Shown here: one piece after another, positions 1-64,000 of the stretch
How positions within the stretch are numbered: the first letter of the stretch is position 1
How the letters are laid out: each line of letters begins with the position of its first letter
Notes under the pieces: model-generated
Told to the model about the DNA's origin: nothing
The model's input: the letters and a program-made list of their open reading frames with translations, nothing else
The model's database searches: none
Assembly: GCF_004010195.1 (NCBI RefSeq)
Contig: NC_057756.1
Span: forward strand, 7,864,945 to 7,928,944
Origin: Chiloscyllium plagiosum
Taxonomy: Eukaryota
DNA: 64,000 nt
Direction of reading: 5' to 3'
Position numbers and translations under genes: made by a program

Positions 1-664
1 TAATCTCCCTTCAGAGTCTCAACCTTTTCCCTTCCAATGCCTTTTGTTCCAATGTGGACAGTGACCTCCTGCTGGCCCCTCTCCCCCGTGAGAACATTCT
101 GCACCCTCTCTGAGACATCCTTGATCCTGGCACCAGGGAAACAACACACCATTCTGCTTTTTCTCTGTTGGCCACAGAAACGTCTGTCTGTACCTCTGAC
201 TACAGAATCCCGTAATACAATTGATCTCTTGGAAGCCGGCGTACCCCTCATTGCCTTCTTGAAATCAAAGTACAGTACAGTTACTGCAATACATTGGTTA
301 AACATGATTTCCCTTTCCCAAAACCATGACTCTACTTGATTACCTTGATGGCAGAAATATAATCTTTCTAACCATCATTTTGAATGCATTCCATATGACA
401 GACGTCAGTCGAACTGGCCTACAGTATTCTGTTTTCTACCTCCCTCTCTTCTTGAATAGAAGAGTTAGTTTTGCTATTTTCCACCATGGGGTTGGTGCTG
501 GTGTAGTGGTGATGCTGCTTGTCTAGTGTGCAATGGCCCAGGCTGGTATGTTGCAGAACATGGGTTCAAATTCCACCATGGCAAATGGTGAAATCTGAAT
601 TCAGTACAAAATCTAAGAATAAAACATAGTCAAATGGTTAAAAATCACATAACACCAGGTTATG

Positions 665-699
665 CACCTGATGAAGGAGCGGTGCTCCGAAAGCTAGTG
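665..699 (+). ncRNA. Minimal hammerhead ribozyme motif in a Penelope-like terminal repeat fragment (about 640-790)
   Basis: cac CTGATGA a GGAGC ggt GCTCC GAAAGCTA gtg: core, stem II, palindromic AGCT stem III, stem I cac/gtg. Confidence 0.7.
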
Positions 700-829
700 T
701 GCTTTCAATTAAACCTGTTGGACTATAACATGGCGTTGTGTGATTTTTAACTTTGTACACCCTAGTCCAATACCAGCATCTCCAAATCATAGTCTAATTG
801 ATTAGTTTCCCACAAGTCCACACCAACCC

Positions 830-1075
830 TCCGAGGAGCAACCCACCCAGACCCATTCCCCTGCACCTAACGCTATGGATAATGTAGCCTGGCCAATTCA
901 CCTAACCTGCACATCTTTGGACTGTGGGAGAAAACCAGATCACCCGGAGGAAACCCATGCAGACATGGAGAGAATGTGCAAACTCCACGCAGACAGTTGC
1001 CCAACGCAGGAATTGAGCCCGGATCCCTGGTGCTGTGAGGCAGCATTGCTAACCACTGAGCCATCATGCCACCCG
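830..1075 (-). mobile_element. V-SINE-type SINE (further copies at about 3240-3560+, 9840-10137-, 37766-37921+, 47215-47463+, 53170-53320-, 56305-56545+)
   Basis: Shared SINE body sequence. Confidence 0.85.
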
Positions 1076-2179
1076 TAATGGTGACTGTCAGTTGTCAGGA
1101 AAAGCCAATGTGGTTTACTAATGGAAGAAAATGTGCTGTTCTTAACTAGTCTGGCCTACACATGACATCAAAACCACAACAATCTGATTGACTCCTAATT
1201 GCACTCAATGCTGGCCTCGCACATCCCGTGAACAAATAAAAAGAAATATGATGAAACATTTCTGTAATTTGTTTGTCTATTACAAGTTCCCTTGAGATTG
1301 TAGCTTTCCTAAATTCCTTCTTCCTTTCATCTCCTGATTTATAGTTACTATTTGAAATTTTTTAATCTTCTGTGTTGAAGACAGAAATAAAATGTTAATT
1401 TCATCTGCTATTTCCTTATTAACTTCCATTAACTCCCATTATCACTCTTCAGACTTACTCTTTTCCTCTGTAACTACCTGTAGAAACTCTTGCTATACAT
1501 TATTTTACATTTCTAGCCAGCTTCCTCCTCTTCCTAATTAACCTTTTAGTCATTCCCTGCTATTCCCTACATTCTCATCAATCATTCTGATCTGCCATTC
1601 ATCTTTGCACGGTTGTTCATTTTTTCCTTGATATAGCAATGAGTGTTCCCCTTAGATTATTTTTACAGTCAGAAAATATTCTGGAATATCTCCTTAAATG
1701 CTTACCACTGTGTCTCTATTGATATATTCTCTATTCTATTACACCTGTTCACTTCACTGTCACACCCACATAGTTGTCCTTACTAAAATACTAGGTTTAA
1801 AATACTACTCTTAGACCCAGTCTTCTCCTTTTAAAACTGGATGTAAAATCCTATGACATTGTAGTTGCTGCTACTTAGGGATGTCTTAACTCCAAGATCA
1901 TTCATTAATCCTGTCACATTATACAATACCAAGTGTCTTATAACCTGCACTCTAGTTGGCTCCAGACCTCGTTGCTGTAAGAAATTCCTCACCCTGGATA
2001 TGATTGACAATCTGATTTCCCTAGTTTGGACATAAATTAAAATCAAACATGATGATTTATCAGAATCACCCACTGTTTCTTCTTTGAATTAGAATCCCTA
2101 CAGTGTGGAAACAGGCCATTTGGCCCAGCAAGTTCACATAAACCCTCTGAAGAGCATCCCACCCAAACCTTCCCTCATC

Positions 2180-3050
2180 GTGAGGGCAGAAGCAGGGATG
2201 TTCGCCGAAGAGCGCACGATGTTCAGCACCATTCGCGATTCCTCAGATCCTTAAGCAGACCATGTCCAAATGCAACATGATCAGGATAATGTCCAGGTTT
2301 GGGCTGACGATTGGCAAGTAACATTCTTTCCACATTAATGTCAAGCTATGACCATCACCAATAAGAGATAATTTAACCACCACCCTTGACAATCAATGGT
2401 TTGGCCATCACTGAATCCCCCACTATCAGCATTCTTAGTGGATACCATTGACCACAAACTCAAATGGACTAACTAATGAACACCATGCCTACAAGAGCAG
2501 GTCAGCGGCAAGGAATACGGCGGTGAGTAACTCACCTGTAATATCAACAAGGCACAAGTCAGCAGTGTAATAGGATCCAAACCACTTGCCTGGATGGGCA
2601 CAGCTTTAATAACACTCAGCTCCTGACACCATCCAGAGCAAAGCTTGATTGGCATCACATCCACAGCATCCACTCCCTCCACCACTAGCAGTAGCAGCAG
2701 TGTGTAACATCTACAAGATGCACTGCAGAAATTCTCCAATAATCCTTAGATAGCACCTTCCAAATTCACGACTATTTCAATCCAAATGGACAAGGCAACA
2801 GATACATAGGAACACCATCACCTGCAAGTTCTCCCCCAAGCCACTCAACATCTTGACCTGGAAATATATCGCCGTTCCTTCACTGTCGCTGAGTCAAAAT
2901 CCTGGAATTCCCTTCCGAAGGGTACTATGGGTCAGCCCACATTAGGTGGACTGCAGCTGTTCAAGAAGGCAACTCATCATCACCTTTCAAGGGCAACTAG
3001 GGACGGGCAATAAATCCTGGCCAAACACTTATGTCCCACAAAAGAATAAA
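2180..3050 (+). mobile_element. 3' fragment of the same LINE family
   Basis: Reverse-complement similarity to 4985-5740. Confidence 0.7.
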
Positions 3051-4353
3051 GAAAAATCCTCATTGTCCAAGGAACCTCCTTGACTCCTCTGTCTGAGAGA
3101 TCTCTTTTATTGTCTCAGGGATTATATCTGATTCAAGCACTGTGCTGTTGATGCTGATACAGCAATGGAGACTGATGGATCCCCAATGTCAGCACTGACC
3201 TGAGTCTTGTAGGCATCATGAAAAACTTGAGCAAAGTTTGATTCCAGCCTCAGCCATCTCTGTGGAGTTGGCACATTCTCCCCGTGTCTGTGTGGAGTTG
3301 GCACATTCTCCCCGTGTCTGTGTGGGTTTCCTCCGGGTGCTCCAGGTTCCTCCCACAACCCCAAAGATGTGCAGGTGAGGTGAATTGGCCATGCTAAATC
3401 GCCCATAGTTTTCAGGGATGTGTAGGTTAGATGTAGTAGTCTGGGGTAAATATAGAATATTACGATAGGTGAATGGATCAGGGTGAGTTACTCTTTGCAG
3501 GGTTGGTGTGGATTTGTTGGGCTGAAGGGCCTGTTTCCACACTGTAGGGATTCTATTCTATGAAAGTGCCTCTAGACTGAGCTCTGCATGTATTGAGATT
3601 ACAGGCAAATATGGAAATGGAATTTTATACCTGTATCCACGAACTGGTTTGCCTTCATTCCCTATAATCAGTTATCTTAGTGAGGTTTCAAGTTCAGTGA
3701 GAATGGACAGCAAGGGTGATGCTGAACAGCATGTCCATTTTAGTAACTGCTGTGTTGACTTCATGGGGAATACAACAACATTAGCAAAAGGTACAAATTT
3801 TAAACTACATTGAACAGGGTTTACAAGAATGAGAGAGATCGCATAGTAACCTACAAAATTCTCAGAGGACTGGCTAGGATGTTCCCAATGACAGGGTCAC
3901 AGCCTAAGGATACCAGGTAGGCCATTTAGCATTGAGATGAGGTAAATGTTTTTCACCCAGAGAGTGGTGAACCTGTAGAATTCTCTGCCACAGTTAGAAG
4001 TAGTTCTTAGGACTAAAGGGCTAAAAGGTTCTGGGGGAGAGAGAGCCAGACCAGGAGGCTGTGTTGGATGATCAGCCATGATCATATTGACGAATGGAGT
4101 AGACTTAAAGGGCCAAATGACCTACTTCTGCTTCTATATTCTACGTTATTAAAAGATGTGGTCTTTATAACTGGCGTATTGTTGAATTAGTTCCCAATCA
4201 GAAGAAAGTGAGGTCTGCAGGTGCTGGAGAGTCAAGAGTCAAGAAGTGTAGGACTGAAAAAAAGCACAGCAAGTCAGGCAGCATACAATCAGAGCTCAGT
4301 AAGACTGATATTTACATTAAGCATAAATCTATCCAAACTGACAATGACATTAC

Positions 4354-4393
4354 CTTGGAGAAGCGACAGCAGGAAATAAGATTTCTCGATCAT
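4354..4393 (-). CDS. Siglec-like receptor copy 1: intact leader (signal peptide) coding exon, MIEKSYFLLSLLQ(phase 1); whole exon 4354-4435
   Basis: Reverse strand reads tttcag|AGCTTGCG...ACA ATG ATC GAG AAA TCT TAT TTC CTG CTG TCG CTT CTC CAA G|GTAATG. Canonical AG/GT sites, 40 coding nt, phase 1 matches the phase-1 V exons of the paralogs (would give ...LLQAGLAQEW). Homologs at 17.7, 45.9 and 63.6 kb. Confidence 0.75.
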
Positions 4394-4809
4394 TGTTCGC
4401 TCCCAGGTATTTCGTCAGCTCCTCCCTCGCAAGCTCTGAAAGAAAAAGTAGCTGATGTACTACAAAAGTACCTCTTGTGCAACAGCTCTCAAGAAATCAG
4501 AACTACTTTTAGACATTGTCCTCATAGACCACGTTGATTCTCTGTGGGTTCAAGGCTTTAAGAAAAAAAGCATGTGCCAAAGTTCCTGTCTCTGTATTTC
4601 TCTGATTCCTTTGATCAAGAAAGATGCTCTGTTCCAAGATAGACTTGAGCTCACCGTCTCCACCAGAACCCAATCATTAATTGAAATCTTCCGAAGGCAT
4701 CATTGGAATCTGTCTTCACAAAGTTACAATGTCAGCAAAGGATAATGTTGATCACAGAAGCAAGTTCCAGTCATTGTGTAACTGACTCAGGACCTGTCCA
4801 ATTGCTCGC

Positions 4810-4922
4810 CAGGGGAGTAACCACTGTCACAACCTGTGTATCATGACTGGCCTCTTTATGTGCTGCTTCTGTTAATTTCATTAGAAGGAGTTGGTGTTTC
4901 ACTGTGAGTCAATTCAGGAAGT
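4810..4922 (-). promoter_or_regulatory. Copy 1 putative promoter and non-coding exon 1 (AP-1 TGAGTCA 4905-4911 next to ETS CAGGAAGT 4915-4922; donor CTG|GCGAGC at 4810)
   Basis: Homologous to 19385-19499 and 46343-46460, which have CAG|GTGAGC donors at the same position. ETS core is conserved in copy 2. Confidence 0.45.
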
Positions 4923-5804
4923 TGCGTTGATTTGAGAAAGCAGCATTACAAGCTGCCTCTGCGAGAAAAATGTTAACCCTTTGAGCTTACTTATTTATTC
5001 ATTTTGTGAGATGTGGGCATCCCTGGTTGGCCAGTATTTATTGCTGGTCCCTAGTTGCCCTTGAGAAGGTGGTTCTGAGCTGCCTTCTGAAGTCACTGTA
5101 GGGCTTCTGCTGTGGGTTGACCCACAATGCCCTTCGGAAGGGAATTCCAGCAATAGTGAAGGAATGCTAATATGTTTCCAAGTCAGGATCGTGAGTGACT
5201 TGGAGGGGAACCTGAAGGTGATGGTGTTCTCATATATCTGCTGCTCTTATCCTTCTAAATGTAAGTAGTCAAGGATTTGGAAGGAGTTGTCTAAGGATCT
5301 TTGGTGAATTTCTGCAGTGCATCTTGTAGATAATACACACTGCTGCTACTGAATGTTAGTGTTGGGAGCAGTGGATGTTTATGGATATGGTGCCAATCAA
5401 GTGGGCTGCTTTGTCCTGGATGGTGTTAAGCTTCTCAAATGTTGCTAGAGCTGCACTCATCCAGGCAAGTGGGGAGTATTCCATCACATTTCTGAATTGT
5501 GCCTTGTAGATGGTGGACAGGCTTTGAGGTATCAGGAGGTGACTTACTCGCCACAGTATTCCTGGTCTGTGACCGGCTTTTGTAGCCATTGAGTTTATAT
5601 GGTGAGTCCAGTTCAGTTTCTGATTAATGATAACTCCTAGCATGTTGATTGTGGAGAACTCAGTGATGGGAACACTGTTGAATGACAAGGGATAGTGGTT
5701 AAATTGTCTTTTACTGGTGATGGTCATAGCCTGGCTTTTACTTGCAGTTGAAACTTTATTGCTGGAACAGCACAGCAGGTCAGGCAGCATCCAGGGAACA
5801 GGAG

Positions 5805-5840
5805 ATTCGACGTTTCGGGCACAGGCCCTTCTTCAGGAAT
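5805..5840 (-). ncRNA. Minimal hammerhead ribozyme motif
   Basis: attc CTGAAGA a GGGC ctgt GCCC GAAACGTC gaat on the reverse strand. Confidence 0.75.
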
Positions 5841-6107
5841 GAGCAGAGAGTGTTCAGCAGGAGAAGATAAAAGGTAGGGAGGAGGGACTTGGAGGAGGGG
5901 CGTTGGAAATGTGATAGGTGGAAAGAGGTCAAGGTGAGGGTGATAGGTCGGAGTAGGATGGAGGCGGAGAGGTCAACAAGAAGACTGCAGGTCAGGAAGG
6001 CGACGTGGTCGACGGTGCCCTCCACCGCATCTCCTCCACTTCCAACTCCCCTCCTCCAAGTCCCTCCTCCCTACCTTTTATCTTCTCCTGCTGAACACTC
6101 TCTGCTC

Positions 6108-6143
6108 ATTCCTGAAGAAGGGCATGTGCCCGAAACGTCGAAT
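6108..6143 (+). ncRNA. Minimal hammerhead ribozyme motif
   Basis: attc CTGAAGA a GGGC atgt GCCC GAAACGTC gaat. Confidence 0.75.
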
Positions 6144-9100
6144 CTTCTGTTCCCTAGATGCTGCCTGACCTGCTGTGCAGTTCCAGCAATAAAGTTTCAA
6201 CCAGTTACTACAGCTAACAGGTTCGTGATGCCAACATTGTTGGCNNNNNNNNNNNNNNNNNNNNNNNNNNNNNNNNNNNNNNNNNNNNNNNNNNNNNNNN
6301 NNNNNNNNNNNNNNNNNNNNNNNNNNNNNNNNNNNNNNNNNNNNNNNNNNNNNNNNNNNNNNNNNNNNNNNNNNNNNNNNNNNNNNNNNNNNNNNNNNNN
6401 NNNNNNNNNNNNNNNNNNNNNNNNNNNNNNNNNNNNNNNNNNNNNNNNNNNNNNNNNNNNNNNNNNNNNNNNNNNNNNNNNNNNNNNNNNNNNNNNNNNN
6501 NNNNNNNNNNNNNNNNNNNNNNNNNNNNNNNNNNNNNNNNNNNNNNNNNNNNNNNNNNNNNNNNNNNNNNNNNNNNNNNNNNNNNNNNNNNNNNNNNNNN
6601 NNNNNNNNNNNNNNNNNNNNNNNNNNNNNNNNNNNNNNNNNNNNNNNNNNNNNNNNNNNNNNNNNNNNNNNNNNNNNNNNNNNNNNNNNNNNNNNNNNNN
6701 NNNNNNNNNNNNNNNNNNNNNNNNNNNNNNNNNNNNNNNNNNNNNNNNNNNNNNNNNNNNNNNNNNNNNNNNNNNNNNNNNNNNNNNNNNNNNNNNNNNN
6801 NNNNNNNNNNNNNNNNNNNNNNNNNNNNNNNNNNNNNNNNNNNNNNNNNNNNNNNNNNNNNNNNNNNNNNNNNNNNNNNNNNNNNNNNNNNNNNNNNNNN
6901 NNNNNNNNNNNNNNNNNNNNNNNNNNNNNNNNNNNNNNNNNNNNNNNNNNNNNNNNNNNNNNNNNNNNNNNNNNNNNNNNNNNNNNNNNNNNNNNNNNNN
7001 NNNNNNNNNNNNNNNNNNNNNNNNNNNNNNNNNNNNNNNNNNNNNNNNNNNNNNNNNNNNNNTTTTATCTTAGTGCTTTGAGCACTCTCTGCTCATTCCT
7101 GAAGAAGGGCCTGTGCCCAAAACGTCGAATCTCCTGTTCCCTGGATGCTGCCTGACCTGCTGTGCTGTTCCAGCAATAAAGTTTCAACTTTGATCTCCAG
7201 CATCTGCAGACCTCACTTTCTCCTCGAAGATTTTACTTGCAGTTGTCAGCCCAAACCTGGATATTGTCCAGATCTTGTTGCATTTGAGCATGGACTGCTT
7301 CAGTCTCTGAGGAGTCATGAATGGTGCTGCATTGTGCAATCATTGGCAAACATCCCCACTTCTGACCTTATGACGGAGAGAAGGTCATCAATGAAGCAGC
7401 TGAAAATGGTTGGGCTGAGGACACTAATCTCAGGAAATCCTACAGAGATGTCCTGAAGCTGAGATGACTCACGTGACCTCCAACAACCACGACCATCTTC
7501 CTACATGTCAGCTATGACTCTAACCAGCAGAGTGTTTGCCCCCTTAAGCTCTTTAATTCCAGTTTTGCTACACATCCTTGATGCTACACTGGGTCGAATA
7601 CAGCCTTGATGTCAAGGGCTGTCGCTCTCACCTCACCACTGGAATTCAGTTCTTTTGTCCATGTTTGAACCAAGGCTGTAATGGGGTCAGGGGCTGAGTG
7701 GCCCTGGTGGAACATAAACATGGAGTCATTGAGCAGGTTATTGCTGAGCTGGTGCTGCTTGATAACACTATTGATGCCGCCTTCCATCACTTTACTGATG
7801 ATCAAGAGTGGACTGATGGGGCAGTAATATACCAGGTTGGACTTGTTCTGTTTTATTATATACAGTACATATGTGGGCAAATTTCCACTTTGTTATGTAG
7901 ATGCCAGTTATAACTGACTGGAACAGGCTGGCTCGGGGAGCAGCAGGTTCTGGAGCACAAGTCTTCAGTAATATTGCCAGAATGTTGTCAGGGCCCATAG
8001 CCTTTGGAGTATCCAATTCCTCTAACCATTTCTTGATATTGAATTGGCTGAAGACTGGTATCTGTAATGCTGGGGACCACTGGAGGAGGCTGAGATGGAT
8101 CATCCACTCAGCCCACTGCTGGCTGGAGATTGTAGCAAAAGCTTCAGCCTTGTCTTTGGCACTGATGTTCTGGGCTCTTCCATTATTGAGAATGGGGATG
8201 TTTGTGGAGTCTCCTCCTGCAGTGAGTTATTTAATCATCCACCACCATTCATGACTGGATGCAGCAGGACTGCAGAGCTCAGATCTAATCCATTGGTAGT
8301 GGAATCGCTTAGCTCTGTCCAACTCTTGCTGCTTATGTTGTTTGGCATGCAAGTAGTCCTATTTGGTGGTTTCATCAGGTGAACACCCCATTTTTAGATA
8401 TACCAGGTGCATATCACCTGGCAGTAAACACGCTTACTAATACTGTCATGGACAGACGCATCTGCAGCTGGCAGATTGTGAGGGAGGAGGAGGAGGAGGA
8501 GGAAATGCCAGGCCATAAGATTACGGATTGTGTTGAGTACAATTCTATGCTGCCACTGGCCCACAGTGCCTCATGGATATACAGTCTTGAGTTGCTAGAT
8601 CTGTTTGAAGTCTGTCCCATTGAGCACAGTGATAGCGTCACACAACATGATGAAGGATATTTTCAATGTGAAGGCAGGACTTCGTCAACACAAGAACAGT
8701 GCAGTAAACACTCTTACTAATACTGTCATGGACGGATGCATCTGCAGCTGGCAGATTGTGAGGGTGAGGTCAGGTATGCTTTCTCCTCTTGTTGGTTCGC
8801 TCGCCATCTGCCGCACACCCATTTCAGCAGCTCTGTCCTTTAAGACCCAACCACCTCGATCAGTAGTACTGCTGCCAAGCCACTCTTGGTGATGAACGTT
8901 GAAGTCCGCCTTCCCAGAGTATGCTTTGTGCCCTTGCCAGCCTCAGTGCTTCCTCTAAGTGTTGTTCCAAACGGAGGAGCATCGATTTATCAGCCGAGGG
9001 AAGAAGGTATGTGCTAATTAGCAGCAGGTTTCCTTGCCCTTGTTTAACCTGAAGCCATGAGACTTCATGGGGTCAGGTGTCAATGCTGAGGACTCCCAGA

Positions 9101-11069
9101 ACAACTGCCTCCCAGCTGTCTACCACTGTGCCACCACCTCTGATGGGTCGGTCCTGCTGGTGAGAAAGGACATATCCAGGGATGGTGATGGTGGTGTCTT
9201 GGGTATTGTCTGTAAGGTATGATTCTGTGAGAATGAATATGTCAAGCTGTTTCTTGACTACTCTGTGATACAGCTCTCCCAGTTTTGGCACTAGCCTCCA
9301 GATGTTCTTGAGGAAGACTTTGCCGGGTCAACAGGGCTGTTTCTGGTGATCACCTGATGCCAGGTTATCTGTCTGGTTTCATTTCTTTGAGACTTTGTAG
9401 AGATTGATACAACTGAATGGTCTTCTAGGCCATTTCAGAGGGCAATTGCGAGTCAACCACATTGCTATAGCCGCAACTTATTTTACTGTGTAGCAAGCTC
9501 GAGGTGTTGATTGGGATTCAAATTGTTCTTGCGCAATATACTAGAAGGAACTGAATGGCCTCTCCTGGTTTTGTGGAACAGGTTTGAGGAGTGGGCTGAA
9601 TGGACTCCACCTGTTCCTATGTAACAGCCTCATCGGGGCTGAATGGCCTCTCCTGTTCTGGTGTAAAAGCCTCAATTGGGGGGGGGGGGGGGGGGTGTTG
9701 AATGGCCTTTTACTCTTCCTGCATAACAGGTTTGAGGGGGGGGGGCTGAATAGTCTCCTCCTGTCTCTGCAAAGCAGGAGGCAGAGGGGTAAAGGTTCAG
9801 ACAGAGACAAGCTTCTCTATCCATTTATTAAATTCTCTACCGTGGGGAAACTCTACAGGCCATTTGGCCCAACAAGTCCACACTGACCCACGCAGACTCA
9901 TACCCTTGCATTTAGCCCTGACTAATGCATCTAACACTATGGACAATTTCGCATGGTCAATTTACCTAACCAGCACATTTTTGGATCATGCGAGGAAACC
10001 GGAGTACCCAGAGCAAACTCACACAGAGATGGGGAGAATGTGCAAACTCCACACAGACAGACACCCGAGGCGACAATTGAACCTGGGTTCATGGCACTGT
10101 GAGGCAGCAATGCTAATCACTGAGCCACCGTGCCACGCTATATGTTTTTCTCTGTGGTCTAAAATCTCTCTCTCACATCTGCTGAAAACAAACTGCTAGA
10201 AATAGCAGCATGTTTGCAGCTGCCGAGTTATGTCTTTGTAGGTTTAGTATTTGTAAGTGATATTTCATCTCCAACAAGCGAAGATTCTTCTCATGATGGA
10301 TATGAAATAGACAGTGAGGAACTTTGCATACCTGCGAGGGATGACCTGCCTGACTACTTGAATTGCCCTGGGATAGAATGTTGCTTTCATCTCGGACTGC
10401 CTTTTGTTGAATTGACATTGGCTTCACAAAACTAGATGGACCAAGTGATTGCTGTAGCCATTTCATGTCAGTGTTTTAGTCCCGTTTCCAAACACTTTGA
10501 GTGCAGGGACACACAAGATGTCAAACAGGGTGATGAAATTTAAAAATTAGTACCCTGTATCTGATAACACTGTGACAAGCATAAATGTTGGCATGGAGCA
10601 GATGGACTGAATACCCTGTTTCTGCCTGCCGACAGCACGAGTCTGTGTAGCTCCATATCAGGGTAAGAACATATACATTGGGAAGGGTCTGTCTCTGACC
10701 CTTAGTTCACATTCTCTCTGACAGCCTCGAATTGACCGAGTAAATAGATGTGAAGCTGAAAACAGTAAGGACTGCACCTGGTCAGGGTGAAACAGCAGTT
10801 CACAGCTTGGGTACAAACTGGCTCATTAGATTCTTAAAGTCAATTACAAATTAACTCTTGTCCACAGTAGGACACAAATTGTTTGAAATTATCCCCCACC
10901 TAGCATCCAACTGTTATGAGCAGCTGTTGTTGTTTGTGGGATCTTGCTGTGCAGCAGTTGGTGGCTGTGACTGTTACATTATGGCATACGAAGAATGCTT
11001 TGTTGTCTGCAAAGTTTATTGAGATATTCTGAGGTGGAGAAAGGTGCTGGAGAAATGCAAGTCTATATT

Positions 11070-12470
11070 ACAATAAGATATAGGAGCAGAATTAGACTAT
11101 TGAGTCTGATCCACCATTTGATTACTGCTGCTATATTTCTCAATCCCATCCTCTTGCCTTCTCGCTGTAACCCTTGATCCCCTTACTCATCAAGAACCTA
11201 TCTATTTCTGTCTTAAATGCACTTGGTGGCTTGGCCACCGTTGCCTCTGTGGCAATGAGTTCCATGGATTAATCACCCTCTGGCTGCAGAAAGTCTCCCT
11301 CATCTCAATTCCGAAGATTCATCCTTTCATTCTGAGGTTATTACCTTGGGTCCTAATATCTTCTACAAATGGAAATATCTTCACCATGTCAACTCTATCC
11401 AGGCCTCTCAGTATTCTGTGAGTTTTAATCAGATTCTCCTTCGTCCTTCTAAACACTACTTATTACAGACCCAGAGTCCTCAACTATTTCTCATATGACA
11501 AGCCCTTCATCCCAGGATTATACTTCTTCTAAACCTCCTCTGGACCCTCTTCAAAGCCAGCGAATCCTTCCTTCAATCTGGGCCAAAAACTGCTCACAAT
11601 ATTCCAACTGCGCCTGACCAGAACTTTATATAGCCTTGGCAGTACATCTCTGCTTTTGTATTCTCAACCTCTTGAAAAGAATGCTAACAATTCATTTTCC
11701 ATCCTAACTGCATGTTAACCTTTAAAGAATCCTGAACTAGGACTCCTAAATCCTTTTATGCTTCAGATTTCTGAAGTCTTTTTCCTGTTTAGAAAATAGT
11801 CTACATCGTTATTCTTTCTATCAAAGTGTATAACATTACATTTTGTTAGTGTATTCCATCTGCCACCTCTTTACCGACTCCTTCGGCAGCCTCCCATTTC
11901 CACAACAGGACCTATTCCTCTGCCTATCCTTATGTCATCTGCAAACTGAGCAACAATGCCCTCAGTTCCTTCATCCAGATTGCTAATGTATGTCATGAAT
12001 AATTGTGGTCGCAACTCTGACTCCTGCAGAACTCCACTAGTCACAGGCCGCTATCCTGGCAAAGGTGCCTTTATCCCAACTCTCCACCTTCTGTCAGTCA
12101 CTCAATCCTTTGTCTATGCCAGTACCTTGCCCCTCACACCATGGGCTCTTATCTTATTGAACAGCCTCCTGTGCAGCACTTTGACAAAGGCCTTCTGGAA
12201 ATCCAAATAGATGCTGTTCACTGGCTCTCCTTTGTCTCACTTGTTCATGACCTCAAAGAATTCTAACAGATTTGTCAGACATGACCTCCCCTTGATGAAG
12301 CTGTGCTGACTCTGCCCCTACTTTATCATTGCACACCTAAGAACTTCACAATCTCGTCCTTAAGAATGGATCTACAATCATACCAACAACCGGGGTCAGG
12401 CTAACCAGCTTATAGTTTCCATCCTCTGCCTCCCTCTCTTCGTAAACAGGGGTGTTACTTTGGCCTTTCT
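11070..12470 (-). mobile_element. CR1 LINE 3' part
   Basis: Reverse strand has YLDFQKAFVKV and VTSGVLQ-type RT motifs and a CR1 3' tail. Confidence 0.8.
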
Positions 12471-13198
12471 TCTATCTCTATGTGAAACTTTAAACAGGAT
12501 TATAGAGATTGATGGAAGCAAATAAGTTGATAACATGGTTGGACATAGACAATGCATTTAATTATTGACATTAAAAGAAGCATTAGACATTATTTTAGGA
12601 TGGAACTAGAACTTATCATCAGGTTATTGTTAACCAGACACTGTGTTATTAAGCTGTGATGGATGGAAGTAGATAACCTGATAGGAATTGAGGACTAAGG
12701 ATAATGTTCTGATGTGGGTTTGAATATCAAGTAAAACTTGAATTCACTGAAAGTCTGGGATAAAAAAGCTGGCCAAATGTCCACAATGCTACCACTGTTG
12801 ATTGGTGTAAAATTCAACTGGTTCACTAATGTCCCTTAGGGAAGGAAATCTGTCATCCTTATCCAGTTCGGCCAATGTGTGAATCCACACCCACAGCAAT
12901 AGGGTTGATTCCTAACTGCCCTCTGAACCATTACGGATGGTCAATTAATGTCCAGCCGGTGACAACTGCATCCATGAAAGAACAAAAATTAAAAATGGAG
13001 GCAGTCAAGATATTCAATCACTGATATTAAAGTATTAGAGGTCGTTCCAGGACTGTACTGGAAGCTATCACTAGGTTATTGAGAATTACATTTGGGATTG
13101 TTAATACTGTGTGGTATGTTCATATCAATGTCATGGTTTGTGTTATTTTTCATTAAGTGGTGGATGTGAATTGTTAGTCATTATAGTACTGCACTTGC

Positions 13199-13564
13199 CA
13201 GAAATGTGAAGCCAGGTTGCAAGGAAGTAACTGTAGCTATTCAGTAGCTAAAGTCATTCCAGGTGTTAAATTCTCCTCTGAAATAACAATTGTCTCACAT
13301 CTCCCTATCTGATGTTGTTGATAATCAGGGAACAGTCTCCATCTTTCAGGTCTACATAGAGCCGAGTCTGATAGTGGAACCATGCCAAACTCACCATTGT
13401 GATTCTTGTAGTGAAGGCCTGTTGACAATATTCCCCATTTCACATTGTTAACCAGATTCTGACTCCCAGTTAGAAGGGTAACTATAAAGATACGGAATCT
13501 GTGCACAGGAACCTTCCTGTGTTGTCACCTTGTGTGGAGTGCTGACTTTCCAATATTGTGTCAG
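13199..13564 (-). pseudogene. Siglec-like V-set exon, copy 2 (pseudogene)
   Basis: Translates in pieces as LTQYWKVSTPHKVTTQEGSCAQIP...WFHYQTRLYVDLKDGDCSLIINNIR*...YFRGEF...YFLATWLHIS. It has a 5-nt deletion after the acceptor, several frameshifts, TAG at 13305-13307 and a GC donor. Confidence 0.85.
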
Positions 13565-13924
13565 CTGGGGTGAGAACTGTCAGTATTTACCAGAAAATGA
13601 ATTTAATTCCTCTTTGCCACCAAGACCATTCTGATGCCATTAGCACCGTCAGGAGACAAAAGAGTGAATACAACATGAACACAGGATAGACGATCAAGCA
13701 TATTAAGAGTATATTCATAGTAGCAGTAATGGTAGAGCAAGCCAGCAGGGTTGATGCTTCTTCCTTGGAATCAACAGATGAGCAATCATGATCCTCACTG
13801 GAATCTCTTTGGATCCCCATTGTCTCAGCAATCTTTTTGCATCCTGAATGTCTGAGGAATCTCTTTGGATTATCATTGTCCAAGGGATTATTTCAAAACA
13901 AACCCAATGCTGATGCAACATTGT

Positions 13925-15420
13925 CAAACTGGAAAATCGTTAATGTAACACCTCCCCCCCCCCTCCCCCCAATTAAAGGACTGGAAGATCATCAATGTAA
14001 TACCCCTGTTTAAGAAGAGAGTAAGGCAAAAGATTGTAAATAATAAGCTGATTAGCCTGACCTCAGTCATTGGTAAGATTTTGGAGTCCATTGCGAAGGA
14101 TGAGATTTCTAAACACTGGGAAGTGCATGGTAAAATAGGGCAAAGTCATGGTTTCATCAAGGGGAGGTCATGCCTGACAAATCTGTAAGCATTCTTTGGG
14201 GAGGTAATGAGAAGGTTAGACAAAGGAGAGACAACGGATGTTATCTATCTGGACTTCCAGAAGGCCTTTGATAAGGTGCGGCACAGGAAGCTGCTGAGTA
14301 AGAAAAGGGCCCGTAGTGTAACAGGCAAGGTACTAGCACAGACAGAAGATTCGCTGTCTGACAGAAGGGATAGAGTGGGGATAAAAGGGCCCTTTCAGGA
14401 TGAAAGCTGGTGATAAGTGGTGTTCCGATAGGCTCAGCATTGAGACCACCACATTTCTCTTTACGCGTTATTGATGTGGATGGAGGAACTGAGGGCATTC
14501 TGGCCAAGTTTGCAGATAGTGCAAAGATAGGTGGAGGGGCATGTAGTAATGAGAAGGTGAGAAGGCTACAGCAAGATTTAGACAGGTCAGGAGAGTGGGC
14601 AAAGAAGTGGCAGATGAAATACACGTGGGAAAGTGTGAGGTCTTGCACTTGGGTAGGAAGAATACAGGCATGGACTATTTTCTAAATAGGGAGAAAATTC
14701 ATAAATCTGAAGTGCAAAGGGACTTGGGAATCCTAGTCCAGATTTCTCTTAAGGTAAACTTGCATGTTGAGTCAGTATTTAGGAAGGCAAATATCATTCA
14801 TCTCAAAAGGACCAGAATACAAAATCAGGGATATACTTCTGAGGCATTATAAGGCTCTGGCCAGACTGCATTCAGAGAATTGGGAGCAAGTTTGGGCTCC
14901 ATACCTCAGGAAGGATGTATTGGCCCTGGAGCGGGTTCAGATGGATTCCACAAAAATGATCCCACGAATGAAAAGCTTAACACATGAGGAACATTTGTGG
15001 ATTCTGGGACTATATTCAATGAAGTTTAGAAGGATAAGGGAGGATCTGGTTGAAACTTACAGAATGCTGAATGGCCTGAACAGAGTGGACATTGGGAAGA
15101 TATTTCCATTGGAAGGAGAGACTAGGACCTGAGGACATAGTCTTAGAGGAAGGGGAAGACACTTTCGAATGGAGATTAGGAGAAACTTCCTTAGCCAGAG
15201 AGTGAGGAATTGTGGAATTCACTGCCACAAGAGGCTGTGGAGTTCAGGTCATTGAGTATACTTAAAACAGAGATAGATAAGTTCTTGATTGCCAACGGGA
15301 TCTAAGCTTACAGGGAGAAAGTGGGAATGTCGGGTTGAAAAACCTATCAGTCATGATCGACTGGCTGGGCAGACATGATGGCCAAATGGCCTACTTTCTG
15401 CTCCTATGTCTTATGGTCTT
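13925..15420 (+). mobile_element. CR1 LINE 3' part
   Basis: DVIYLDFQKAFDKV, AKFADSAKIGG, WAPYLRKDVLALERVQ. Confidence 0.9.
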
Positions 15421-17707
15421 AGCGAACTATTTCTCAATGCTACCTGGGCCAGCATTTAGTGCCCACCCTTAGCTGCCACTTGGACTGACTGACTTGGTAA
15501 GGCCAGTCAGAGGGCAGTTAAGTGTGCCCTCTGACTGGCCTTAGCAACATCTTTGCATGTGGGCCTGGAGCCACATGTCGGCCCGACTAAGTGAGGTTGG
15601 CAGATGTTCATCCCGAAAGGATATGAGTGAACTAGATGGGTTTTCATGTCAATCAACAATGGTTACATGATTGCCATTTGGCTCGCTTTTAATTCCAAAT
15701 TTTCATTGATTCAGATTTCACTATCTCCCATGCTGAGATTCAAATCCATGTTCCCAGAACATTAAAATAATCACTGGATTTTCTAGTCTAGTGACAATAC
15801 CCCTAGGAGGTGGTGGCACAGTGGTATTGTCAATGGGACTAGTGACCTCGAGTGTCTGATATCCGAAAGCTCTGTACTGACTCTATCTCAGCAGGCACTA
15901 TGAAACGCACAGGCACAGGACCTCTAGCCTGAGCTCTGCATGTGTCAGATAAGCCTCTGCGTTAAGTTATTAATATTCACAGATGGTCTCAAGATTTTTG
16001 GTTAAAGTGTGAAGCAAACCACACTCTAAAATCTCATGAGGAACACATCCTTGCTCCTCTGCAATCTTTCTAATTTCAACAGAAGAGACGAAGAGTTAAT
16101 GATAAGAAAATCAAATTTTAGAATATTATAGAGCCAGAGGAGGCCATTCTATCTATTGTCTCTGCGTTGGCTCTTTGAAAGGCTTCTCCTGTTAGTCCCA
16201 TCTCTATATCCCTTTCCCATAGCCCTGAAAATGCTTCCTGTTCAAATATATCTCCAATTTGCAGTTGAGAAAATGGTGAATATAGTTGACAGGATCCTGG
16301 ACTTTATAAACACAGCATAAAGTACAAGAGCAAGAAAGTAATTGTGACCTTGATAAACACTGGTTCAGCCTCATCTGGAATATTGTTCAGCGCACTGCAT
16401 TTTAGCAAAGATGTGAAGGCTTTAGAGAGGGTGTGGAAAAGATACATGAGAATTCATGCAGAGATGAGGGGCTTGACTCAATGTGGAGAGCTTGGATAAG
16501 CTGCGATTGTTCTCACTGGAGAAGGGAAGGTGGAGGGGAGATTGAATTGAGTTCAAAATCACCGGAACTTTCCATTGAATCAATAAGGGAGATACAATTT
16601 CCAGGGGAAGAACTGTCAGTCATCAAAGGGACACAGATTGAAGAGAGTTGGGAAAAGAACCAGGTGGGATGGGGTGGAAAGGAGAAAAATTTGTATTTTG
16701 AAGCAGTGAAGTGTTGTGATCTGGGACCTGCTGCCTGAAAGAGCAATGGAAGCAGATTCCATGTGAACTTCTGAAAGGGGGAGTCAGAGAAATACAAACA
16801 GAGTAGAGGTGTGAGTCTGTTTGGACAGTACAACTAAGGATAATGGGCAAAATGGGCTCCTCTACCTTTTCATTCTTTGATATTATGAGTTTTAGTTTCA
16901 CATCAGATGAGACGCAAACAGGCAAATTCTGAAAGTTTGACACCTTTATTCACCTTTGGCAATGCTTTCTCTTTATCTTTCAGTAATTTCACTTTTTCAG
17001 AGTTGCTAAAATAGTGAGATTGGACAGTAAGTGAGAGAGCTGACTGTTCACTTTCCATTTTGAACACTGCCGAGCTGTCATCATACAAACCTCACACTGA
17101 ACAGAATTCAACTTCTCGAATTCAAACCTAATGTTCATGCTCAAGTTTCAGGGAAAGGAGTTACAGAGCTTTGGGTCCCAATAGCTGAAAGCACATCATT
17201 CGTGGGGCACAGTGGGAATTGGGGAATCAGCAAGAGGCTGGAAATGGCAGACCACAGAGATTTCAGGGAGTTGAACAGCGTCACAACGATCAGGAGTGGA
17301 TGGGGGGAGTGGAGAGCCTGGAGAAAGTTCGAGATAGTGAGGGGTGTAGGGGCCGGTGGAGATCACAAAGACCTGGCAGGTTGAAGAGGCTGAAGGAGGT
17401 TACAGCAATAGGGAGAGTTGAAGGGGCTAGAGGAGGGTCCAGAGATATGGAGGAGTGTAGGTGCTAGAGGAGATTACAGAGATCAGGAAGATTGTAGGGG
17501 TTGAAAGAGGTTACAAAATAAGGAAACGTAGGGGCTGGAGGATGTCACAGAGATAGAAAGGGATTTCAAGGCTGGAGGTGATTATAGAGATGCGTTGAAG
17601 CTGGAGGAGGTTAGAGAGAATAATGATGGTGCAGGAGCTGGAAGAGAATATAGCATTGGGGTTAGAGTTGGAAGATCCGGGAGATTATAATTCAGGGAGC
17701 TGAATTA

Positions 17708-17767
17708 TAATAAGATGTCCTGCTCACTGGCCACTGCCAGATTTCATCAGCTTCTCCCCTTTAAGCT
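17708..17767 (-). pseudogene. Degenerate leader exon, copy 2
   Basis: tttcag|AGCTTAAAGGGGAGAAGCTGATGAAATC... is homologous to 4354-4435. The leader ATG is lost and the 3' half is replaced. Confidence 0.6.
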
Positions 17768-18799
17768 CTGAAAGAGAAAGGAGTTGGTATTGAGTTCTCT
17801 TGTCTAATAGAACTCAGTAGGTCACAGAAACCTTTACACAATGTTCTCATAGGCTACCTTAATTCCTCCGAGATGATAGGCACTCCAAAGACTGTTGCAA
17901 GCAATGATAAAATGAAACCTCTGAGAAAATTGTACTTTTACAGGGCTTTTCACTGCCACAGTGCAATCAGAAGCTTAAATTAAAAACAAATTTTGTCAAT
18001 GCTGTAAATTATAAATCAAATCAAAAAGTGCTGGAGAAACCCAACAGGTCTGGAGAGAAAAAAAAAATTAACAGTCTGAGTACAATATCATTTCCTTAGA
18101 ACTGAAAGAGAATAAAAAAATTGTGCTTTTCATGCTGTTGACAGAGGGGAAAGAATGATGAATGGAAGAGATGGTGAAGGTACCCAGAGCAAAAGACAGA
18201 GGCTGTGCTAATGGTGGTAAAGGAAGGATTGAGATATAAAATGGTTACAAGTGAGAGGAGAAAATGGGTCCTCCCCACTTGGACACATGTTGGTGATGGG
18301 GGAGGGTGGTTTGATTAATATGTACGACAGAGAGCAAGCTCTCATGTTACTGAGCACAAAGTTGAACCCCATGCTCAAGGAAGCAGAATGCACACTAGAG
18401 GAACAACACCTCATTTTCCACTGAGCTCTTTGCAGCTTTCTGCACTGAGTTCAACAACTTCAGTCCACCATTTGGATTACACAGCTCGCAGGTTTTGTTT
18501 GTGCTTTATTGGTTTTCCTCCCAGCACCGCAGACCAATTCTCTCCTATTCACACCCATCATTAACACCTGGTTTACATTTCAATCCCTCTTTCCCCATCG
18601 TTAACAATCCCTTGGTTTTCCCCTCCAGGCACTATCACCATCTGTCCCACTTGGTCGTCCTCTCCCTCTGTCAACAACAGAATAACTATCATTTATCAAC
18701 CCCTTTTACTTCAGAAGAACATTCAGATTGGACTCAAAAGATAACTCCATTTCTCTTTGTCTATAGATGCTGCCAGACCAGCTGGGTTTCTCCAGTATT

Positions 18800-19148
18800 G
18801 TTGTGGTTCTGTTCGCCGAGCTGGGAATTTGTGTTGCAGATGTTTCGTCCCCTGTCTAGGTGACATCCTCAGTGCTTGGGAGCCTCCTGCGAAGCGCTTC
18901 TGTGATCTTTCCTCCAGCATTTATAGTGATTTGTACCTACCGTTTCCGGTTGTCAGTTCCAGCTGTCCGCTGCAGTGGTCGGTATATTGGGTCCAGGTTG
19001 ATGTGCTTATTGATTGAATCTGTGGATGAGTGCCATGCCTCTGAGGATGTCACCTAGACAGGGGACGAAACGCCTAGAACACAAATTCCCAGCTCGGCGA
19101 ACAGAACCACAACAACGAGCACCCGAGCTACAAATCTTCTCCCAAACC
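18800..19148. mobile_element. Short Penelope-like insertion of a second family, with inverted hammerhead-bearing arms
   Basis: TSD ttctccagtatt at 18788-18799 and 19149-19160; arms about 18798-18872 and 19041-19116 with CTGAGGA...GAAAC. Confidence 0.7.
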
Positions 19149-19384
19149 TTCTCCAGTATTTCCTGTTTTCAGTCCAAAGCTTCGTGTCTCTGCACTTCCT
19201 TCATTCTATATCGAGAAAGATGATCTGCCTTTAGTCCAGAGGTCAGTGTGAAGTAGAAACATTTCAAATACATCAGTGATTGGAATCAGTCTTTGTACAG
19301 TCACAACATCAACAAAGGGTGATGTTGGTCATGGCACTGATTATAGAGATGCGTTGGAGCAACGACTGTTGTTCGACTGCTCAC

Positions 19385-19499
19385 CTGGAGATTAACTGGC
19401 AACACGCTCTGCTTGGACTGAATGAATTCATCCTGTGCTGTTCACTCTGTATATTAATTCAAAAGGATTGACGTATTACTGTGTGTGGCTTCAGGAAGT
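19385..19499 (-). promoter_or_regulatory. Copy 2 putative promoter and non-coding exon 1
   Basis: CTCCAG|GTGAGC donor at 19385, TATA-like AATATA near 19450, ETS CAGGAAGT at 19492-19499. Homologous to the copy 1 and copy 3 regions. Confidence 0.45.
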
Positions 19500-19599
19500 A
19501 GGTACAGAGTGTCAAAGTGGCTGAATACACAGCCTTACAATAAACAAACTGTGAATGCTGTGCATGACCCTGGCAATTTTACTCTGCAGACCTGGGCAG

Positions 19600-20230
19600 C
19601 TATTGACATAGTTCAAAGTGGCTGAATGATCTCTTCCTATTCCAGTGCAACACTGTTTTTGGGCTGAAAGGTCTCCTCCCATTCCAGTGTAATAGGGTCA
19701 ATGGGCTGAATAGCCTCCTTCCGTTTCAGTGTGACAGGATGAATGGCGTCTACCTGTTCTGAAATAACAGGCTCCTGGGGCTGAATGGCTTCCTCCTGTT
19801 CCTGCAAACACACTCAAGGAGGGGACTGAAGGGCTGAAGGGCATTTCTGATGAAGGGCTTTTGCCTGAAACATCGATTTTCCTGCTCCTCGGATGCTGCC
19901 TGACCTGCTGTGCTTTTCCAGCACCACTCTGATCTAAACTCTGGTTTTCAGCATCTGCAGTCCTCACTTTTGCTGGGTCTCCTCCTATTCCAATGCAACA
20001 GTTTGATGGACTGAATGGTCTCCTCCTATTCCAGTGTAACAGGGTTAATGGGCTGAAAGGTCTCCTCCCATTCCAGTGTAACAGTGTTGATGGACTGAAT
20101 GGTCTCCTCCCGTTGACAGGATGAATCATGTCCATCTGTTCCGAAAAAACAAGCTCCTGGGGCTGAATGGCTTCCTCCTGTTCCTGCAAACACGCTCAAG
20201 GTGGGGACTGAATGGGCCTCTTCCTGTTCC
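19600..20230. repeat. Degenerate ~42-bp tandem repeat (gggctgaatggtctcctcctattcc...), also at 9550-9770
   Basis: Repeated unit visible directly; resembles a multimerised LINE 3' end. Confidence 0.75.
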
Positions 20231-20699
20231 TGTGAGCCATGGCAATGACTGTCTAGTCTACACAGAAATAACATCAAAGATCTTTCCAACAGTTTACAGT
20301 TTGCATGCAGTGACAGCTATGGCGCTGTTTTCTCACAATTTCCTCATTTCCTGATTTGAATCATCTTGACATTTAGTTATCAAACACACACAGGGGCTGC
20401 AGCACAGGAAGAGGCCATTCCACTCAGGCAGAGCATATGGGCAGTTATTCCCCATGCAAGTAATAGGACAGCTCAAGGGTAAGTAATGGAGTGACAGGAA
20501 CTCACATCCATGAGCAACATCATGTTTCATAGATACATAGAATCCCGACATAGTGGAAGCAGACTATTTGGCCCATTGGGTCCACATTGACCTTACAAAG
20601 ACCAGCACACCCAGAATCACCCTCTGACGCTATCCATGTAACCCTGCATTTCCCATGGTAAATCCACCCAGCCTGCACATCAATGGACACAATGAGCAT

Positions 20700-20810
20700 A
20701 CGACACCCCTACAGTCTCCTCGTGTCCTCATACCACACCCCTACAGTCTCCTCGTGTCCCCATACCACACTCCTACAGTCTCCTCGTATCCTCATACCAC
20801 ACCCCTACAA
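20700..20810. repeat. ~33-bp minisatellite (cacccctacagtctcctcgtgtcctcatac)
   Basis: Three or more units visible. Confidence 0.85.
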
Positions 20811-21761
20811 GTTAGAGTCTGGGCTACTTTCCTGAAATGTTTTGAGGGGGTCTGACTTGGTCCATAACAGTGCCAACTTCTCCTTTTGATTTTCTTCCCC
20901 ATTTAAATACTTTTGAGCATATTTACATGACACATTCTGTGGCATTTCTATCAAATAATTTACATCGATCAATTTCCTTTCATATTGATAAGGCCTACTA
21001 AACGTTGCTTTTAAAAGTCCACCTCCCACTGGTACCAATACTGACATTTGATCTGTTCTTGCAATACTACAACTTTTTGAATTCTGGTCTACTTCCTGTT
21101 TCATTTCATGCTGTGCTCCTTTCAAATGCTGTCTCGCCATCTCATCCACTTTTCCTAGTCTTTCCCTAAAATTTGACACATAGTCTAAATGTGTTCTCTC
21201 TAAACTCTGATTTGCCAATTTTTCTTTAATTTATTTCAGAGGTCCTCTCATCTCATGTCAAAAAAACTACTGAGTTTAATTGATTCAACCAGTGCATCCT
21301 TAATTAGAAAATGTAAGATGGAATTTGTTTACCCCAATTCTATGGATAGTCATGATTATAAGCTCTCGACATGATCTTTAAAGTTTGATACCCCAGTTCT
21401 AATACCCCTTGTGATTCTGGATGGTATCCATAACTTTTTTGAATAACTTTGATGTAAAATGTGACCCCTAAATCAGATTGTCTGTCTGTGGTTAGTCCAC
21501 ATCTAGTAATAAATTGAACAACTCTTCCACACTCCTTTCAGTCATAATGTTGCATCATGAAATGGCCTCTGGAAATCTCGTAGACACATCTATTACAGTC
21601 AACAAATACTGGTTCCCACTTCTTTGTTTTAGGGAGTGGTCTTACGCAATCAGTTATATCTCTTATAAACAGGTTCCACAAATGCTGGATTAGGTATTAA
21701 CAGTGCTGGTTTTAATCACTGCCTGACGTTTTTCTATAAGCTCACATGTGTGAGCTTATTC

Positions 21762-21797
21762 ATTCCTGAAGAAGGGCTTATGCCCGAAACGTCGATT
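21762..21797 (+). ncRNA. Minimal hammerhead motif in a 136-bp Penelope-like tail insertion (TSD cacatgtgtga 21743-21753 / 21890-21900)
   Basis: attc CTGAAGA a GGGC ttat GCCC GAAACGTC gatt. Confidence 0.75.
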
Positions 21798-23181
21798 CTC
21801 CTGTTCCCTGGATGCTGCCTGACCTGCTGCGCTTTTCCAGCAACACATTTCCAGCTCTGATCTCCAGCATCTGCAGACCTCACTTTCTCCACATGTGTGA
21901 CATGTCTGGCAAAACTCAAGCACATCTTTATGCAGTCTAGGCCAATAAAAATGTTTTTTTTGTATTTTGGCTTGAGTTTTCCTTACTCCCAAAGGACCAC
22001 CTGCTAGAAAATTCATATGCTACCTGGAACACCTCTTTTCTCTCACTCGCTGGTAACACAATTTAATGAACTCATGTCTGAATGTGTAATAGATTCTATT
22101 TCCTCATAAAGACTTCATTTTAAGGATAGTAAAATTCTGGGATACATTCAAATTCTTCTTCTGTATATGTTTCAGATACTTTTTAAAAAATATTTTGTTG
22201 TAATTCAAGTAACCACTCTGAATTTAAAATATCCACTTTGATTTCCAGCTGTTCTTGGTTGTTCTCAATCATCTGAACACTCATTTTCTGCTCATTGAAC
22301 TCTAACTTCCTCATCTTCATTTTTTGGTTTCTCATCTTGTTTCAATCTGTGGTTTTATGACCTTCCTCCCATGCAGACAAGAAAGATCTCAGGATAGACT
22401 TTCTGTCACACCACAGTGGCTGATTTTACACTGGCCTTTCAACTATAATAGACATGACTCCCACCTGTGATTCAGCTATTTCATTCCTGAGGATACACTG
22501 TATATCTGGAACAGAGAATTTCTCTGTTACTCCTACTTCACCAGACACTCCAACCTCACCTTTTCTGGCAATATCCTTCCCAAGTACAGGCCTTCTCACC
22601 TCTCACCTTTAAAGAATTGACTTGCTCCAGTATCTCTTAAAAATTTAATTTCTTTACCTACTCTTCCTGGTACACGAGTAAACCTTACACAAGTAAATTC
22701 TTTAAAGATAACTCGTACTTTCTTAATAATCAATCCTCGACCAGACTATACATTCTTTTGCAGATCTTTAGCTTCCATTCGCTCTCCTTTCCCACTTTAA
22801 TAATCTCACTGGGTTATCCTGTTTTGCCATTTCCAACTTCCCAGTGTTTTTCTTAAACCACCAACACTGCAACTTCAAGTATCCTACTGCATAACAGTGA
22901 AAACACCTAAGTTTTGTAAAAATTTCTCTTTCACCTTCATGATTTCCTTTACACCCTGTGGCTATCTCTAATACCTTCAATGAGACCTCTTTTTCTGTTG
23001 CTACCTGAGGATTTCTCTTTTCCCCAATTTCTATCCCTCACAGATTGAACTTGATGTTGAAAGCTAAACTTTGAATTATAAAATAACTTATAAGCATCCA
23101 CCATCTTCAGTGCTAATCTTGTAGTTTTAACTCTCTGCTCTTCCTTAAGTTCTCACTGCTTCAGGAGGTAAATAAGAACTC

Positions 23182-23502
23182 CACGGTGGTACAGTGGTTA
23201 GCACTGCTGCCTCACAGCGCCAGAGACCCGGGTTCAATTCCCGACTCAGGCGACTGACTGTGAGGAGTTTGCACGTTCTCCCCTTGTCTGCGTGGGTTTC
23301 CTCCGGGTGCTCCGGTTTCCTCCCACAATCACAAAAATGTGCAGGTCAGGTGAATTGGCCATGCTAAATTGCCCGTAGTGTTAGGTAAAGGGGTAAATGT
23401 AGGGGAATGGGTCTGGGTGGGTTGCACTTCGGCGGGTCCGTGTGGACTTGTTGGGCCGAAGGGCCTGTTTCCACACTGTAAGTAATCTAATCTAATCTAA
23501 TC
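23182..23502 (+). mobile_element. HE1/V-SINE-type tRNA-derived SINE
   Basis: A box (tggtacagtggt), B box (ggttcaattcc), central gtgggtttcctccgggtgctccggtttcctccc domain, (aatct)n tail. Confidence 0.9.
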
Positions 23503-25659
23503 CACCTTGGGACCCTCCAACCATATGGCATCAGCATCGATTTCACAAGTTTCCAAATCTCCCCTCCCCTCACCTCATCCCAGATCCAACCCTCCAACTC
23601 GGCATCACGCTCTTGATGGTCCTATCTATCCATCTTCCTTCTCACCTATCCATATTTCTCTCTCAACCCTCTGCCCCCTCCACATTCCCGAAGAAGGGCT
23701 TATGCCCGAATCGACTCTCCTGCTCCACAGATGCTGCCTGACCTGCTGTGCTTTTTCAACGCCACCCTTTGACTCTGACTCTCCAGCATCTGCAGTTCTC
23801 AATTGTTTCCAAGAGCATCATATATTTGGTCTATTTTCAATGCCCTCATTCACCTGTCAAAGTTACTTTGTTTGATCCTATCAAACTCAATGTACATTTG
23901 ACAAGATTCCCTCTTTAGATTCCTGAAATGCTATCTGTAGGCAAATGTTCACATGCACTCAAGATGGCTTTTTTCACCTCATCACACTCCCTAGATATGT
24001 CTTCTGATAATGCTGCAAATACATCTCTGGATCTACCTACCATTTTTGTTTGAGTCAACAAAGTCCACATGGTCACCGGCCATTTCATTCGTTTAGCCAC
24101 TTCCTCAAATGAACCGAAAAAGGCTTTGATGTCCTTCCCATCAAATCTTGGTAACACTTGTACACATTTAAACAGAGCCCCACCGGGTCTTTGGCCACGA
24201 TGGTTAGCTCTTCATCATTGCCTTCATCACCACTCCTAATTTCTGCCTTTTCTATTTTAACTTGACTTTTCCCTTTTATTGCCAACTTTTGAAGTTCAAA
24301 GACTTTGTCTTCCTCCCTCACTTCCCTCCCTATCACCTGCCAGGACCGTTCTTCGTTTTTCTTTTTCCCATTGCCTCTAATTCAAGCTTCTTCATTTGCA
24401 AATCGAATTTTAGCAATCTCTAATGATTCTGATTACATTCCTGGCAACTGGCAATGCAGAGTTATTGCTGGATTTATCACCACTTTCCTCACAGACGCAA
24501 GCAACTCCAACTTCAGTGTGCTTGCCAATTTCAAAAGCTTTGCCTTGCTCATTTTCTGTACAACATCCCGAGTGACATTTTCCACACCCAGAAAACTCAC
24601 AGCTGCAGAAATAACATTTTTTTTAACAAGAAAGCACACCCTATTTAATCCAACTGACCACAATACCCAAAAAACAACACTCTATACTCACTGTCTTTGA
24701 GTCTAATACAAAAAAAAGTGTCAGTGATGCTCCACATGTAAATAAAAAGACTTTTCCTTTCTTGTAACCATTAACATTTCAGTCTGCCTCATAGTTGCTT
24801 TCGACTTTGATTGACTGGTAGCCATTTGTTGTGAAAACCTGGGGAAAGGAACCACCAGTAAAATGACAATTGTGGTTTTGGGAACAGTGAAAGTGCTGTC
24901 AGTGACCAACCCCTTGCCACTTTCTGCATGAGCTCCATTTTGTTCATCTTAAATTAATGAAATTACAATCTAAATTTTGAACTGAACCCCACCTCAATCT
25001 TTCAACACATAGCACCACTCAGAAGAACACAGTAATACATCAAACAGAGAACAGAACAGCACAGGAACAGGACCTATGGCCCAACTGTCTCTGCTGACCA
25101 CCATGCCATTCTAAACTAATCCTATCTGCCTGCCTCTATTTATTGTCTGTCCATGTGCCTGTCTAAATGCATCTGAAACATTGTCATTATATCTGCTTTT
25201 ATAGCTTCCCTGGCAGTGTGTTCCAGGCACCTACCACCTTATGTGTAATAAAAAACCTGCCTCGGACATCATCTTTAAACTTTCCCCCTCTCACCTTAAA
25301 CATATGATCCCGTAGTCTTTGGCATTTCCACTCTGGGAAAAAGGCACCAACTACCCACTCTATCCATGCCACTCATAATTTTATAAACTTCTATCAGGTC
25401 ACCCCTCAGGCTCTGACACTTTAGTGAAAATAATGCCCGTTTATCTAACCTCTCCTTATACTTAATACTGTAGCTAATGTACAGCATATGGCTTAGGGGT
25501 TAGAGCCCTGGTCCAAATCAGTAGCCATGAGATTAATTCTCACTGGACCTTAATCATGATTGTCTCACTCTTTAACTATCCATTTTTAAATATTCACATT
25601 TTAATATTAAACACATCTGAAACTGACCCTGAAACAACAGACAATTTTTCCATCCATTG

Positions 25660-26000
25660 ATGTCCTTTTTCTCCCATTCACAATCTATCTCTTCTCATTC
25701 CTCTCTTTCTTTCCCTCATGCTATCTCTCCACAATACTCCTTCAACATCTCTCCCTCTCTCTCAGACTCTCTGTCTCCTCTTCTCTCTCTCTCTATCCTG
25801 CTCTTTGACTCTTCCTGTGTGTGTGACTCTCTCTCTCACACACAGTCTCTCTTTAAATGTCTGACTCTGTCTATGCTCCTCTTTCTCTTCTCTGTCCCAT
25901 TCTGTCTGTCTCTATCTCTCTGTTTCTCCCTCCCTCCTTCTCTCTCTGTCTCACTCACTCCCCTACTTCTTTTCCACTCTCTCATATTCCCCATCTCCCA
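25660..26000. repeat. CT-rich low-complexity tract; TG microsatellite also at 28795-28940
   Basis: Base composition. Confidence 0.85.
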
Positions 26001-26949
26001 TTCATAGACATCGATGTAGAAATGTAGAAAGTTGCAGAATCAACAGATTGGTTACTGAGCAGAAAGAGGCTATTCGGCCTATCTCATTGGTGCTTCTGAC
26101 TGAGTGACTTACTTGGTTCCATTCTCCAGCCTTCTTGCCCTAACCCTGTACCTTCCTTCATATCAGCAATGGTCCAATTCCCTTTTGAATCCTTCAATGG
26201 CATGTGTGCCCAGCAGACTGACAGGCAGAGCCTTCCAGACCTTAACCACTCATTGCACGAAAAGGCTTCTTGCCCCGGGTCACTTTTGCTTTGCTTACAA
26301 AATTCCGTTATCAGACTCCTTTGTGTACATTTTATAAAGGGAGGTTCAAGTTTTTTAAACAATCTAATAATATGTTTGTGCCATTTTATAGAATGATAGG
26401 TTCATGATTAGTAATGGGATCAAGGCTTATGGGGAGAAGACGGGAGAATGGGGCTGGGAAACAAATCAGCCAGGATCAAATGGGGGAGCACACCTGATAG
26501 GTTGAATGGTCTAATTCTACACCTGTATCCTATCTTTAAAAAAATGACAGGCAACATCGAGGGCCCAAGGGCCTGTACTGCGCTGTATTCTTCTATGTTC
26601 TATGTTCTATGTTCACACCTGATAGGTTGAATGGTCTAATTCTACACCTGTATCCTATCTTTAAAAAAATGACAGGGCTATGCAATACCCACTTCCCACT
26701 GAACAATAAATTAAGGGAAAAGCCTTGGCAAAAGTAAACAGTAAATAGAGTTTAAATTCAATGTTGTTACAACCCATCAGGTTAATTTACAACTGCTTGA
26801 TTGTTTATGTTATTTTAAAAATACGCCAGATAATTCATTTGTATTATCTTTACTATTAAGGAAAATTTAAACTGCTTCAGTTTAAAAGATTAGTCTAGGT
26901 ATTACTTCTATTTGAAAGTCTAGCAGGAGATTTAATCCATCTCCCACCT

Positions 26950-27260
26950 CGTTCTGTCTCTGTTCTTGGACTATTTGAAGGTGACAGTGTAGAGGCAGCC
27001 TTACTCTGTATCTAACCCTATGATGTCCCTGTCCTAGGACTATTTGATGGGGAAAGCGTAGAGACAGCTTTAGTCTGTAGTTAACTCCGTCAGTCCCTTT
27101 CCTGGGAGCATTTGATAGTGACAGTGTAGCAAGAGTTTTACTTTCAGTTTAGAAGAGTAGAAGGAGTTTTACTTTTGTTTAAAACAGCAGAGAGTGTTTT
27201 ACTCTGAATCTAACCTTTCACGTCCTTGTCCTGGGATTGTTTGACAGGGACAGTGTATGG
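26950..27260. repeat. Degenerate ~60-bp satellite (gacagtgtagag...tttactctgtatctaaccc), resumes at 28370-28440
   Basis: Repeated unit, split by the Penelope-like insertion. Confidence 0.65.
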
Positions 27261-27264
27261 GAAC

Positions 27265-28370
27265 TGAAAATGTGTTGCTGGAAAAGCGCAGCAGGTCAGG
27301 CAGCATCCAGGGAACAGGAGAATCGATGTTTCGGGCATAAGCCCTTCTTCAGGAATGAGGAAGGTTTGTCCAGCAGGCNNNNNNNNNNNNNNNNNNNNNN
27401 NNNNNNNNNNNNNNNNNNNNNNNNNNNNNNNNNNNNNNNNNNNNNNNNNNNNNNNNNNNNNNNNNNNNNNNNNNNNNNNNNNNNNNNNNNNNNNNNNNNN
27501 NNNNNNNNNNNNNNNNNNNNNNNNNNNNNNNNNNNNNNNNNNNNNNNNNNNNNNNNNNNNNNNNNNNNNNNNNNNNNNNNNNNNNNNNNNNNNNNNNNNN
27601 NNNNNNNNNNNNNNNNNNNNNNNNNNNNNNNNNNNNNNNNNNNNNNNNNNNNNNNNNTGGGGCTTTGGAGAGAAGTGAGGGGGGAGGTGTGGGCGCAAGT
27701 GTTGCACCTCCTGCGGTTGCAAGGGAAGGTGCCGGGAGTGGTGGTTGGGTCGGTGGGGGGTGTGGATCTGACAAGGGGGTCGCGGAGGGAGTGGTCTCTA
27801 CGGACAGCTGATAGGGGAGGGGAGGGAAATATATCCTTGGTGCTGGGTCTGTTTGGAGGTGGCGGAAGTGACGGTGGATGATGCGCTGTACATGGAGATT
27901 GGTGGGGTGGTAGGTGAGGGCCAGTGGGGTTCTGTCCTGGTGGCGGTTTGAGGGGCGGGGCTCAAGGGCGGAGGAGCGGGGAGTGGAAGAGATGCGGTGG
28001 AGGGCATCGTCGACCACGTCGGGGGGGAAATTGTGGTCCTTGAAGAAGGAGGCCATCTGTGTTGTGCGTTTTTGGAACTGGTCCTCTTGGGAGCAGATGC
28101 GGCGGAGTCGAAGGAGTTGGGAGAATGGGATGGCGTTTTTACAGGGGGCAGGGTGGGAGGAGGTGTAGTCCAGGTAGCTGTGGGAGTCGGTCGGTTTGTA
28201 GTAGATGTCCATGTTGATTCGGTTGCCTGAGATAGAAATAGAAAGGTCGAGGAAGGGAAAGGAGGAATCTGAGACTGTCCAGGTGAATTTGAGGTCGGGG
28301 TGGAAGGTGTTGGTGAAGCAACACATTTTCGGCTCTGCTCTCCAGCATCTGCAGACCCCACTTTCTCCTC
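27265..28370 (-). mobile_element. Penelope-like element fragment (RT C-terminus)
   Basis: FTNTFHPDLKFTW...FLDLSISI...IYYKPTDSHSYLDYTSSHP; hammerhead motif at 27321-27356. Confidence 0.85.
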
Positions 28371-29199
28371 ACAGTGTATGGGAAGCTTTACATAGTATCT
28401 AACCCTGTGCTGTCCCTGTTCTGACAAAGTCTGATGGGAGAGTATCAAATTAGGTTTGGTGCTTTGTGAGGAAAATGTTAGTTGAAACTCTGAACACTGA
28501 CTAGGCGTTTGTTGTTTAATCTTGATTGAGGTTTCTGTCCATATTCTAAAAAAAAGTTATTTTTGTTGAAGCAAGGAGAATTTGTGAGCTCTAAAAGAAG
28601 GGTGTAGTTTGAGTTTAACATCAGTTTTAAAGCTGGTGAATTTCTATCTATGTTGTGTCACACATAGGGGACAGATTCCAGTAATATGCTGAAACACCTG
28701 AACCGATCTTCTCCCTACTCACTGAGAGGGTCTCCATTACTGTAAACTCCCTCTCTCGAAGACAACAGGTTTTAATGCCAGCATCTTATTTTTCAGAGTG
28801 TGTGCGTGTCTGTGTATCGTCTGTGTGTGTGTGTGTGCTTGTGCGTGTGAGAATGTGTGAGAGGAGAGTGTGTCTCTGTTGATGTGAGTGCACGTGGGTT
28901 TGTGTTCGTGTCTGTGCGTGAGTCTGTGTGACTGTGTGAGCAGAGGAGATTCTGCAGGTAATTCCCATGCCCCACGACCCTCTGAGATTTCGAAACGTCT
29001 CCAATTCCGACCTCTTGAGTATTTCCTGATATCCATCACTCTACCTTCAACTGCCTGGAGCCTGAACCTCTGGAATTCCCTCCATAATTTTTCACCTCCT
29101 TCAGGTAAATGAGACGCAGAAGGAGATCTTAGGTCACTGACCGAAAGCACAGTCACAGATGGTGAATACAATGATGTACCTTAAAAGAGGAAAGAGTCA

Positions 29200-29990
29200 G
29201 GTTGTAGATTTGCCTGCTGAGCTGGTTTGTTCTCAGACGTTCCGTCACCAAGCTGATTAACATCATCAGTGAGCTTCTGGTGAAGCGTTGGTGTTCTGTC
29301 CTGTTTTTGCTATTCACGTGTCTTGGATTGTTGTGGTGGGTGATCTCATATCCGGTTCTGTCCCTGAGAGGTTGTTAAATGGAGTACAAATCTATATATT
29401 TGTTAATGGAGTTCCAGTTTAAATACCAGGCCTCTGAAAATTCCCACATATGTCTTTGTTTGGCCTGTCCCAGGATGGATGCGTTTTCCCAGTCGAACTG
29501 ATGTCGCTCTTCGTCGGTGTATATGGGTTCTAGTGATAGTTGGTCATGCCTTTTGGTGGCTAGTTTGTGCTCATGTATTGTGGTGGCTAGTTTCCTGCCA
29601 GTTTGTTCAATATAATGTTTGCTGCGGTCCTTACAGGGTATTTTGTATATGACATTTATTCTGCTGGCTGTGGGGATGGGTCATTTAAATCCATCAGTAG
29701 TTGTTTTAGTATGGTAGTAGGTTTGTGGGCAACCATGATGCTGAGCGACCGGAGCAGTCTGGTGGTCATCTCTGAAATAACTTTGATGTATGGTAGGATA
29801 ACTAGAGTCTCCAGGCGTGTTGTGTCTTCCTGTTTCGGTTTGCTGTGCAGGAATTAGCGACTGCACTTATTGGTTGTTGTTTCTGAATACATTTTATAGC
29901 TGCTTTGTACAGGAGAAACACCTAAAAAACAATTCAGGAACAACAGTTACCCAATAAGTGCAGTCTGCTGATTCCTGCATAATGGACCTA
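29200..29990 (-). mobile_element. Degenerate Penelope-like fragment (GIY-YIG region)
   Basis: Reverse strand resembles VIYKIPC...YIEQTGRKLATTIHEH; degenerate hammerhead near 29235-29272. Related fragment at about 35290-35730. Confidence 0.6.
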
Positions 29991-30353
29991 AACAGTCAGC
30001 AGAGACACACCACCACCATCCCCCACCAGGTGGGCAATGGGATAGGTCCCATCTATCCTGGGTAAGTAACATCATTATTGGAATCCAATTCCATGACTCA
30101 GGGGAAGAGAGCCAGAAAATCTTATTTGTATAGTGTCAATAATTCAATATCAATAAGCAAACCCCACACTGTTCAGTGTCGATAATTAAAACCCAACTGT
30201 TCAGTATCAATATTCAGTTTTGATCATCAAATCTCACATTATTCAGCGTTGATAATAAATGGATCTATTGTGGGTATAGTTTCTATTGAGATTAATAATA
30301 CTAAATACTGATCACTCCGGTTGTCGCTCTGCACATCTCCATTCCTATCGCAG

Positions 30354-30769
30354 CAGAAAGGAAACAAGGAACCGGAAACAAAATCTAAACTGAATTCATA
30401 TTTGAAGATGATCTGTATGAAAACTGCGGCACGGTGGCACAGTGGTTAGCACTGCTGCCTCACAGCGCCAGAGACCCAGGTTCAATTCCCGCCTCAGGCG
30501 ACTGACTGTGTGGAGTTTGCACGTTCTCCCCGTGTCTGTGTGTGTTTCCTCCGGGTGCTCCGGTTTCCTCCCACAGTCACAAATATGTGCAGGTCAGGTG
30601 AATTGGCCATGCTAAATTACCCGTAATGTTAGGTAAGGGGTAAATGTAGGGGTATGGGTGGGTTACTCTTCGGCGGGTCGGTGTGGACTTGTTGGGCCGA
30701 AGGGCCTGTTTCCACACTGTAATATAATGTAAAAAAAATGACTAGGGTCCTGTATATGGAAATATATAA
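30354..30769 (+). pseudogene. Plus-strand receptor-tail exon remnant (EDDLYEN...GPVYGNI*) split by a SINE
   Basis: attcctatcgcag| acceptor, ERKQGTGNKI*TEFIFEDDLYEN, SINE at 30426-30737, then D*GPVYGNI*. Confidence 0.4.
30426..30737 (+). mobile_element. HE1/V-SINE-type SINE
   Basis: Full-length copy of the same family. Confidence 0.9.
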
Positions 30770-31142
30770 ACAGGATCAGGATGAAGGATGCATATCCTAG
30801 GAGAAGGGAGGAGAGAATGGTTTAAGACTCCAGTTTACTTTGGTAAATACCATAGGATATCTCCTCTCTTTTAGTATTCCCCTTCCCAACTCTCACAGAG
30901 AACAGTTAGAATTTTTTGTCACAGCTTTCCAGTGCTAGTGCAATCCCACATCTGTAAGCTCTCAGTCAAAGGAACTGACGAAGTAAATCATTGCCCTTTG
31001 GTTATTCGTGCTGGGACAGTATAGACAGTAGTTGAGCCAGGCACCCTTGAAAGACAAAATGCGTTCTGTTGGATGTAATGCTGCGAATGAGGACAGCATT
31101 TGCTGAACACGCCAGAGTGTACCAACAACGAATTAAAGGTGA

Positions 31143-31215
31143 TCACACAAGCTCATAAAGTGGCTCATTTACACTTGTTGGAAGTGACAGATCATCATAT
31201 ATAGTGAACCATGCT
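31143..31215 (-). CDS. Candidate terminal cytoplasmic exon with two Tyr motifs (TIYDDL...PLYELV*)
   Basis: ccttatcttcgtgctgcag|A GCA TGG TTC ACT ATA TAT GAT GAT CTG...CTT TAT GAG CTT GTG TGA. Confidence 0.5.
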
Positions 31216-31529
31216 CTGCAGCACGAAGATAAGGAGCTTCGGGACCTTGTAACTGCCCCATAATTTTTCACTTTACTCAGAGATTACAGTCAAACTTCCC
31301 AGACCCTTGCCTTCAGTTTGATAAAGTGCTGCAATCATTTGAAATTTCACATTCATGCATTCACTTTGATCACGACTCTCTTTTCAGCAATGTCTAAGTT
31401 CAGCAACAATTGGTTGACCTGCTGCTGGCACTTTCTCTCAATATGATGTCATTTCACACAGTGAATAATGATCCACCCAAAGTAATTTCTCTGGGTTTAA
31501 TTTTTGACATCTTCCATCAAGGTTCTCAC

Positions 31530-31900
31530 TTGTGGCAGTGTCTTGGCCTGGCCTCTCAGTAGCACATGGCAGTGTCTCAGCCTAGTCGCTGGGCAACTCA
31601 TAATAGTACCTCGGCCCAGTCTCTCAGTGGCTCATAGTGATAGCATGGCCTGTTCTCTTGGTAGCACATGGCAGTCTCTCAGCCCAGTCTTGGTATCACA
31701 TGGTGGTAATTTAAGCTAGAAAAGGCAATGTCTCGGCCTGGTCTCTTGGTGACTCATGGTGGTGCCTTGGCCTGGTCTCTCGGCAGCACATGGTGGTGTC
31801 TCAGCCTGGTCTCTTGGTGACTCAAATTGGTGTCTTGGCCTGGTCTCTCAGTGGTTTGTCGCAGTGTATCAGCCTAGTTTCTTGGCGGCTCATGGTGGTC
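31530..31900. repeat. ~38-bp minisatellite (gtgtctcggcctggtctcttggtgactcatg)
   Basis: About 9-10 degenerate units. Confidence 0.8.
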
Positions 31901-32859
31901 TTTTGGCATGCGAGTGAGTCCTGTCTGAGCACATTCTGGAGGCACTTGGGGAGGCAACAGCTTCAGTGATGACATTGTGGCCCAACATGGGAACACCAAG
32001 TGGTGAGAGAGGCCCCTTGGTACCTGTGGCTGCAGTGGCAAGAACAGGCAGCAAAGGTCTCCCAGAGAGTGCAAAAAGCAGAGGATTCGTCAAAGACTGT
32101 TGAACATTTAACTTTGTTCTTTTATTTTTCTAGTTTAAATTAAGAAGGATTTTAATGTGATATCACCTTATTTTTTTGTTTTCTACTTATTCTATGAATG
32201 TAATGGTCAACTTTTTAAGCTCTGTTTTCTCTTACTACTTTGCACCTAAATTTTTTGTACTTAGGTATCTTTGTACCTAAGATGGTGCCACGCGTAGCGA
32301 CATTATACACTTTTCACTGGGCTCCTGTATTCCTGTACTTGAGTTAGCCTTCCCCTAATTTAATGCTTTCACCTATGGACTACTCTTATCCTTATCACAA
32401 GTAACTGAAAACCTACTGGAAATACTGTTCCGAAATGCTCCCCTACTGAAACTTCCATCACCTGGCCGGGCTCATTCCCCAAGGTCAGCTCGAGTGTGGC
32501 CCCTTTCCTGTTTGTACAATGTACATATCGTTTGAAAAAAACTATCCGGATTGTCCACAATCCAAGTCCCTGGCACTAAGTGAGCCCCAGTCAATGTAGG
32601 GAAAGTTAAAATCAGCCACCACAGCAACCTTGTTGTTTTTATATTTTTCCAGAATCTGTCCACATATCCTTTCCTCTATCATCCACTGGCTGTTGGGAGG
32701 TCTATAACACCATCCCAACAAAGTGACTGCATCTTTCCTTTTCCTGAGCTCTATCCATACATCCTCCCTCAGTTCAGCTGTGATATTTTCCCTTATTACT
32801 AATGCAATATCCCTACCTCATTTACAACACTCTTTATCTCACATAAAACACTTAAATCA

Positions 32860-35030
32860 TAAAAGATATAGGAGCAGAAATTACGCCATTCAGCCCATCG
32901 AGTCTGCTCCACCATTCAATCATGGCAGATATTCACGAACCTATCTAGCTCAGTCTTAAATACATTTAATGATTTAGCTTCCACAGCCTTCTGTGGCAAT
33001 GAATTCCATAGATTCACCACTCTCTGGCTGAAGAAGTTTCCCCACATTTCCGTTCTAAAGGGTCTTCCTTTTGCTCTAAGGCTGTACCAATGGGCCCTAG
33101 TCTCTCCTACCAATGGAAACATCTTCTCTACTCTTAGGCCAGTTAGTATTGTGTAAGTTTTAATTAGATCCCCTCTCATCCTTCCAAACTCCACTGAGTA
33201 TAGAGCCAGGGTCCTCAAACGTTTCTCATGTGTTAAGCTTTTCATTCCTGGGATCATTCCTGTGAACCCCCTCTGAACATGCTTCAGGGGCAGTACATAC
33301 TTCCTGAGATTGGGGGCCCAAGACTTTGTACTATACTCCAAATGTGGTCTGACCAGAACCTTACAGAGCCTCAGAAGTGACATTCCTGCTTTTATATTCA
33401 AGACCCTAAAATAAATACTATCCTACTGACTCAACCTGCAAGTTTCCCTTGATAGAATCCTGGACTAGAACTCTCAAGTCAACTGAAGTTCAGACTTCTG
33501 AATTACCTTCCCATTTAGAAAATAGTCCATGCCTCTATTCTTCCTACCCTCACACTTTCCCACACTGTATTTCATCTGCCACTTCTTTGCCCATTTGCCT
33601 AAACTGTCCAAATATTTCTGCAGCCTCCTCACCTCCTCAGTACTACCTGTCCCTCTACCTATCTTTGGACCAGCTGCAAACTTAGCCAGAATGCACTCAG
33701 TTCCTCCATCTAGATTGTTAATGTATAAAGTGAAAAGTTGTGGTCCCAACACTGAGCCTTGCAGAACACCACTTGTCACCGGCTGCCATCCTGAGAAGGA
33801 CCCTTTTATCCCCACTCTCTGCTTTCTGCCAGATAGCCAGGCTTCTATCCATGCTAGCACCTTGTCTCTAACACCATCAGCCGTTATTTTACTCAGTAAT
33901 CTCCCATGCGGTAACTTATCAAAGGCCCTCCTTGGTCTAACATGCTTGTTACTTCCTCAAAGAATTCTAGCGTGATTTGTCAGTGATGACCTCCCCTTGA
34001 TGAACCCATGCTGATGTTGCCCTACTTTAGCATTCATTTCCAAGCATTCAGAAATCTCAGCCTTCACAATGGATTCTAGGATCTTAACCACGACCGAGGT
34101 CTGTAATTTTCCCTCTTTTTTCTTATACCGTTTTTAAACAGGGGTCTCACGTTAGCAATTTTCCAGTCTCTGGGACCCACCCTAATTCTAGTGATTCCTA
34201 AAAAATTATTCAGTTCCTCAGCTATTTTCTTGTTCCCCACTGCTATCTCTCCAGTCTCATTTTGCAGCAGCCCAATGTCCACTTTTGCCTCTTTTTTACC
34301 CTTTATATATCTGAAGAAACTCTTACAGTTTCCATTATATAACTGGCTAGCTTACTCTTATATTTAATCTTCTCCATCCTTTTTTTTGTTGCCCTGTTGG
34401 TGTTTGCAAACTTCCCAATCTTCTGGTACCCACTGCCCTTCGCCACGTTATATGCTTCCTCTTTTGCTTTTATGCTATACCTGACTTTCCTAGTCAGCCA
34501 TGGTTGCCTCATCCTCCCTGTACCATGCTTTTTTTTTGCCTCAGAATCTGCTGTGTCTCCTGAATTACTCCCAGAAACTCCTGCCAGTGCTACTCCACTG
34601 TCACTGCTAGGCTCCTCTCTCAGTCAATTCTACCCAGATCCTCCTTTATACCTCTGTAGTTGTCTTTATTCAGCTGCAATACCATTAGCTCTGATTCTAT
34701 CTTCTCCCTTTCAAATTGCAGAGTAAGTTCAATCACATTATGATCACTGCCCCATAAGGGTTCCTTCACCTTAATCTCCCTTATCAGTTCTGCTTCATTG
34801 TACAACAATAAATCTTGTATTGCCTGTTCCTTAGTGGGATCCACCACAAGATGCTCCAAACAGCCATCTAGTAGATATTCCACAATTTCCTTTCCTTGAA
34901 AGCCGCTACCAATTTGATTTTTCCAGTCCACCTGCATACTGAAATCCCCAGTGATCACTGTAATTTTGCCTTTCCTACACATCTTTTCTACCTCCTGGTA
35001 TATCTTGCGCCCCAGCTCCAGACTACTGTT
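32860..35030 (-). mobile_element. CR1 LINE (endonuclease to RT, degraded)
   Basis: GDFSMQVDW, GSDHNVIE, WQPVTSGVLQGSVLGPQLFTLYINNL, VLVRPHLEY. Confidence 0.9.
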
Positions 35031-38000
35031 TGGAGGCCTATACGCAACTCCAACTCACTTTTTTACTTTTGCGTTTCCTCAATTCTACCCATACAGATTC
35101 TACACAATTAAATCCTGCAACATTGAGCTGCTGATCTTCTCCCTCTCTCAACCATGTCTCTGTAATAGCTGCAGCATCATAGTAATTTGATTCCAGTCTA
35201 TCTGGCTCTGCTCTGTCCTTGACCTATAGAAGCCTGCGTTCTGCGAGTTGATTATTGCCAGTAAGTTAGCATGATTAGCCAAAAAGTTTTATTTCAGACA
35301 TTTTGACATCATGACTAGGTAACATCATTGGTGAGAGTCTCCCGTGAAGTGCTGGAGGTATGTCCCGCCTCTCTATTTATAGATCTTGGTTTCTTAAGGT
35401 GGATGATGTCATTTCAGGTTCATTTTTTTCAAGGGAAGGTAGTTGGGGTCTAAATCGATATATTTATTGATGGAGTCCGGTTAAAATGCCATGCCTCTAG
35501 GAATTGTTGTGCATGTCTTTGTTTCACCTGTCCTTGGATGTGTGTGTTGTTCTAGTCAAAGTGATGTCCTTTGTCTGTATGTATAGAAACTAGTGGTAGT
35601 GGGTTGTGTCTTTTGGTGGCTAGTTGGTGTTCATGTATCCTGGTGGCAAGCTTCCTGCTTGTTTGTCTGATGTGATTTTTTCAGTTCTTGCATGGTGTTT
35701 TGTACATTATATTAGTTTTGCTGGTAGTATTCACCCCAGATTGATCAATGTCATTTTCCCACTTCCATCCTAAACCTTCTAATACAATGATCACTGTTCC
35801 TGAAATGCTCCCCCACTGTTACTTGATCTATTAGTCACCTCATTCCCAAGAACCAGACCTAGCAGTGACTCATTGCTTGTTAGACTAATCACATACTGCT
35901 ATATGGAATTGTTCTGAAAACAATCTAGGATCACTTGTACCTCACTGTTTCTTTTCACTGCCACTATCACAGTCTACGTACAGACAGTTAAAATTCCCGT
36001 TATAAATACTCTATGATGGAAGGATGCACCCCTCCATAATTGCTTTACCAATTTTTTCCTCTAAATCCTTCCCACTAGCGGGTGATCGAAATATCACAGT
36101 GAGCATTGTAATTGCATCCTTTTTGTTCCTGAGCTCCAAGCAAAGTGATTCTGTATATAGGTTTGCTCGCTGAGCTGGAAGGTTTGTTTTCAGCTATTTC
36201 GTCATTATACTAGGTAACACCTTCTGTGTGCCTCTGGATGAAGCTCCTTTTTCTCCAGTCCTGCAATGCTTTCTTTAACCAAATATGTCACTGCTCTTCC
36301 TTTTTATTTCAATTCGTAACTTTTGTAACCAGGCAGCATATTTAACATTCAGAGCAGCCATTCCTTGAGCCAGGTGCTCATTATTGCGACAACATCATAA
36401 TCCCATGTGGCCAACTGTGCTTGTAACACCCTGGTTTAATTAACTATACTCTGTGCATGTACAGACTTGCAGTTTAACCTTGTTTCAGAATCCAATACTT
36501 TCTCCTTTAATTCAAATCTACCTATTAATGGAGTACTTTATAATTTAGTGCTGCTTGTCTTTCCTCAAATTTTGTGCACACAGGTATTCCTTTCTAATAT
36601 TCTCTCCTGGTCCCTATGCTGCTGCCCAATGCGTATTAATGCTCCCCAATGGTGCGAGCCAGATGCCCCACAAGGAAATCAGCCACAGCTCAGTTCAGAT
36701 GCAGAGTCGAGAGTGTGTTGCTGGAAAAGCAGCATCCAAGGAGCAGGAGAATCAACGTTTTGGGCATATTCCCGATGAAGGGGTTATGCCCGAAACATTG
36801 ATTCTTCTGCTCCTCGGATGCTGACTGATCTGCTGTGCTTTTCCAGCAACACACTCTCGACTTTGATCTCAAGCATCGGCTGACCTCACTGTCGCTCGTC
36901 TACAGATACCAACTTCCTCAAAGTCAGTCCCAGTGTCACAGTAATCTAAAACCCTGCATCCTGCACCATCTTTCCAGGCACACTGTTGTCTGTCTTATCT
37001 TCCAATTTCTTTGCTCACTTGCATGTGACACAGGGAGCAGTCCAGAAGTTCTGACTACGGAGGCCCCATTTGCTCATTTTCTTTCAAGCTCGCCAAATTC
37101 TGACTGCAGGACAACATTCCCCTTCCTACCTGTCTCGATTGTATCAATTTGGGCCATGACACTGGCTGTTTTCACTTACTCAGAAAGATTATCCTGTAAT
37201 ACCCTGACCCTGGTTGCAAGAAGGCAACTCACTGTCTTAGAGTCATTTTGACAATTGCAGAAATGTCTGTTTGATACCAAACTAAAGAATCCCCATTCAG
37301 TACTGCTCTTTTACGCTTCCCACACCCCTCCTGAACAGCTGAGCATTGTGTGTTGCTGCACACCTCCAGGGATCCATCACCAACATCCAGGTGGAAAACC
37401 AGCTGGTGAGTGGGACCTCTGAGAACTCCTGCACTACCTTCCTGGTTCTCTTGGACTGCCAGGTGTTCTCACATTCCCTACCTGCCTGCTTTCCCCCAAC
37501 CTGTGTTATGACCGCCACGGCCCAGCATCCCAAGAGGGGTGCTCCCTTGTAGGCCTGACCTCCAGTCTCCTTACTGTTCTCACCATATATACTGGGGATT
37601 GGAGCTTGTGACTCAGGAGAAGATGCAGTCTTACTGCAAAATGATATATTTGACATAAAGAAGTCAACATGGTGTTGGCTTCATAAATTGAGTCAGCTTC
37701 AAAGGAAGTATTGCACAGTGGAAAAAGAAATTTTGATCTTGTTATTGGTCTGAAACATTTCAAAGTTAGGTGAATTGGCCATGCTAAATTGCCTGTAGTG
37801 TTAGGTGAAGGGGTAAATGTAGGGGAATGCGTCTGGGTGGGTCGGTGTGGACTTGTTGGGCCGAAGGGCCTGTTTCTACACTGTAACTAATCTAATCTAA
37901 TCTGTAACTAATCTAATCTAAAAGTCTATGTCCGTCATGACCACAAAGGAACACTCACACCTATTGATCGTAATCTAATGGTCTTTGGAGATAAAGTTAA

Positions 38001-39401
38001 AAATCAAAATGCCAATTCTTTCACTGGAGTTTACTCACTGAATTACATAAAGTTATGTTTATCTGCTTGAAACAGATATTATGGTTGCTGATGCATCGTC
38101 AAGAAGGTAATCATGCTCGATTAGATTGATGATTTTAAAAAATCGATATCGGTATTACGGAGGATGAAGGTGAATGAATGTCATTGTGATTTATTTTATG
38201 TTTTTATGGTGGAGATATTTTCATGTTAATGTCACAATGAAATGCATTTGGAAATGGTGTTCCATTTTCCAAAGAGGGCGGCGTGTTGTTGGTATATATG
38301 TATAATTCAGGTCCAAGGCCAAATGAAATTTAAAACTGTTTGGATGTTTTGCATTAAAAAATGGTTTACCAAGGTTTGATGGGACACGAGACTTCTGGGA
38401 ATTGGTCAACGTTAATGTGACTGTGATTCACCTGATCATTACTGAAATGTCGAGAGACTTTTGAAAGGAGAAAAGTGAAGCTTTTAAGAGGGATTAGGGG
38501 TAGGTTTATGGTTTTAATTGCCAGACAAAACTTTGTTGAAACTAATGGCATGTATGTGCTGAAGGTTTTCAGCTGTACTCTTCTGGAATTGGTTCCTGCT
38601 TTTCCAGGACATCTGTATGTGTCATGGGGAGAAATGATCTGAAAATATGCAGTAGGCAAGTCTCTTTCTCCTGAAAAAAACAAGAAGACACCTTACACCA
38701 GGGTAAGCTGCACAAATCTCTCCCTCAGTGGGCACCTGAGAAAGTTCAAGTTATCGGTATTTCTGACAATCTCGTCAACACTGAAAGCTGGACTCTTTCT
38801 TCTACTCAAAGACCTAAGTCTAATTGACTATCCACCTGTCTGAAGTCTGATCTAAATATATTCCATCATTCTATGGTGGACAGTATTTCAATCTTGTCGA
38901 CAGGAAACTGACTTTATCCTTTGGGTAAGGATCTTTAGCTTGTGGGTGGTGTTTTTATTGCCCACCACAGCGCCACCCCCACTCCTCCACAGCCTTAACT
39001 TTTAAAAGAATATCACCTCTGCAGAGCTGGATGATATTTGCCATGTGAACATTTTCATTCGTGTTAATGCGACATTGTTTAATTCTGGAATGTATCACAT
39101 TTGGAAACAGTTTTCCTCCTCCTTTTAATAATACAGCCTGATTATAATTAACTTGCTATTTTTCTGTGTGTTACAGAAATTTAGGGAAAGTCATGAATAT
39201 TCTGGATAATGGCGTGAAAGAGTAGCAGTATGGTGACTGATTCAAAACGTCAATGTTTGTGAACTGGAGTGGTAATTGAGTCGTGATATGTGCCAACACT
39301 GGTTATTGCACGCATAAAATAAGCAAATTAAGCAGAACGTTGTGTAGTTTGCAATTCAGTGATGAGTGTGAATTACTGAAGAATTAAAATATATCACTCA
39401 C

Positions 39402-39740
39402 TCAAAACACGAAGCTGGGTTCCAGGAAAGAAGCTGTAATCAATCATGTTGCTGATTTCTACTCTGAAAAGATAAGGTCCTGCACCCGCCCATCTGGTGT
39501 TGTTGATAATCAAGAAACAGTCACCATCATTCAGGTCTCCAGGCAGCCGCGTCCAATGGCGGAACCATGGCAATTATTGACTGTGATCCTGGGAGTGAAA
39601 GGTTATCGATGATGTGACTAGTTTCTCATTATGAAAACAGATTCCAACTTGTGGTTGGTTTGCCAGATGTGAAGGGTAACTGTAATGACATGGAAGCTGC
39701 GCACAGAAAGCGTTGCCTTTCCATGCTTGTGTCAGTCCAG
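39402..39740 (-). pseudogene. Siglec-like V-set exon, copy 3 (pseudogene)
   Basis: ccccag|CT GGA CTG ACA... reads GLTQAWKGNAFCAQLPCHYSYPSHLANQPQVGICFHNEKLVTSSITFHSQDHSQ*LPWFRHWTRLPGDLNDGDCFLIINNTRWAGAGPYLFRVEISNMIDYSFFPGTQLRVL|GTGAGT. In-frame TAA at 39574-39576, 27-nt deletion versus copy 4, C-strand W to C. Confidence 0.9.
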
Positions 39741-41747
39741 CTGGGGAGAGAAATAACAGTATTTATCAGTGGATTGGCTGTAGACCAACCAGACTCAGTG
39801 GATGAACAGCCTCAGAGCAGGTTTCGTTATAAATCAGAGGCTGTTTACTGAAAACCACGGTAGCAAAGAGACCACATCGTGTTGAAAGGGGACAAATGTT
39901 GGGGACCTCTGGGAGAGGATATTTTCTCAGTTATACATGTGGGTCTCACACAAACTCAAATTCATTTACACAAAGTGAATTGCTTTCCATTTTACCCGTC
40001 TTTCACACTCACGCTGCTGTTTCACACTCACTCTCCCAGACCGAAGGGTCTGTTTCTGTGCTGTACGTCTCTATGACTCTAAGAAGTCCTTGGAATTCAT
40101 AAATCACAATTTGAGAATATGTGCAACTAATGTCACAGAGATCTGCAGCATAGAGAAAGGCCCTTCGGCCCTTTGTGTTCCTGCCAGTCGAATACAACTA
40201 GTTAATTATTCTAATCCCATTTTCCAGCACTTGGCCCATAACCTTTTAGGCTTTGGTATGGCAAGTGCATATTGAAATACTGATTAAATGTTCTGAGGGT
40301 TTCTGCTTCTACCACCCTGCAGCCAGTGAGCTCCTGATTCCCATCACCCTCTGGGTGAGAGTGCATCTCATCAAAACCCTTTTCTTCCTACCTTAAATTG
40401 CTGGTCATTGATCCCTCCACAAAGGAGAAAGGTTTCTTCTGTCTACTCTCTGTGCCCCCCATAATTTTATTAATCTCAATCATGTCTCCCTCAATCTCCT
40501 CTCTAGGGATAACAACCCCAGCCGATCTGATCTCTCTTCATAACTAAACCTCTCCAGTCCAGGCAACAACGTGGTCAATAATTCTGCACCTTCTCCGGTG
40601 CAACCACATCCCTCCCATAATGTGGATTCCTGAACTGCACACGATACTCTAGCTCTGGACTAACTAATGTTTTATACAGTTCCGGCATCACCTCCCTGGT
40701 TTTGAACTCCATGTCTGGGCTAATAAAGGCAAGTAATCCATATGCCAAACCATATCAGCCTTTTCATCTCTGTATTCACAACACAGAAAAATTAAAATTG
40801 TCCAAGACCCCGAATAGTTACTCCAATCACTCCTGAGCAGACTTTTGAATAATTCCCATACTTCATGAATGATTAATTCCAGACACTGGCTTTATATTTT
40901 AATAATTGATAACTTTAGCAGAGAAAAATTAAACAACATGGTAGTCTAAACTTGTCTATCCTATAAACTGGAAACACTTGTTTCAGCCCCATTCACACAG
41001 ACAGTCAGGCAAAGAAACAGGATTCATGCATATATAAAAGACAATAACAAAATTGGCCATATGACTTAAATGGTTTTCAGGATGCATTGTCTCACAGGTA
41101 TGAACATGAACTCCTTGGTTGCTTTTTCTGGAAATGTTGATCAGGATCACCTTTTGAGTTAACTCAGATAAAAGTAGTCATGATTTGGAGACAGAGAACA
41201 CAGGGGGCCAACACCTTCAACATATTGTCTAGCTATCACCATTGTTAACAGCTAACCCGAGAATGTAACTTTTAAAAAAAAGGTTTTGTGATTTACACGT
41301 GAAAGAAGTGGAACTATCACTGTATGCTAACAGATGAAAGGCTTAACAGATAATCAATTTTTCAATGTATAAATTCAGTTACATCACACTGTAAATTTTT
41401 GCTATAAATTCTGTGTTACGATCGAGCCCTCCACTATCACTATCGCTCCGAAAGCTAGTGTGCTTCCAATTAAACCTGTTGGACTATAACCTGGTGTTGT
41501 GTGATTTTTAACCAGATAAAAATAGTAATGCTGTCTGTGTTTCTGGAAACTGGGGTGGGAGATTAGCCAGAGAGCTTTCAAATTTCGTACTGTATCATCA
41601 GCACCAAAGTCATCTCACTAGAAAATACTGTTCAAAAAAATAATTTAACCCTGGTTGCACCTTGATATACTGACCATCTTTGCCCGAGGCCTCAATTACC
41701 ATTCAAGACCTACCATCTCCTTGAATGTAGGTTCTCTTCCAGACTTG

Positions 41748-43773
41748 GAGAAAGTGAGGACTGCAGATGCTGGAGACCAGAGTCAAAAGTGTGGTGCTGG
41801 AAAAGCACTGCAGGTCAGGCAGCATCTGAGGAGCAGGAGAATCGACGTTTCGGACAAAAGTCCTTCATCACGTATGGGGCTTGTGGGCCGGCGGGCTGAG
41901 AGATAAATGGGAGGATGGTGGAGTTGGGGGGTGGTAGCTGAGAATGCTTTAGGTAGATAGGCGGTGGGGGAGGGGGGAAAGGTGACAGGTCAGAGAGGAG
42001 GGTGGAGCAGATAGATGGGAAAGATAATGGACAGAACAAGAGGGCACTGCTGAGTTGGAGGCTTGGGACCGGGATAAGGTGTGGGGAGGGCGCAAATGAG
42101 GAAACTGTTGAAATCCACATTAATCCTACGTTGTTGCAGGATCCCAGGGCAGAGAATGAGGTGTTCGTCCTCCAAGCATCGGGTGATTAGGGTTTGGCGA
42201 CGGAGGAGATCCAGGATCTGCATGTCCTTGGTGGAGTGAGAGGGGGAGTTGAATTGTTCAGCCACGGGGCGGTGGGGTTGGTTGGTGCGGGTGTCCCAGA
42301 GATGCTCTCTGAAACAATCCGCAAGTTGGTGTCCTGTCTCCCTAATGTAGAGGAGACTACATCAGGTGTAACGGATAGAGTGGATGACATTAATGGAGAT
42401 ACAGGGAAATTTCTGTTGGATGTGGAAGCATCCTTTGGGGTCTTGGATAGAGGTGAGGGGGAGGTGTGGGCACAGGTTTTGCACTTCCTCTGGTGGCAGG
42501 GGAAGGTGCCAGTAGTGGGTTGAGGGCTGGTGGGGCGGGCATGGATCTGACAAGGGCGTTACGGAGGGAGGTCTCTCCAAAATGCTGATAGGGATGAGGA
42601 TGGAAATGTATCCCTCGTGGTGGGGTGTGTTTGTAGGTGGCAGAAGTGGTGGAGGATGATGTGGTGTATACAGAGGTTGGTGGGGTGGAAGGTGAGGACT
42701 TGGGGATTCTGTTCTTATTGTGTTGTGAGTGGTGGTGTTCAAGGGAGGAGGTGCGGGAAGTGGAGGAGATGCTCTTGAGGACATCGTCAACCATGTGGGA
42801 GGGGAAATTACACTCTTTGAAGAAGGAGACCATCTGGGATTTTCTATGGTGGAATTGGTCATTGTGGAAACAGATGCAGCAGAGGCAGAGGGATTGGGAA
42901 TGAGGGATGACATTTTTACACCCCCGCCCTTGAACCCCACCCCTCCCATCACAATAAGGACAGACCCCTTCTCCCGGTCCTCAACTGCCACCCCGTCAGC
43001 CTCTATAAACATAGCATCGTCCTCCGCCACCTCCGCACTACAAACAGGCCCCACTATCTGGAATATATTTCCCTCTCCATCCCTATTAGTGTTTCTGAGA
43101 GACCATTCCCTCCATGACTCCCTTGTCAGATCAACCCCCCCCTCATCAGCCCTTTGAACATTCACCTGTATCTCCACTAATGACATCTACTGTATCCATT
43201 GCACCTAATGTTGTTTCCCCTCTATCGGGGACACATTTGCCAAATTGTGGATTGTTTCAGAGAACATCTTTGGAACACTTGTACAGACCAACCCCACTGT
43301 CCCATGGCTGAAGTCTTCAACTCCTTTTCCCACTCCACTAAGGACATGCAGGTCCTGGGACTCCTCCGTCTTCAGACTTGAACCACCTGACGCCTGGAGG
43401 AAGAATTCCTCATCTTCTGCCTTGGGATCCTGCAACCACACAGGATTAATGTGGAATCCACCAGTTTCCTCATTTTCCCTCCTCCCACCTTGTCTCAGTC
43501 GCAAGCCTCTAACTCGGCACCACCCTCTCGATCTGTCCGTCGTCTTTCCCATCTATGCTCCACCCTCCTCTACGACCTATCACCTTCTCTCTCACCTATC
43601 TACCTATTGAATTCTCAGCTACCTTTCCCCCAGTCCCACTCTCCTCCCATTTATCTTTCAGCCCCTCCTCCCAGCCCACAAGCTTCATTCCTAATGGAGG
43701 GCTTATGCCCGAAATATCGATTTTCCCGAATGCTGCCTGACCTGCTGTGATTTTCCAGCACCTCACTCTCGAC
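41748..43773. mobile_element. Penelope-like element with inverted arms (GIY-YIG remnants on both strands)
   Basis: 15-bp TSD tctcttccagacttg at 41733-41747 and 43774-43788; empty site in the paralog at about 61862. Confidence 0.85.
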
Positions 43774-43847
43774 TCTCTTCCAGACTTGCCAGAACTAATT
43801 CCCAAGTGCTGACCTAATTAATAGCCAACTTCTGTTTAAACACTGTG

Positions 43848-44166
43848 GGCGGCACGGTGGCACAGTGGTTAGCACTGCTGCCTCACAGCGCCAGAGACCT
43901 CGGTTCAATTCCCGCCTCAGGCGACTGACTGTGTGGAGTTTGCACATTCTCCCCATGTCTGCATGGGTTTCCTCCGGGTGCTCCGGTTTCCTCCCACAGT
44001 CCAAAAAACATGTAGGTTAGGTAAATTGGCCATGCTAAATTGCTTGTAGTGTTAGGTGCAGGGGTAAACGTAGAAGAATGGGTCTGGGTGGGTGCACTTC
44101 GGCGGGTCGGTGTGGACTTGTTGGGCCGAAGGGCCTGATTCCACACTGTAAGCAATCTAATCTAAT
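43848..44166 (+). mobile_element. HE1/V-SINE-type SINE
   Basis: Full length; absent at the paralogous site near 61930. Confidence 0.9.
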
Positions 44167-45841
44167 CATACTGATCTTCCTGGGATCACTGTGTCTGTTG
44201 GGATCCTTTTAATCAAGAATCAGCCTGCAGTTAACCTCTAGGCCTGGCATCACAAACAAATAAAAGCTTGTTTTGTCTGTTCTTTTTCACCACAAGCTCT
44301 TCCGAAGTGCACAGGTCATTTTCAGCTCACAACTCCTAGATCACAGGTTGAAACAAAACTTGGCAACAGAGTAAAACCAAAAATAATAAGCAATCAGCAA
44401 GGTTCTAACACGTCCTTAACTATTTTATCCATCTGTCATGATACTTTAAGGGATCAGTGTACATGCTCTCCAAGATCCCTGTGCTCTTTGATGCTTCCCA
44501 GGGTCCTATTATTCATCATGTGTTCCTTTGCCTTATTTGTCCTGCCCACAAACATAACTTCACATCTTTCAGAATTGAACTCCATTAGGTACCAATCAGC
44601 ACATGTGACAAGCTCATCGATACCCTCCTCACTATTTTTAACCTCACCAACATTTCTGTCATCTGCAAACTTACTGATCAGCCCTCTGACATTCAAATGT
44701 GAATCATTTATATAAACCACAACCAGCAAAAATCCCAAAACTGACCACTATGGGATTGTACTGGTCACAGACGTCCACTGGAGAAAACACCCATTAACCA
44801 CCGCCCTCTGCTTCCTGCCACTTGGTCAATTGTGAATCCAGCTTGCCATCATTGCTTGGATCAAATGGGCTTTGATATTTGCTGTCACTCTCCCACACAT
44901 GACCTTATCAAAAGCCTTGCAGAAGTCCAAGAAGACGACTTCAAAACCATTGCCTTCCAATCCACACCTGGTCACCTCTTTGGAAAAATCAACCAAGTTG
45001 TTCAGGCATGACCTGCCCCTAACACCTTTCCTGCTGTAAGGAATCACTCTGAATCTTCATTGATGAAGGGATCCCTTTGGATTCTCATTGTGTAAGGGAT
45101 TATTTTTGATCCAAATCTAATGTTGTTGTATTGTTAATTCTGATACAGCATAGGAGACCAACTGTTCCCCAAGCTCAGTACTGATCCTACTACAGCAGAC
45201 ACTATGAAACAGTCAAACAAAGTGTGTCTAACCTGAGCTCTGTATGTGCTGACAGTAAAGATAAATATGGAATCAAATGTTTGACACGTTTACTGACTGC
45301 TTTGCCTTTCTTTATCTGTTGGTTATCTCACCCCCTTATTGAGGTTTGTAGCACTGTGAAATTTGACAGGAAGTGTGATGTTGAACAGCATGTCTATTCT
45401 AGGAGCTGCTGTGTTGTCTTCATGGGCAATTCTAATGAAAATCAGCATAAGACAGAAATTACAGACAATTGTAATTGGACTAGCAGTTTCAGAGTAAATA
45501 TCAATCCCCAGTTTTTATCATGGCTCACTCCCATGACTAGATCAGTGTTCACTGATTTCCGTTGGTTACCAAAGCTTCAACTTTATGATAATCATCACTT
45601 ATTTCCCATACCATCATCTCCCTTCTCCATTTCCTAATCCTTTATTCTCCTCTTTATCTGAAATATATACTGCGAGATCTCTCTGCTCCGCCACTACTGT
45701 TGTCAGAACAGGAGTCAGTGCATATCGGTGAGCACATGGGTGATGGGTGAACTAGACTTGATGTGAATTCCCATCACATTGATACAAACAATCTTTAACA
45801 AAGACTATTACCCATAAATCTTTCTGTGGTAATAATATTAT

Positions 45842-45920
45842 CTTGAAGTGACAGCAGAAAATAAGATTTCCCGATTATTTTCCACTCCTAGATATTTCAT
45901 CAGCTTCTCCACCTTAAGGT
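45842..45920 (-). pseudogene. Leader exon copy 3, disabled
   Basis: ATA ATC GGG AAA TCT TAT TTT CTG CTG TCA CTT CAA G|ATAAT: start ATG changed to ATA and donor GT changed to AT. Confidence 0.7.
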
Positions 45921-46342
45921 CTGAAAGAGAAAGGAGTTAATAAGACCTCACATCTTGTACAACAGTTCTCAAGAGATCAGATAATCTTTTAAATAATATC
46001 CTGACAGGCTGCTTTGTTTCTCTGCAGAATGATAGGTGCTCTACAGAGAGTTAGAAGGCTTCAAGAAAGTAAAACAATAAAAGATGTGAATCTCTGCAGA
46101 GTTTTCACCTCTTCGGGATGTCTCAAAGCTCCTGGCTCTACATATTACTCATCCCTTGATCAAGCAAGATGATCTGTTTGACTGACTTGAGGTTTACAGC
46201 CAGATAGCAAGAATACACAGAAACCATTAAAAGGCATCAAATATTTGAATCTGTCCTTACAACATCAACAACAGATGATCTTGATCTTGAAAGTAAGTTC
46301 CTGTTGTTCTGTTACTATTCCTGGATCTGTCCAACTGCTCAC

Positions 46343-46460
46343 CTGGGGAGTAATTGTCAATATGCACTGCTTTGGGGTCAATATTCTCTTTCTGTGCTAC
46401 ACCCCCATCTGTATTTCTTTAGAATTGTTGATGTGTCAATGTGGGTGAGATCAGTAAGTG
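46343..46460 (-). promoter_or_regulatory. Copy 3 non-coding exon 1/promoter, ETS core mutated (CAGTAAGT)
   Basis: CCCCAG|GTGAGC donor at 46343; positional homology to copies 1 and 2. Confidence 0.4.
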
Positions 46461-47464
46461 AGATGGTAGCAGTTTGCCCAGAATTTCAAATAAACTGTTA
46501 ACCCTTTTTGTGGCCTTGATGCAGACCCAGGCAGGATTTAACTTGGTTCCAGGAGGCGCATAGAGTTTCTCCTGATCTTCTCTCAATGGTTTCTATCCCC
46601 TCATTGATATTAACTGTAAATAGCTTAGGCCCTAGTAGCAATTCCTATGGACCCCACTCATCCCAGCATATGCTTCTACTGTGCACAATAACCTTCATCT
46701 AGCAACTTGTCAAATGCTTTCTGTTAATTGAAAAACAGTACATTTACAGGCTCTCCTTTGTCCACAATACTGATTATTCCTTCAAATAACTGCAATAAAT
46801 TGGTTAAACATGATCTCCCTTTCACAAAACAATGTTGAATCTTCCCGAGTACATTGAATTTGTTGAAATGCTCAGTAATAACCTTCTTAATGATCAATTC
46901 TAACAGCTTCACCATGATAGAAAGTTTCATCAGAACAAGAGTTTCCTATTTTTGACTTCCCTCCTTTGAGTAGATGGGTTATATTTGCAACTTTGTAATG
47001 CAGTGGAATCTTCCCAGGGCCCAGCAAATGTTGTAAAACTAAGAACAACCCATTAACTGTGTCTTTTACCACTTCTGTTAACACGCTGGGATGAAATACA
47101 CCAGATTCCAGGGATTTGTCAGCCCACAGCTCCATCAGTACCACTTACCTCATAATTGTATGCACTTTCATAAAGGTTCTCTCTCTCTCTCTTCCTTCGC
47201 CTGATTTACATTTCTCTGTGTGGAGTTTGTACGTTCTCCCTGTGTCTGCGTGGGCTTCCTCCGGGCGCTCCGGTTTCCTCCCACAATCCAAAAAAAAAAT
47301 GTGCAGGTTAGGTGAATTGGCCATGCTAAATTGCCCGTAGTGTTAGGTGAAGGGGTAAATATAGGGGAGTGGGTCTGGGTGGGTTGCGCTTCGGCAGGTC
47401 AGTGTGGACTTGTTGGGCCGAAGGGCCTGTTTCCACACTGTAAGTAATCTAATCTAATCTAATT

Positions 47465-48266
47465 TGTTGGGGCAGAATGAGGAAATAAATCACTAGACAC
47501 CCAGAGTCCACCTCCAGCATCAGAGTTTATTGAAATTATACCGGTCGAAAGAAACTTCTTTCAGATGCTTCTTCAATGAACAAAGGAAAGATATCAACTT
47601 TTATACACTTGTTTTCAGTCTGCCTTTGGTATTTGCTGGGCAATCATATTATTATTACATCACACCCAATCAAATTAATTATGTGACAGTATCTCAATGA
47701 TGGGCAGTCTTATGGATAACCCTCGGTCTTCCCCGATGTCATGATGCTTACCGGACACCTTACCTCTATCCTTGGGACTTTCTCAATGCCTTGTATTCAA
47801 CCACATTGGAATTCTGCTGACGTCTGCACCTATAATTCAATCCTCCCTGTAAGCAGTGTGGGGGCCTCTTCTTACTGTCTCAGGCCATCTGTTGGTAGAA
47901 TCTCTTTAATGCTTATTGTACTTTAGAAGATTAGATATATTTGTATATTTTCAAAATCTATAACTCTGATGATCTAGGAATTCTAACGAAAGTAAACCTA
48001 TTTCTAATGGATCTCAGCTAGGTATGGAGTTCTTCAGTCAGCATACTTAAGCATGTCCTTATTAAGCTGACTCGATAGAAAACTCTGCAACTGTTTTTGA
48101 AACTGGCCTCTTTGTCTGTTATCTTAATCTTGTTACCATCTCTACAGAGCTGCTATTGTTCTAATTTATGGTTCACCGTAATATTACAATAAACAAGCTA
48201 TTCTAAGTCAACTGAAAACGACTTTCAGCGATTTTGTGCTGCTTTTAGCCATGGGCAGCCTGAACA
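47465..48266. mobile_element. Probable solo LTR
   Basis: About 800 bp bounded by TGTT...AACA, inserted into a CR1 remnant next to a SINE. Confidence 0.4.
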
Positions 48267-50369
48267 TATTTATCACTGGAATGTTTTTGTATTCTCTGTG
48301 GTGATACATGGGAAGAATACTTATTTATTTCATTCACTATTTCCATATTTTTCCCACACTCCCTAGAGCAACAATACGCACCTTACTTAAGTTACTCATT
48401 TTTAGATATGAGTAGAAACAATTGCTAATCACTTTTTCACTTTCTGATTAGTTCCCTCATGCTTCACTTTCTTTCTCCTGATTAACCTTTTAGGGATTCT
48501 CTACCATTCGATACATTATGATCAGTCATCTGACCCACCACTATCTTGTGCACAACTACATGCTTTTCCTCAAGCTTGATGTTTCCTGAACCCCTTTACT
48601 TAACCACAGATAGTCGGATTTCCCTTTAGAATCATTGTTCATAGGAAGAGTGTATTTACTCTAAATATCCTGAAATATCCCTTTACATGCTTTCCACTCT
48701 GTCTCTGTGTCTATTGATCTATTCCTAGCCTGTTATATAAATTCATTCCAGCTAGTTCAGCTTTCACACCCATATGCTTGTCTTTATTTAAGTTTAAAAT
48801 ACCAATCTTAGTCCTAATTTGAGCAGATGCCCGTACTCTAAGATCAGACATTAATCCTACCACATTAACCAAGGTCAAGTCTAGTACATTCCAGAATGTG
48901 CTGCTCTCAGAATTTATTTCAAAATTATTCTATCAACTCTTCATCCAGGCTACGACTGCAAATCTGATTTTTCCAGTTTAGATGTAGATTAAAGCCACCC
49001 AAGATTATTACCATCCCTTCATTGTGTATACTTTGAGGGTATAAGCTATGAGGAGACATTGGATAAACTTTGTTTTCACTTGAATGTTGAAGGATGAGGG
49101 ATAGAACCTGATAGAACCTTACAAAATTATGAGAGGCATGGATAGAATGGATAGTCAGAGTCTTTTTCTCCAGATAGAAAAGTCAATTATGAGGAAATAT
49201 AGAATTCAGGTAAAATGTATAGGTTAAAAGGAGATGTAAGTGGCAAGATATATGACTGACAAAGGGTGGTAAATGTCTGGAATATGCTACCAGAGGAGGT
49301 GGTGGAGGTGGAGACAATAGTAATGTTTAAGAGGCATCTTGAGTGATATATGAATTGCAGAGAATTGAGGAATACGGGCAATGTAGAGGCATCATGATGA
49401 GTGATGGAAGCAGATTCAGCAGGAGCTTTCAAAAGGGCATTTAGACAAAGTGTGAATGAGTGGGAAATCGGAACCAATTGATTAGATCAGATAGCCAGAA
49501 CTAGCATGATAGGCTGAATGGCCTCTTTCTGTGATGTATCAATCTGTGCTTTAATGAATTTTAACTGATTAGAGGCAAACAGGGAGGCTCAATAAATTTA
49601 TAACTTTGATAAAACTTTACACTGGCTTGTGTTCTGTTTAATTCCCTTCTTGTGGTCGCTGTGTTGGGGAGAATGGGCAGGAAGTATGAGGCTGGACATT
49701 CTATTCTGACTGCTGATGTGTGGGGAGAGTCTCTGCGATCCTCTTCTAGCCACGAGGTTTAGGGAGGGAGTTCCAGAGCTCAGGATCCAGACGGCCACCA
49801 ATTGAGGAGCAATGGAAAGTGGGTTAAGGTCAAGAGGTAAGAATTGGAGAAATAAACAGACTTCGGAATGTTGCAGGTGCTGGAGGAAGTTACAGATATA
49901 TTGAGGGGGGTAGGGATTCTATGAGGGTATACCAATAAGGAGAGTTGTACAGGGGTGGGCAGGAGAGCACAAAGACATGGAAGAGTATCGGACAGGAGGA
50001 AGGTACCGAGATAGAGAGGGGTATAGGTACTGGAGGAAATTAGAAAGATAGGGAAGCAGTATGAGCCTTTGTCACGAGCATGATATATTCTGAGTGTGCA
50101 TGATGTTAAGAGCTTCTCTAGCATAATGCAAAAATTTTCCTGAAGCCTCTGTCTGAGCAACTTCATGTACTCAACTGGAATATTTCCTCCTGTGTGTGAG
50201 AAGGTAGGAACATTACAATGCCACCACTGGCAGGAGGATGTAACTACAATGTGACATGTTTACGTTGAAAATTTCCATTACACATTTAACCCAAGATTTC
50301 AAATAGTGTGAGTAAGCTTAGAAAATACGATACTATCTTTAAGCCAACAATTTTCAATCAATGCAGAGT

Positions 50370-50415
50370 TTAATTGATGTATATCTGCAGATCAGCCTGA
50401 CTATTGTATTCCACT
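50370..50415 (-). CDS. Candidate terminal exon (VEYNSQADLQIYIN*)
   Basis: ttattacatttattaacag| acceptor; the phase-2 frame gives two Tyr and a stop. Confidence 0.3.
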
Positions 50416-50628
50416 CTGTTAATAAATGTAATAATGCTCAGAACAGACACACTCCTCACAATGCCTCACTGCATTCAGAAAGTATGTTCTGGTCTGATAA
50501 CAAAGTTGAGTGAAGTCATGTTTATGTACAGGACTATTCATCCACATTGGCTACACTCAGTCTTGTGTTTGATAGGGTCACGCAGCAGCACTGGGGAGCT
50601 GAAGGGATGAGGAAAAGTCTCAGCTTAC

Positions 50629-50668
50629 TGAGGAGGAGAAGCTCTGGTTTGAGGTTTCTCTCCACACA
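50629..50668 (-). CDS. Candidate 40-nt cytoplasmic exon (VWRETSNQSFSSS)
   Basis: ttgcttcttag|TGTG...CTCA|GTAAGC. Phase-2 start matches the phase-2 end of the TM exon. Confidence 0.4.
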
Positions 50669-51550
50669 CTAAGAAGCAACATGTTGAAGTTTAATTGCAC
50701 TCCATTTGCTAAAGACATCCTGCTGGTAAATGGCTGTTTGTGTTGATGTTAAGAATAAGAACTTTATGTAATGAGCTGTCAAGGACAAAAAGAAGGAAGC
50801 AACGCTGAACATATATCAGGCTCTGTTAGCTCACAAAGACAGTATTGTGTCTAGTTCTGGTCACCACACTTTAGGAAGGACATGAGGGGCCTTGGGAGGG
50901 AATTTGAGAGACTTGAGAGGGAAAGAGGGAATGGTATTTAAGAGGGTGTGGTGGAAATTGATTGGAATGGTTCCTGGAAGCAGGGATTTTAGTAACAGAG
51001 TTCACTTGGAGTAGCTGGGACTGCTCCCCTCAAAGTGGAGGAGATTGGTGGCAGTCTGACCGAGATGGAGCAGATAGGGACAGGTCTAGATCAGGAAGGC
51101 AAAGGAAAGCTGTTCCCATTTGCTGATGATACAAAGACCAGGGGGGACAATTGGAAGATTCTTTGTTGGATAGACAGAGTGGAGATTGTGAGAAAGGACT
51201 GTTTTACACAGCGAGTGACAATGATCTGAAACTCGCTGCCTACAAGGTGAGGTGGTTGGGGAGATGCTCACTGATTTCAAATAGAAATTTGTGAGCATCA
51301 GACATTTGTGGCAAATAAACTCTAAGAACAATGAAGAGAGAATGGCGAGATGGGACTGATTGACCTTACAGAGAGAGCTGGCATGACACTGGATGGGCTG
51401 AATGGCCTTCTTCTATGCTGTAATAACTCTGTAATATGAAGATGATCCTAACCAGTGGTATTATCTGGATTCTGTGTAATTTAAACCAACAGTGCTTTGG
51501 TTGCACTGAAAAAGCTTGAAACAGCCTTTTAGTTTCGTTTAACTGTTTGC

Positions 51551-51638
51551 CTCTCACAGACACAAACACCAGCAACAATGAATATCCCAGCTCGTATTTC
51601 CAGGATCAGGATTACATGCAGACTCTCTCCTCTGCAAT
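51551..51638 (-). pseudogene. Second identical copy of the candidate transmembrane exon
   Basis: Lies within the 859-bp tandem duplication. Confidence 0.55.
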
Positions 51639-52409
51639 CTAGAAAACACCAAGAAAGAATTAATCTCTTACTGTCCACTTGCAATCTCTCACTGTGGAAG
51701 AACACTCAGCTTCATTTCACTACAACATTTCCTATAATATTGGTGGTGATGCAGTAAGAATGCCTCTGGGTTAGCAATTCAGAATGCAAAGCTGATATTC
51801 TGGGAGCACGGACTTAAATTCCACTGCGTTAGATAGTGAAATTTAAATTGAAGTAAAAATCTGGAATTAAAACTTTAGTCTAATCCCATTTGGTTCAACT
51901 AATGGCCTTCAGGGAAGCAAATCTGCTGAAATTTTACCCTATCCAGCCTATATGTGACTCTAGTCCTACAGCCGATGAAGGGCTTTTGCCCGAAACGTCA
52001 ATTTCGAAGCTCCTTGGATGCTGCCTGAACTGCTGTGCTCTTCCAGCACCACTAATCCAGAATCTGGTTTCCAGCATCTGCAGTCATTGTTTTTACCTCA
52101 GGTCCTACAGCACTCTGATTGAATGCTCACTGATTTCAAATAGAAATTTGTGAGCATCAGACATTTGTGGCAAATAAACTCTAAGAACAATGAAGAGAGA
52201 ATGGCGAGATGGGACTGATTGACCTTACAGAGAGAGCTGGCATGACACTGGATGGGCTGAATGGCCTTCTTCTATGCTGTAATAACTCTGTAATATGAAG
52301 ATGATCCTAACCAGTGGTATTATCTGGATTCTGTGTAATTTAAACCAACAGTGCTTTGGTTGCACTGAAAAAGCTTGAAACAGCCTTTTAGTTTCGTTTA
52401 ACTGTTTGC

Positions 52410-52497
52410 CTCTCACAGACACAAACACCAGCAACAATGAATATCCCAGCTCGTATTTCCAGGATCAGGATTACATGCAGACTCTCTCCTCTGCAAT
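52410..52497 (-). pseudogene. Candidate transmembrane exon of copy 4 (DCRGESLHVILILEIRAGIFIVAGVCVCE)
   Basis: Strong acceptor ttctttcttggtgttttctag|, phase-1 start, hydrophobic stretch containing E and R, ends AG|GCAAAC (GC donor). Confidence 0.6.
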
Positions 52498-53539
52498 CTA
52501 GAAAACACCAAGAAAGAATTAATCTCTTACTGTCCACTTGCAATCTCTCACTGTGGAAGAACACTCAGCTTCATTTCACTGCAACATTTCCTATAATATT
52601 GGTGGTGATGCAGTAAGAATGCCTCTGGGTTAGCAATTCAGAATGCAAAGCTGATATTCTGGGAGCACGGACTTAAATTCCACTGCGTTAGATAGTGAAA
52701 TTTAAATTGAAGTAAAAATCTGGAATTAAAACTTTAGTCTAATCCCATTTGGTTCAACTAATGGCCTTCAGGGAAGCAAATCTGCTGAAATTTTACCCTA
52801 TCCAGCCTATATGTGACTCTAGTCCTACAGCCGATGAAGGGCTTTTGCCCGAAACGTCAATTTCGAAGCTCCTTGGATGCTGCCTGAACTGCTGTGCTCT
52901 TCCAGCACCACTAATCCAGAATCTGGTTTCCAGCATCTGCAGTCATTGTTTTTACCTCAGGTCCTACAGCACTCTGATTGACTCCTAACTGCCCTCTGAG
53001 CCACAAGTGCTGATCCATCCAGTGACATGCACAGCCCATGAATGAATTTTGTAAAAAATCCACTGGGATGAAATGTAAAGTATGTCTTTCTGAACATCTA
53101 ATGGCTACTCAGAGATCTCAAAGTCACCCAGCCCTTTTCAGTGTAAACCCTGGGAGAGTGCCCAATCTGGCCAAAACACCAAACCTGCACATCTTTTGAT
53201 TGTGGGAGGAAACCAGAGCACCAGGAGGAAACCCATGCAGACACAGGGACAATGTGCAAGGTCCACACATACTGTCACCCAAGGCTGGAATTGAACCTGG
53301 GTACTAAACACTGAGTAACCGTGTCGCATCAGAGATGGTACAGGTGAATTTGAGGTTAGGGTGAAAGGTGTGGGTGAAGTAGATGAACTGTTCGAACTCG
53401 TCATGGGAGCACAGGGCAGCGCCAATATAGAAATCATTGAAGATTGTCAGCAAAACCCATCAGGCTCACTATGATGTTTAGGGAAGGACAGTGTTGACAT
53501 TATCAGGTCTCGCATATGACTCCAGACCCACAGTGATGG

Positions 53540-55100
53540 ACAGGTCCGGAGGGACTGGGATAAGGTAGGGGGAGAAGAAATGAAGAAGTTGTTTCAATTC
53601 ACATTTATCCCATGTGATTGCAAAATCCTAAGGCAATCTTAATATGAGGCGTTCCTCCTCCAGGTGCTGGGGGGAAACAGTTTGGCAATGGGGGAGGCCC
53701 AGAACTTGCATGTCCTTGACGGAGTGGGAAGGGGGAGTTGAAGTGTTCAGCCACGGGGCGGTAGGGTTGGTGGTTGCGGGTGTCCCAGAGATGCTCTCTG
53801 AAATGATATGCAAGAAGGCGTCCTGTCTCCCCAATGTAGAGGAGACTACACCGGGTGCAACGGATGTAGTAGGTGACATTGTTAGAGGTACAAGTGACTT
53901 TCTTATGATCGTGGAAGGATCCCTTGGGGCCTTGGACAGAAGTGAGGGGAGTGGTGTGGGTGCAGGTTTTGCACTTCCTGCGGTGGCAGGGAAAGGTGCA
54001 ATCTGGTGGGGGGTGTGGACCTGATGAGAGAGTCACGGAGCGAATAGTTTTTTTGGAATGCTGATAGGGGTCGGGGTGGGGGGAGGAATATGTTTCTGCT
54101 GGTGGCGTCTGTTTGGAGGTGGTGAAAGTGGCAGAGGATGATGCGTTGTATGCGGAGATTGGGGTGGAAGGTGAGGATCGGGGATTTCTGTCCTTGTTGC
54201 ATTAGCATGAATGGAGTTCAAGGGCGGTGGTGTGTGAAATGGAGGAGATGCGTTGGAGGGCATCATCAACCACTTGGGAAGGGTAGTTGTGATCGTGGAA
54301 GAAGGAGGCCATCTGGGACTTCCTGAGGTGGAATTGGTCATCCTGGGAACAGATGTGGCAGAGGCGGAAGAACTGGCAATAAGGGATGCCGTTTTTACAG
54401 GAGGTAGGGTGGGAGGAGGTGTAATCTAGGTAGCTGTGTGAGTCAGTGGGCTTGCAGTATATGTCTGTGGTTAGTCGGTCTCCACAGACGGTCTAGGAAG
54501 GGGAGGGAGGTTGCTGAGATAGTCCAGGTGAATTTGAGGTCAGGGTGAAAGGTATTGGAAAAGTTGATGAACTGTTCAACCTCCTCATGGGAGTATGAGG
54601 CCGTGCCAATACAGTCACTGATCTAGTGGAGGTACAGCTTGGAGGTGGTGCCGGTGTAACTGCAGAAGTTGGGCTGTTCCACATATCTGACAAACAGGCA
54701 GGCATAGCCGGTTCCCATTGGGTGCCCATGGATACCCCTTTGGTTTGGGGCAAGTGGGAGGATTGGATGGAGAAGTTGTTGAGCGTGAGGACCAGGTCAG
54801 CCAGGTGGATGAAGGTGTCGGTGGAAGTGTACTGGTTGGTACGGTGTGAGAGGAAGAAACAGAGGGCTTGGAGACCTTCATTGCGGCGGATTGATATGAA
54901 GAGGTACTGGATGTCCGTGGTGAAGATGAGGCATTGGGGGCCGGGGAAATGAAACTCTTGGAGGAGGTGAAGGGCATGGATGGTGTCATAAACAGTGGGT
55001 GAGGAGTTCCTGGACTAAGGGGACAGGATGATGTCAACTTAGGAAGAGATGAGTTCGGTGGGATAGGCGAAGGCTGAGACAATGGGTTAGTGCTTAGGGA
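53540..55100 (-). mobile_element. Penelope-like element (RT plus GIY-YIG, degraded)
   Basis: QTKGVSMGT RT motif; NVTYYIRCTRCSLLYIGETGRLLAYHFREH GIY-YIG motif. Confidence 0.85.
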
Positions 55101-55583
55101 TACCCAACATGGCATTGCACATGGAAACCATGTATCACTGGTTTGAATGAATTTTTTGAAGAAGTAACAAAGAGAATCAATGAGCGCAGAGCAGTGGACG
55201 TGATCGGTACAGACCTCAGTAAAGCATTCAACAAGGTTCCTTCATAGACTGGTTAGCAATCTTAGATCACATGAAATACAGGGAGAACTAGCCATTTGGA
55301 TGCAGAACTGGCTCAAGGGTAGAAAACAGAGGGTGGTGGAGGAGGCTTGCTTCTTGGACTGGAGGCCTGTGACCAGTGGTGTGCCAAAACAATTGGTGCT
55401 GGGTCCACTGCTTTTCATCATTTATATAAATGATTTGGATGTGAACATAGGAGGTATGTTTAGTAAGTTTACGGGTGACACCAAAATTGCAGGTGCAGTG
55501 GACATAGAAAAAGGTTACTTGAGAGTACAATGGGATCCTAATCAAATGGGCCAATGGGCTGAGGAGTGACAGATGAAGTTTAA

Positions 55584-55770
55584 GGTCAGGCAGCATCCAG
55601 GGAACAGGAGATTCGACGTTTCGGGCACAGGCCCTTCTTCAGGAATGGAATGAAGGCCTGTGCCCGAAACGTCGAATCTCCTGTTCCCTGGATGCTGCCT
55701 GACCTGCTGTGCTGTTCCAGCAATAAAGTTTCAACTTTGATCTCCAGCATCTGCAGACCTCACTTTCTCC
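55584..55770. mobile_element. 187-bp Penelope-like hairpin insertion inside a CR1
   Basis: Flanked by a 48-bp direct repeat (55536-55583 / 55771-55818). Confidence 0.8.
55611..55646 (-). ncRNA. Minimal hammerhead ribozyme motif
   Basis: Same sequence as 5805-5840. Confidence 0.75.
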
Positions 55771-58379
55771 TCCTAATCAAATGGGCCAATGGGCTGAGGA
55801 GTGACAGATGAAGTTTAATTTAGATAAATGTGAGATGTTGCATTTTGGAAAGGCAAATCAGGGCAGGACATATACACTTAATGATAAGGTTCTGGGGAGT
55901 GTTGGTGAACAAAATGTCCTTGGAGTGCAGGTTCATAGTTTCTGAAATGTGGAGTAGCAGGTATATAGGATAGTGTAGAAGGTGTTCAGTACTCATGCCT
56001 TTCTTGGTCAGTGCATTGAATAAAGGGGTTGGGAGGTCATGTTGAAGCCACTTTTGGAATAATGCATGCAGTTCTGGTCTCCATCCTATTGGAAGGATGT
56101 TGTGAAAATTGGAAGGATTCATAAAAGATATATAAGGAAGTTGCCAAGTTTGGAGTGTTTGAGCTATGGGGAGAAGCTGTAATGGTTGGGGCTGTTTTCC
56201 CTCAAGTGTTGGAGGCTGAGGGCGATCTTATAGAGGTTTATAAAGTCATGAGGAGCATGGATAGAGTAAATAAATATGGCTTTCTCCCCAAGTCAGGGAG
56301 TCCAATGGCAGCACGGTGGCTCAGTGGTTAGCACTGCTATCTCACAGCACCCGGGTCTCAGGTTCGATTCCAGCCTCAGGTGACTGTCTGTGCGGAGTTT
56401 GCACATTCTCCCCGTGTCTGCGTGGGTTTCCTCCCACAGTCCAAAGATGTGCAAGCCAGGTGAATTGGCCATGCTAAATTGCCCCATAGTGCTAGGTGCA
56501 TCAGTCAGAGGGAAATGGGTCTAGGCAGGTTACTCTTCGGAGGGTGTTCAAGTGTTTGTTCTCACCACAACATCATAATTCCACATGGCAAACTGTTCCA
56601 GTCCTGAAGAAGGGTTAATACTCAAAGCGTAGACTTATTCCACCTCCTGGTGTTGCCTGGCTTGCTGTTTTCTAATAACGTTCTGTTTGTCTACTTTGTG
56701 CTTGTAACTCTGCAGTTTTATTAACTATACACCATGCGTTCACAGACTTACAGTTTAACCCTCTCTCCCTTAATTGGACTTCACCTATTAACTGAATAAG
56801 TTTGATTTCTATGCTAGTCCAAGTTCATCCCCTGTGGTTGGAGGGTTCCCAGTCGGAAGATAAGACGCTCCTCCTCCGACCGTCGATTTCTATGCTGCCT
56901 GACTTTTTTCATGTTTTGTGCGCACAAATGTCTCTAATACTCTCTCTTGGTCCCTATATCCCAGCCCAATGAATATAAATCCTCCCCAACAGCACAAGCA
57001 AAATACCCCACAAGGAAATCACCCCCCGCTCAGTTCAGATGAAGTCTATCAGGTATCTACAGGTATCATCTTCCTCAGAGCCAGTCCCAGTGTCACAGCA
57101 CCCAGAAGCCCTACATCCTGCACTATCTTTCCAGGCACATTTCCAATTTCTCGTTCACTTGCAAGTGACATTAGGAGCAGTCCAGAAGTTCCTGCTGTGT
57201 TTCTGTTTGCTCATTTTCTTCCAAGCTCACCAAATTCTGACTGTGGGCCCACATCTCCCTTCCTACCTGTGTCGATTGTACATTTGGGATACAACCTCTG
57301 TTATCATTCACCCAGAAGCATTATCCAGTGATATCCCTGGCCCTAGCTGCAGGAAGACAACACACTGTCTTAGAGTCACTTTGACAGCTGCAGAAACATC
57401 TGTCTGACACCAAACTAAAGAATCCCCACTCAGTACAGCCCTTCCACTCTTGCCTCATCCCTCCTGAACAGCTGGGCATTGTGTGTTGCTGCACACCTCC
57501 AGGGATCCATCACCAACATCCAGGTGGAAAACCAGCTGGTGAGTGAGACCTCTGAGAACTCCTGCACTACCTTCCTGGTTCTCTTGGACTGCCAGGTGTT
57601 CTCACTTTCCCTACCTGCCTGCTTTCCCCCAACCTGTGTTATGACCGCCTCCCTGCATGTGCAATCCACATCGTTCTCTGCCTCACAGACACAGCTCAAT
57701 GATTGTAGCTGCTGCTTGAGCTCTGAAACCCAGAGATCGAGTTTGTGCAGCCGCTGTAACTTCCTATACTTGGGCTTGCCCATGACTCCCTGTCCACCAG
57801 AGGATGGGGTTCACGTGGCTGAGCTGACATTTTAGTGTATCTTTAGTAAAATTTACTTTCATTAACCTGTTTCTTGTGCTGTTAACTAATAACCGATAAT
57901 GAGCAGAAAGTAGAAATCCTTGGCCCATGTTTACATATTATCTTCCTCTTGTGCTTATAAATTTTACCTTCCCAGTGCTAGTTTACAAAGTCACATTTTT
58001 CAGAATTGCACCTAGCACTATGGGGCAATTTAGCAAGGCCAATTCACCTGGCTTGCACATCTTTGGACTGTGGGAGGAAACCCACGCAGACACGGGGAGA
58101 ATGTGCAAACTCCACACAGACAGTCACCTGAGGCTGGAATCGAACCTAGGACCCGGGTGCTGTGAGATAGCACTGAGCCACCGTGCTGCCATTGGACTCC
58201 CTGACTTGGGGAGAAAGCCATATTTATTTACTCTATCCATGCCCCTCATGATATTGGAACACAGACTTTAACAGCAACTTATTAACAAGCAATATCTCTC
58301 CTGTGATATCACTCTTCGACTACTTTCTGGACATGACCCAGCTACCAGGATGGGTACTCCCTTATAGGCTTGACCTCCA

Positions 58380-59800
58380 GTCTCTTTAAGTTTCTCATCA
58401 TTTACAGTTAGAATTGGAGCTTGTGACTTAGGGGAAGATGCAGTCTTACTGCAAAATGATATATTTGACATAAAGAAGCTAATATGGCACTGTTCACATA
58501 AAATTAATTGGCTTCACAGGACGCACTGTTCAGTGGAAAAAGAAAATCTGGTCTTGTTACTGCTCTGAAACATTTCAAAGTCTATGTCCATCATAACTAC
58601 AAAGGAACACTCATATGTACTGACTGTAATCTAATGGCCTTTGGAGACAAATTTAAAAATCAAAATGCCAACTGTTTCACTGGAGTTTCCTGATTAAACT
58701 AAATAAAGAATTGTTTGTATGCCTGAAGCAGATATTATTATTGCTGATGCACTGTCAACAAAGTAATCATGCTGGGTTAGATTGACGATTAAGAAAATAA
58801 TAAGAAACTGTATCAGTATTATGGAGAATGAAGGTGAATGAATGTAAGTTTGACTTATTTTATGTTTTTATGGCGTAGATATTTTCATGTTTATATCACA
58901 ATGAAATGCATTTGGAAATGGTGTTTCATTTTTCAAGGAGGGAGGCATGTTGGTGATACATTTTTTATAATTCAGGGCCAACACCAAATGAAATATCAAA
59001 CTGGTTGGGTGTTCTGGATTGAAAATGGTTTACCAATGCTTTGATGGAACACGTGACTTCTGGAAATTGTTCAACATTAATTTGCGCTGTGACTCACCTG
59101 ATCATTATTGAAATGTCAAGTAACTTTGGAAAGGAAAAAAGTGAAGCTTTCAAGAGGATTACTTGAGATTTAATTCTCGGATAAAACTTCATTGGAACAA
59201 ATGGGATGTACGTGCTGAAGGATTTTTTTAGCAACACTCTTCTGGAGTTGGGTCCTGTTTTTCCAGCACATCTGTAAGTGTCATTGGGAGAAATTATCTC
59301 AAAATGTGTAGTTGGAAAGTCTCTTTCTCCTGAAACAATAAGAGGATACCTCACACCAGCACAAGCTGCACAGATCTCTCCCTCGTTGAAATATTTCTGG
59401 GAACCTGAGAAGTTGAGATGTCAGTACTTCTAACAATCTCATCAACTCTGAAAGCATGGATTTTCCTTCTATCAAAGACCTAAATCCAACTGACCATCCA
59501 TCTGACTGAAATCTGATCTGAAGATATTCCATCACTCTATAGTGGACAGTGTTTCAATCTGATCGACAGGAAACTCGTTCTTTCCTTTGACTACTGATCT
59601 TAGGCTGTGGGTGTTTTTGTTTCCCCCCTTGGCTTTGAAAATAATATCATCTCTGCAGAGCTGGATGGTGTTTGTCATGTGAATATTTTCATTCATGTTA
59701 ATGGGATATTGTTTTAATTCTGGAAGATACCTTGGTTGTGAACAGTTTTTCCACTTTATTTAAAATGCAGCTTGATTATTGTGAACAAGTTATTGTTCTG
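58380..59800 (+). mobile_element. Gypsy RNase H remnant, polypurine tract and probable LTR (paralog about 37560-39180)
   Basis: ALKHFKVYV...TDCNLMAFGDKFKNQNA resembles the Gypsy RNase H ALxHF..Y..TDHNPL..KxxN motif; aaggagggagg followed by tgt at about 58935-58950. Confidence 0.55.
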
Positions 59801-60029
59801 TGCATTATAGAAACCTGGTGAAAGTCATGAATGTTCTAGATAATGGCATGAAAGGGTAGCAATATGGTGATTTAATCAGAACCATTTACACCAATGGTAC
59901 AGTGTGGTAATTAAGTCATGAAATGTACAAACACTGGTTATCACATCCATAAAACAGACTAACCAAACACAAGGGGGTTTTGCAGTTTTCAACTGGTGTG
60001 CTTTTGAAAAATTGGAATATATCATTTCC

Positions 60030-60392
60030 TTGAAACATGAAGCTGGATTACAGGAAAGTTGCTGAATTTATACATGTTGAATTCCACTCTGAACCAATAA
60101 GGTCCTGCATCTTCCCATCTGATGTTGCTTATAATCAGGGAATAGTCATCATCTTTGAGGTTTCCAGACAGCCAGATCCAATGGTGGTACCGTGGCAACT
60201 TGCGACTGTGATCCTGGGAGTGAAAGGCTATCCACGATGTGACCGGTTTCTCATTATGAAACCAGATTCCAACTTGCGGTTGGTTTGCCAGATGTGAAGG
60301 GTAACTGTAATGACATGGAATCTGTGCACAGGAACTTTCCTGTACTATCACCTCATGTGGAGTATTGACTTTCCACTCTTGTGCCAGTCCAG
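60030..60392 (-). CDS. Siglec-like V-set exon, copy 4 (open frame; splice donor mutated; probably pseudogene)
   Basis: ccccag|CT GGA CTG GCA... reads GLAQEWKVNTPHEVIVQESSCAQIPCHYSYPSHLANQPQVGIWFHNEKPVTSWIAFHSQDHSRKLPRYHHWIWLSGNLKDDDYSLIISNIRWEDAGPYWFRVEFNMYKFSNFPVIQLHVS. 363 nt, phase 1/1. Donor is GGAAAT where copy 3 has GTGAGT; read-through stop at 60022-60024. Confidence 0.9.
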
Positions 60393-63300
60393 CTGGGGAG
60401 AGTAATATCAGTAGTCAACTAGACTCACTGGTTGAACAGTCTCAGAGCAGGTTTCAATGTAAATCAGAGGCTGGCTGCTGAAAACCATGGGAGCTGAGAG
60501 ACTCTGCCAGGGAGCCCTTGGAATCCATAAATCACAATTTGAGAATATGTGGGACTAAAGTCACAGAGATCTGGATTGTAGACAAAGGCCCTATGGCATT
60601 TTATGTCCCTGCCCGTTAACAATTCTCATCCCATTTTCTGGCACTCGGCCCATCGCCTTGTAGGCTTTGGTGTGGTAAATGCACATTAAAATACTGATTA
60701 AATGTTATGAGGATTTCTGCTTTGACTTCTCCACCTCCTGATGTTGCCTGGCTTGCTGTGTTATTCTAGCCTCCTGCCTGTCTACCAACCTCACAGGCAG
60801 TGAGTTCCTGACTTTTCACCACTCCCTGGGTGAAAATGTTTTTCCTTGCATCTCATTGAAACATTTTTCCCCTTACTTTAAATTGCTGGTCATTGATCCT
60901 TCCACCAAGGGGAAAGGTTTCTCCCCGTCTACCCTCTCTGCACCCGCACAGTTTTATTCACCTCAATCACATCTCCTTCAATCTCCTCTCTAGGGGTAAC
61001 AACACCAGCCTGTCTAATCTCCCTTCATAACTAAACCTCTCCATCCTATGCAACAACCTGGTAGATATCTTCTGCACCTTCTCCAGTGCCACCACATCCC
61101 TCCCATAATGTGGATACCAGAACTGCACACAATAGTGTAGCTCTGGCATAACCAATGTAATATACAGTTCCAGCATCACCTCCCTGCTCTTGAACTCCAT
61201 GCCTGGGCTAATAAAGGCAAGTATTCCATATGCTGACCATAAGTAAAATTAAATTTGTCGATGACTCCGAATAGTTACTCCAATGACTCTGAACCGAACT
61301 TTTGACTAATTCCAGACTTTGTGAATGATTAACTCCAAACATTGGATTTGTATTAAAGAATTGATCGAATACATAGTAACATTAGCAGAGAAAAATCAAA
61401 CAACATGGTACTCTAATTAATATCTATTATGTAAACCAGAAATATTTGTATTTAGCCCCATTCACACAGACAAGCAAAGTAACATCGTTCACAGATGAAT
61501 GAAACACAATAATAAAACTAGCCAGATAACTTAAATGGTTTTCAGGATGCATTGTATCACAAGTATAAATGTGGACTCCTTGTTGCTTCTCTGGAAATCA
61601 GGCTCACCTTTTGAATTTACTTAGGTAAAAGTAGTAATACTTCTAACTCAGCTTTATACTCTTTGTTCTTCTGGAAGCTGGCATGGGACATTCATCAGAG
61701 AGCATTTAAATCTTCATGCTATGTCATCAGCAACAAACTAATCTCAGCAGAAAGTACAGTTTAAAAAAAAACTTCAACCCTGGTTTCACCTTGATAAGCT
61801 GATTGTCTTTGCCCAAGGTCTCAATTACCATTCACTATCTGTCACCTGCTTGAATGTAGGGTCTCTTCCAGACTAGCCAGAACCAATTCCTAGGTACTAA
61901 CCTCATGTGTCCGCCAACTTCTATTTAAACACATTGATATTCCTGGGATCGCTGTGTCTGTTGGAATCCTTTTAATCAAGAATCAGCATGCAACTAACCT
62001 TAAGGCCTGGCAACACAAACAAATAAAAAATTGTTTGGTCTCTTCTTTTCCACTCAGAATAAGCTATTGCAAAGTGAACAAGTTATTTTTGTCTCACAAC
62101 TCTTAGTTCACAGGTCCAAACCAAAACTGACACAATAAACAGAAAAATAATGAAAAAATCAACAAGCATCCTAACACCTTCTTAACTATTTTATCCACCT
62201 GTCCTGACATCTTAAGGGATAAGTGTACATGCACACCAAAATCCATCTGATCTTGGTACTTCCCAGGGTTCTACTATTTATTATGTATTCCTTTGCCTTG
62301 TTTGTCCTGCCCATGTACATAACTTTACATCTTTCAGGACTGAACTCCATTACTCACTGATCTGCCGATCTGGCGAGCTCATCTAAATCCTCCTTGATAT
62401 TTTTAACCTTGCCAACATTCCTGTCATTTGCAAATTTACTGACCAATCCTCTGACTTTCAAGTGTGAATCATTTATATAAACCACAACCACAATAATCCC
62501 AATACTTACCCCGGTGGGATCCTACTGGTCATAGATGACCAGAGGAGAAAACACCTGTCAACCATCACCCTCTTTTGCCTGCCACTTAGCCAATTATGAC
62601 TCCAACATGCCATCATTCCTTGGATCAAATGGGCTTTGATATTTGCTGTTACTCTCCCACACATGACCTTATCAAAAGCCTTGCAGAAGTCCAAGAAGAT
62701 GTCTTCCAACCCACACCTGGTCACCTTTTTGGAAAAATCAACCAAGTTGTTCAGACATGACCTGCCCCTAACACCTTTCCTGCTGTAAGGAATCACTCTG
62801 AATCTTCATTGATGAAGGGATCCCTTTGGATTCTCATTGTGTAAGGGATTATTTTTGATCCAAATCTAATGTTGTTGTATTGTTAATTCTGATACAGCAT
62901 AGGAGACCAACTGTTCCCCAAGCTCAGTACTGATCCTACTACAGCAGACACTATGAAACAGTCAAACAAAGTGTGTCTAACCTGAGCTCTGTATGTGCTG
63001 ACAGTAAAGATAAATATAGAATCAAATGTTTGACACGTTTACTGACTGCTTTGCCTTTCTTTATCTGTTGGTTATCTCACCCCCTTATTGAGGTTTGTAG
63101 CACTGTGAAATTTGACAGGAAGTGTGATGTTGAACAGCATGTCTATTCTAGGAGCTGCTGTGTTGTCTTAATGGGCAATTCTAATGAAAATCAGCATAAG
63201 ACAGAAATTACAAACAATTGTAATTGGACTAGCAGTTTCAGAGTAAATATCAATCCCCAGTTTTTATCATGGCTCACTCCCATGACTAGATCATTCTTCA

Positions 63301-63624
63301 CTGATCTGCATTGGTTATCAAAGCTTCAACTTTATGACAATCTCCAGTTATTTCTCACCCCCTCATCTCCCTTCTCCATTCCCTAATCCTGTATCCTCCT
63401 CTAGATCTGCAATCTACACTGCAAACTCTCCGTGCTGCTCCATTACTATTGTCAGACTGGGAGCCAGTGTGTATCAGTGAGCTCAGTGAGGATGTGTGAA
63501 CCAGACTTGGTATGAGTTTGTACACTGGCTCACTGCTGGATTGGTTCCCAATCAGAGCTCAGTGCAAACAATCTTTAACAAAGACTATTAACCATAAATC
63601 TTTCTGAGGTAACGATAATATTAA

Positions 63625-63706
63625 CTTGGAGAAATGACAGCAGGAAATAAGATTTCCCAATCATTTTCTGCTCCTAGAAATTTAATCAGTTTCTCCCTCT
63701 CAAGGT
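63625..63706 (-). pseudogene. Leader exon copy 4 (MIGKSYFLLSFLQ), donor altered
   Basis: ATG at 63662-63664 is intact. CAA G|TTAAT replaces CAA G|GTAAT, so the only GT is shifted by one base (phase 0). Confidence 0.75.
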
Positions 63707-64000
63707 CTGGAAGAGAAAGGAGTTAATGAGACCTCACATCTTGTCCAACAGCTGTGAAGAGATTAAGGCATCTTTTAAACAATGTCCTTACAAACTACTT
63801 TGATTCTCTGCAGTATGATAGGTGCTCTGCAGAGAATTAGAAGGCTTCAAGAAATTAAAACAATGAAGAATTTGAATTTCTGCAGAGTTTTAATCTCCTC
63901 TGAATACCCCAAAACTCATGGCTCTGCATATTACTCATCCCTTGATCAAGAAAGATGCTCTGTTTGACTGACTTGAGCCTTACAGCCAGATCACAACAAT

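Follow-up and report, generated by a model that had tools for sequence, protein, structure and literature searches.

Does the stretch of Chiloscyllium plagiosum DNA analysed here (64,000 nt of contig NC_057756.1, hereafter the window) hold a cluster of Siglec-like receptor genes, or only what is left of one? The initial annotation had proposed four such genes in tandem. According to our data, the window is very likely a decayed part of a shark Siglec-like immune-receptor cluster, in which copies 2-4 have become pseudogene fragments and their C2 exons have been lost. In place of four genes there are three C2-less pseudogene fragments, and copy 1 is a single intact leader (Table 1). Within the 64,000 nt, no unrelated host gene was recognised and Rfam gave 0 matches. 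A working protein is not demonstrable from the window, which on its own is ordinary gene-family debris; the moderately interesting part is the parent family to which it leads.

Leader and V exons in the window

The seven exons of the initial annotation, four leader and three V exons, were all recovered at their positions on the minus strand by leader and V profile searches and DNA comparison. Over the whole window, the V profile matched the three V exons at E 2e-51, 5e-42 and 2e-14, and the next match had an E of 1.0. Leaders 1, 4 and 3 were matched by the leader profile (E 3e-8, 8e-6 and 1e-4), and leader 2 was detected only by DNA comparison (69-71% across 166-189 nt). The predicted leader-to-V splice is borne out by family proteins, which read leader-Gln-Ala/Val-Gly-Leu in agreement with the phase-1 sites of the window. 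Besides, copies 1-3 have an exon homologous to the first cytoplasmic exon (exon A), which in copy 3 precedes the leader exon by 400 nt. The great white shark model P0016 has exon A spliced to the leader exon, with a junction identical to that of copy 1. No V exon of copy 1 was found in 1-4353, and the rest of the copy may lie intact to the left of the window.

Table 1. Features of the cluster in the window.
Feature	Position	Strand	Observations
Leader exon, copy 1	4354..4435	-	ATG (4393) and GT donor intact
Exon A, copy 1	4787..4868	-	AG and GT present; profile E 3e-4
V exon, copy 2 (V2)	13199..13564	-	worst preserved of the V exons; multiple frameshifts and stops, Tyr for B-strand Cys, donor GC
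Leader exon, copy 2	~17708..17767	-	truncated; homologous place without ATG
Exon A, copy 2	19362..19446	-	cytoplasmic-exon homologue upstream of leader 2; profile E 2e-9
First cytoplasmic exon, inverted	20394..20478	+	splice sites intact, two in-frame stops; profile E 1.5e-9
Terminal cytoplasmic exon, inverted	30354..30769	+	two tyrosine motifs; broken by frameshift, SINE (30428-~30733) and TAG
Segment X after V3	38432..38670	-	AG and GT kept
V exon, copy 3 (V3)	39402..39740	-	27 nt deleted; TAA stop in frame (39576); Cys for C-strand Trp
Partner tract, copy 3	44886..45545		near-identical to 62650-63294
Leader exon, copy 3	~45842..45920	-	ATG>ATA, small deletion, donor lost
Exon A, copy 3	46320..46408	-	homologue of first cytoplasmic exon; profile E 1e-5; donor lost
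Arg-bearing TM exon, second copy	51529..51638	-	inside 859-bp tandem duplication
Arg-bearing TM exon, first of two tandem copies	52388..52497	-	orphan, activating-type; profile E 2.6e-9
Segment X after V4	59098..59329	-	exon-like; AG and GT kept; frame not conserved
V exon, copy 4 (V4)	60030..60392	-	Siglec-type V-set; frame open; F-strand Arg present, Tyr for E-strand Cys; donor GT>GG
Intron tract, copy 4	62650..63294		~640 bp, ~99% identical to 44886-45545 (copy 3)
Leader exon, copy 4	63625..63706	-	part of 5' UTR and first 13 codons of signal peptide, from ATG at 63664; donor GT>TT

The claim that the copies share intronic blocks is correct in part. Copies 3 and 4 are homologous over long distances in BLAST (36.4-46.2 kb and 56.7-64.0 kb, 76-85%), but copy 1 has just ~250 nt in common with other copies (70%), and in copy 2 the shared blocks are just 39-78 nt long. 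Tandem duplication with pseudogenisation is supported, and copies 2-4 are indeed disabled by different lesions, comprising changes in donors and ATG, frameshifts, stops, deletions and truncation.

Siglec V domains have an inter-domain Cys together with a B-strand and an E-strand Cys, and an F strand without Cys. The essential F-strand Arg is retained in all three V exons of the window and aligns with the Arg of Siglec-5 and sialoadhesin. The full list of motifs expected from the initial annotation, however, occurs in no single copy: the cysteine pattern is complete only in V3, which also keeps the Arg and both splice sites and has lost the C-strand Trp, while V4 is without the E-strand and V2 without the B-strand Cys. 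Copy 4 has the only open V frame in the window, yet both of its splice donors (leader and V) are lost. The E-strand position, Tyr in V4, is Cys in 104/104 family V domains, and 6 of 37 conserved columns are altered in V4 versus 0-5 in family members. Because the invariant Cys is replaced, these columns are altered and both donors are lost, V4 is structurally dead as judged from its sequence.

Probable loss of the downstream exons

In Siglecs, the V domain is followed by between one and sixteen C2 domains. C2 exons of four types were sought by profile and tblastn, and none was found in the window (best profile E 0.39-1.5), where N gaps at 6245-7062 and 27379-27657 could conceal a C2 exon of copy 2 or copy 3, but not of copy 4. 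As a measure of search sensitivity, the badly decayed V2 was still detected at E 2e-14. A C2-like tblastn match at 8754-9078 (E 0.004) is without support from the profiles, and from its motifs it is presumably a LINE fragment. The lack of every C2 exon in all three V copies requires several deletions or one old one.

The window copies do not combine a transmembrane (TM) helix and a tyrosine-motif or charged tail in one spliceable gene, as the TM exon is an orphan and the tail is inverted and broken. The two common TM exon types were not found in the window. The Arg-bearing TM exon present instead is six codons shorter than that of relatives, with an additional Gly>Glu change, and is part of a tandem duplication of 859 bp (51264-52981) with 1/859 bases different between the units. 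A mis-orientated scaffold as the reason for the plus-strand tail exons was rejected, as each of them shares a gap-free stretch with minus-strand copies.

Probable past function of copies 3 and 4

Exon divergence between V3 and V4 resembles that of their introns, and their dN/dS of 0.82 is indistinguishable from 1, a value which is also usual in fast-evolving immune receptors. The number of stop codons (1 observed versus 3.2 expected, P 0.16) on its own gives no sign of past constraint. Frameshifts between the two, in contrast, number 0 versus 3.3-5.5 expected from intron rates (P 0.004-0.036). Copies 3 and 4 were thus probably functional for part of the time since their split, as far as can be read from these exons.

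This raises the possibility that they descend from a functional C2-less, PILR-like Siglec with a single V domain spliced either to the Arg-bearing TM exon (activating) or to segment X (secreted decoy), which died recently or, in copy 4, even lives on via cryptic splice sites. The V frames that remained without frameshifts would fit such a gene, and the splice phases are all compatible (V donor, TM and X acceptors phase 1). In addition, segment X after V4 matches the C-terminus of the whale shark gene model P0112, which has the layout V-X without C2 and falls into the same V clade, and the three isoforms listed for a manta gene (229-263 aa) leave no room for a C2 domain. However, P0112 has a complete receptor of seven domains (P0011) as its sister in the tree, neither the invariant Cys nor the two donors are present in V4, and the TM exon combines its reduced length with the extra Glu. 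Segment X itself does not behave as a conserved coding exon: it has no Pfam match and diverges at the rate of an intron, 3 of its 4 indels break the reading frame, and beyond ~40 codons the three compared sequences no longer have a common frame. It is probably intronic, and we regard a C2-less ancestor as unlikely.

Relationship to known Siglecs

The assignment to the Siglec/MAG/CD22 V-set type holds for Siglecs in sequence and predicted fold, but not for CD22 as a close relative. The best 18 of 30 PDB sequence matches of V4 are Siglecs, and its top six predicted-fold matches are chains of MAG, sialoadhesin, CD33, Siglec-5 and Siglec-8. MAG (Z 18.0) and sialoadhesin (17.7) are tied, and CD22 (11.8), Siglec-15 (14.8) and PILR (14.9) score lower than the leading Siglecs (15.5-18.0). 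With the family V+C2 profile, the leading Siglecs reach 108-128 bits (CD33 128, Siglec-10 116, MAG 115; these and Siglec-5 lie within 14 bits), and CD22 (72) and Siglec-15 (54), despite their Siglec V fold, clearly lower values. In line with this, the match to Pfam Ig_CD22 (24.4 bits) is below its cut-off of 27. Sialoadhesin (Siglec-1), whose long C2 runs recur in some relatives, scores comparably to CD33 when only V domains are compared (75 versus 70 bits). PILRA and PILRB have a Siglec-like single V domain without C2 and occur in paired forms, but their fold match is lower than that of the six Siglec chains, and PILR is neither among the 30 PDB sequence matches of V4 nor among the best 60 of 157 family-profile matches; the C2-less state in the window is best explained by loss.

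Colinearity of five-domain members with the entire V-C2-C2-C2-C2 ectodomain of MAG (Siglec-4) (relative P0026, residues 20-509 versus 5-480, E 1e-60), together with the position of MAG as best fold match of V4, would suit a family of expanded MAG co-orthologues with neural or adhesion rather than immune roles, whose debris fills the window. We consider this improbable, since CD33 and Siglec-10 score at least as well as MAG with the profile, and a high copy number, variable domain number, many broken copies and forms with an Arg in the TM segment suit immune receptors rather than a conserved neural protein. MAG is described as highly conserved across vertebrates (PMC8161119), yet V4 and the MAG V domain are only 22% identical, which is not the conservation expected of a MAG orthologue.

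The comparison with the mammalian CD33-related cluster (CD33, Siglec-5/-14, -10, -11/-16) is supported as one of behaviour, and orthology is a hypothesis only. Both have a tandem array, the Arg/Cys pattern of the V domain (these columns are common to 22/22 mammalian Siglec V domains compared) and inhibitory as well as charged-TM forms, and rapid turnover, pseudogenes, probable conversion and shuffling complete the likeness. In the mammalian cluster, conversion between neighbouring genes is described (PMC4042635). The mammalian proteins have only ~24-38% identity with the shark family, however, and Siglec-5 and -14 are described as 'nearly identical', as opposed to a V identity of at most 63-86% between Arg-TM and ITIM-pattern partners within one shark or ray species.

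The parent family in sharks and rays

All 27 matches of a protein search with V4 are elasmobranch (53-67% identity), and the cartilaginous-fish host inferred in the initial annotation is supported. A family search returned 94 named elasmobranch, 24 mammalian Siglec-type and 2 unnamed proteins among 120 listed of 134, and the named relatives are spread over 21 species of sharks and rays, with numerous divergent paralogues in each. Therefore, the proposed lineage-specific expansion turns out to be elasmobranch-wide, although copies 3 and 4 belong to a carpet-shark subclade: V3 and V4 are sisters (SH-aLRT 82) and the five other rows of their clade are all carpet sharks (94), in a quickly built, unrooted tree of 116 columns with many open forks, without MAG, Siglec-1, CD22 and Siglec-15, and with V2 as a long branch of unsure placement. 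Neither is the cluster hidden, as RefSeq has already annotated family proteins automatically under Siglec/CD33/MAG-like names (e.g. XP_043539275.1, XP_038668956.1, XP_048476522.1, XP_041037216.1), which are labels and not orthology calls. These relatives have the same leader, V, Arg-TM and tyrosine-motif tail exons as the window, but mostly with C2 domains and intact frames instead of fragments.

Family members consist of a leader, one or two V-set domains and 1-13 C2 domains, followed by a tyrosine-motif (ITIM/ITSM-like) tail or by an Arg-bearing TM segment with a short tail. V plus C2 was found in 106 of 114 elasmobranch proteins and V without C2 in 3 of the 114 models. Among 129 proteins, 52 have an ITIM/ITSM pattern, counted as pattern matches with chance matches included, and 7 an Arg-TM, so that signalling is predicted from sequence. 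The sialic-acid Arg is present in 96/104 family V domains, the inter-domain, B- and E-strand Cys in 99, 102 and 104 of them, and the F position is Phe in 102. Working members elsewhere would be type I membrane lectins which, by analogy with CD33-related Siglecs, may use the Arg to recognise sialylated glycans, either self or of pathogens, and pass on inhibitory or adaptor-mediated activating signals.

Domains are also shuffled: the Arg-less V domains of a second elasmobranch lineage have leader, C2, TM and tail exons in common with this family, and a search with the N-terminal part of P0003 returned only that lineage and cat FCRL5. Family models often have two consecutive V exons, and the basking shark model P0039 continues from the tail of one gene to exon A, leader and V exon of the gene that follows. 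Such models, as well as the three C2-less units in a single orientation and their earlier frame constraint, could be accommodated by leader-V units serving as alternative 5' cassettes for one common downstream C2-TM-tail part (copy 1, past the left edge), in the manner of protocadherin or UGT1 clusters, but this is very unlikely, as no two proteins that differ in their V domains and have an identical constant region occur among the named elasmobranch models compared, the copies once had their own 3' ends, as is evident from the stranded TM and tail exons, and all V exons here are now broken.

In the literature searched, we found no description of a shark-and-ray Siglec-like cluster, and a teleost study states that CD33-related Siglecs are missing from fish genomes. 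The window hence leads to a large family with inhibitory-type and activating-type members resembling the fast-evolving Siglec receptors that are usually considered mammalian. If the family were orthologous to the mammalian cluster, sensing of sialic acid as 'self' by paired receptors would be as old as jawed vertebrates; otherwise, the same evolutionary pattern was repeated independently. Only tentatively, and with the doubts prevailing, can it be proposed that the family represents the branch of the CD33-related cluster in cartilaginous fishes, derived from a MAG-like five-domain gene, with the paired system already in the jawed-vertebrate ancestor and a cytoplasmic exon re-used before the leader, letting neighbours splice together and shuffle domains.

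Proposed history of the window

For a decayed part of such a cluster, we infer the following order of events. The cluster would have grown by tandem duplication of the exon A-leader-V unit and decayed by deletion, inversion and retroelement insertion. In the window, copies 2-4 would have lost their C2 exons, one activating-type TM exon would have been stranded and one tail inverted, and point lesions would have followed. Copies 3 and 4 probably remained functional for part of the time since their split, and a later gene conversion probably transferred an intron tract between them.

Identity in this tract reaches 299/300, which none of 5000 shuffles attained (maximum 285). The tract is probably the result of recent gene conversion between the two copies, which we infer in preference to mis-assembly. 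An error of assembly could account for the 99% tract as well as for the 859-bp duplicate. Two plus-strand frames of 150 codons (45185-45637 and 62934-63386) were rejected as genes; the one that was scanned has no Pfam match, and their likeness is accounted for by the near-identical tract. Its copy 4 part (62650-63294) includes the intron block common to all four copies.

Siglec-type V domains of the cluster

All four leader exons and three V exons of the proposed Siglec-like tandem cluster were seen on the minus strand, exactly where the initial annotation had placed them. Searched with a V profile from 30 shark domains, the window gave the three V exons (E 2e-51, 5e-42 and 2e-14) and no fourth match under E 1; copy 1 has no V exon in the 4.3 kb to the left of its intact leader. 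The shared intron blocks hold for copies 3 and 4 (about 7-10 kb at 76-85% identity), with short blocks only in copies 1 and 2.

Pfam recognises a V-set domain in the open frame of copy 4 (E 5.5e-10), and its assignment to the Siglec type was upheld by sequence and predicted fold. Siglecs fill the first 18 places among 30 PDB matches (E 6e-9 to 7e-5); sodium-channel beta-2 and TIM-3 account for the remaining 12, none with an E value below 0.002. When modelled with AlphaFold (mean pLDDT 82.5) and compared across 48,161 chains, the domain superimposed on MAG with Z 18.0 (rmsd 1.4, 116 aligned), followed by sialoadhesin (17.7), CD33 and Siglec-5 (16.2), Siglec-8 (15.5), and lower PILRA (14.9), Siglec-15 (14.8) and CD22 (11.8). 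In a protein search with this domain, all 27 matches (38 candidates) came from sharks or rays, at 53-67% identity.

Features of the window (positions relative to the window)
Feature	Position	Strand	Remark
Copy 1 leader exon	4435-4354	minus	intact
Copy 2 leader exon	17767-~17708	minus	truncated
Copy 3 leader exon	45920-~45842	minus	
Copy 4 leader exon	63706-63625	minus	
Copy 2 V exon	13564-13199	minus	
Copy 3 V exon	39740-39402	minus	
Copy 4 V exon	60392-60030	minus	
Exon A of copy 1	4787-4868	minus	profile E 3e-4
Exon A of copy 2	19362-19446	minus	profile E 2e-9
Exon A of copy 3	46320-46408	minus	profile E 1e-5
Arg-type transmembrane exon, two copies	52497-52388 and 51638-51529		within 859-bp tandem duplicate; six codons short
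Inverted first cytoplasmic exon	20394-20478	plus	
Inverted terminal tyrosine-motif exon	30354-30769	plus	split by SINE, frameshift and stop

Lesions, missing C2 exons and history of the copies

As had been claimed, copies 2-4 are broken by differing lesions. In copy 4 the E-strand Cys and both donors are gone (leader GT>TT, V GT>GG). Copy 3 lacks its ATG and leader donor and carries a 27-nt deletion and one stop; copy 2, with a truncated leader, is interrupted by several frameshifts and stops. No credible C2 exon was found in the window, whether by tblastn (27 relatives, then 114) or by four C2 profiles (best E 0.39-1.5). The V exon of copy 2 (V2), badly decayed, is still easily detected, unlike any C2 exon. 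Two N gaps in the assembly (6245-7062 and 27379-27657), each with repeat copies on its flanks, could conceal a C2 exon of copy 2 or 3 but none of copy 4. The window is probably pseudogene debris, and since several features of Siglec membership failed in the copies as genes, we file them as Siglec-family pseudogene fragments. The exon observation of the initial annotation stands, its interpretation in part only, copies 2-4 being fragments with no C2 exon found.

A quick maximum-likelihood tree (140 V domains, 116 columns, 67 of 137 forks open) makes the V exons of copies 3 and 4 (V3, V4) sisters; the remaining five rows of their clade are carpet sharks (SH-aLRT 94), and V2 is a long branch placed elsewhere. 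Taken with the 95% match of the transmembrane exon to a bamboo shark model, this points to a probable carpet-shark host. V3 and V4 have diverged to the same extent as their introns (JC 0.19 vs 0.13-0.24), with a dN/dS of 0.82 that is not distinguishable from 1. Zero frameshifts separate them where intron rates predict 3.3-5.5 (P 0.004-0.036); the number of stops does not discriminate (P 0.16). Birth and death would explain this most simply: copies 3 and 4 would both have been functional for some time and would then have shed their 3' exons and decayed.

It is improbable that the copies belong to a single-V lineage devoid of C2 domains. An exon-like stretch with AG and GT (segment X) follows both V3 and V4, a whale shark model of the same clade (P0112) splices V to it, and the model of a manta gene reads V-transmembrane-tail; however, segment X diverges like an intron, and three of four indels in it are out of frame. 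Comparison gave no support to leader-V units as cassettes sharing one constant region.

The elasmobranch family

Among the best 120 of 134 matches to a catshark member, 94 are elasmobranch and 24 mammalian Siglec-type (two were set aside). Relatives span 21 shark and ray species, frequently with many per contig. Of 114 elasmobranch proteins, 106 combine V and C2, three have V without C2 and five C2 without V; models with V without C2 were seen in manta (P0025, P0142, P0143), basking shark (P0051) and whale shark (P0112). Five-domain members are colinear with MAG over the full length of the ectodomain (E 1e-60). A V+C2 profile gave 128 bits to CD33, 116 to Siglec-10, 115 to MAG, 114 to Siglec-5, 72 to CD22 and 54 to Siglec-15, which sets the family apart from CD22 and Siglec-15 without separating CD33-related Siglecs from MAG; CD22, which the initial annotation named beside Siglec and MAG, is not a close relative. 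The proposed CD33-related-style expansion kept its CD33-like behaviour and lost its lineage specificity, given relatives in so many species. The likeness to CD33-related Siglecs is one of behaviour, and we consider it rather unlikely that the family is the cartilaginous-fish branch of that cluster.

Of 104 family V domains, 96 carry the F-strand Arg and every one has the E-strand Cys. By pattern, ITIM/ITSM-like motifs occur in 52 of 129 proteins, chance matches included, and a transmembrane Arg in seven (six short-tailed, one a patchwork model); 38 have no helix and 32 other tails. From the Siglec family definition (PMC8161119) and the Siglec-5/14 precedent for inhibitory versus charged-transmembrane forms (PMC4042635), we propose that the V domain of working relatives would bind sialic acid in an Arg-dependent manner; tyrosine motifs would signal inhibition, and a charged transmembrane helix with its adaptor would signal activation.

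Tyr replaces the essential Arg (11/11) in a further elasmobranch lineage of Siglec-like V domains (P0160-P0166, P0154-P0159, N-terminal part of P0003), and models of the two lineages lie on contigs of equal length. Leader, C2, transmembrane and tail exons are nonetheless common to both lineages, which we read as exon shuffling. Great white shark models P0147, P0110 and P0111 skip the V exon, joining leader to first C2, which recalls the V-skipped isoform of CD33. RefSeq models of the cluster need care, since several (P0018, P0045, P0091, P0040, P0053, P0093) include repeat-derived or out-of-frame pieces matching SINE or intron sequence of the window.

Family proteins are already named Siglec, CD33-like or MAG-like in RefSeq. 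We found no description of an elasmobranch Siglec cluster in titles and abstract openings, a weak negative with most subscription journals outside coverage. CD33-related Siglecs are stated to be absent from fish genomes (PMC7226832), a source whose text contains neither "shark" nor "cartilaginous". Siglecs are counted among the immunoglobulin-domain families that were enriched in the ancestor of jawed vertebrates (PMC8455134), and nothing of relevance came from PMC4384638.

Rearranged exons, intron tract and repeats

Besides the leader and V exons, the window has four features absent from the initial annotation: a transmembrane exon, an inverted tail, exon A and a near-identical intron tract. 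The Arg-type transmembrane exon, a 95% match to a bamboo shark model, lies in an 859-bp tandem duplicate (51264-52981) whose units differ at one place; the duplicate is either very recent or an assembly artefact. The plus-strand tail is taken as a real inversion, as both its exons are contiguous with minus-strand copies. Its first exon is homologous, even in the position of the donor, to exon A upstream of leaders 1, 2 and 3; the site for copy 4 falls beyond the window edge. Great white shark model P0016 starts with exon A joined to the leader at an identical junction, and basking shark model P0039 continues from a real tail via exon A to the leader and V that follow. This common layout points to an old arrangement that is probably transcribed.

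Copies 3 and 4 agree at 99% over an intron tract of about 640 bp (62650-63294 vs 44886-45545), against 74-91% per 100 nt (overall about 83%) outside it; 299 of 300 positions are identical, which none of 5000 shuffles reached. This reflects either recent gene conversion or local mis-assembly. Within the tract lies an intron block that all four copies retain (3563-3805 and 15867-15944 in the others), a possible regulatory element.

The remainder of the window is mostly interspersed repeats, and an Rfam scan gave no matches. Three of 15 long frames scanned matched reverse-transcriptase or endonuclease profiles and 12 none. LINE-like fragments with such matches lie at 27349-28368, 42362-43186 and 53605-55241. 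By their motifs, the fragments at 11159-12462, 13979-15319 and 32916-35054 are presumably Penelope-type-like. The SINE that separates the two tyrosine motifs in the inverted terminal exon (30428-30733) belongs to a family with about 10 copies in the window, and inverted-repeat pairs occur at 18798-19115 and 56246-58251.

Follow-up and report, generated by a model that had tools for sequence, protein, structure and literature searches.

Siglec-type exons in the window

The window, meaning the whole stretch of 64,000 nucleotides that was analysed, corresponds to C47:7864945-7928944 (contig C47) of the Chiloscyllium plagiosum genome G000. Since exons on this contig were 100% identical to P0014, a protein named by NCBI as a Chiloscyllium plagiosum Siglec-like lectin, we assigned the window to a Siglec-like cluster of the bamboo shark. 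An intact leader exon is located at 4354..4393 (minus strand), with the next family exons left of the window, across an N gap. A V exon, three C2 exons, a neutral transmembrane (TM) segment and a tail with tyrosine were found at C47:7841492-7854219, and the leader is likely the start of this 7.85-Mb gene. Two further V exons on the minus strand are broken, namely V2 (13200..13560), which carries a frameshift and stops, and V3 (39406..39762), which carries a stop and a 27-nt deletion; the corresponding leader 3, near 45878, has lost both its ATG and its donor. A 32-nt match to a 'C2c' domain at 28969 was rejected as a CA-rich intron flank.

Copy 4 lies further right. Its leader exon (MIGKSYFLLSFLQ; 63625..63664, minus strand) retained the ATG and the reading frame, but the donor GT is changed to TT. 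The Siglec-type V-set exon V4 (60030..60392, minus strand) has an open frame (E 7e-10 against Pfam V-set) and an intact acceptor, while its donor GT is changed to GG and read-through meets a stop two codons past the exon end. Siglec V domains contain a typical pattern of a first Cys, a B-strand Cys and an E-strand Cys. A residue comparison of 110 V domains showed that the family follows this pattern and V4 departs from it: V4 kept the first Cys, but is the only domain without the E-strand Cys (Tyr instead; 109/110 have it). The F-strand Arg is present in V4 as in 106/110 family V domains, and the V4 motif WFRVE aligns with YFFRVE of Siglec-5, including the essential Arg. We infer that the V domain would bind sialic acid through this residue.

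All 26 donors of leader, V and C2 exons from intact-looking family members are GT, with scores of 7.8-14.3. No phase-1 GT occurs within the last 120 nt of V4, and leader 4 offers only two such sites before the stop, with weak scores of -1.8 and -6.3. As both donors, read from one assembly, are lost (TT and GG), copy 4 would be unable to make a spliced type I membrane protein, and the window copy is very probably dead in the sense that it is not spliceable by its own donors. No RNA source was listed for V4. In run X5 (about 2 in 100 reads examined), 14 reads fell on 50250-51955, none of them on the TM exon; run X6 gave 0 reads on the same stretch, and run X1 left a hole over the TM exon. A 162-nt contig of X7, a run guessed to be RNA, matched the intact 5.71-Mb copy and not the window copy at five differences when compared by eye. 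We draw no conclusion on expression from these reads.

The TM peptide LHVILILEIRAGIFIVAGVCVC is encoded twice on the minus strand, at 52480 and 51621. The exon at 52388..52497 (copy 2) and the identical exon at 51529..51638 (copy 1) both lie within an 859-bp tandem duplication (51264..52981) with one internal difference, which is either very recent or an assembly artefact. The initial annotation had described a TM-like phase-1 exon with Arg and Glu. Indeed, the acceptor AG is intact and in phase 1, and the Arg is conserved. The Glu, however, is private to the window copy, all 10 other aligned copies of the exon having Gly; these are also six residues longer, the window TM having lost 18 nt in frame. 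As the other copies carry Gly, we regard the Glu as decay and the Arg as the conserved residue. The short tail exons that had also been suggested are unneeded, since the TM exon carries its own stop codon 8 codons past the hydrophobic stretch, like its relatives; tail-exon queries gave no match to family tail exons at 50370-51500. We dropped the idea that the TM peptide is the antisense of a plus-strand last exon (50391-50482, 51561-51650), as the minus-strand peptide matches real protein ends.

The Arg-TM exon in shark proteins and genomes

The Arg-TM exon was present in 8/102 homologs. When the intact exon was compared with 1.84 billion representatives, 7 sequences matched, 4 of them new. 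Altogether, it forms the end of 12 database models, all of them automatic annotations, from seven shark species (small-spotted and cloudy catshark, white shark, two bamboo sharks, epaulette shark and whale shark). The resemblance of the window exon to the final exon in real proteins of the family is beyond chance; judged from these matches, the Arg-TM exon is a real shark exon and the window exon a decayed copy of it. Seven models have the arrangement V(-V)-C2a-...-TM and one V-V-C2b-C2b-TM, the ordinary V-C2-ArgTM models being P0019 and P0024-P0029; P0103 and P0104 are CD22-like with C2 domains only, and P0048 is a visibly mis-joined model that reads through the TM. A scaffold with CD22-like sequence (C90995) that appeared linked to an Arg-TM flank was rejected, the link being a common minisatellite. 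In a stingray model (P0073), the TM is not the same one and has its Arg at a similar position.

C2 domains precede the Arg-TM exon in 11/12 models. The exception, whale-shark P0105 (XP_048476508.1, 171 aa), consists of leader, one V and TM. Its V belongs to another subfamily than V4 (best match sialoadhesin, E 8e-15; Arg retained), and its junction with the TM exon lies a few residues further in than in the other models, which may reflect a real shifted acceptor or a stitched model. Its counterpart in C. plagiosum is 72% identical and has an intact donor, but lies on a 4.4-kb scaffold with nothing downstream; in the ESM Atlas, P0105 found generic V-set clusters only. A single-V layout in sharks is therefore possible on the basis of this model of a different V subfamily.

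Besides the 7.85-Mb gene, genes at 5.65, 7.78, 7.95 and 8.43 Mb of the same contig comprise V, C2 exons and a neutral TM, and the tails of all five are Tyr-bearing, of ITIM-type or YxN-type according to our own pattern. The gene at 6.22 Mb has a V and four C2 exons, its end not being found. C2 exons occur in every intact paralog mapped in the C. plagiosum genome, so that the view of a C2-less family, as initially put forward, does not hold for these paralogs or for the Arg-TM models. Likewise, 24/24 of the longer homologs of V4 (search limited to proteins of at least 208 aa) have C2 domains, a weak, word-limited search with V4 among V-only proteins of 64-207 aa gave no candidate, and a V of the V4 subfamily joined directly to a TM was found in 0/102 database homologs, a set biased to long, C2-bearing proteins. 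The nearest intact relatives of V4 with a known end have neutral TMs and ITIM-type tails. Of five Arg-TM exon copies located in C. plagiosum, two lie in the window, two lack an acceptor, and one, at 5706371, is intact. A 660-N gap separates this intact copy from the C2a and C2b exons upstream of it. One C2b exon of its gene has a 13-nt deletion, and no V exon was assigned to this gene.

The alignment of TM exons that had been proposed as a check for a conserved Lys or Arg gave a clear answer: the Arg is invariant in the 7 named models aligned, with tails of at most 17 residues that lack Tyr. In all 12 models it is found inside a 25-residue hydrophobic stretch with varying adjacent residues. 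Intact relatives thus combine a basic TM residue with a short tail without ITIM. As the tail behind the Arg-TM lacks tyrosine, we propose that the TM Arg of intact genes would recruit an ITAM adaptor (DAP12 or a member of the FcR-gamma/CD3-zeta family); by analogy, intact Arg-TM genes probably activate through such an adaptor. The C. plagiosum genome encodes a zeta/FcR-gamma-family TM exon with Asp (CD3-zeta 1e-10, FcR-gamma 7e-8), while ITAM and DAP10 profile searches of this genome returned nothing convincing. The TM lacks the NxxR motif of FcR-gamma partners (0/12 aligned TMs) and so points to no particular adaptor. The suggestion of activating receptors in this family is thus likely to be correct for the intact genes, with their conserved Arg and tails of fewer than 20 residues, but does not extend to the window copy, which is without both donors.

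We also considered that the exon might be a hydrophobic last exon, i.e., a GPI signal or plain anchor, picked up by automatic models. The very short tail, the mis-joined P0048, the shifted acceptor of P0105 and the fact that no RNA junction was seen are in line with this explanation. We judge it improbable, however, in view of an Arg retained within the hydrophobic stretch in 12/12 models from seven species, and of the near-identity between ectodomains that adjoin the Arg-TM exon and those that carry ITIM-type tails (see below).

The junction between V4 and the TM exon

The initial annotation had found no C2 exon between V4 and the TM exon, and our searches of this interval confirmed it. A tblastn search with 24 family proteins gave no match, blastn with family exon DNA returned short chance words only, and the C2a profile reached a best E of 0.22, compared with 1e-12 for a broken control C2. 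Four C2 profiles run over the whole window gave no match either, and no assembly N gap lies between V4 and the TM exon. Siglecs possess one or more C2-set domains after the V domain, as stated in PMC8198044 and PMC4345914; no such domain follows V in the window.

The interval had been described as transposon sequence only, which applies to one part of it. Multi-copy repeats without a C2 remnant cover 53150..56700, where the tandem units join, and conceal the exact position of the junction. By contrast, the segment at 56697..60029 (minus strand) consists largely of what is left of the family V-to-C2 intron; copy 3 and the paralog at C47:6218241 both contain homologous sequence. The V4 intron tracks this paralog to +9517 and thus ends about 1.85 kb short of the first C2 of the paralog at +11366. 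The V3 intron tracks it to +10186 and therefore holds about 0.7 kb more ancestral intron than copy 4.

A further copy of the Arg-TM exon, in which the Arg is changed to a stop and the acceptor is lost, lies at C47:7936053, about 7 kb right of the window. This copy is followed by leader 4, V4 and 3.3 kb of intron, and the whole series runs parallel to the window TM, leader 3, V3 and its intron, with an identity of about 70-84%. This co-linearity indicated that the repeated unit consists of TM, leader and V, and that the window TM heads the next unit. Tandem unit A hence begins about 7.5 kb beyond the right edge of the window and reaches 56697, and unit B (36450..52730, minus strand) comprises the Arg-TM exon, leader 3, V3 and intron. 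An unrelated broken V precedes the TM copy upstream of leader 4. We propose that a tandem duplication would have truncated unit A and brought it to abut the TM exon of unit B. The V-to-TM adjacency thus most likely stems from the duplication junction and not from a later loss of C2, and the TM exon was probably never part of the V4 gene before the duplication. The alternative raised initially, namely that C2 exons were lost after pseudogenisation, comes nearer to the data than a C2-less family in that the copy is dead and without C2, but falls short with respect to the origin of the TM exon.

Taken together, we read the window DNA as a broken Siglec-type piece from a tandem-duplication junction, its TM exon being a decayed copy of a likely activating exon, and assign this reading a probability of roughly 0.75. 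On this reading the window DNA is only a remnant of exon shuffling, a pseudogene junction and no receptor.

Both breakpoints lie in phase-1 introns, so that a V-TM join would be in frame. The duplication might thus have made an in-frame leader-V-ArgTM gene, a C2-less activating receptor that died recently or is alive in other individuals. Copy 4 indeed keeps the ATG, both acceptors, three open frames, the V Arg and the TM Arg, whereas none of its sister copies (leader 3, V3 and the sister TM) is intact. Three open frames would survive by neutral chance with a probability of 0.018 under a rough neutral model (divergence 0.17, assumed stop rate), and the odds for a functional period after the duplication are about 2.7 to 1; the whale-shark model P0105 provides an example of the layout. 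The dN/dS of V4 versus V3 (0.77) is within the range of intact pairs (0.25-0.97). A likelihood ratio of this size is modest, however, and two donors, the E-strand Cys and the TM Gly are all altered, which calls for a long neutral period; the count of 0/102 V-to-TM joins, with the bias of that set, points the same way. A once-functional V-TM gene is therefore quite unlikely. It is also quite unlikely that V4 and the TM exon belonged to a V-C2-ArgTM gene of the ordinary kind that first died and then lost its C2 exons by deletion: such genes exist, the V4 intron breaks within 1.85 kb of a C2 exon and repeats obscure the junction, but the next tandem unit starts with the TM exon and the 15 kb that follow it, its counterpart upstream of leader 4 follows an unrelated V, and the nearest intact relatives of V4 end differently.

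Probable pairing with inhibitory receptors and comparison with known systems

The pseudogene junction involves an exon that is found elsewhere on ectodomains shared with inhibitory receptors. In C. punctatum, the Arg-TM protein P0024 matches P0023, which has an ITIM-type tail, at 95% identity in V and 94% in C2a, compared with 56-57% between the V of P0024 and Arg-TM V domains of other species; both proteins have Lys in place of the sialic-acid Arg. Sites common within species outnumbered those common within class in V (12:0), C2a (5:0) and, after the break, C2b (4:0) in quartet counts against G000 sequences, where the G000 gene used for V and for one C2a is uncertain. In a quick tree, Arg-TM V domains were dispersed among ITIM V domains, and the hypothesis that the 8 Arg-TM V domains form one clade was rejected (p-AU 3e-61; 32 chosen rows with every Arg-TM and ITIM V domain in the shark set, window copies and outgroups). 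In C. plagiosum, the 3.8 kb of C2 exon and intron sequence leading up to the best Arg-TM copy agree with the adjacent ITIM gene at 98.8-99.7% identity, a match that could be a mis-assembly. White-shark Arg-TM V domains were 92% identical to basking-shark V domains and 92-93% to their own ITIM paralog. As these values are equivocal, the case for concerted evolution rests mainly on the bamboo-shark pair, and ectodomain near-identity to an inhibitory paralog is evident only in bamboo sharks. The same pairing pattern also arises from recent independent duplications. We suggest that duplication, gene conversion or exon shuffling may have transferred ectodomains from the adjacent inhibitory genes, and that the outcome would be paired receptors resembling Siglec-5/14.

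It is conceivable, though we consider it rather unlikely, that the Arg-TM exon is a portable activating cassette that has repeatedly been joined by recombination to ectodomains of CD33-like, CD22-like and sialoadhesin-like type, one product being a functional single-V sialic-acid receptor without C2 (XP_048476508.1). If so, the window junction would show the birth of a receptor by tandem duplication in phase-1 introns, and pairing in sharks would be independent of, or long before, that in mammals. A shark cluster of ITIM-type receptors with near-identical Arg-TM partners, and with an activating exon that occurs on several kinds of ectodomain, would extend the logic of pairing to the other main branch of jawed vertebrates, and P0023/P0024, P0026/P0035 and the single-V P0105 are named proteins with which this may be tested.

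Reviews of Siglec evolution by Cao et al. (2009) and Bornhoefft et al. (2018) may cover cartilaginous fish. Our searches of the open-access literature, which includes few subscription journals, turned up no publication dealing with Siglec clusters in sharks or with shark Siglecs of the activating kind. A teleost study, in its accessible part, reports fish genomes without CD33-related Siglecs and does not mention sharks (PMC7226832), the available portion of PMC8455134 names Siglec once, and in one supplementary file of PMC3964593 the terms siglec, DAP12, TYROBP, FCER1G and CD33 are absent. Intact-looking database relatives are named by similarity only, and their names mark neither the Arg-TM class nor the pairing. 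The pairing of an Arg-TM exon with inhibitory Siglec-like genes across sharks is thus apparently undescribed.

The likeness to PILR-beta and Siglec-15 that had been suggested initially is not borne out by the ectodomains, whose closest solved structures are Siglec-5, CD33, MAG and sialoadhesin (P0026 versus Siglec-5, E 3e-28, and CD33, 4e-26; MAG, E 1e-23). V4 itself matched Siglec-5 with 6e-9, Siglec-15 with 1e-4 and PILR-beta with 0.04. A single V and a charged TM in the window DNA and in whale-shark P0105 are reminiscent of PILR-beta, but V4 is not PILR-type by its match value and belongs to a family with the Siglec Cys pattern, and the window copy is not spliceable by its own donors. Siglec-15 has one C2 domain. 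It shares with the shark proteins a charged TM residue of activating type (PMC7226832), yet uses a TM Lys where the shark exon has Arg, and the weaker match of V4 places V4 outside this type; a separate Siglec-15-like V family exists in the C. plagiosum genome. Receptors that partner FcR-gamma through an NxxR-TM (LILRA2, PIR-A, NKp46, GPVI and Xenopus XFL; PMC2413239) resemble the shark models in the Arg in the extracellular third of the TM and the short tail, but the shark exon lacks NxxR and the ectodomains are of another family.

The nearest parallel is offered by paired Siglecs. Siglec-14 uses a TM Arg. Human Siglec-5/14 and Siglec-11/16 form such pairs (PMC6288428 and PMC13358205), for which PMC6288428 describes gene conversion and null alleles and presents paired mammalian Siglecs as counter-traps against sialic-acid-mimicking microbes. 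The shark proteins share with these pairs an ectodomain of V and C2 domains that comes closest to Siglec-5 and CD33. In both systems, ectodomains that are almost the same end either in an ITIM-type tail or in a charged TM followed by a short tail, there are indications of concerted evolution, and activating copies are often broken. They differ in having one to several V domains, the comparison being one of similarity ranks and not of orthology, and in a TM exon that also occurs on CD22-like C2-only and sialoadhesin-like V-only models. If anything, the intact shark Arg-TM relatives thus resemble Siglec-14, whereas the window copy departs from Siglecs in its lack of a C2 domain, its Cys pattern and its splicing.

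Broken exons and rearrangement within the cluster

Four broken cytoplasmic-tail exons of the Siglec-like family were located in and beside the window. Two of them, at 20401-20490 (+) and 30357-30420 (+), lie on the strand opposite to the family copies, indicating a local inversion, and the other two, at 19362-19448 (−) and just outside the window at C47:7929050-7929127 (−), share the orientation of the family. A tail-like remnant is found not far upstream of several leaders. Further along the same C. plagiosum (bamboo-shark) contig, a broken V copy (C47:7940855-7941133, −) belongs to the type found at C47:8200826, which lacks the essential F-strand Arg, and the remnant of its first C2 exon is inverted (C47:7947291-7947534, +). 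Family V and C2a exons, likewise broken, occur on another large contig (C26:36831189-36833346). A tandem duplication of 859 bp spans 51264-52981 in the window; its copies differ at one internal position, and it may be an assembly artefact.

A minisatellite of approximately 33 bp recurs on C47 (near 5700100-5700900, 5705400-5705600 and 7936436-7936910) in introns of the cluster; it also immediately precedes two Arg-TM exons and borders tandem unit A, the right-hand unit. It is a possible substrate for exon shuffling.

Receptor models ending in the Arg-TM exon, and an ITIM-type partner

In the C. punctatum pair, P0023 (ITIM-type tail) and P0024 (Arg-TM), Lys replaces the essential Arg in both members; the C. 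plagiosum counterparts retain it. Two CD22-like models, P0103 and P0104, consist of C2 domains only and end in the Arg-TM exon. Their matching C2 exons in C. plagiosum lie on small scaffolds (C84849, C90995, C97054 and C41776) without a TM. The initial residues of both models resemble the family leader exon translated in a different frame. The sialoadhesin-like V of the whale-shark model P0105 contains an additional Cys two residues past the B-strand Cys, which is shared with C. plagiosum (C82128:371-727).

Ray and Siglec-15-like relatives

The stingray model P0073 exhibits a short-tailed TM that is unlike the shark Arg-TM exon, with a similarly placed Arg, and perhaps represents an independent activating form in rays. 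Eight mutually similar C. plagiosum V exons (L018, L019, L020, L025, L027, L028, L029 and L030), most of them on small scaffolds, form a separate family. L018, the one V exon of the eight that was compared, matched Siglec-15 best (E 8e-14); the eight would constitute a Siglec-15-like expansion.
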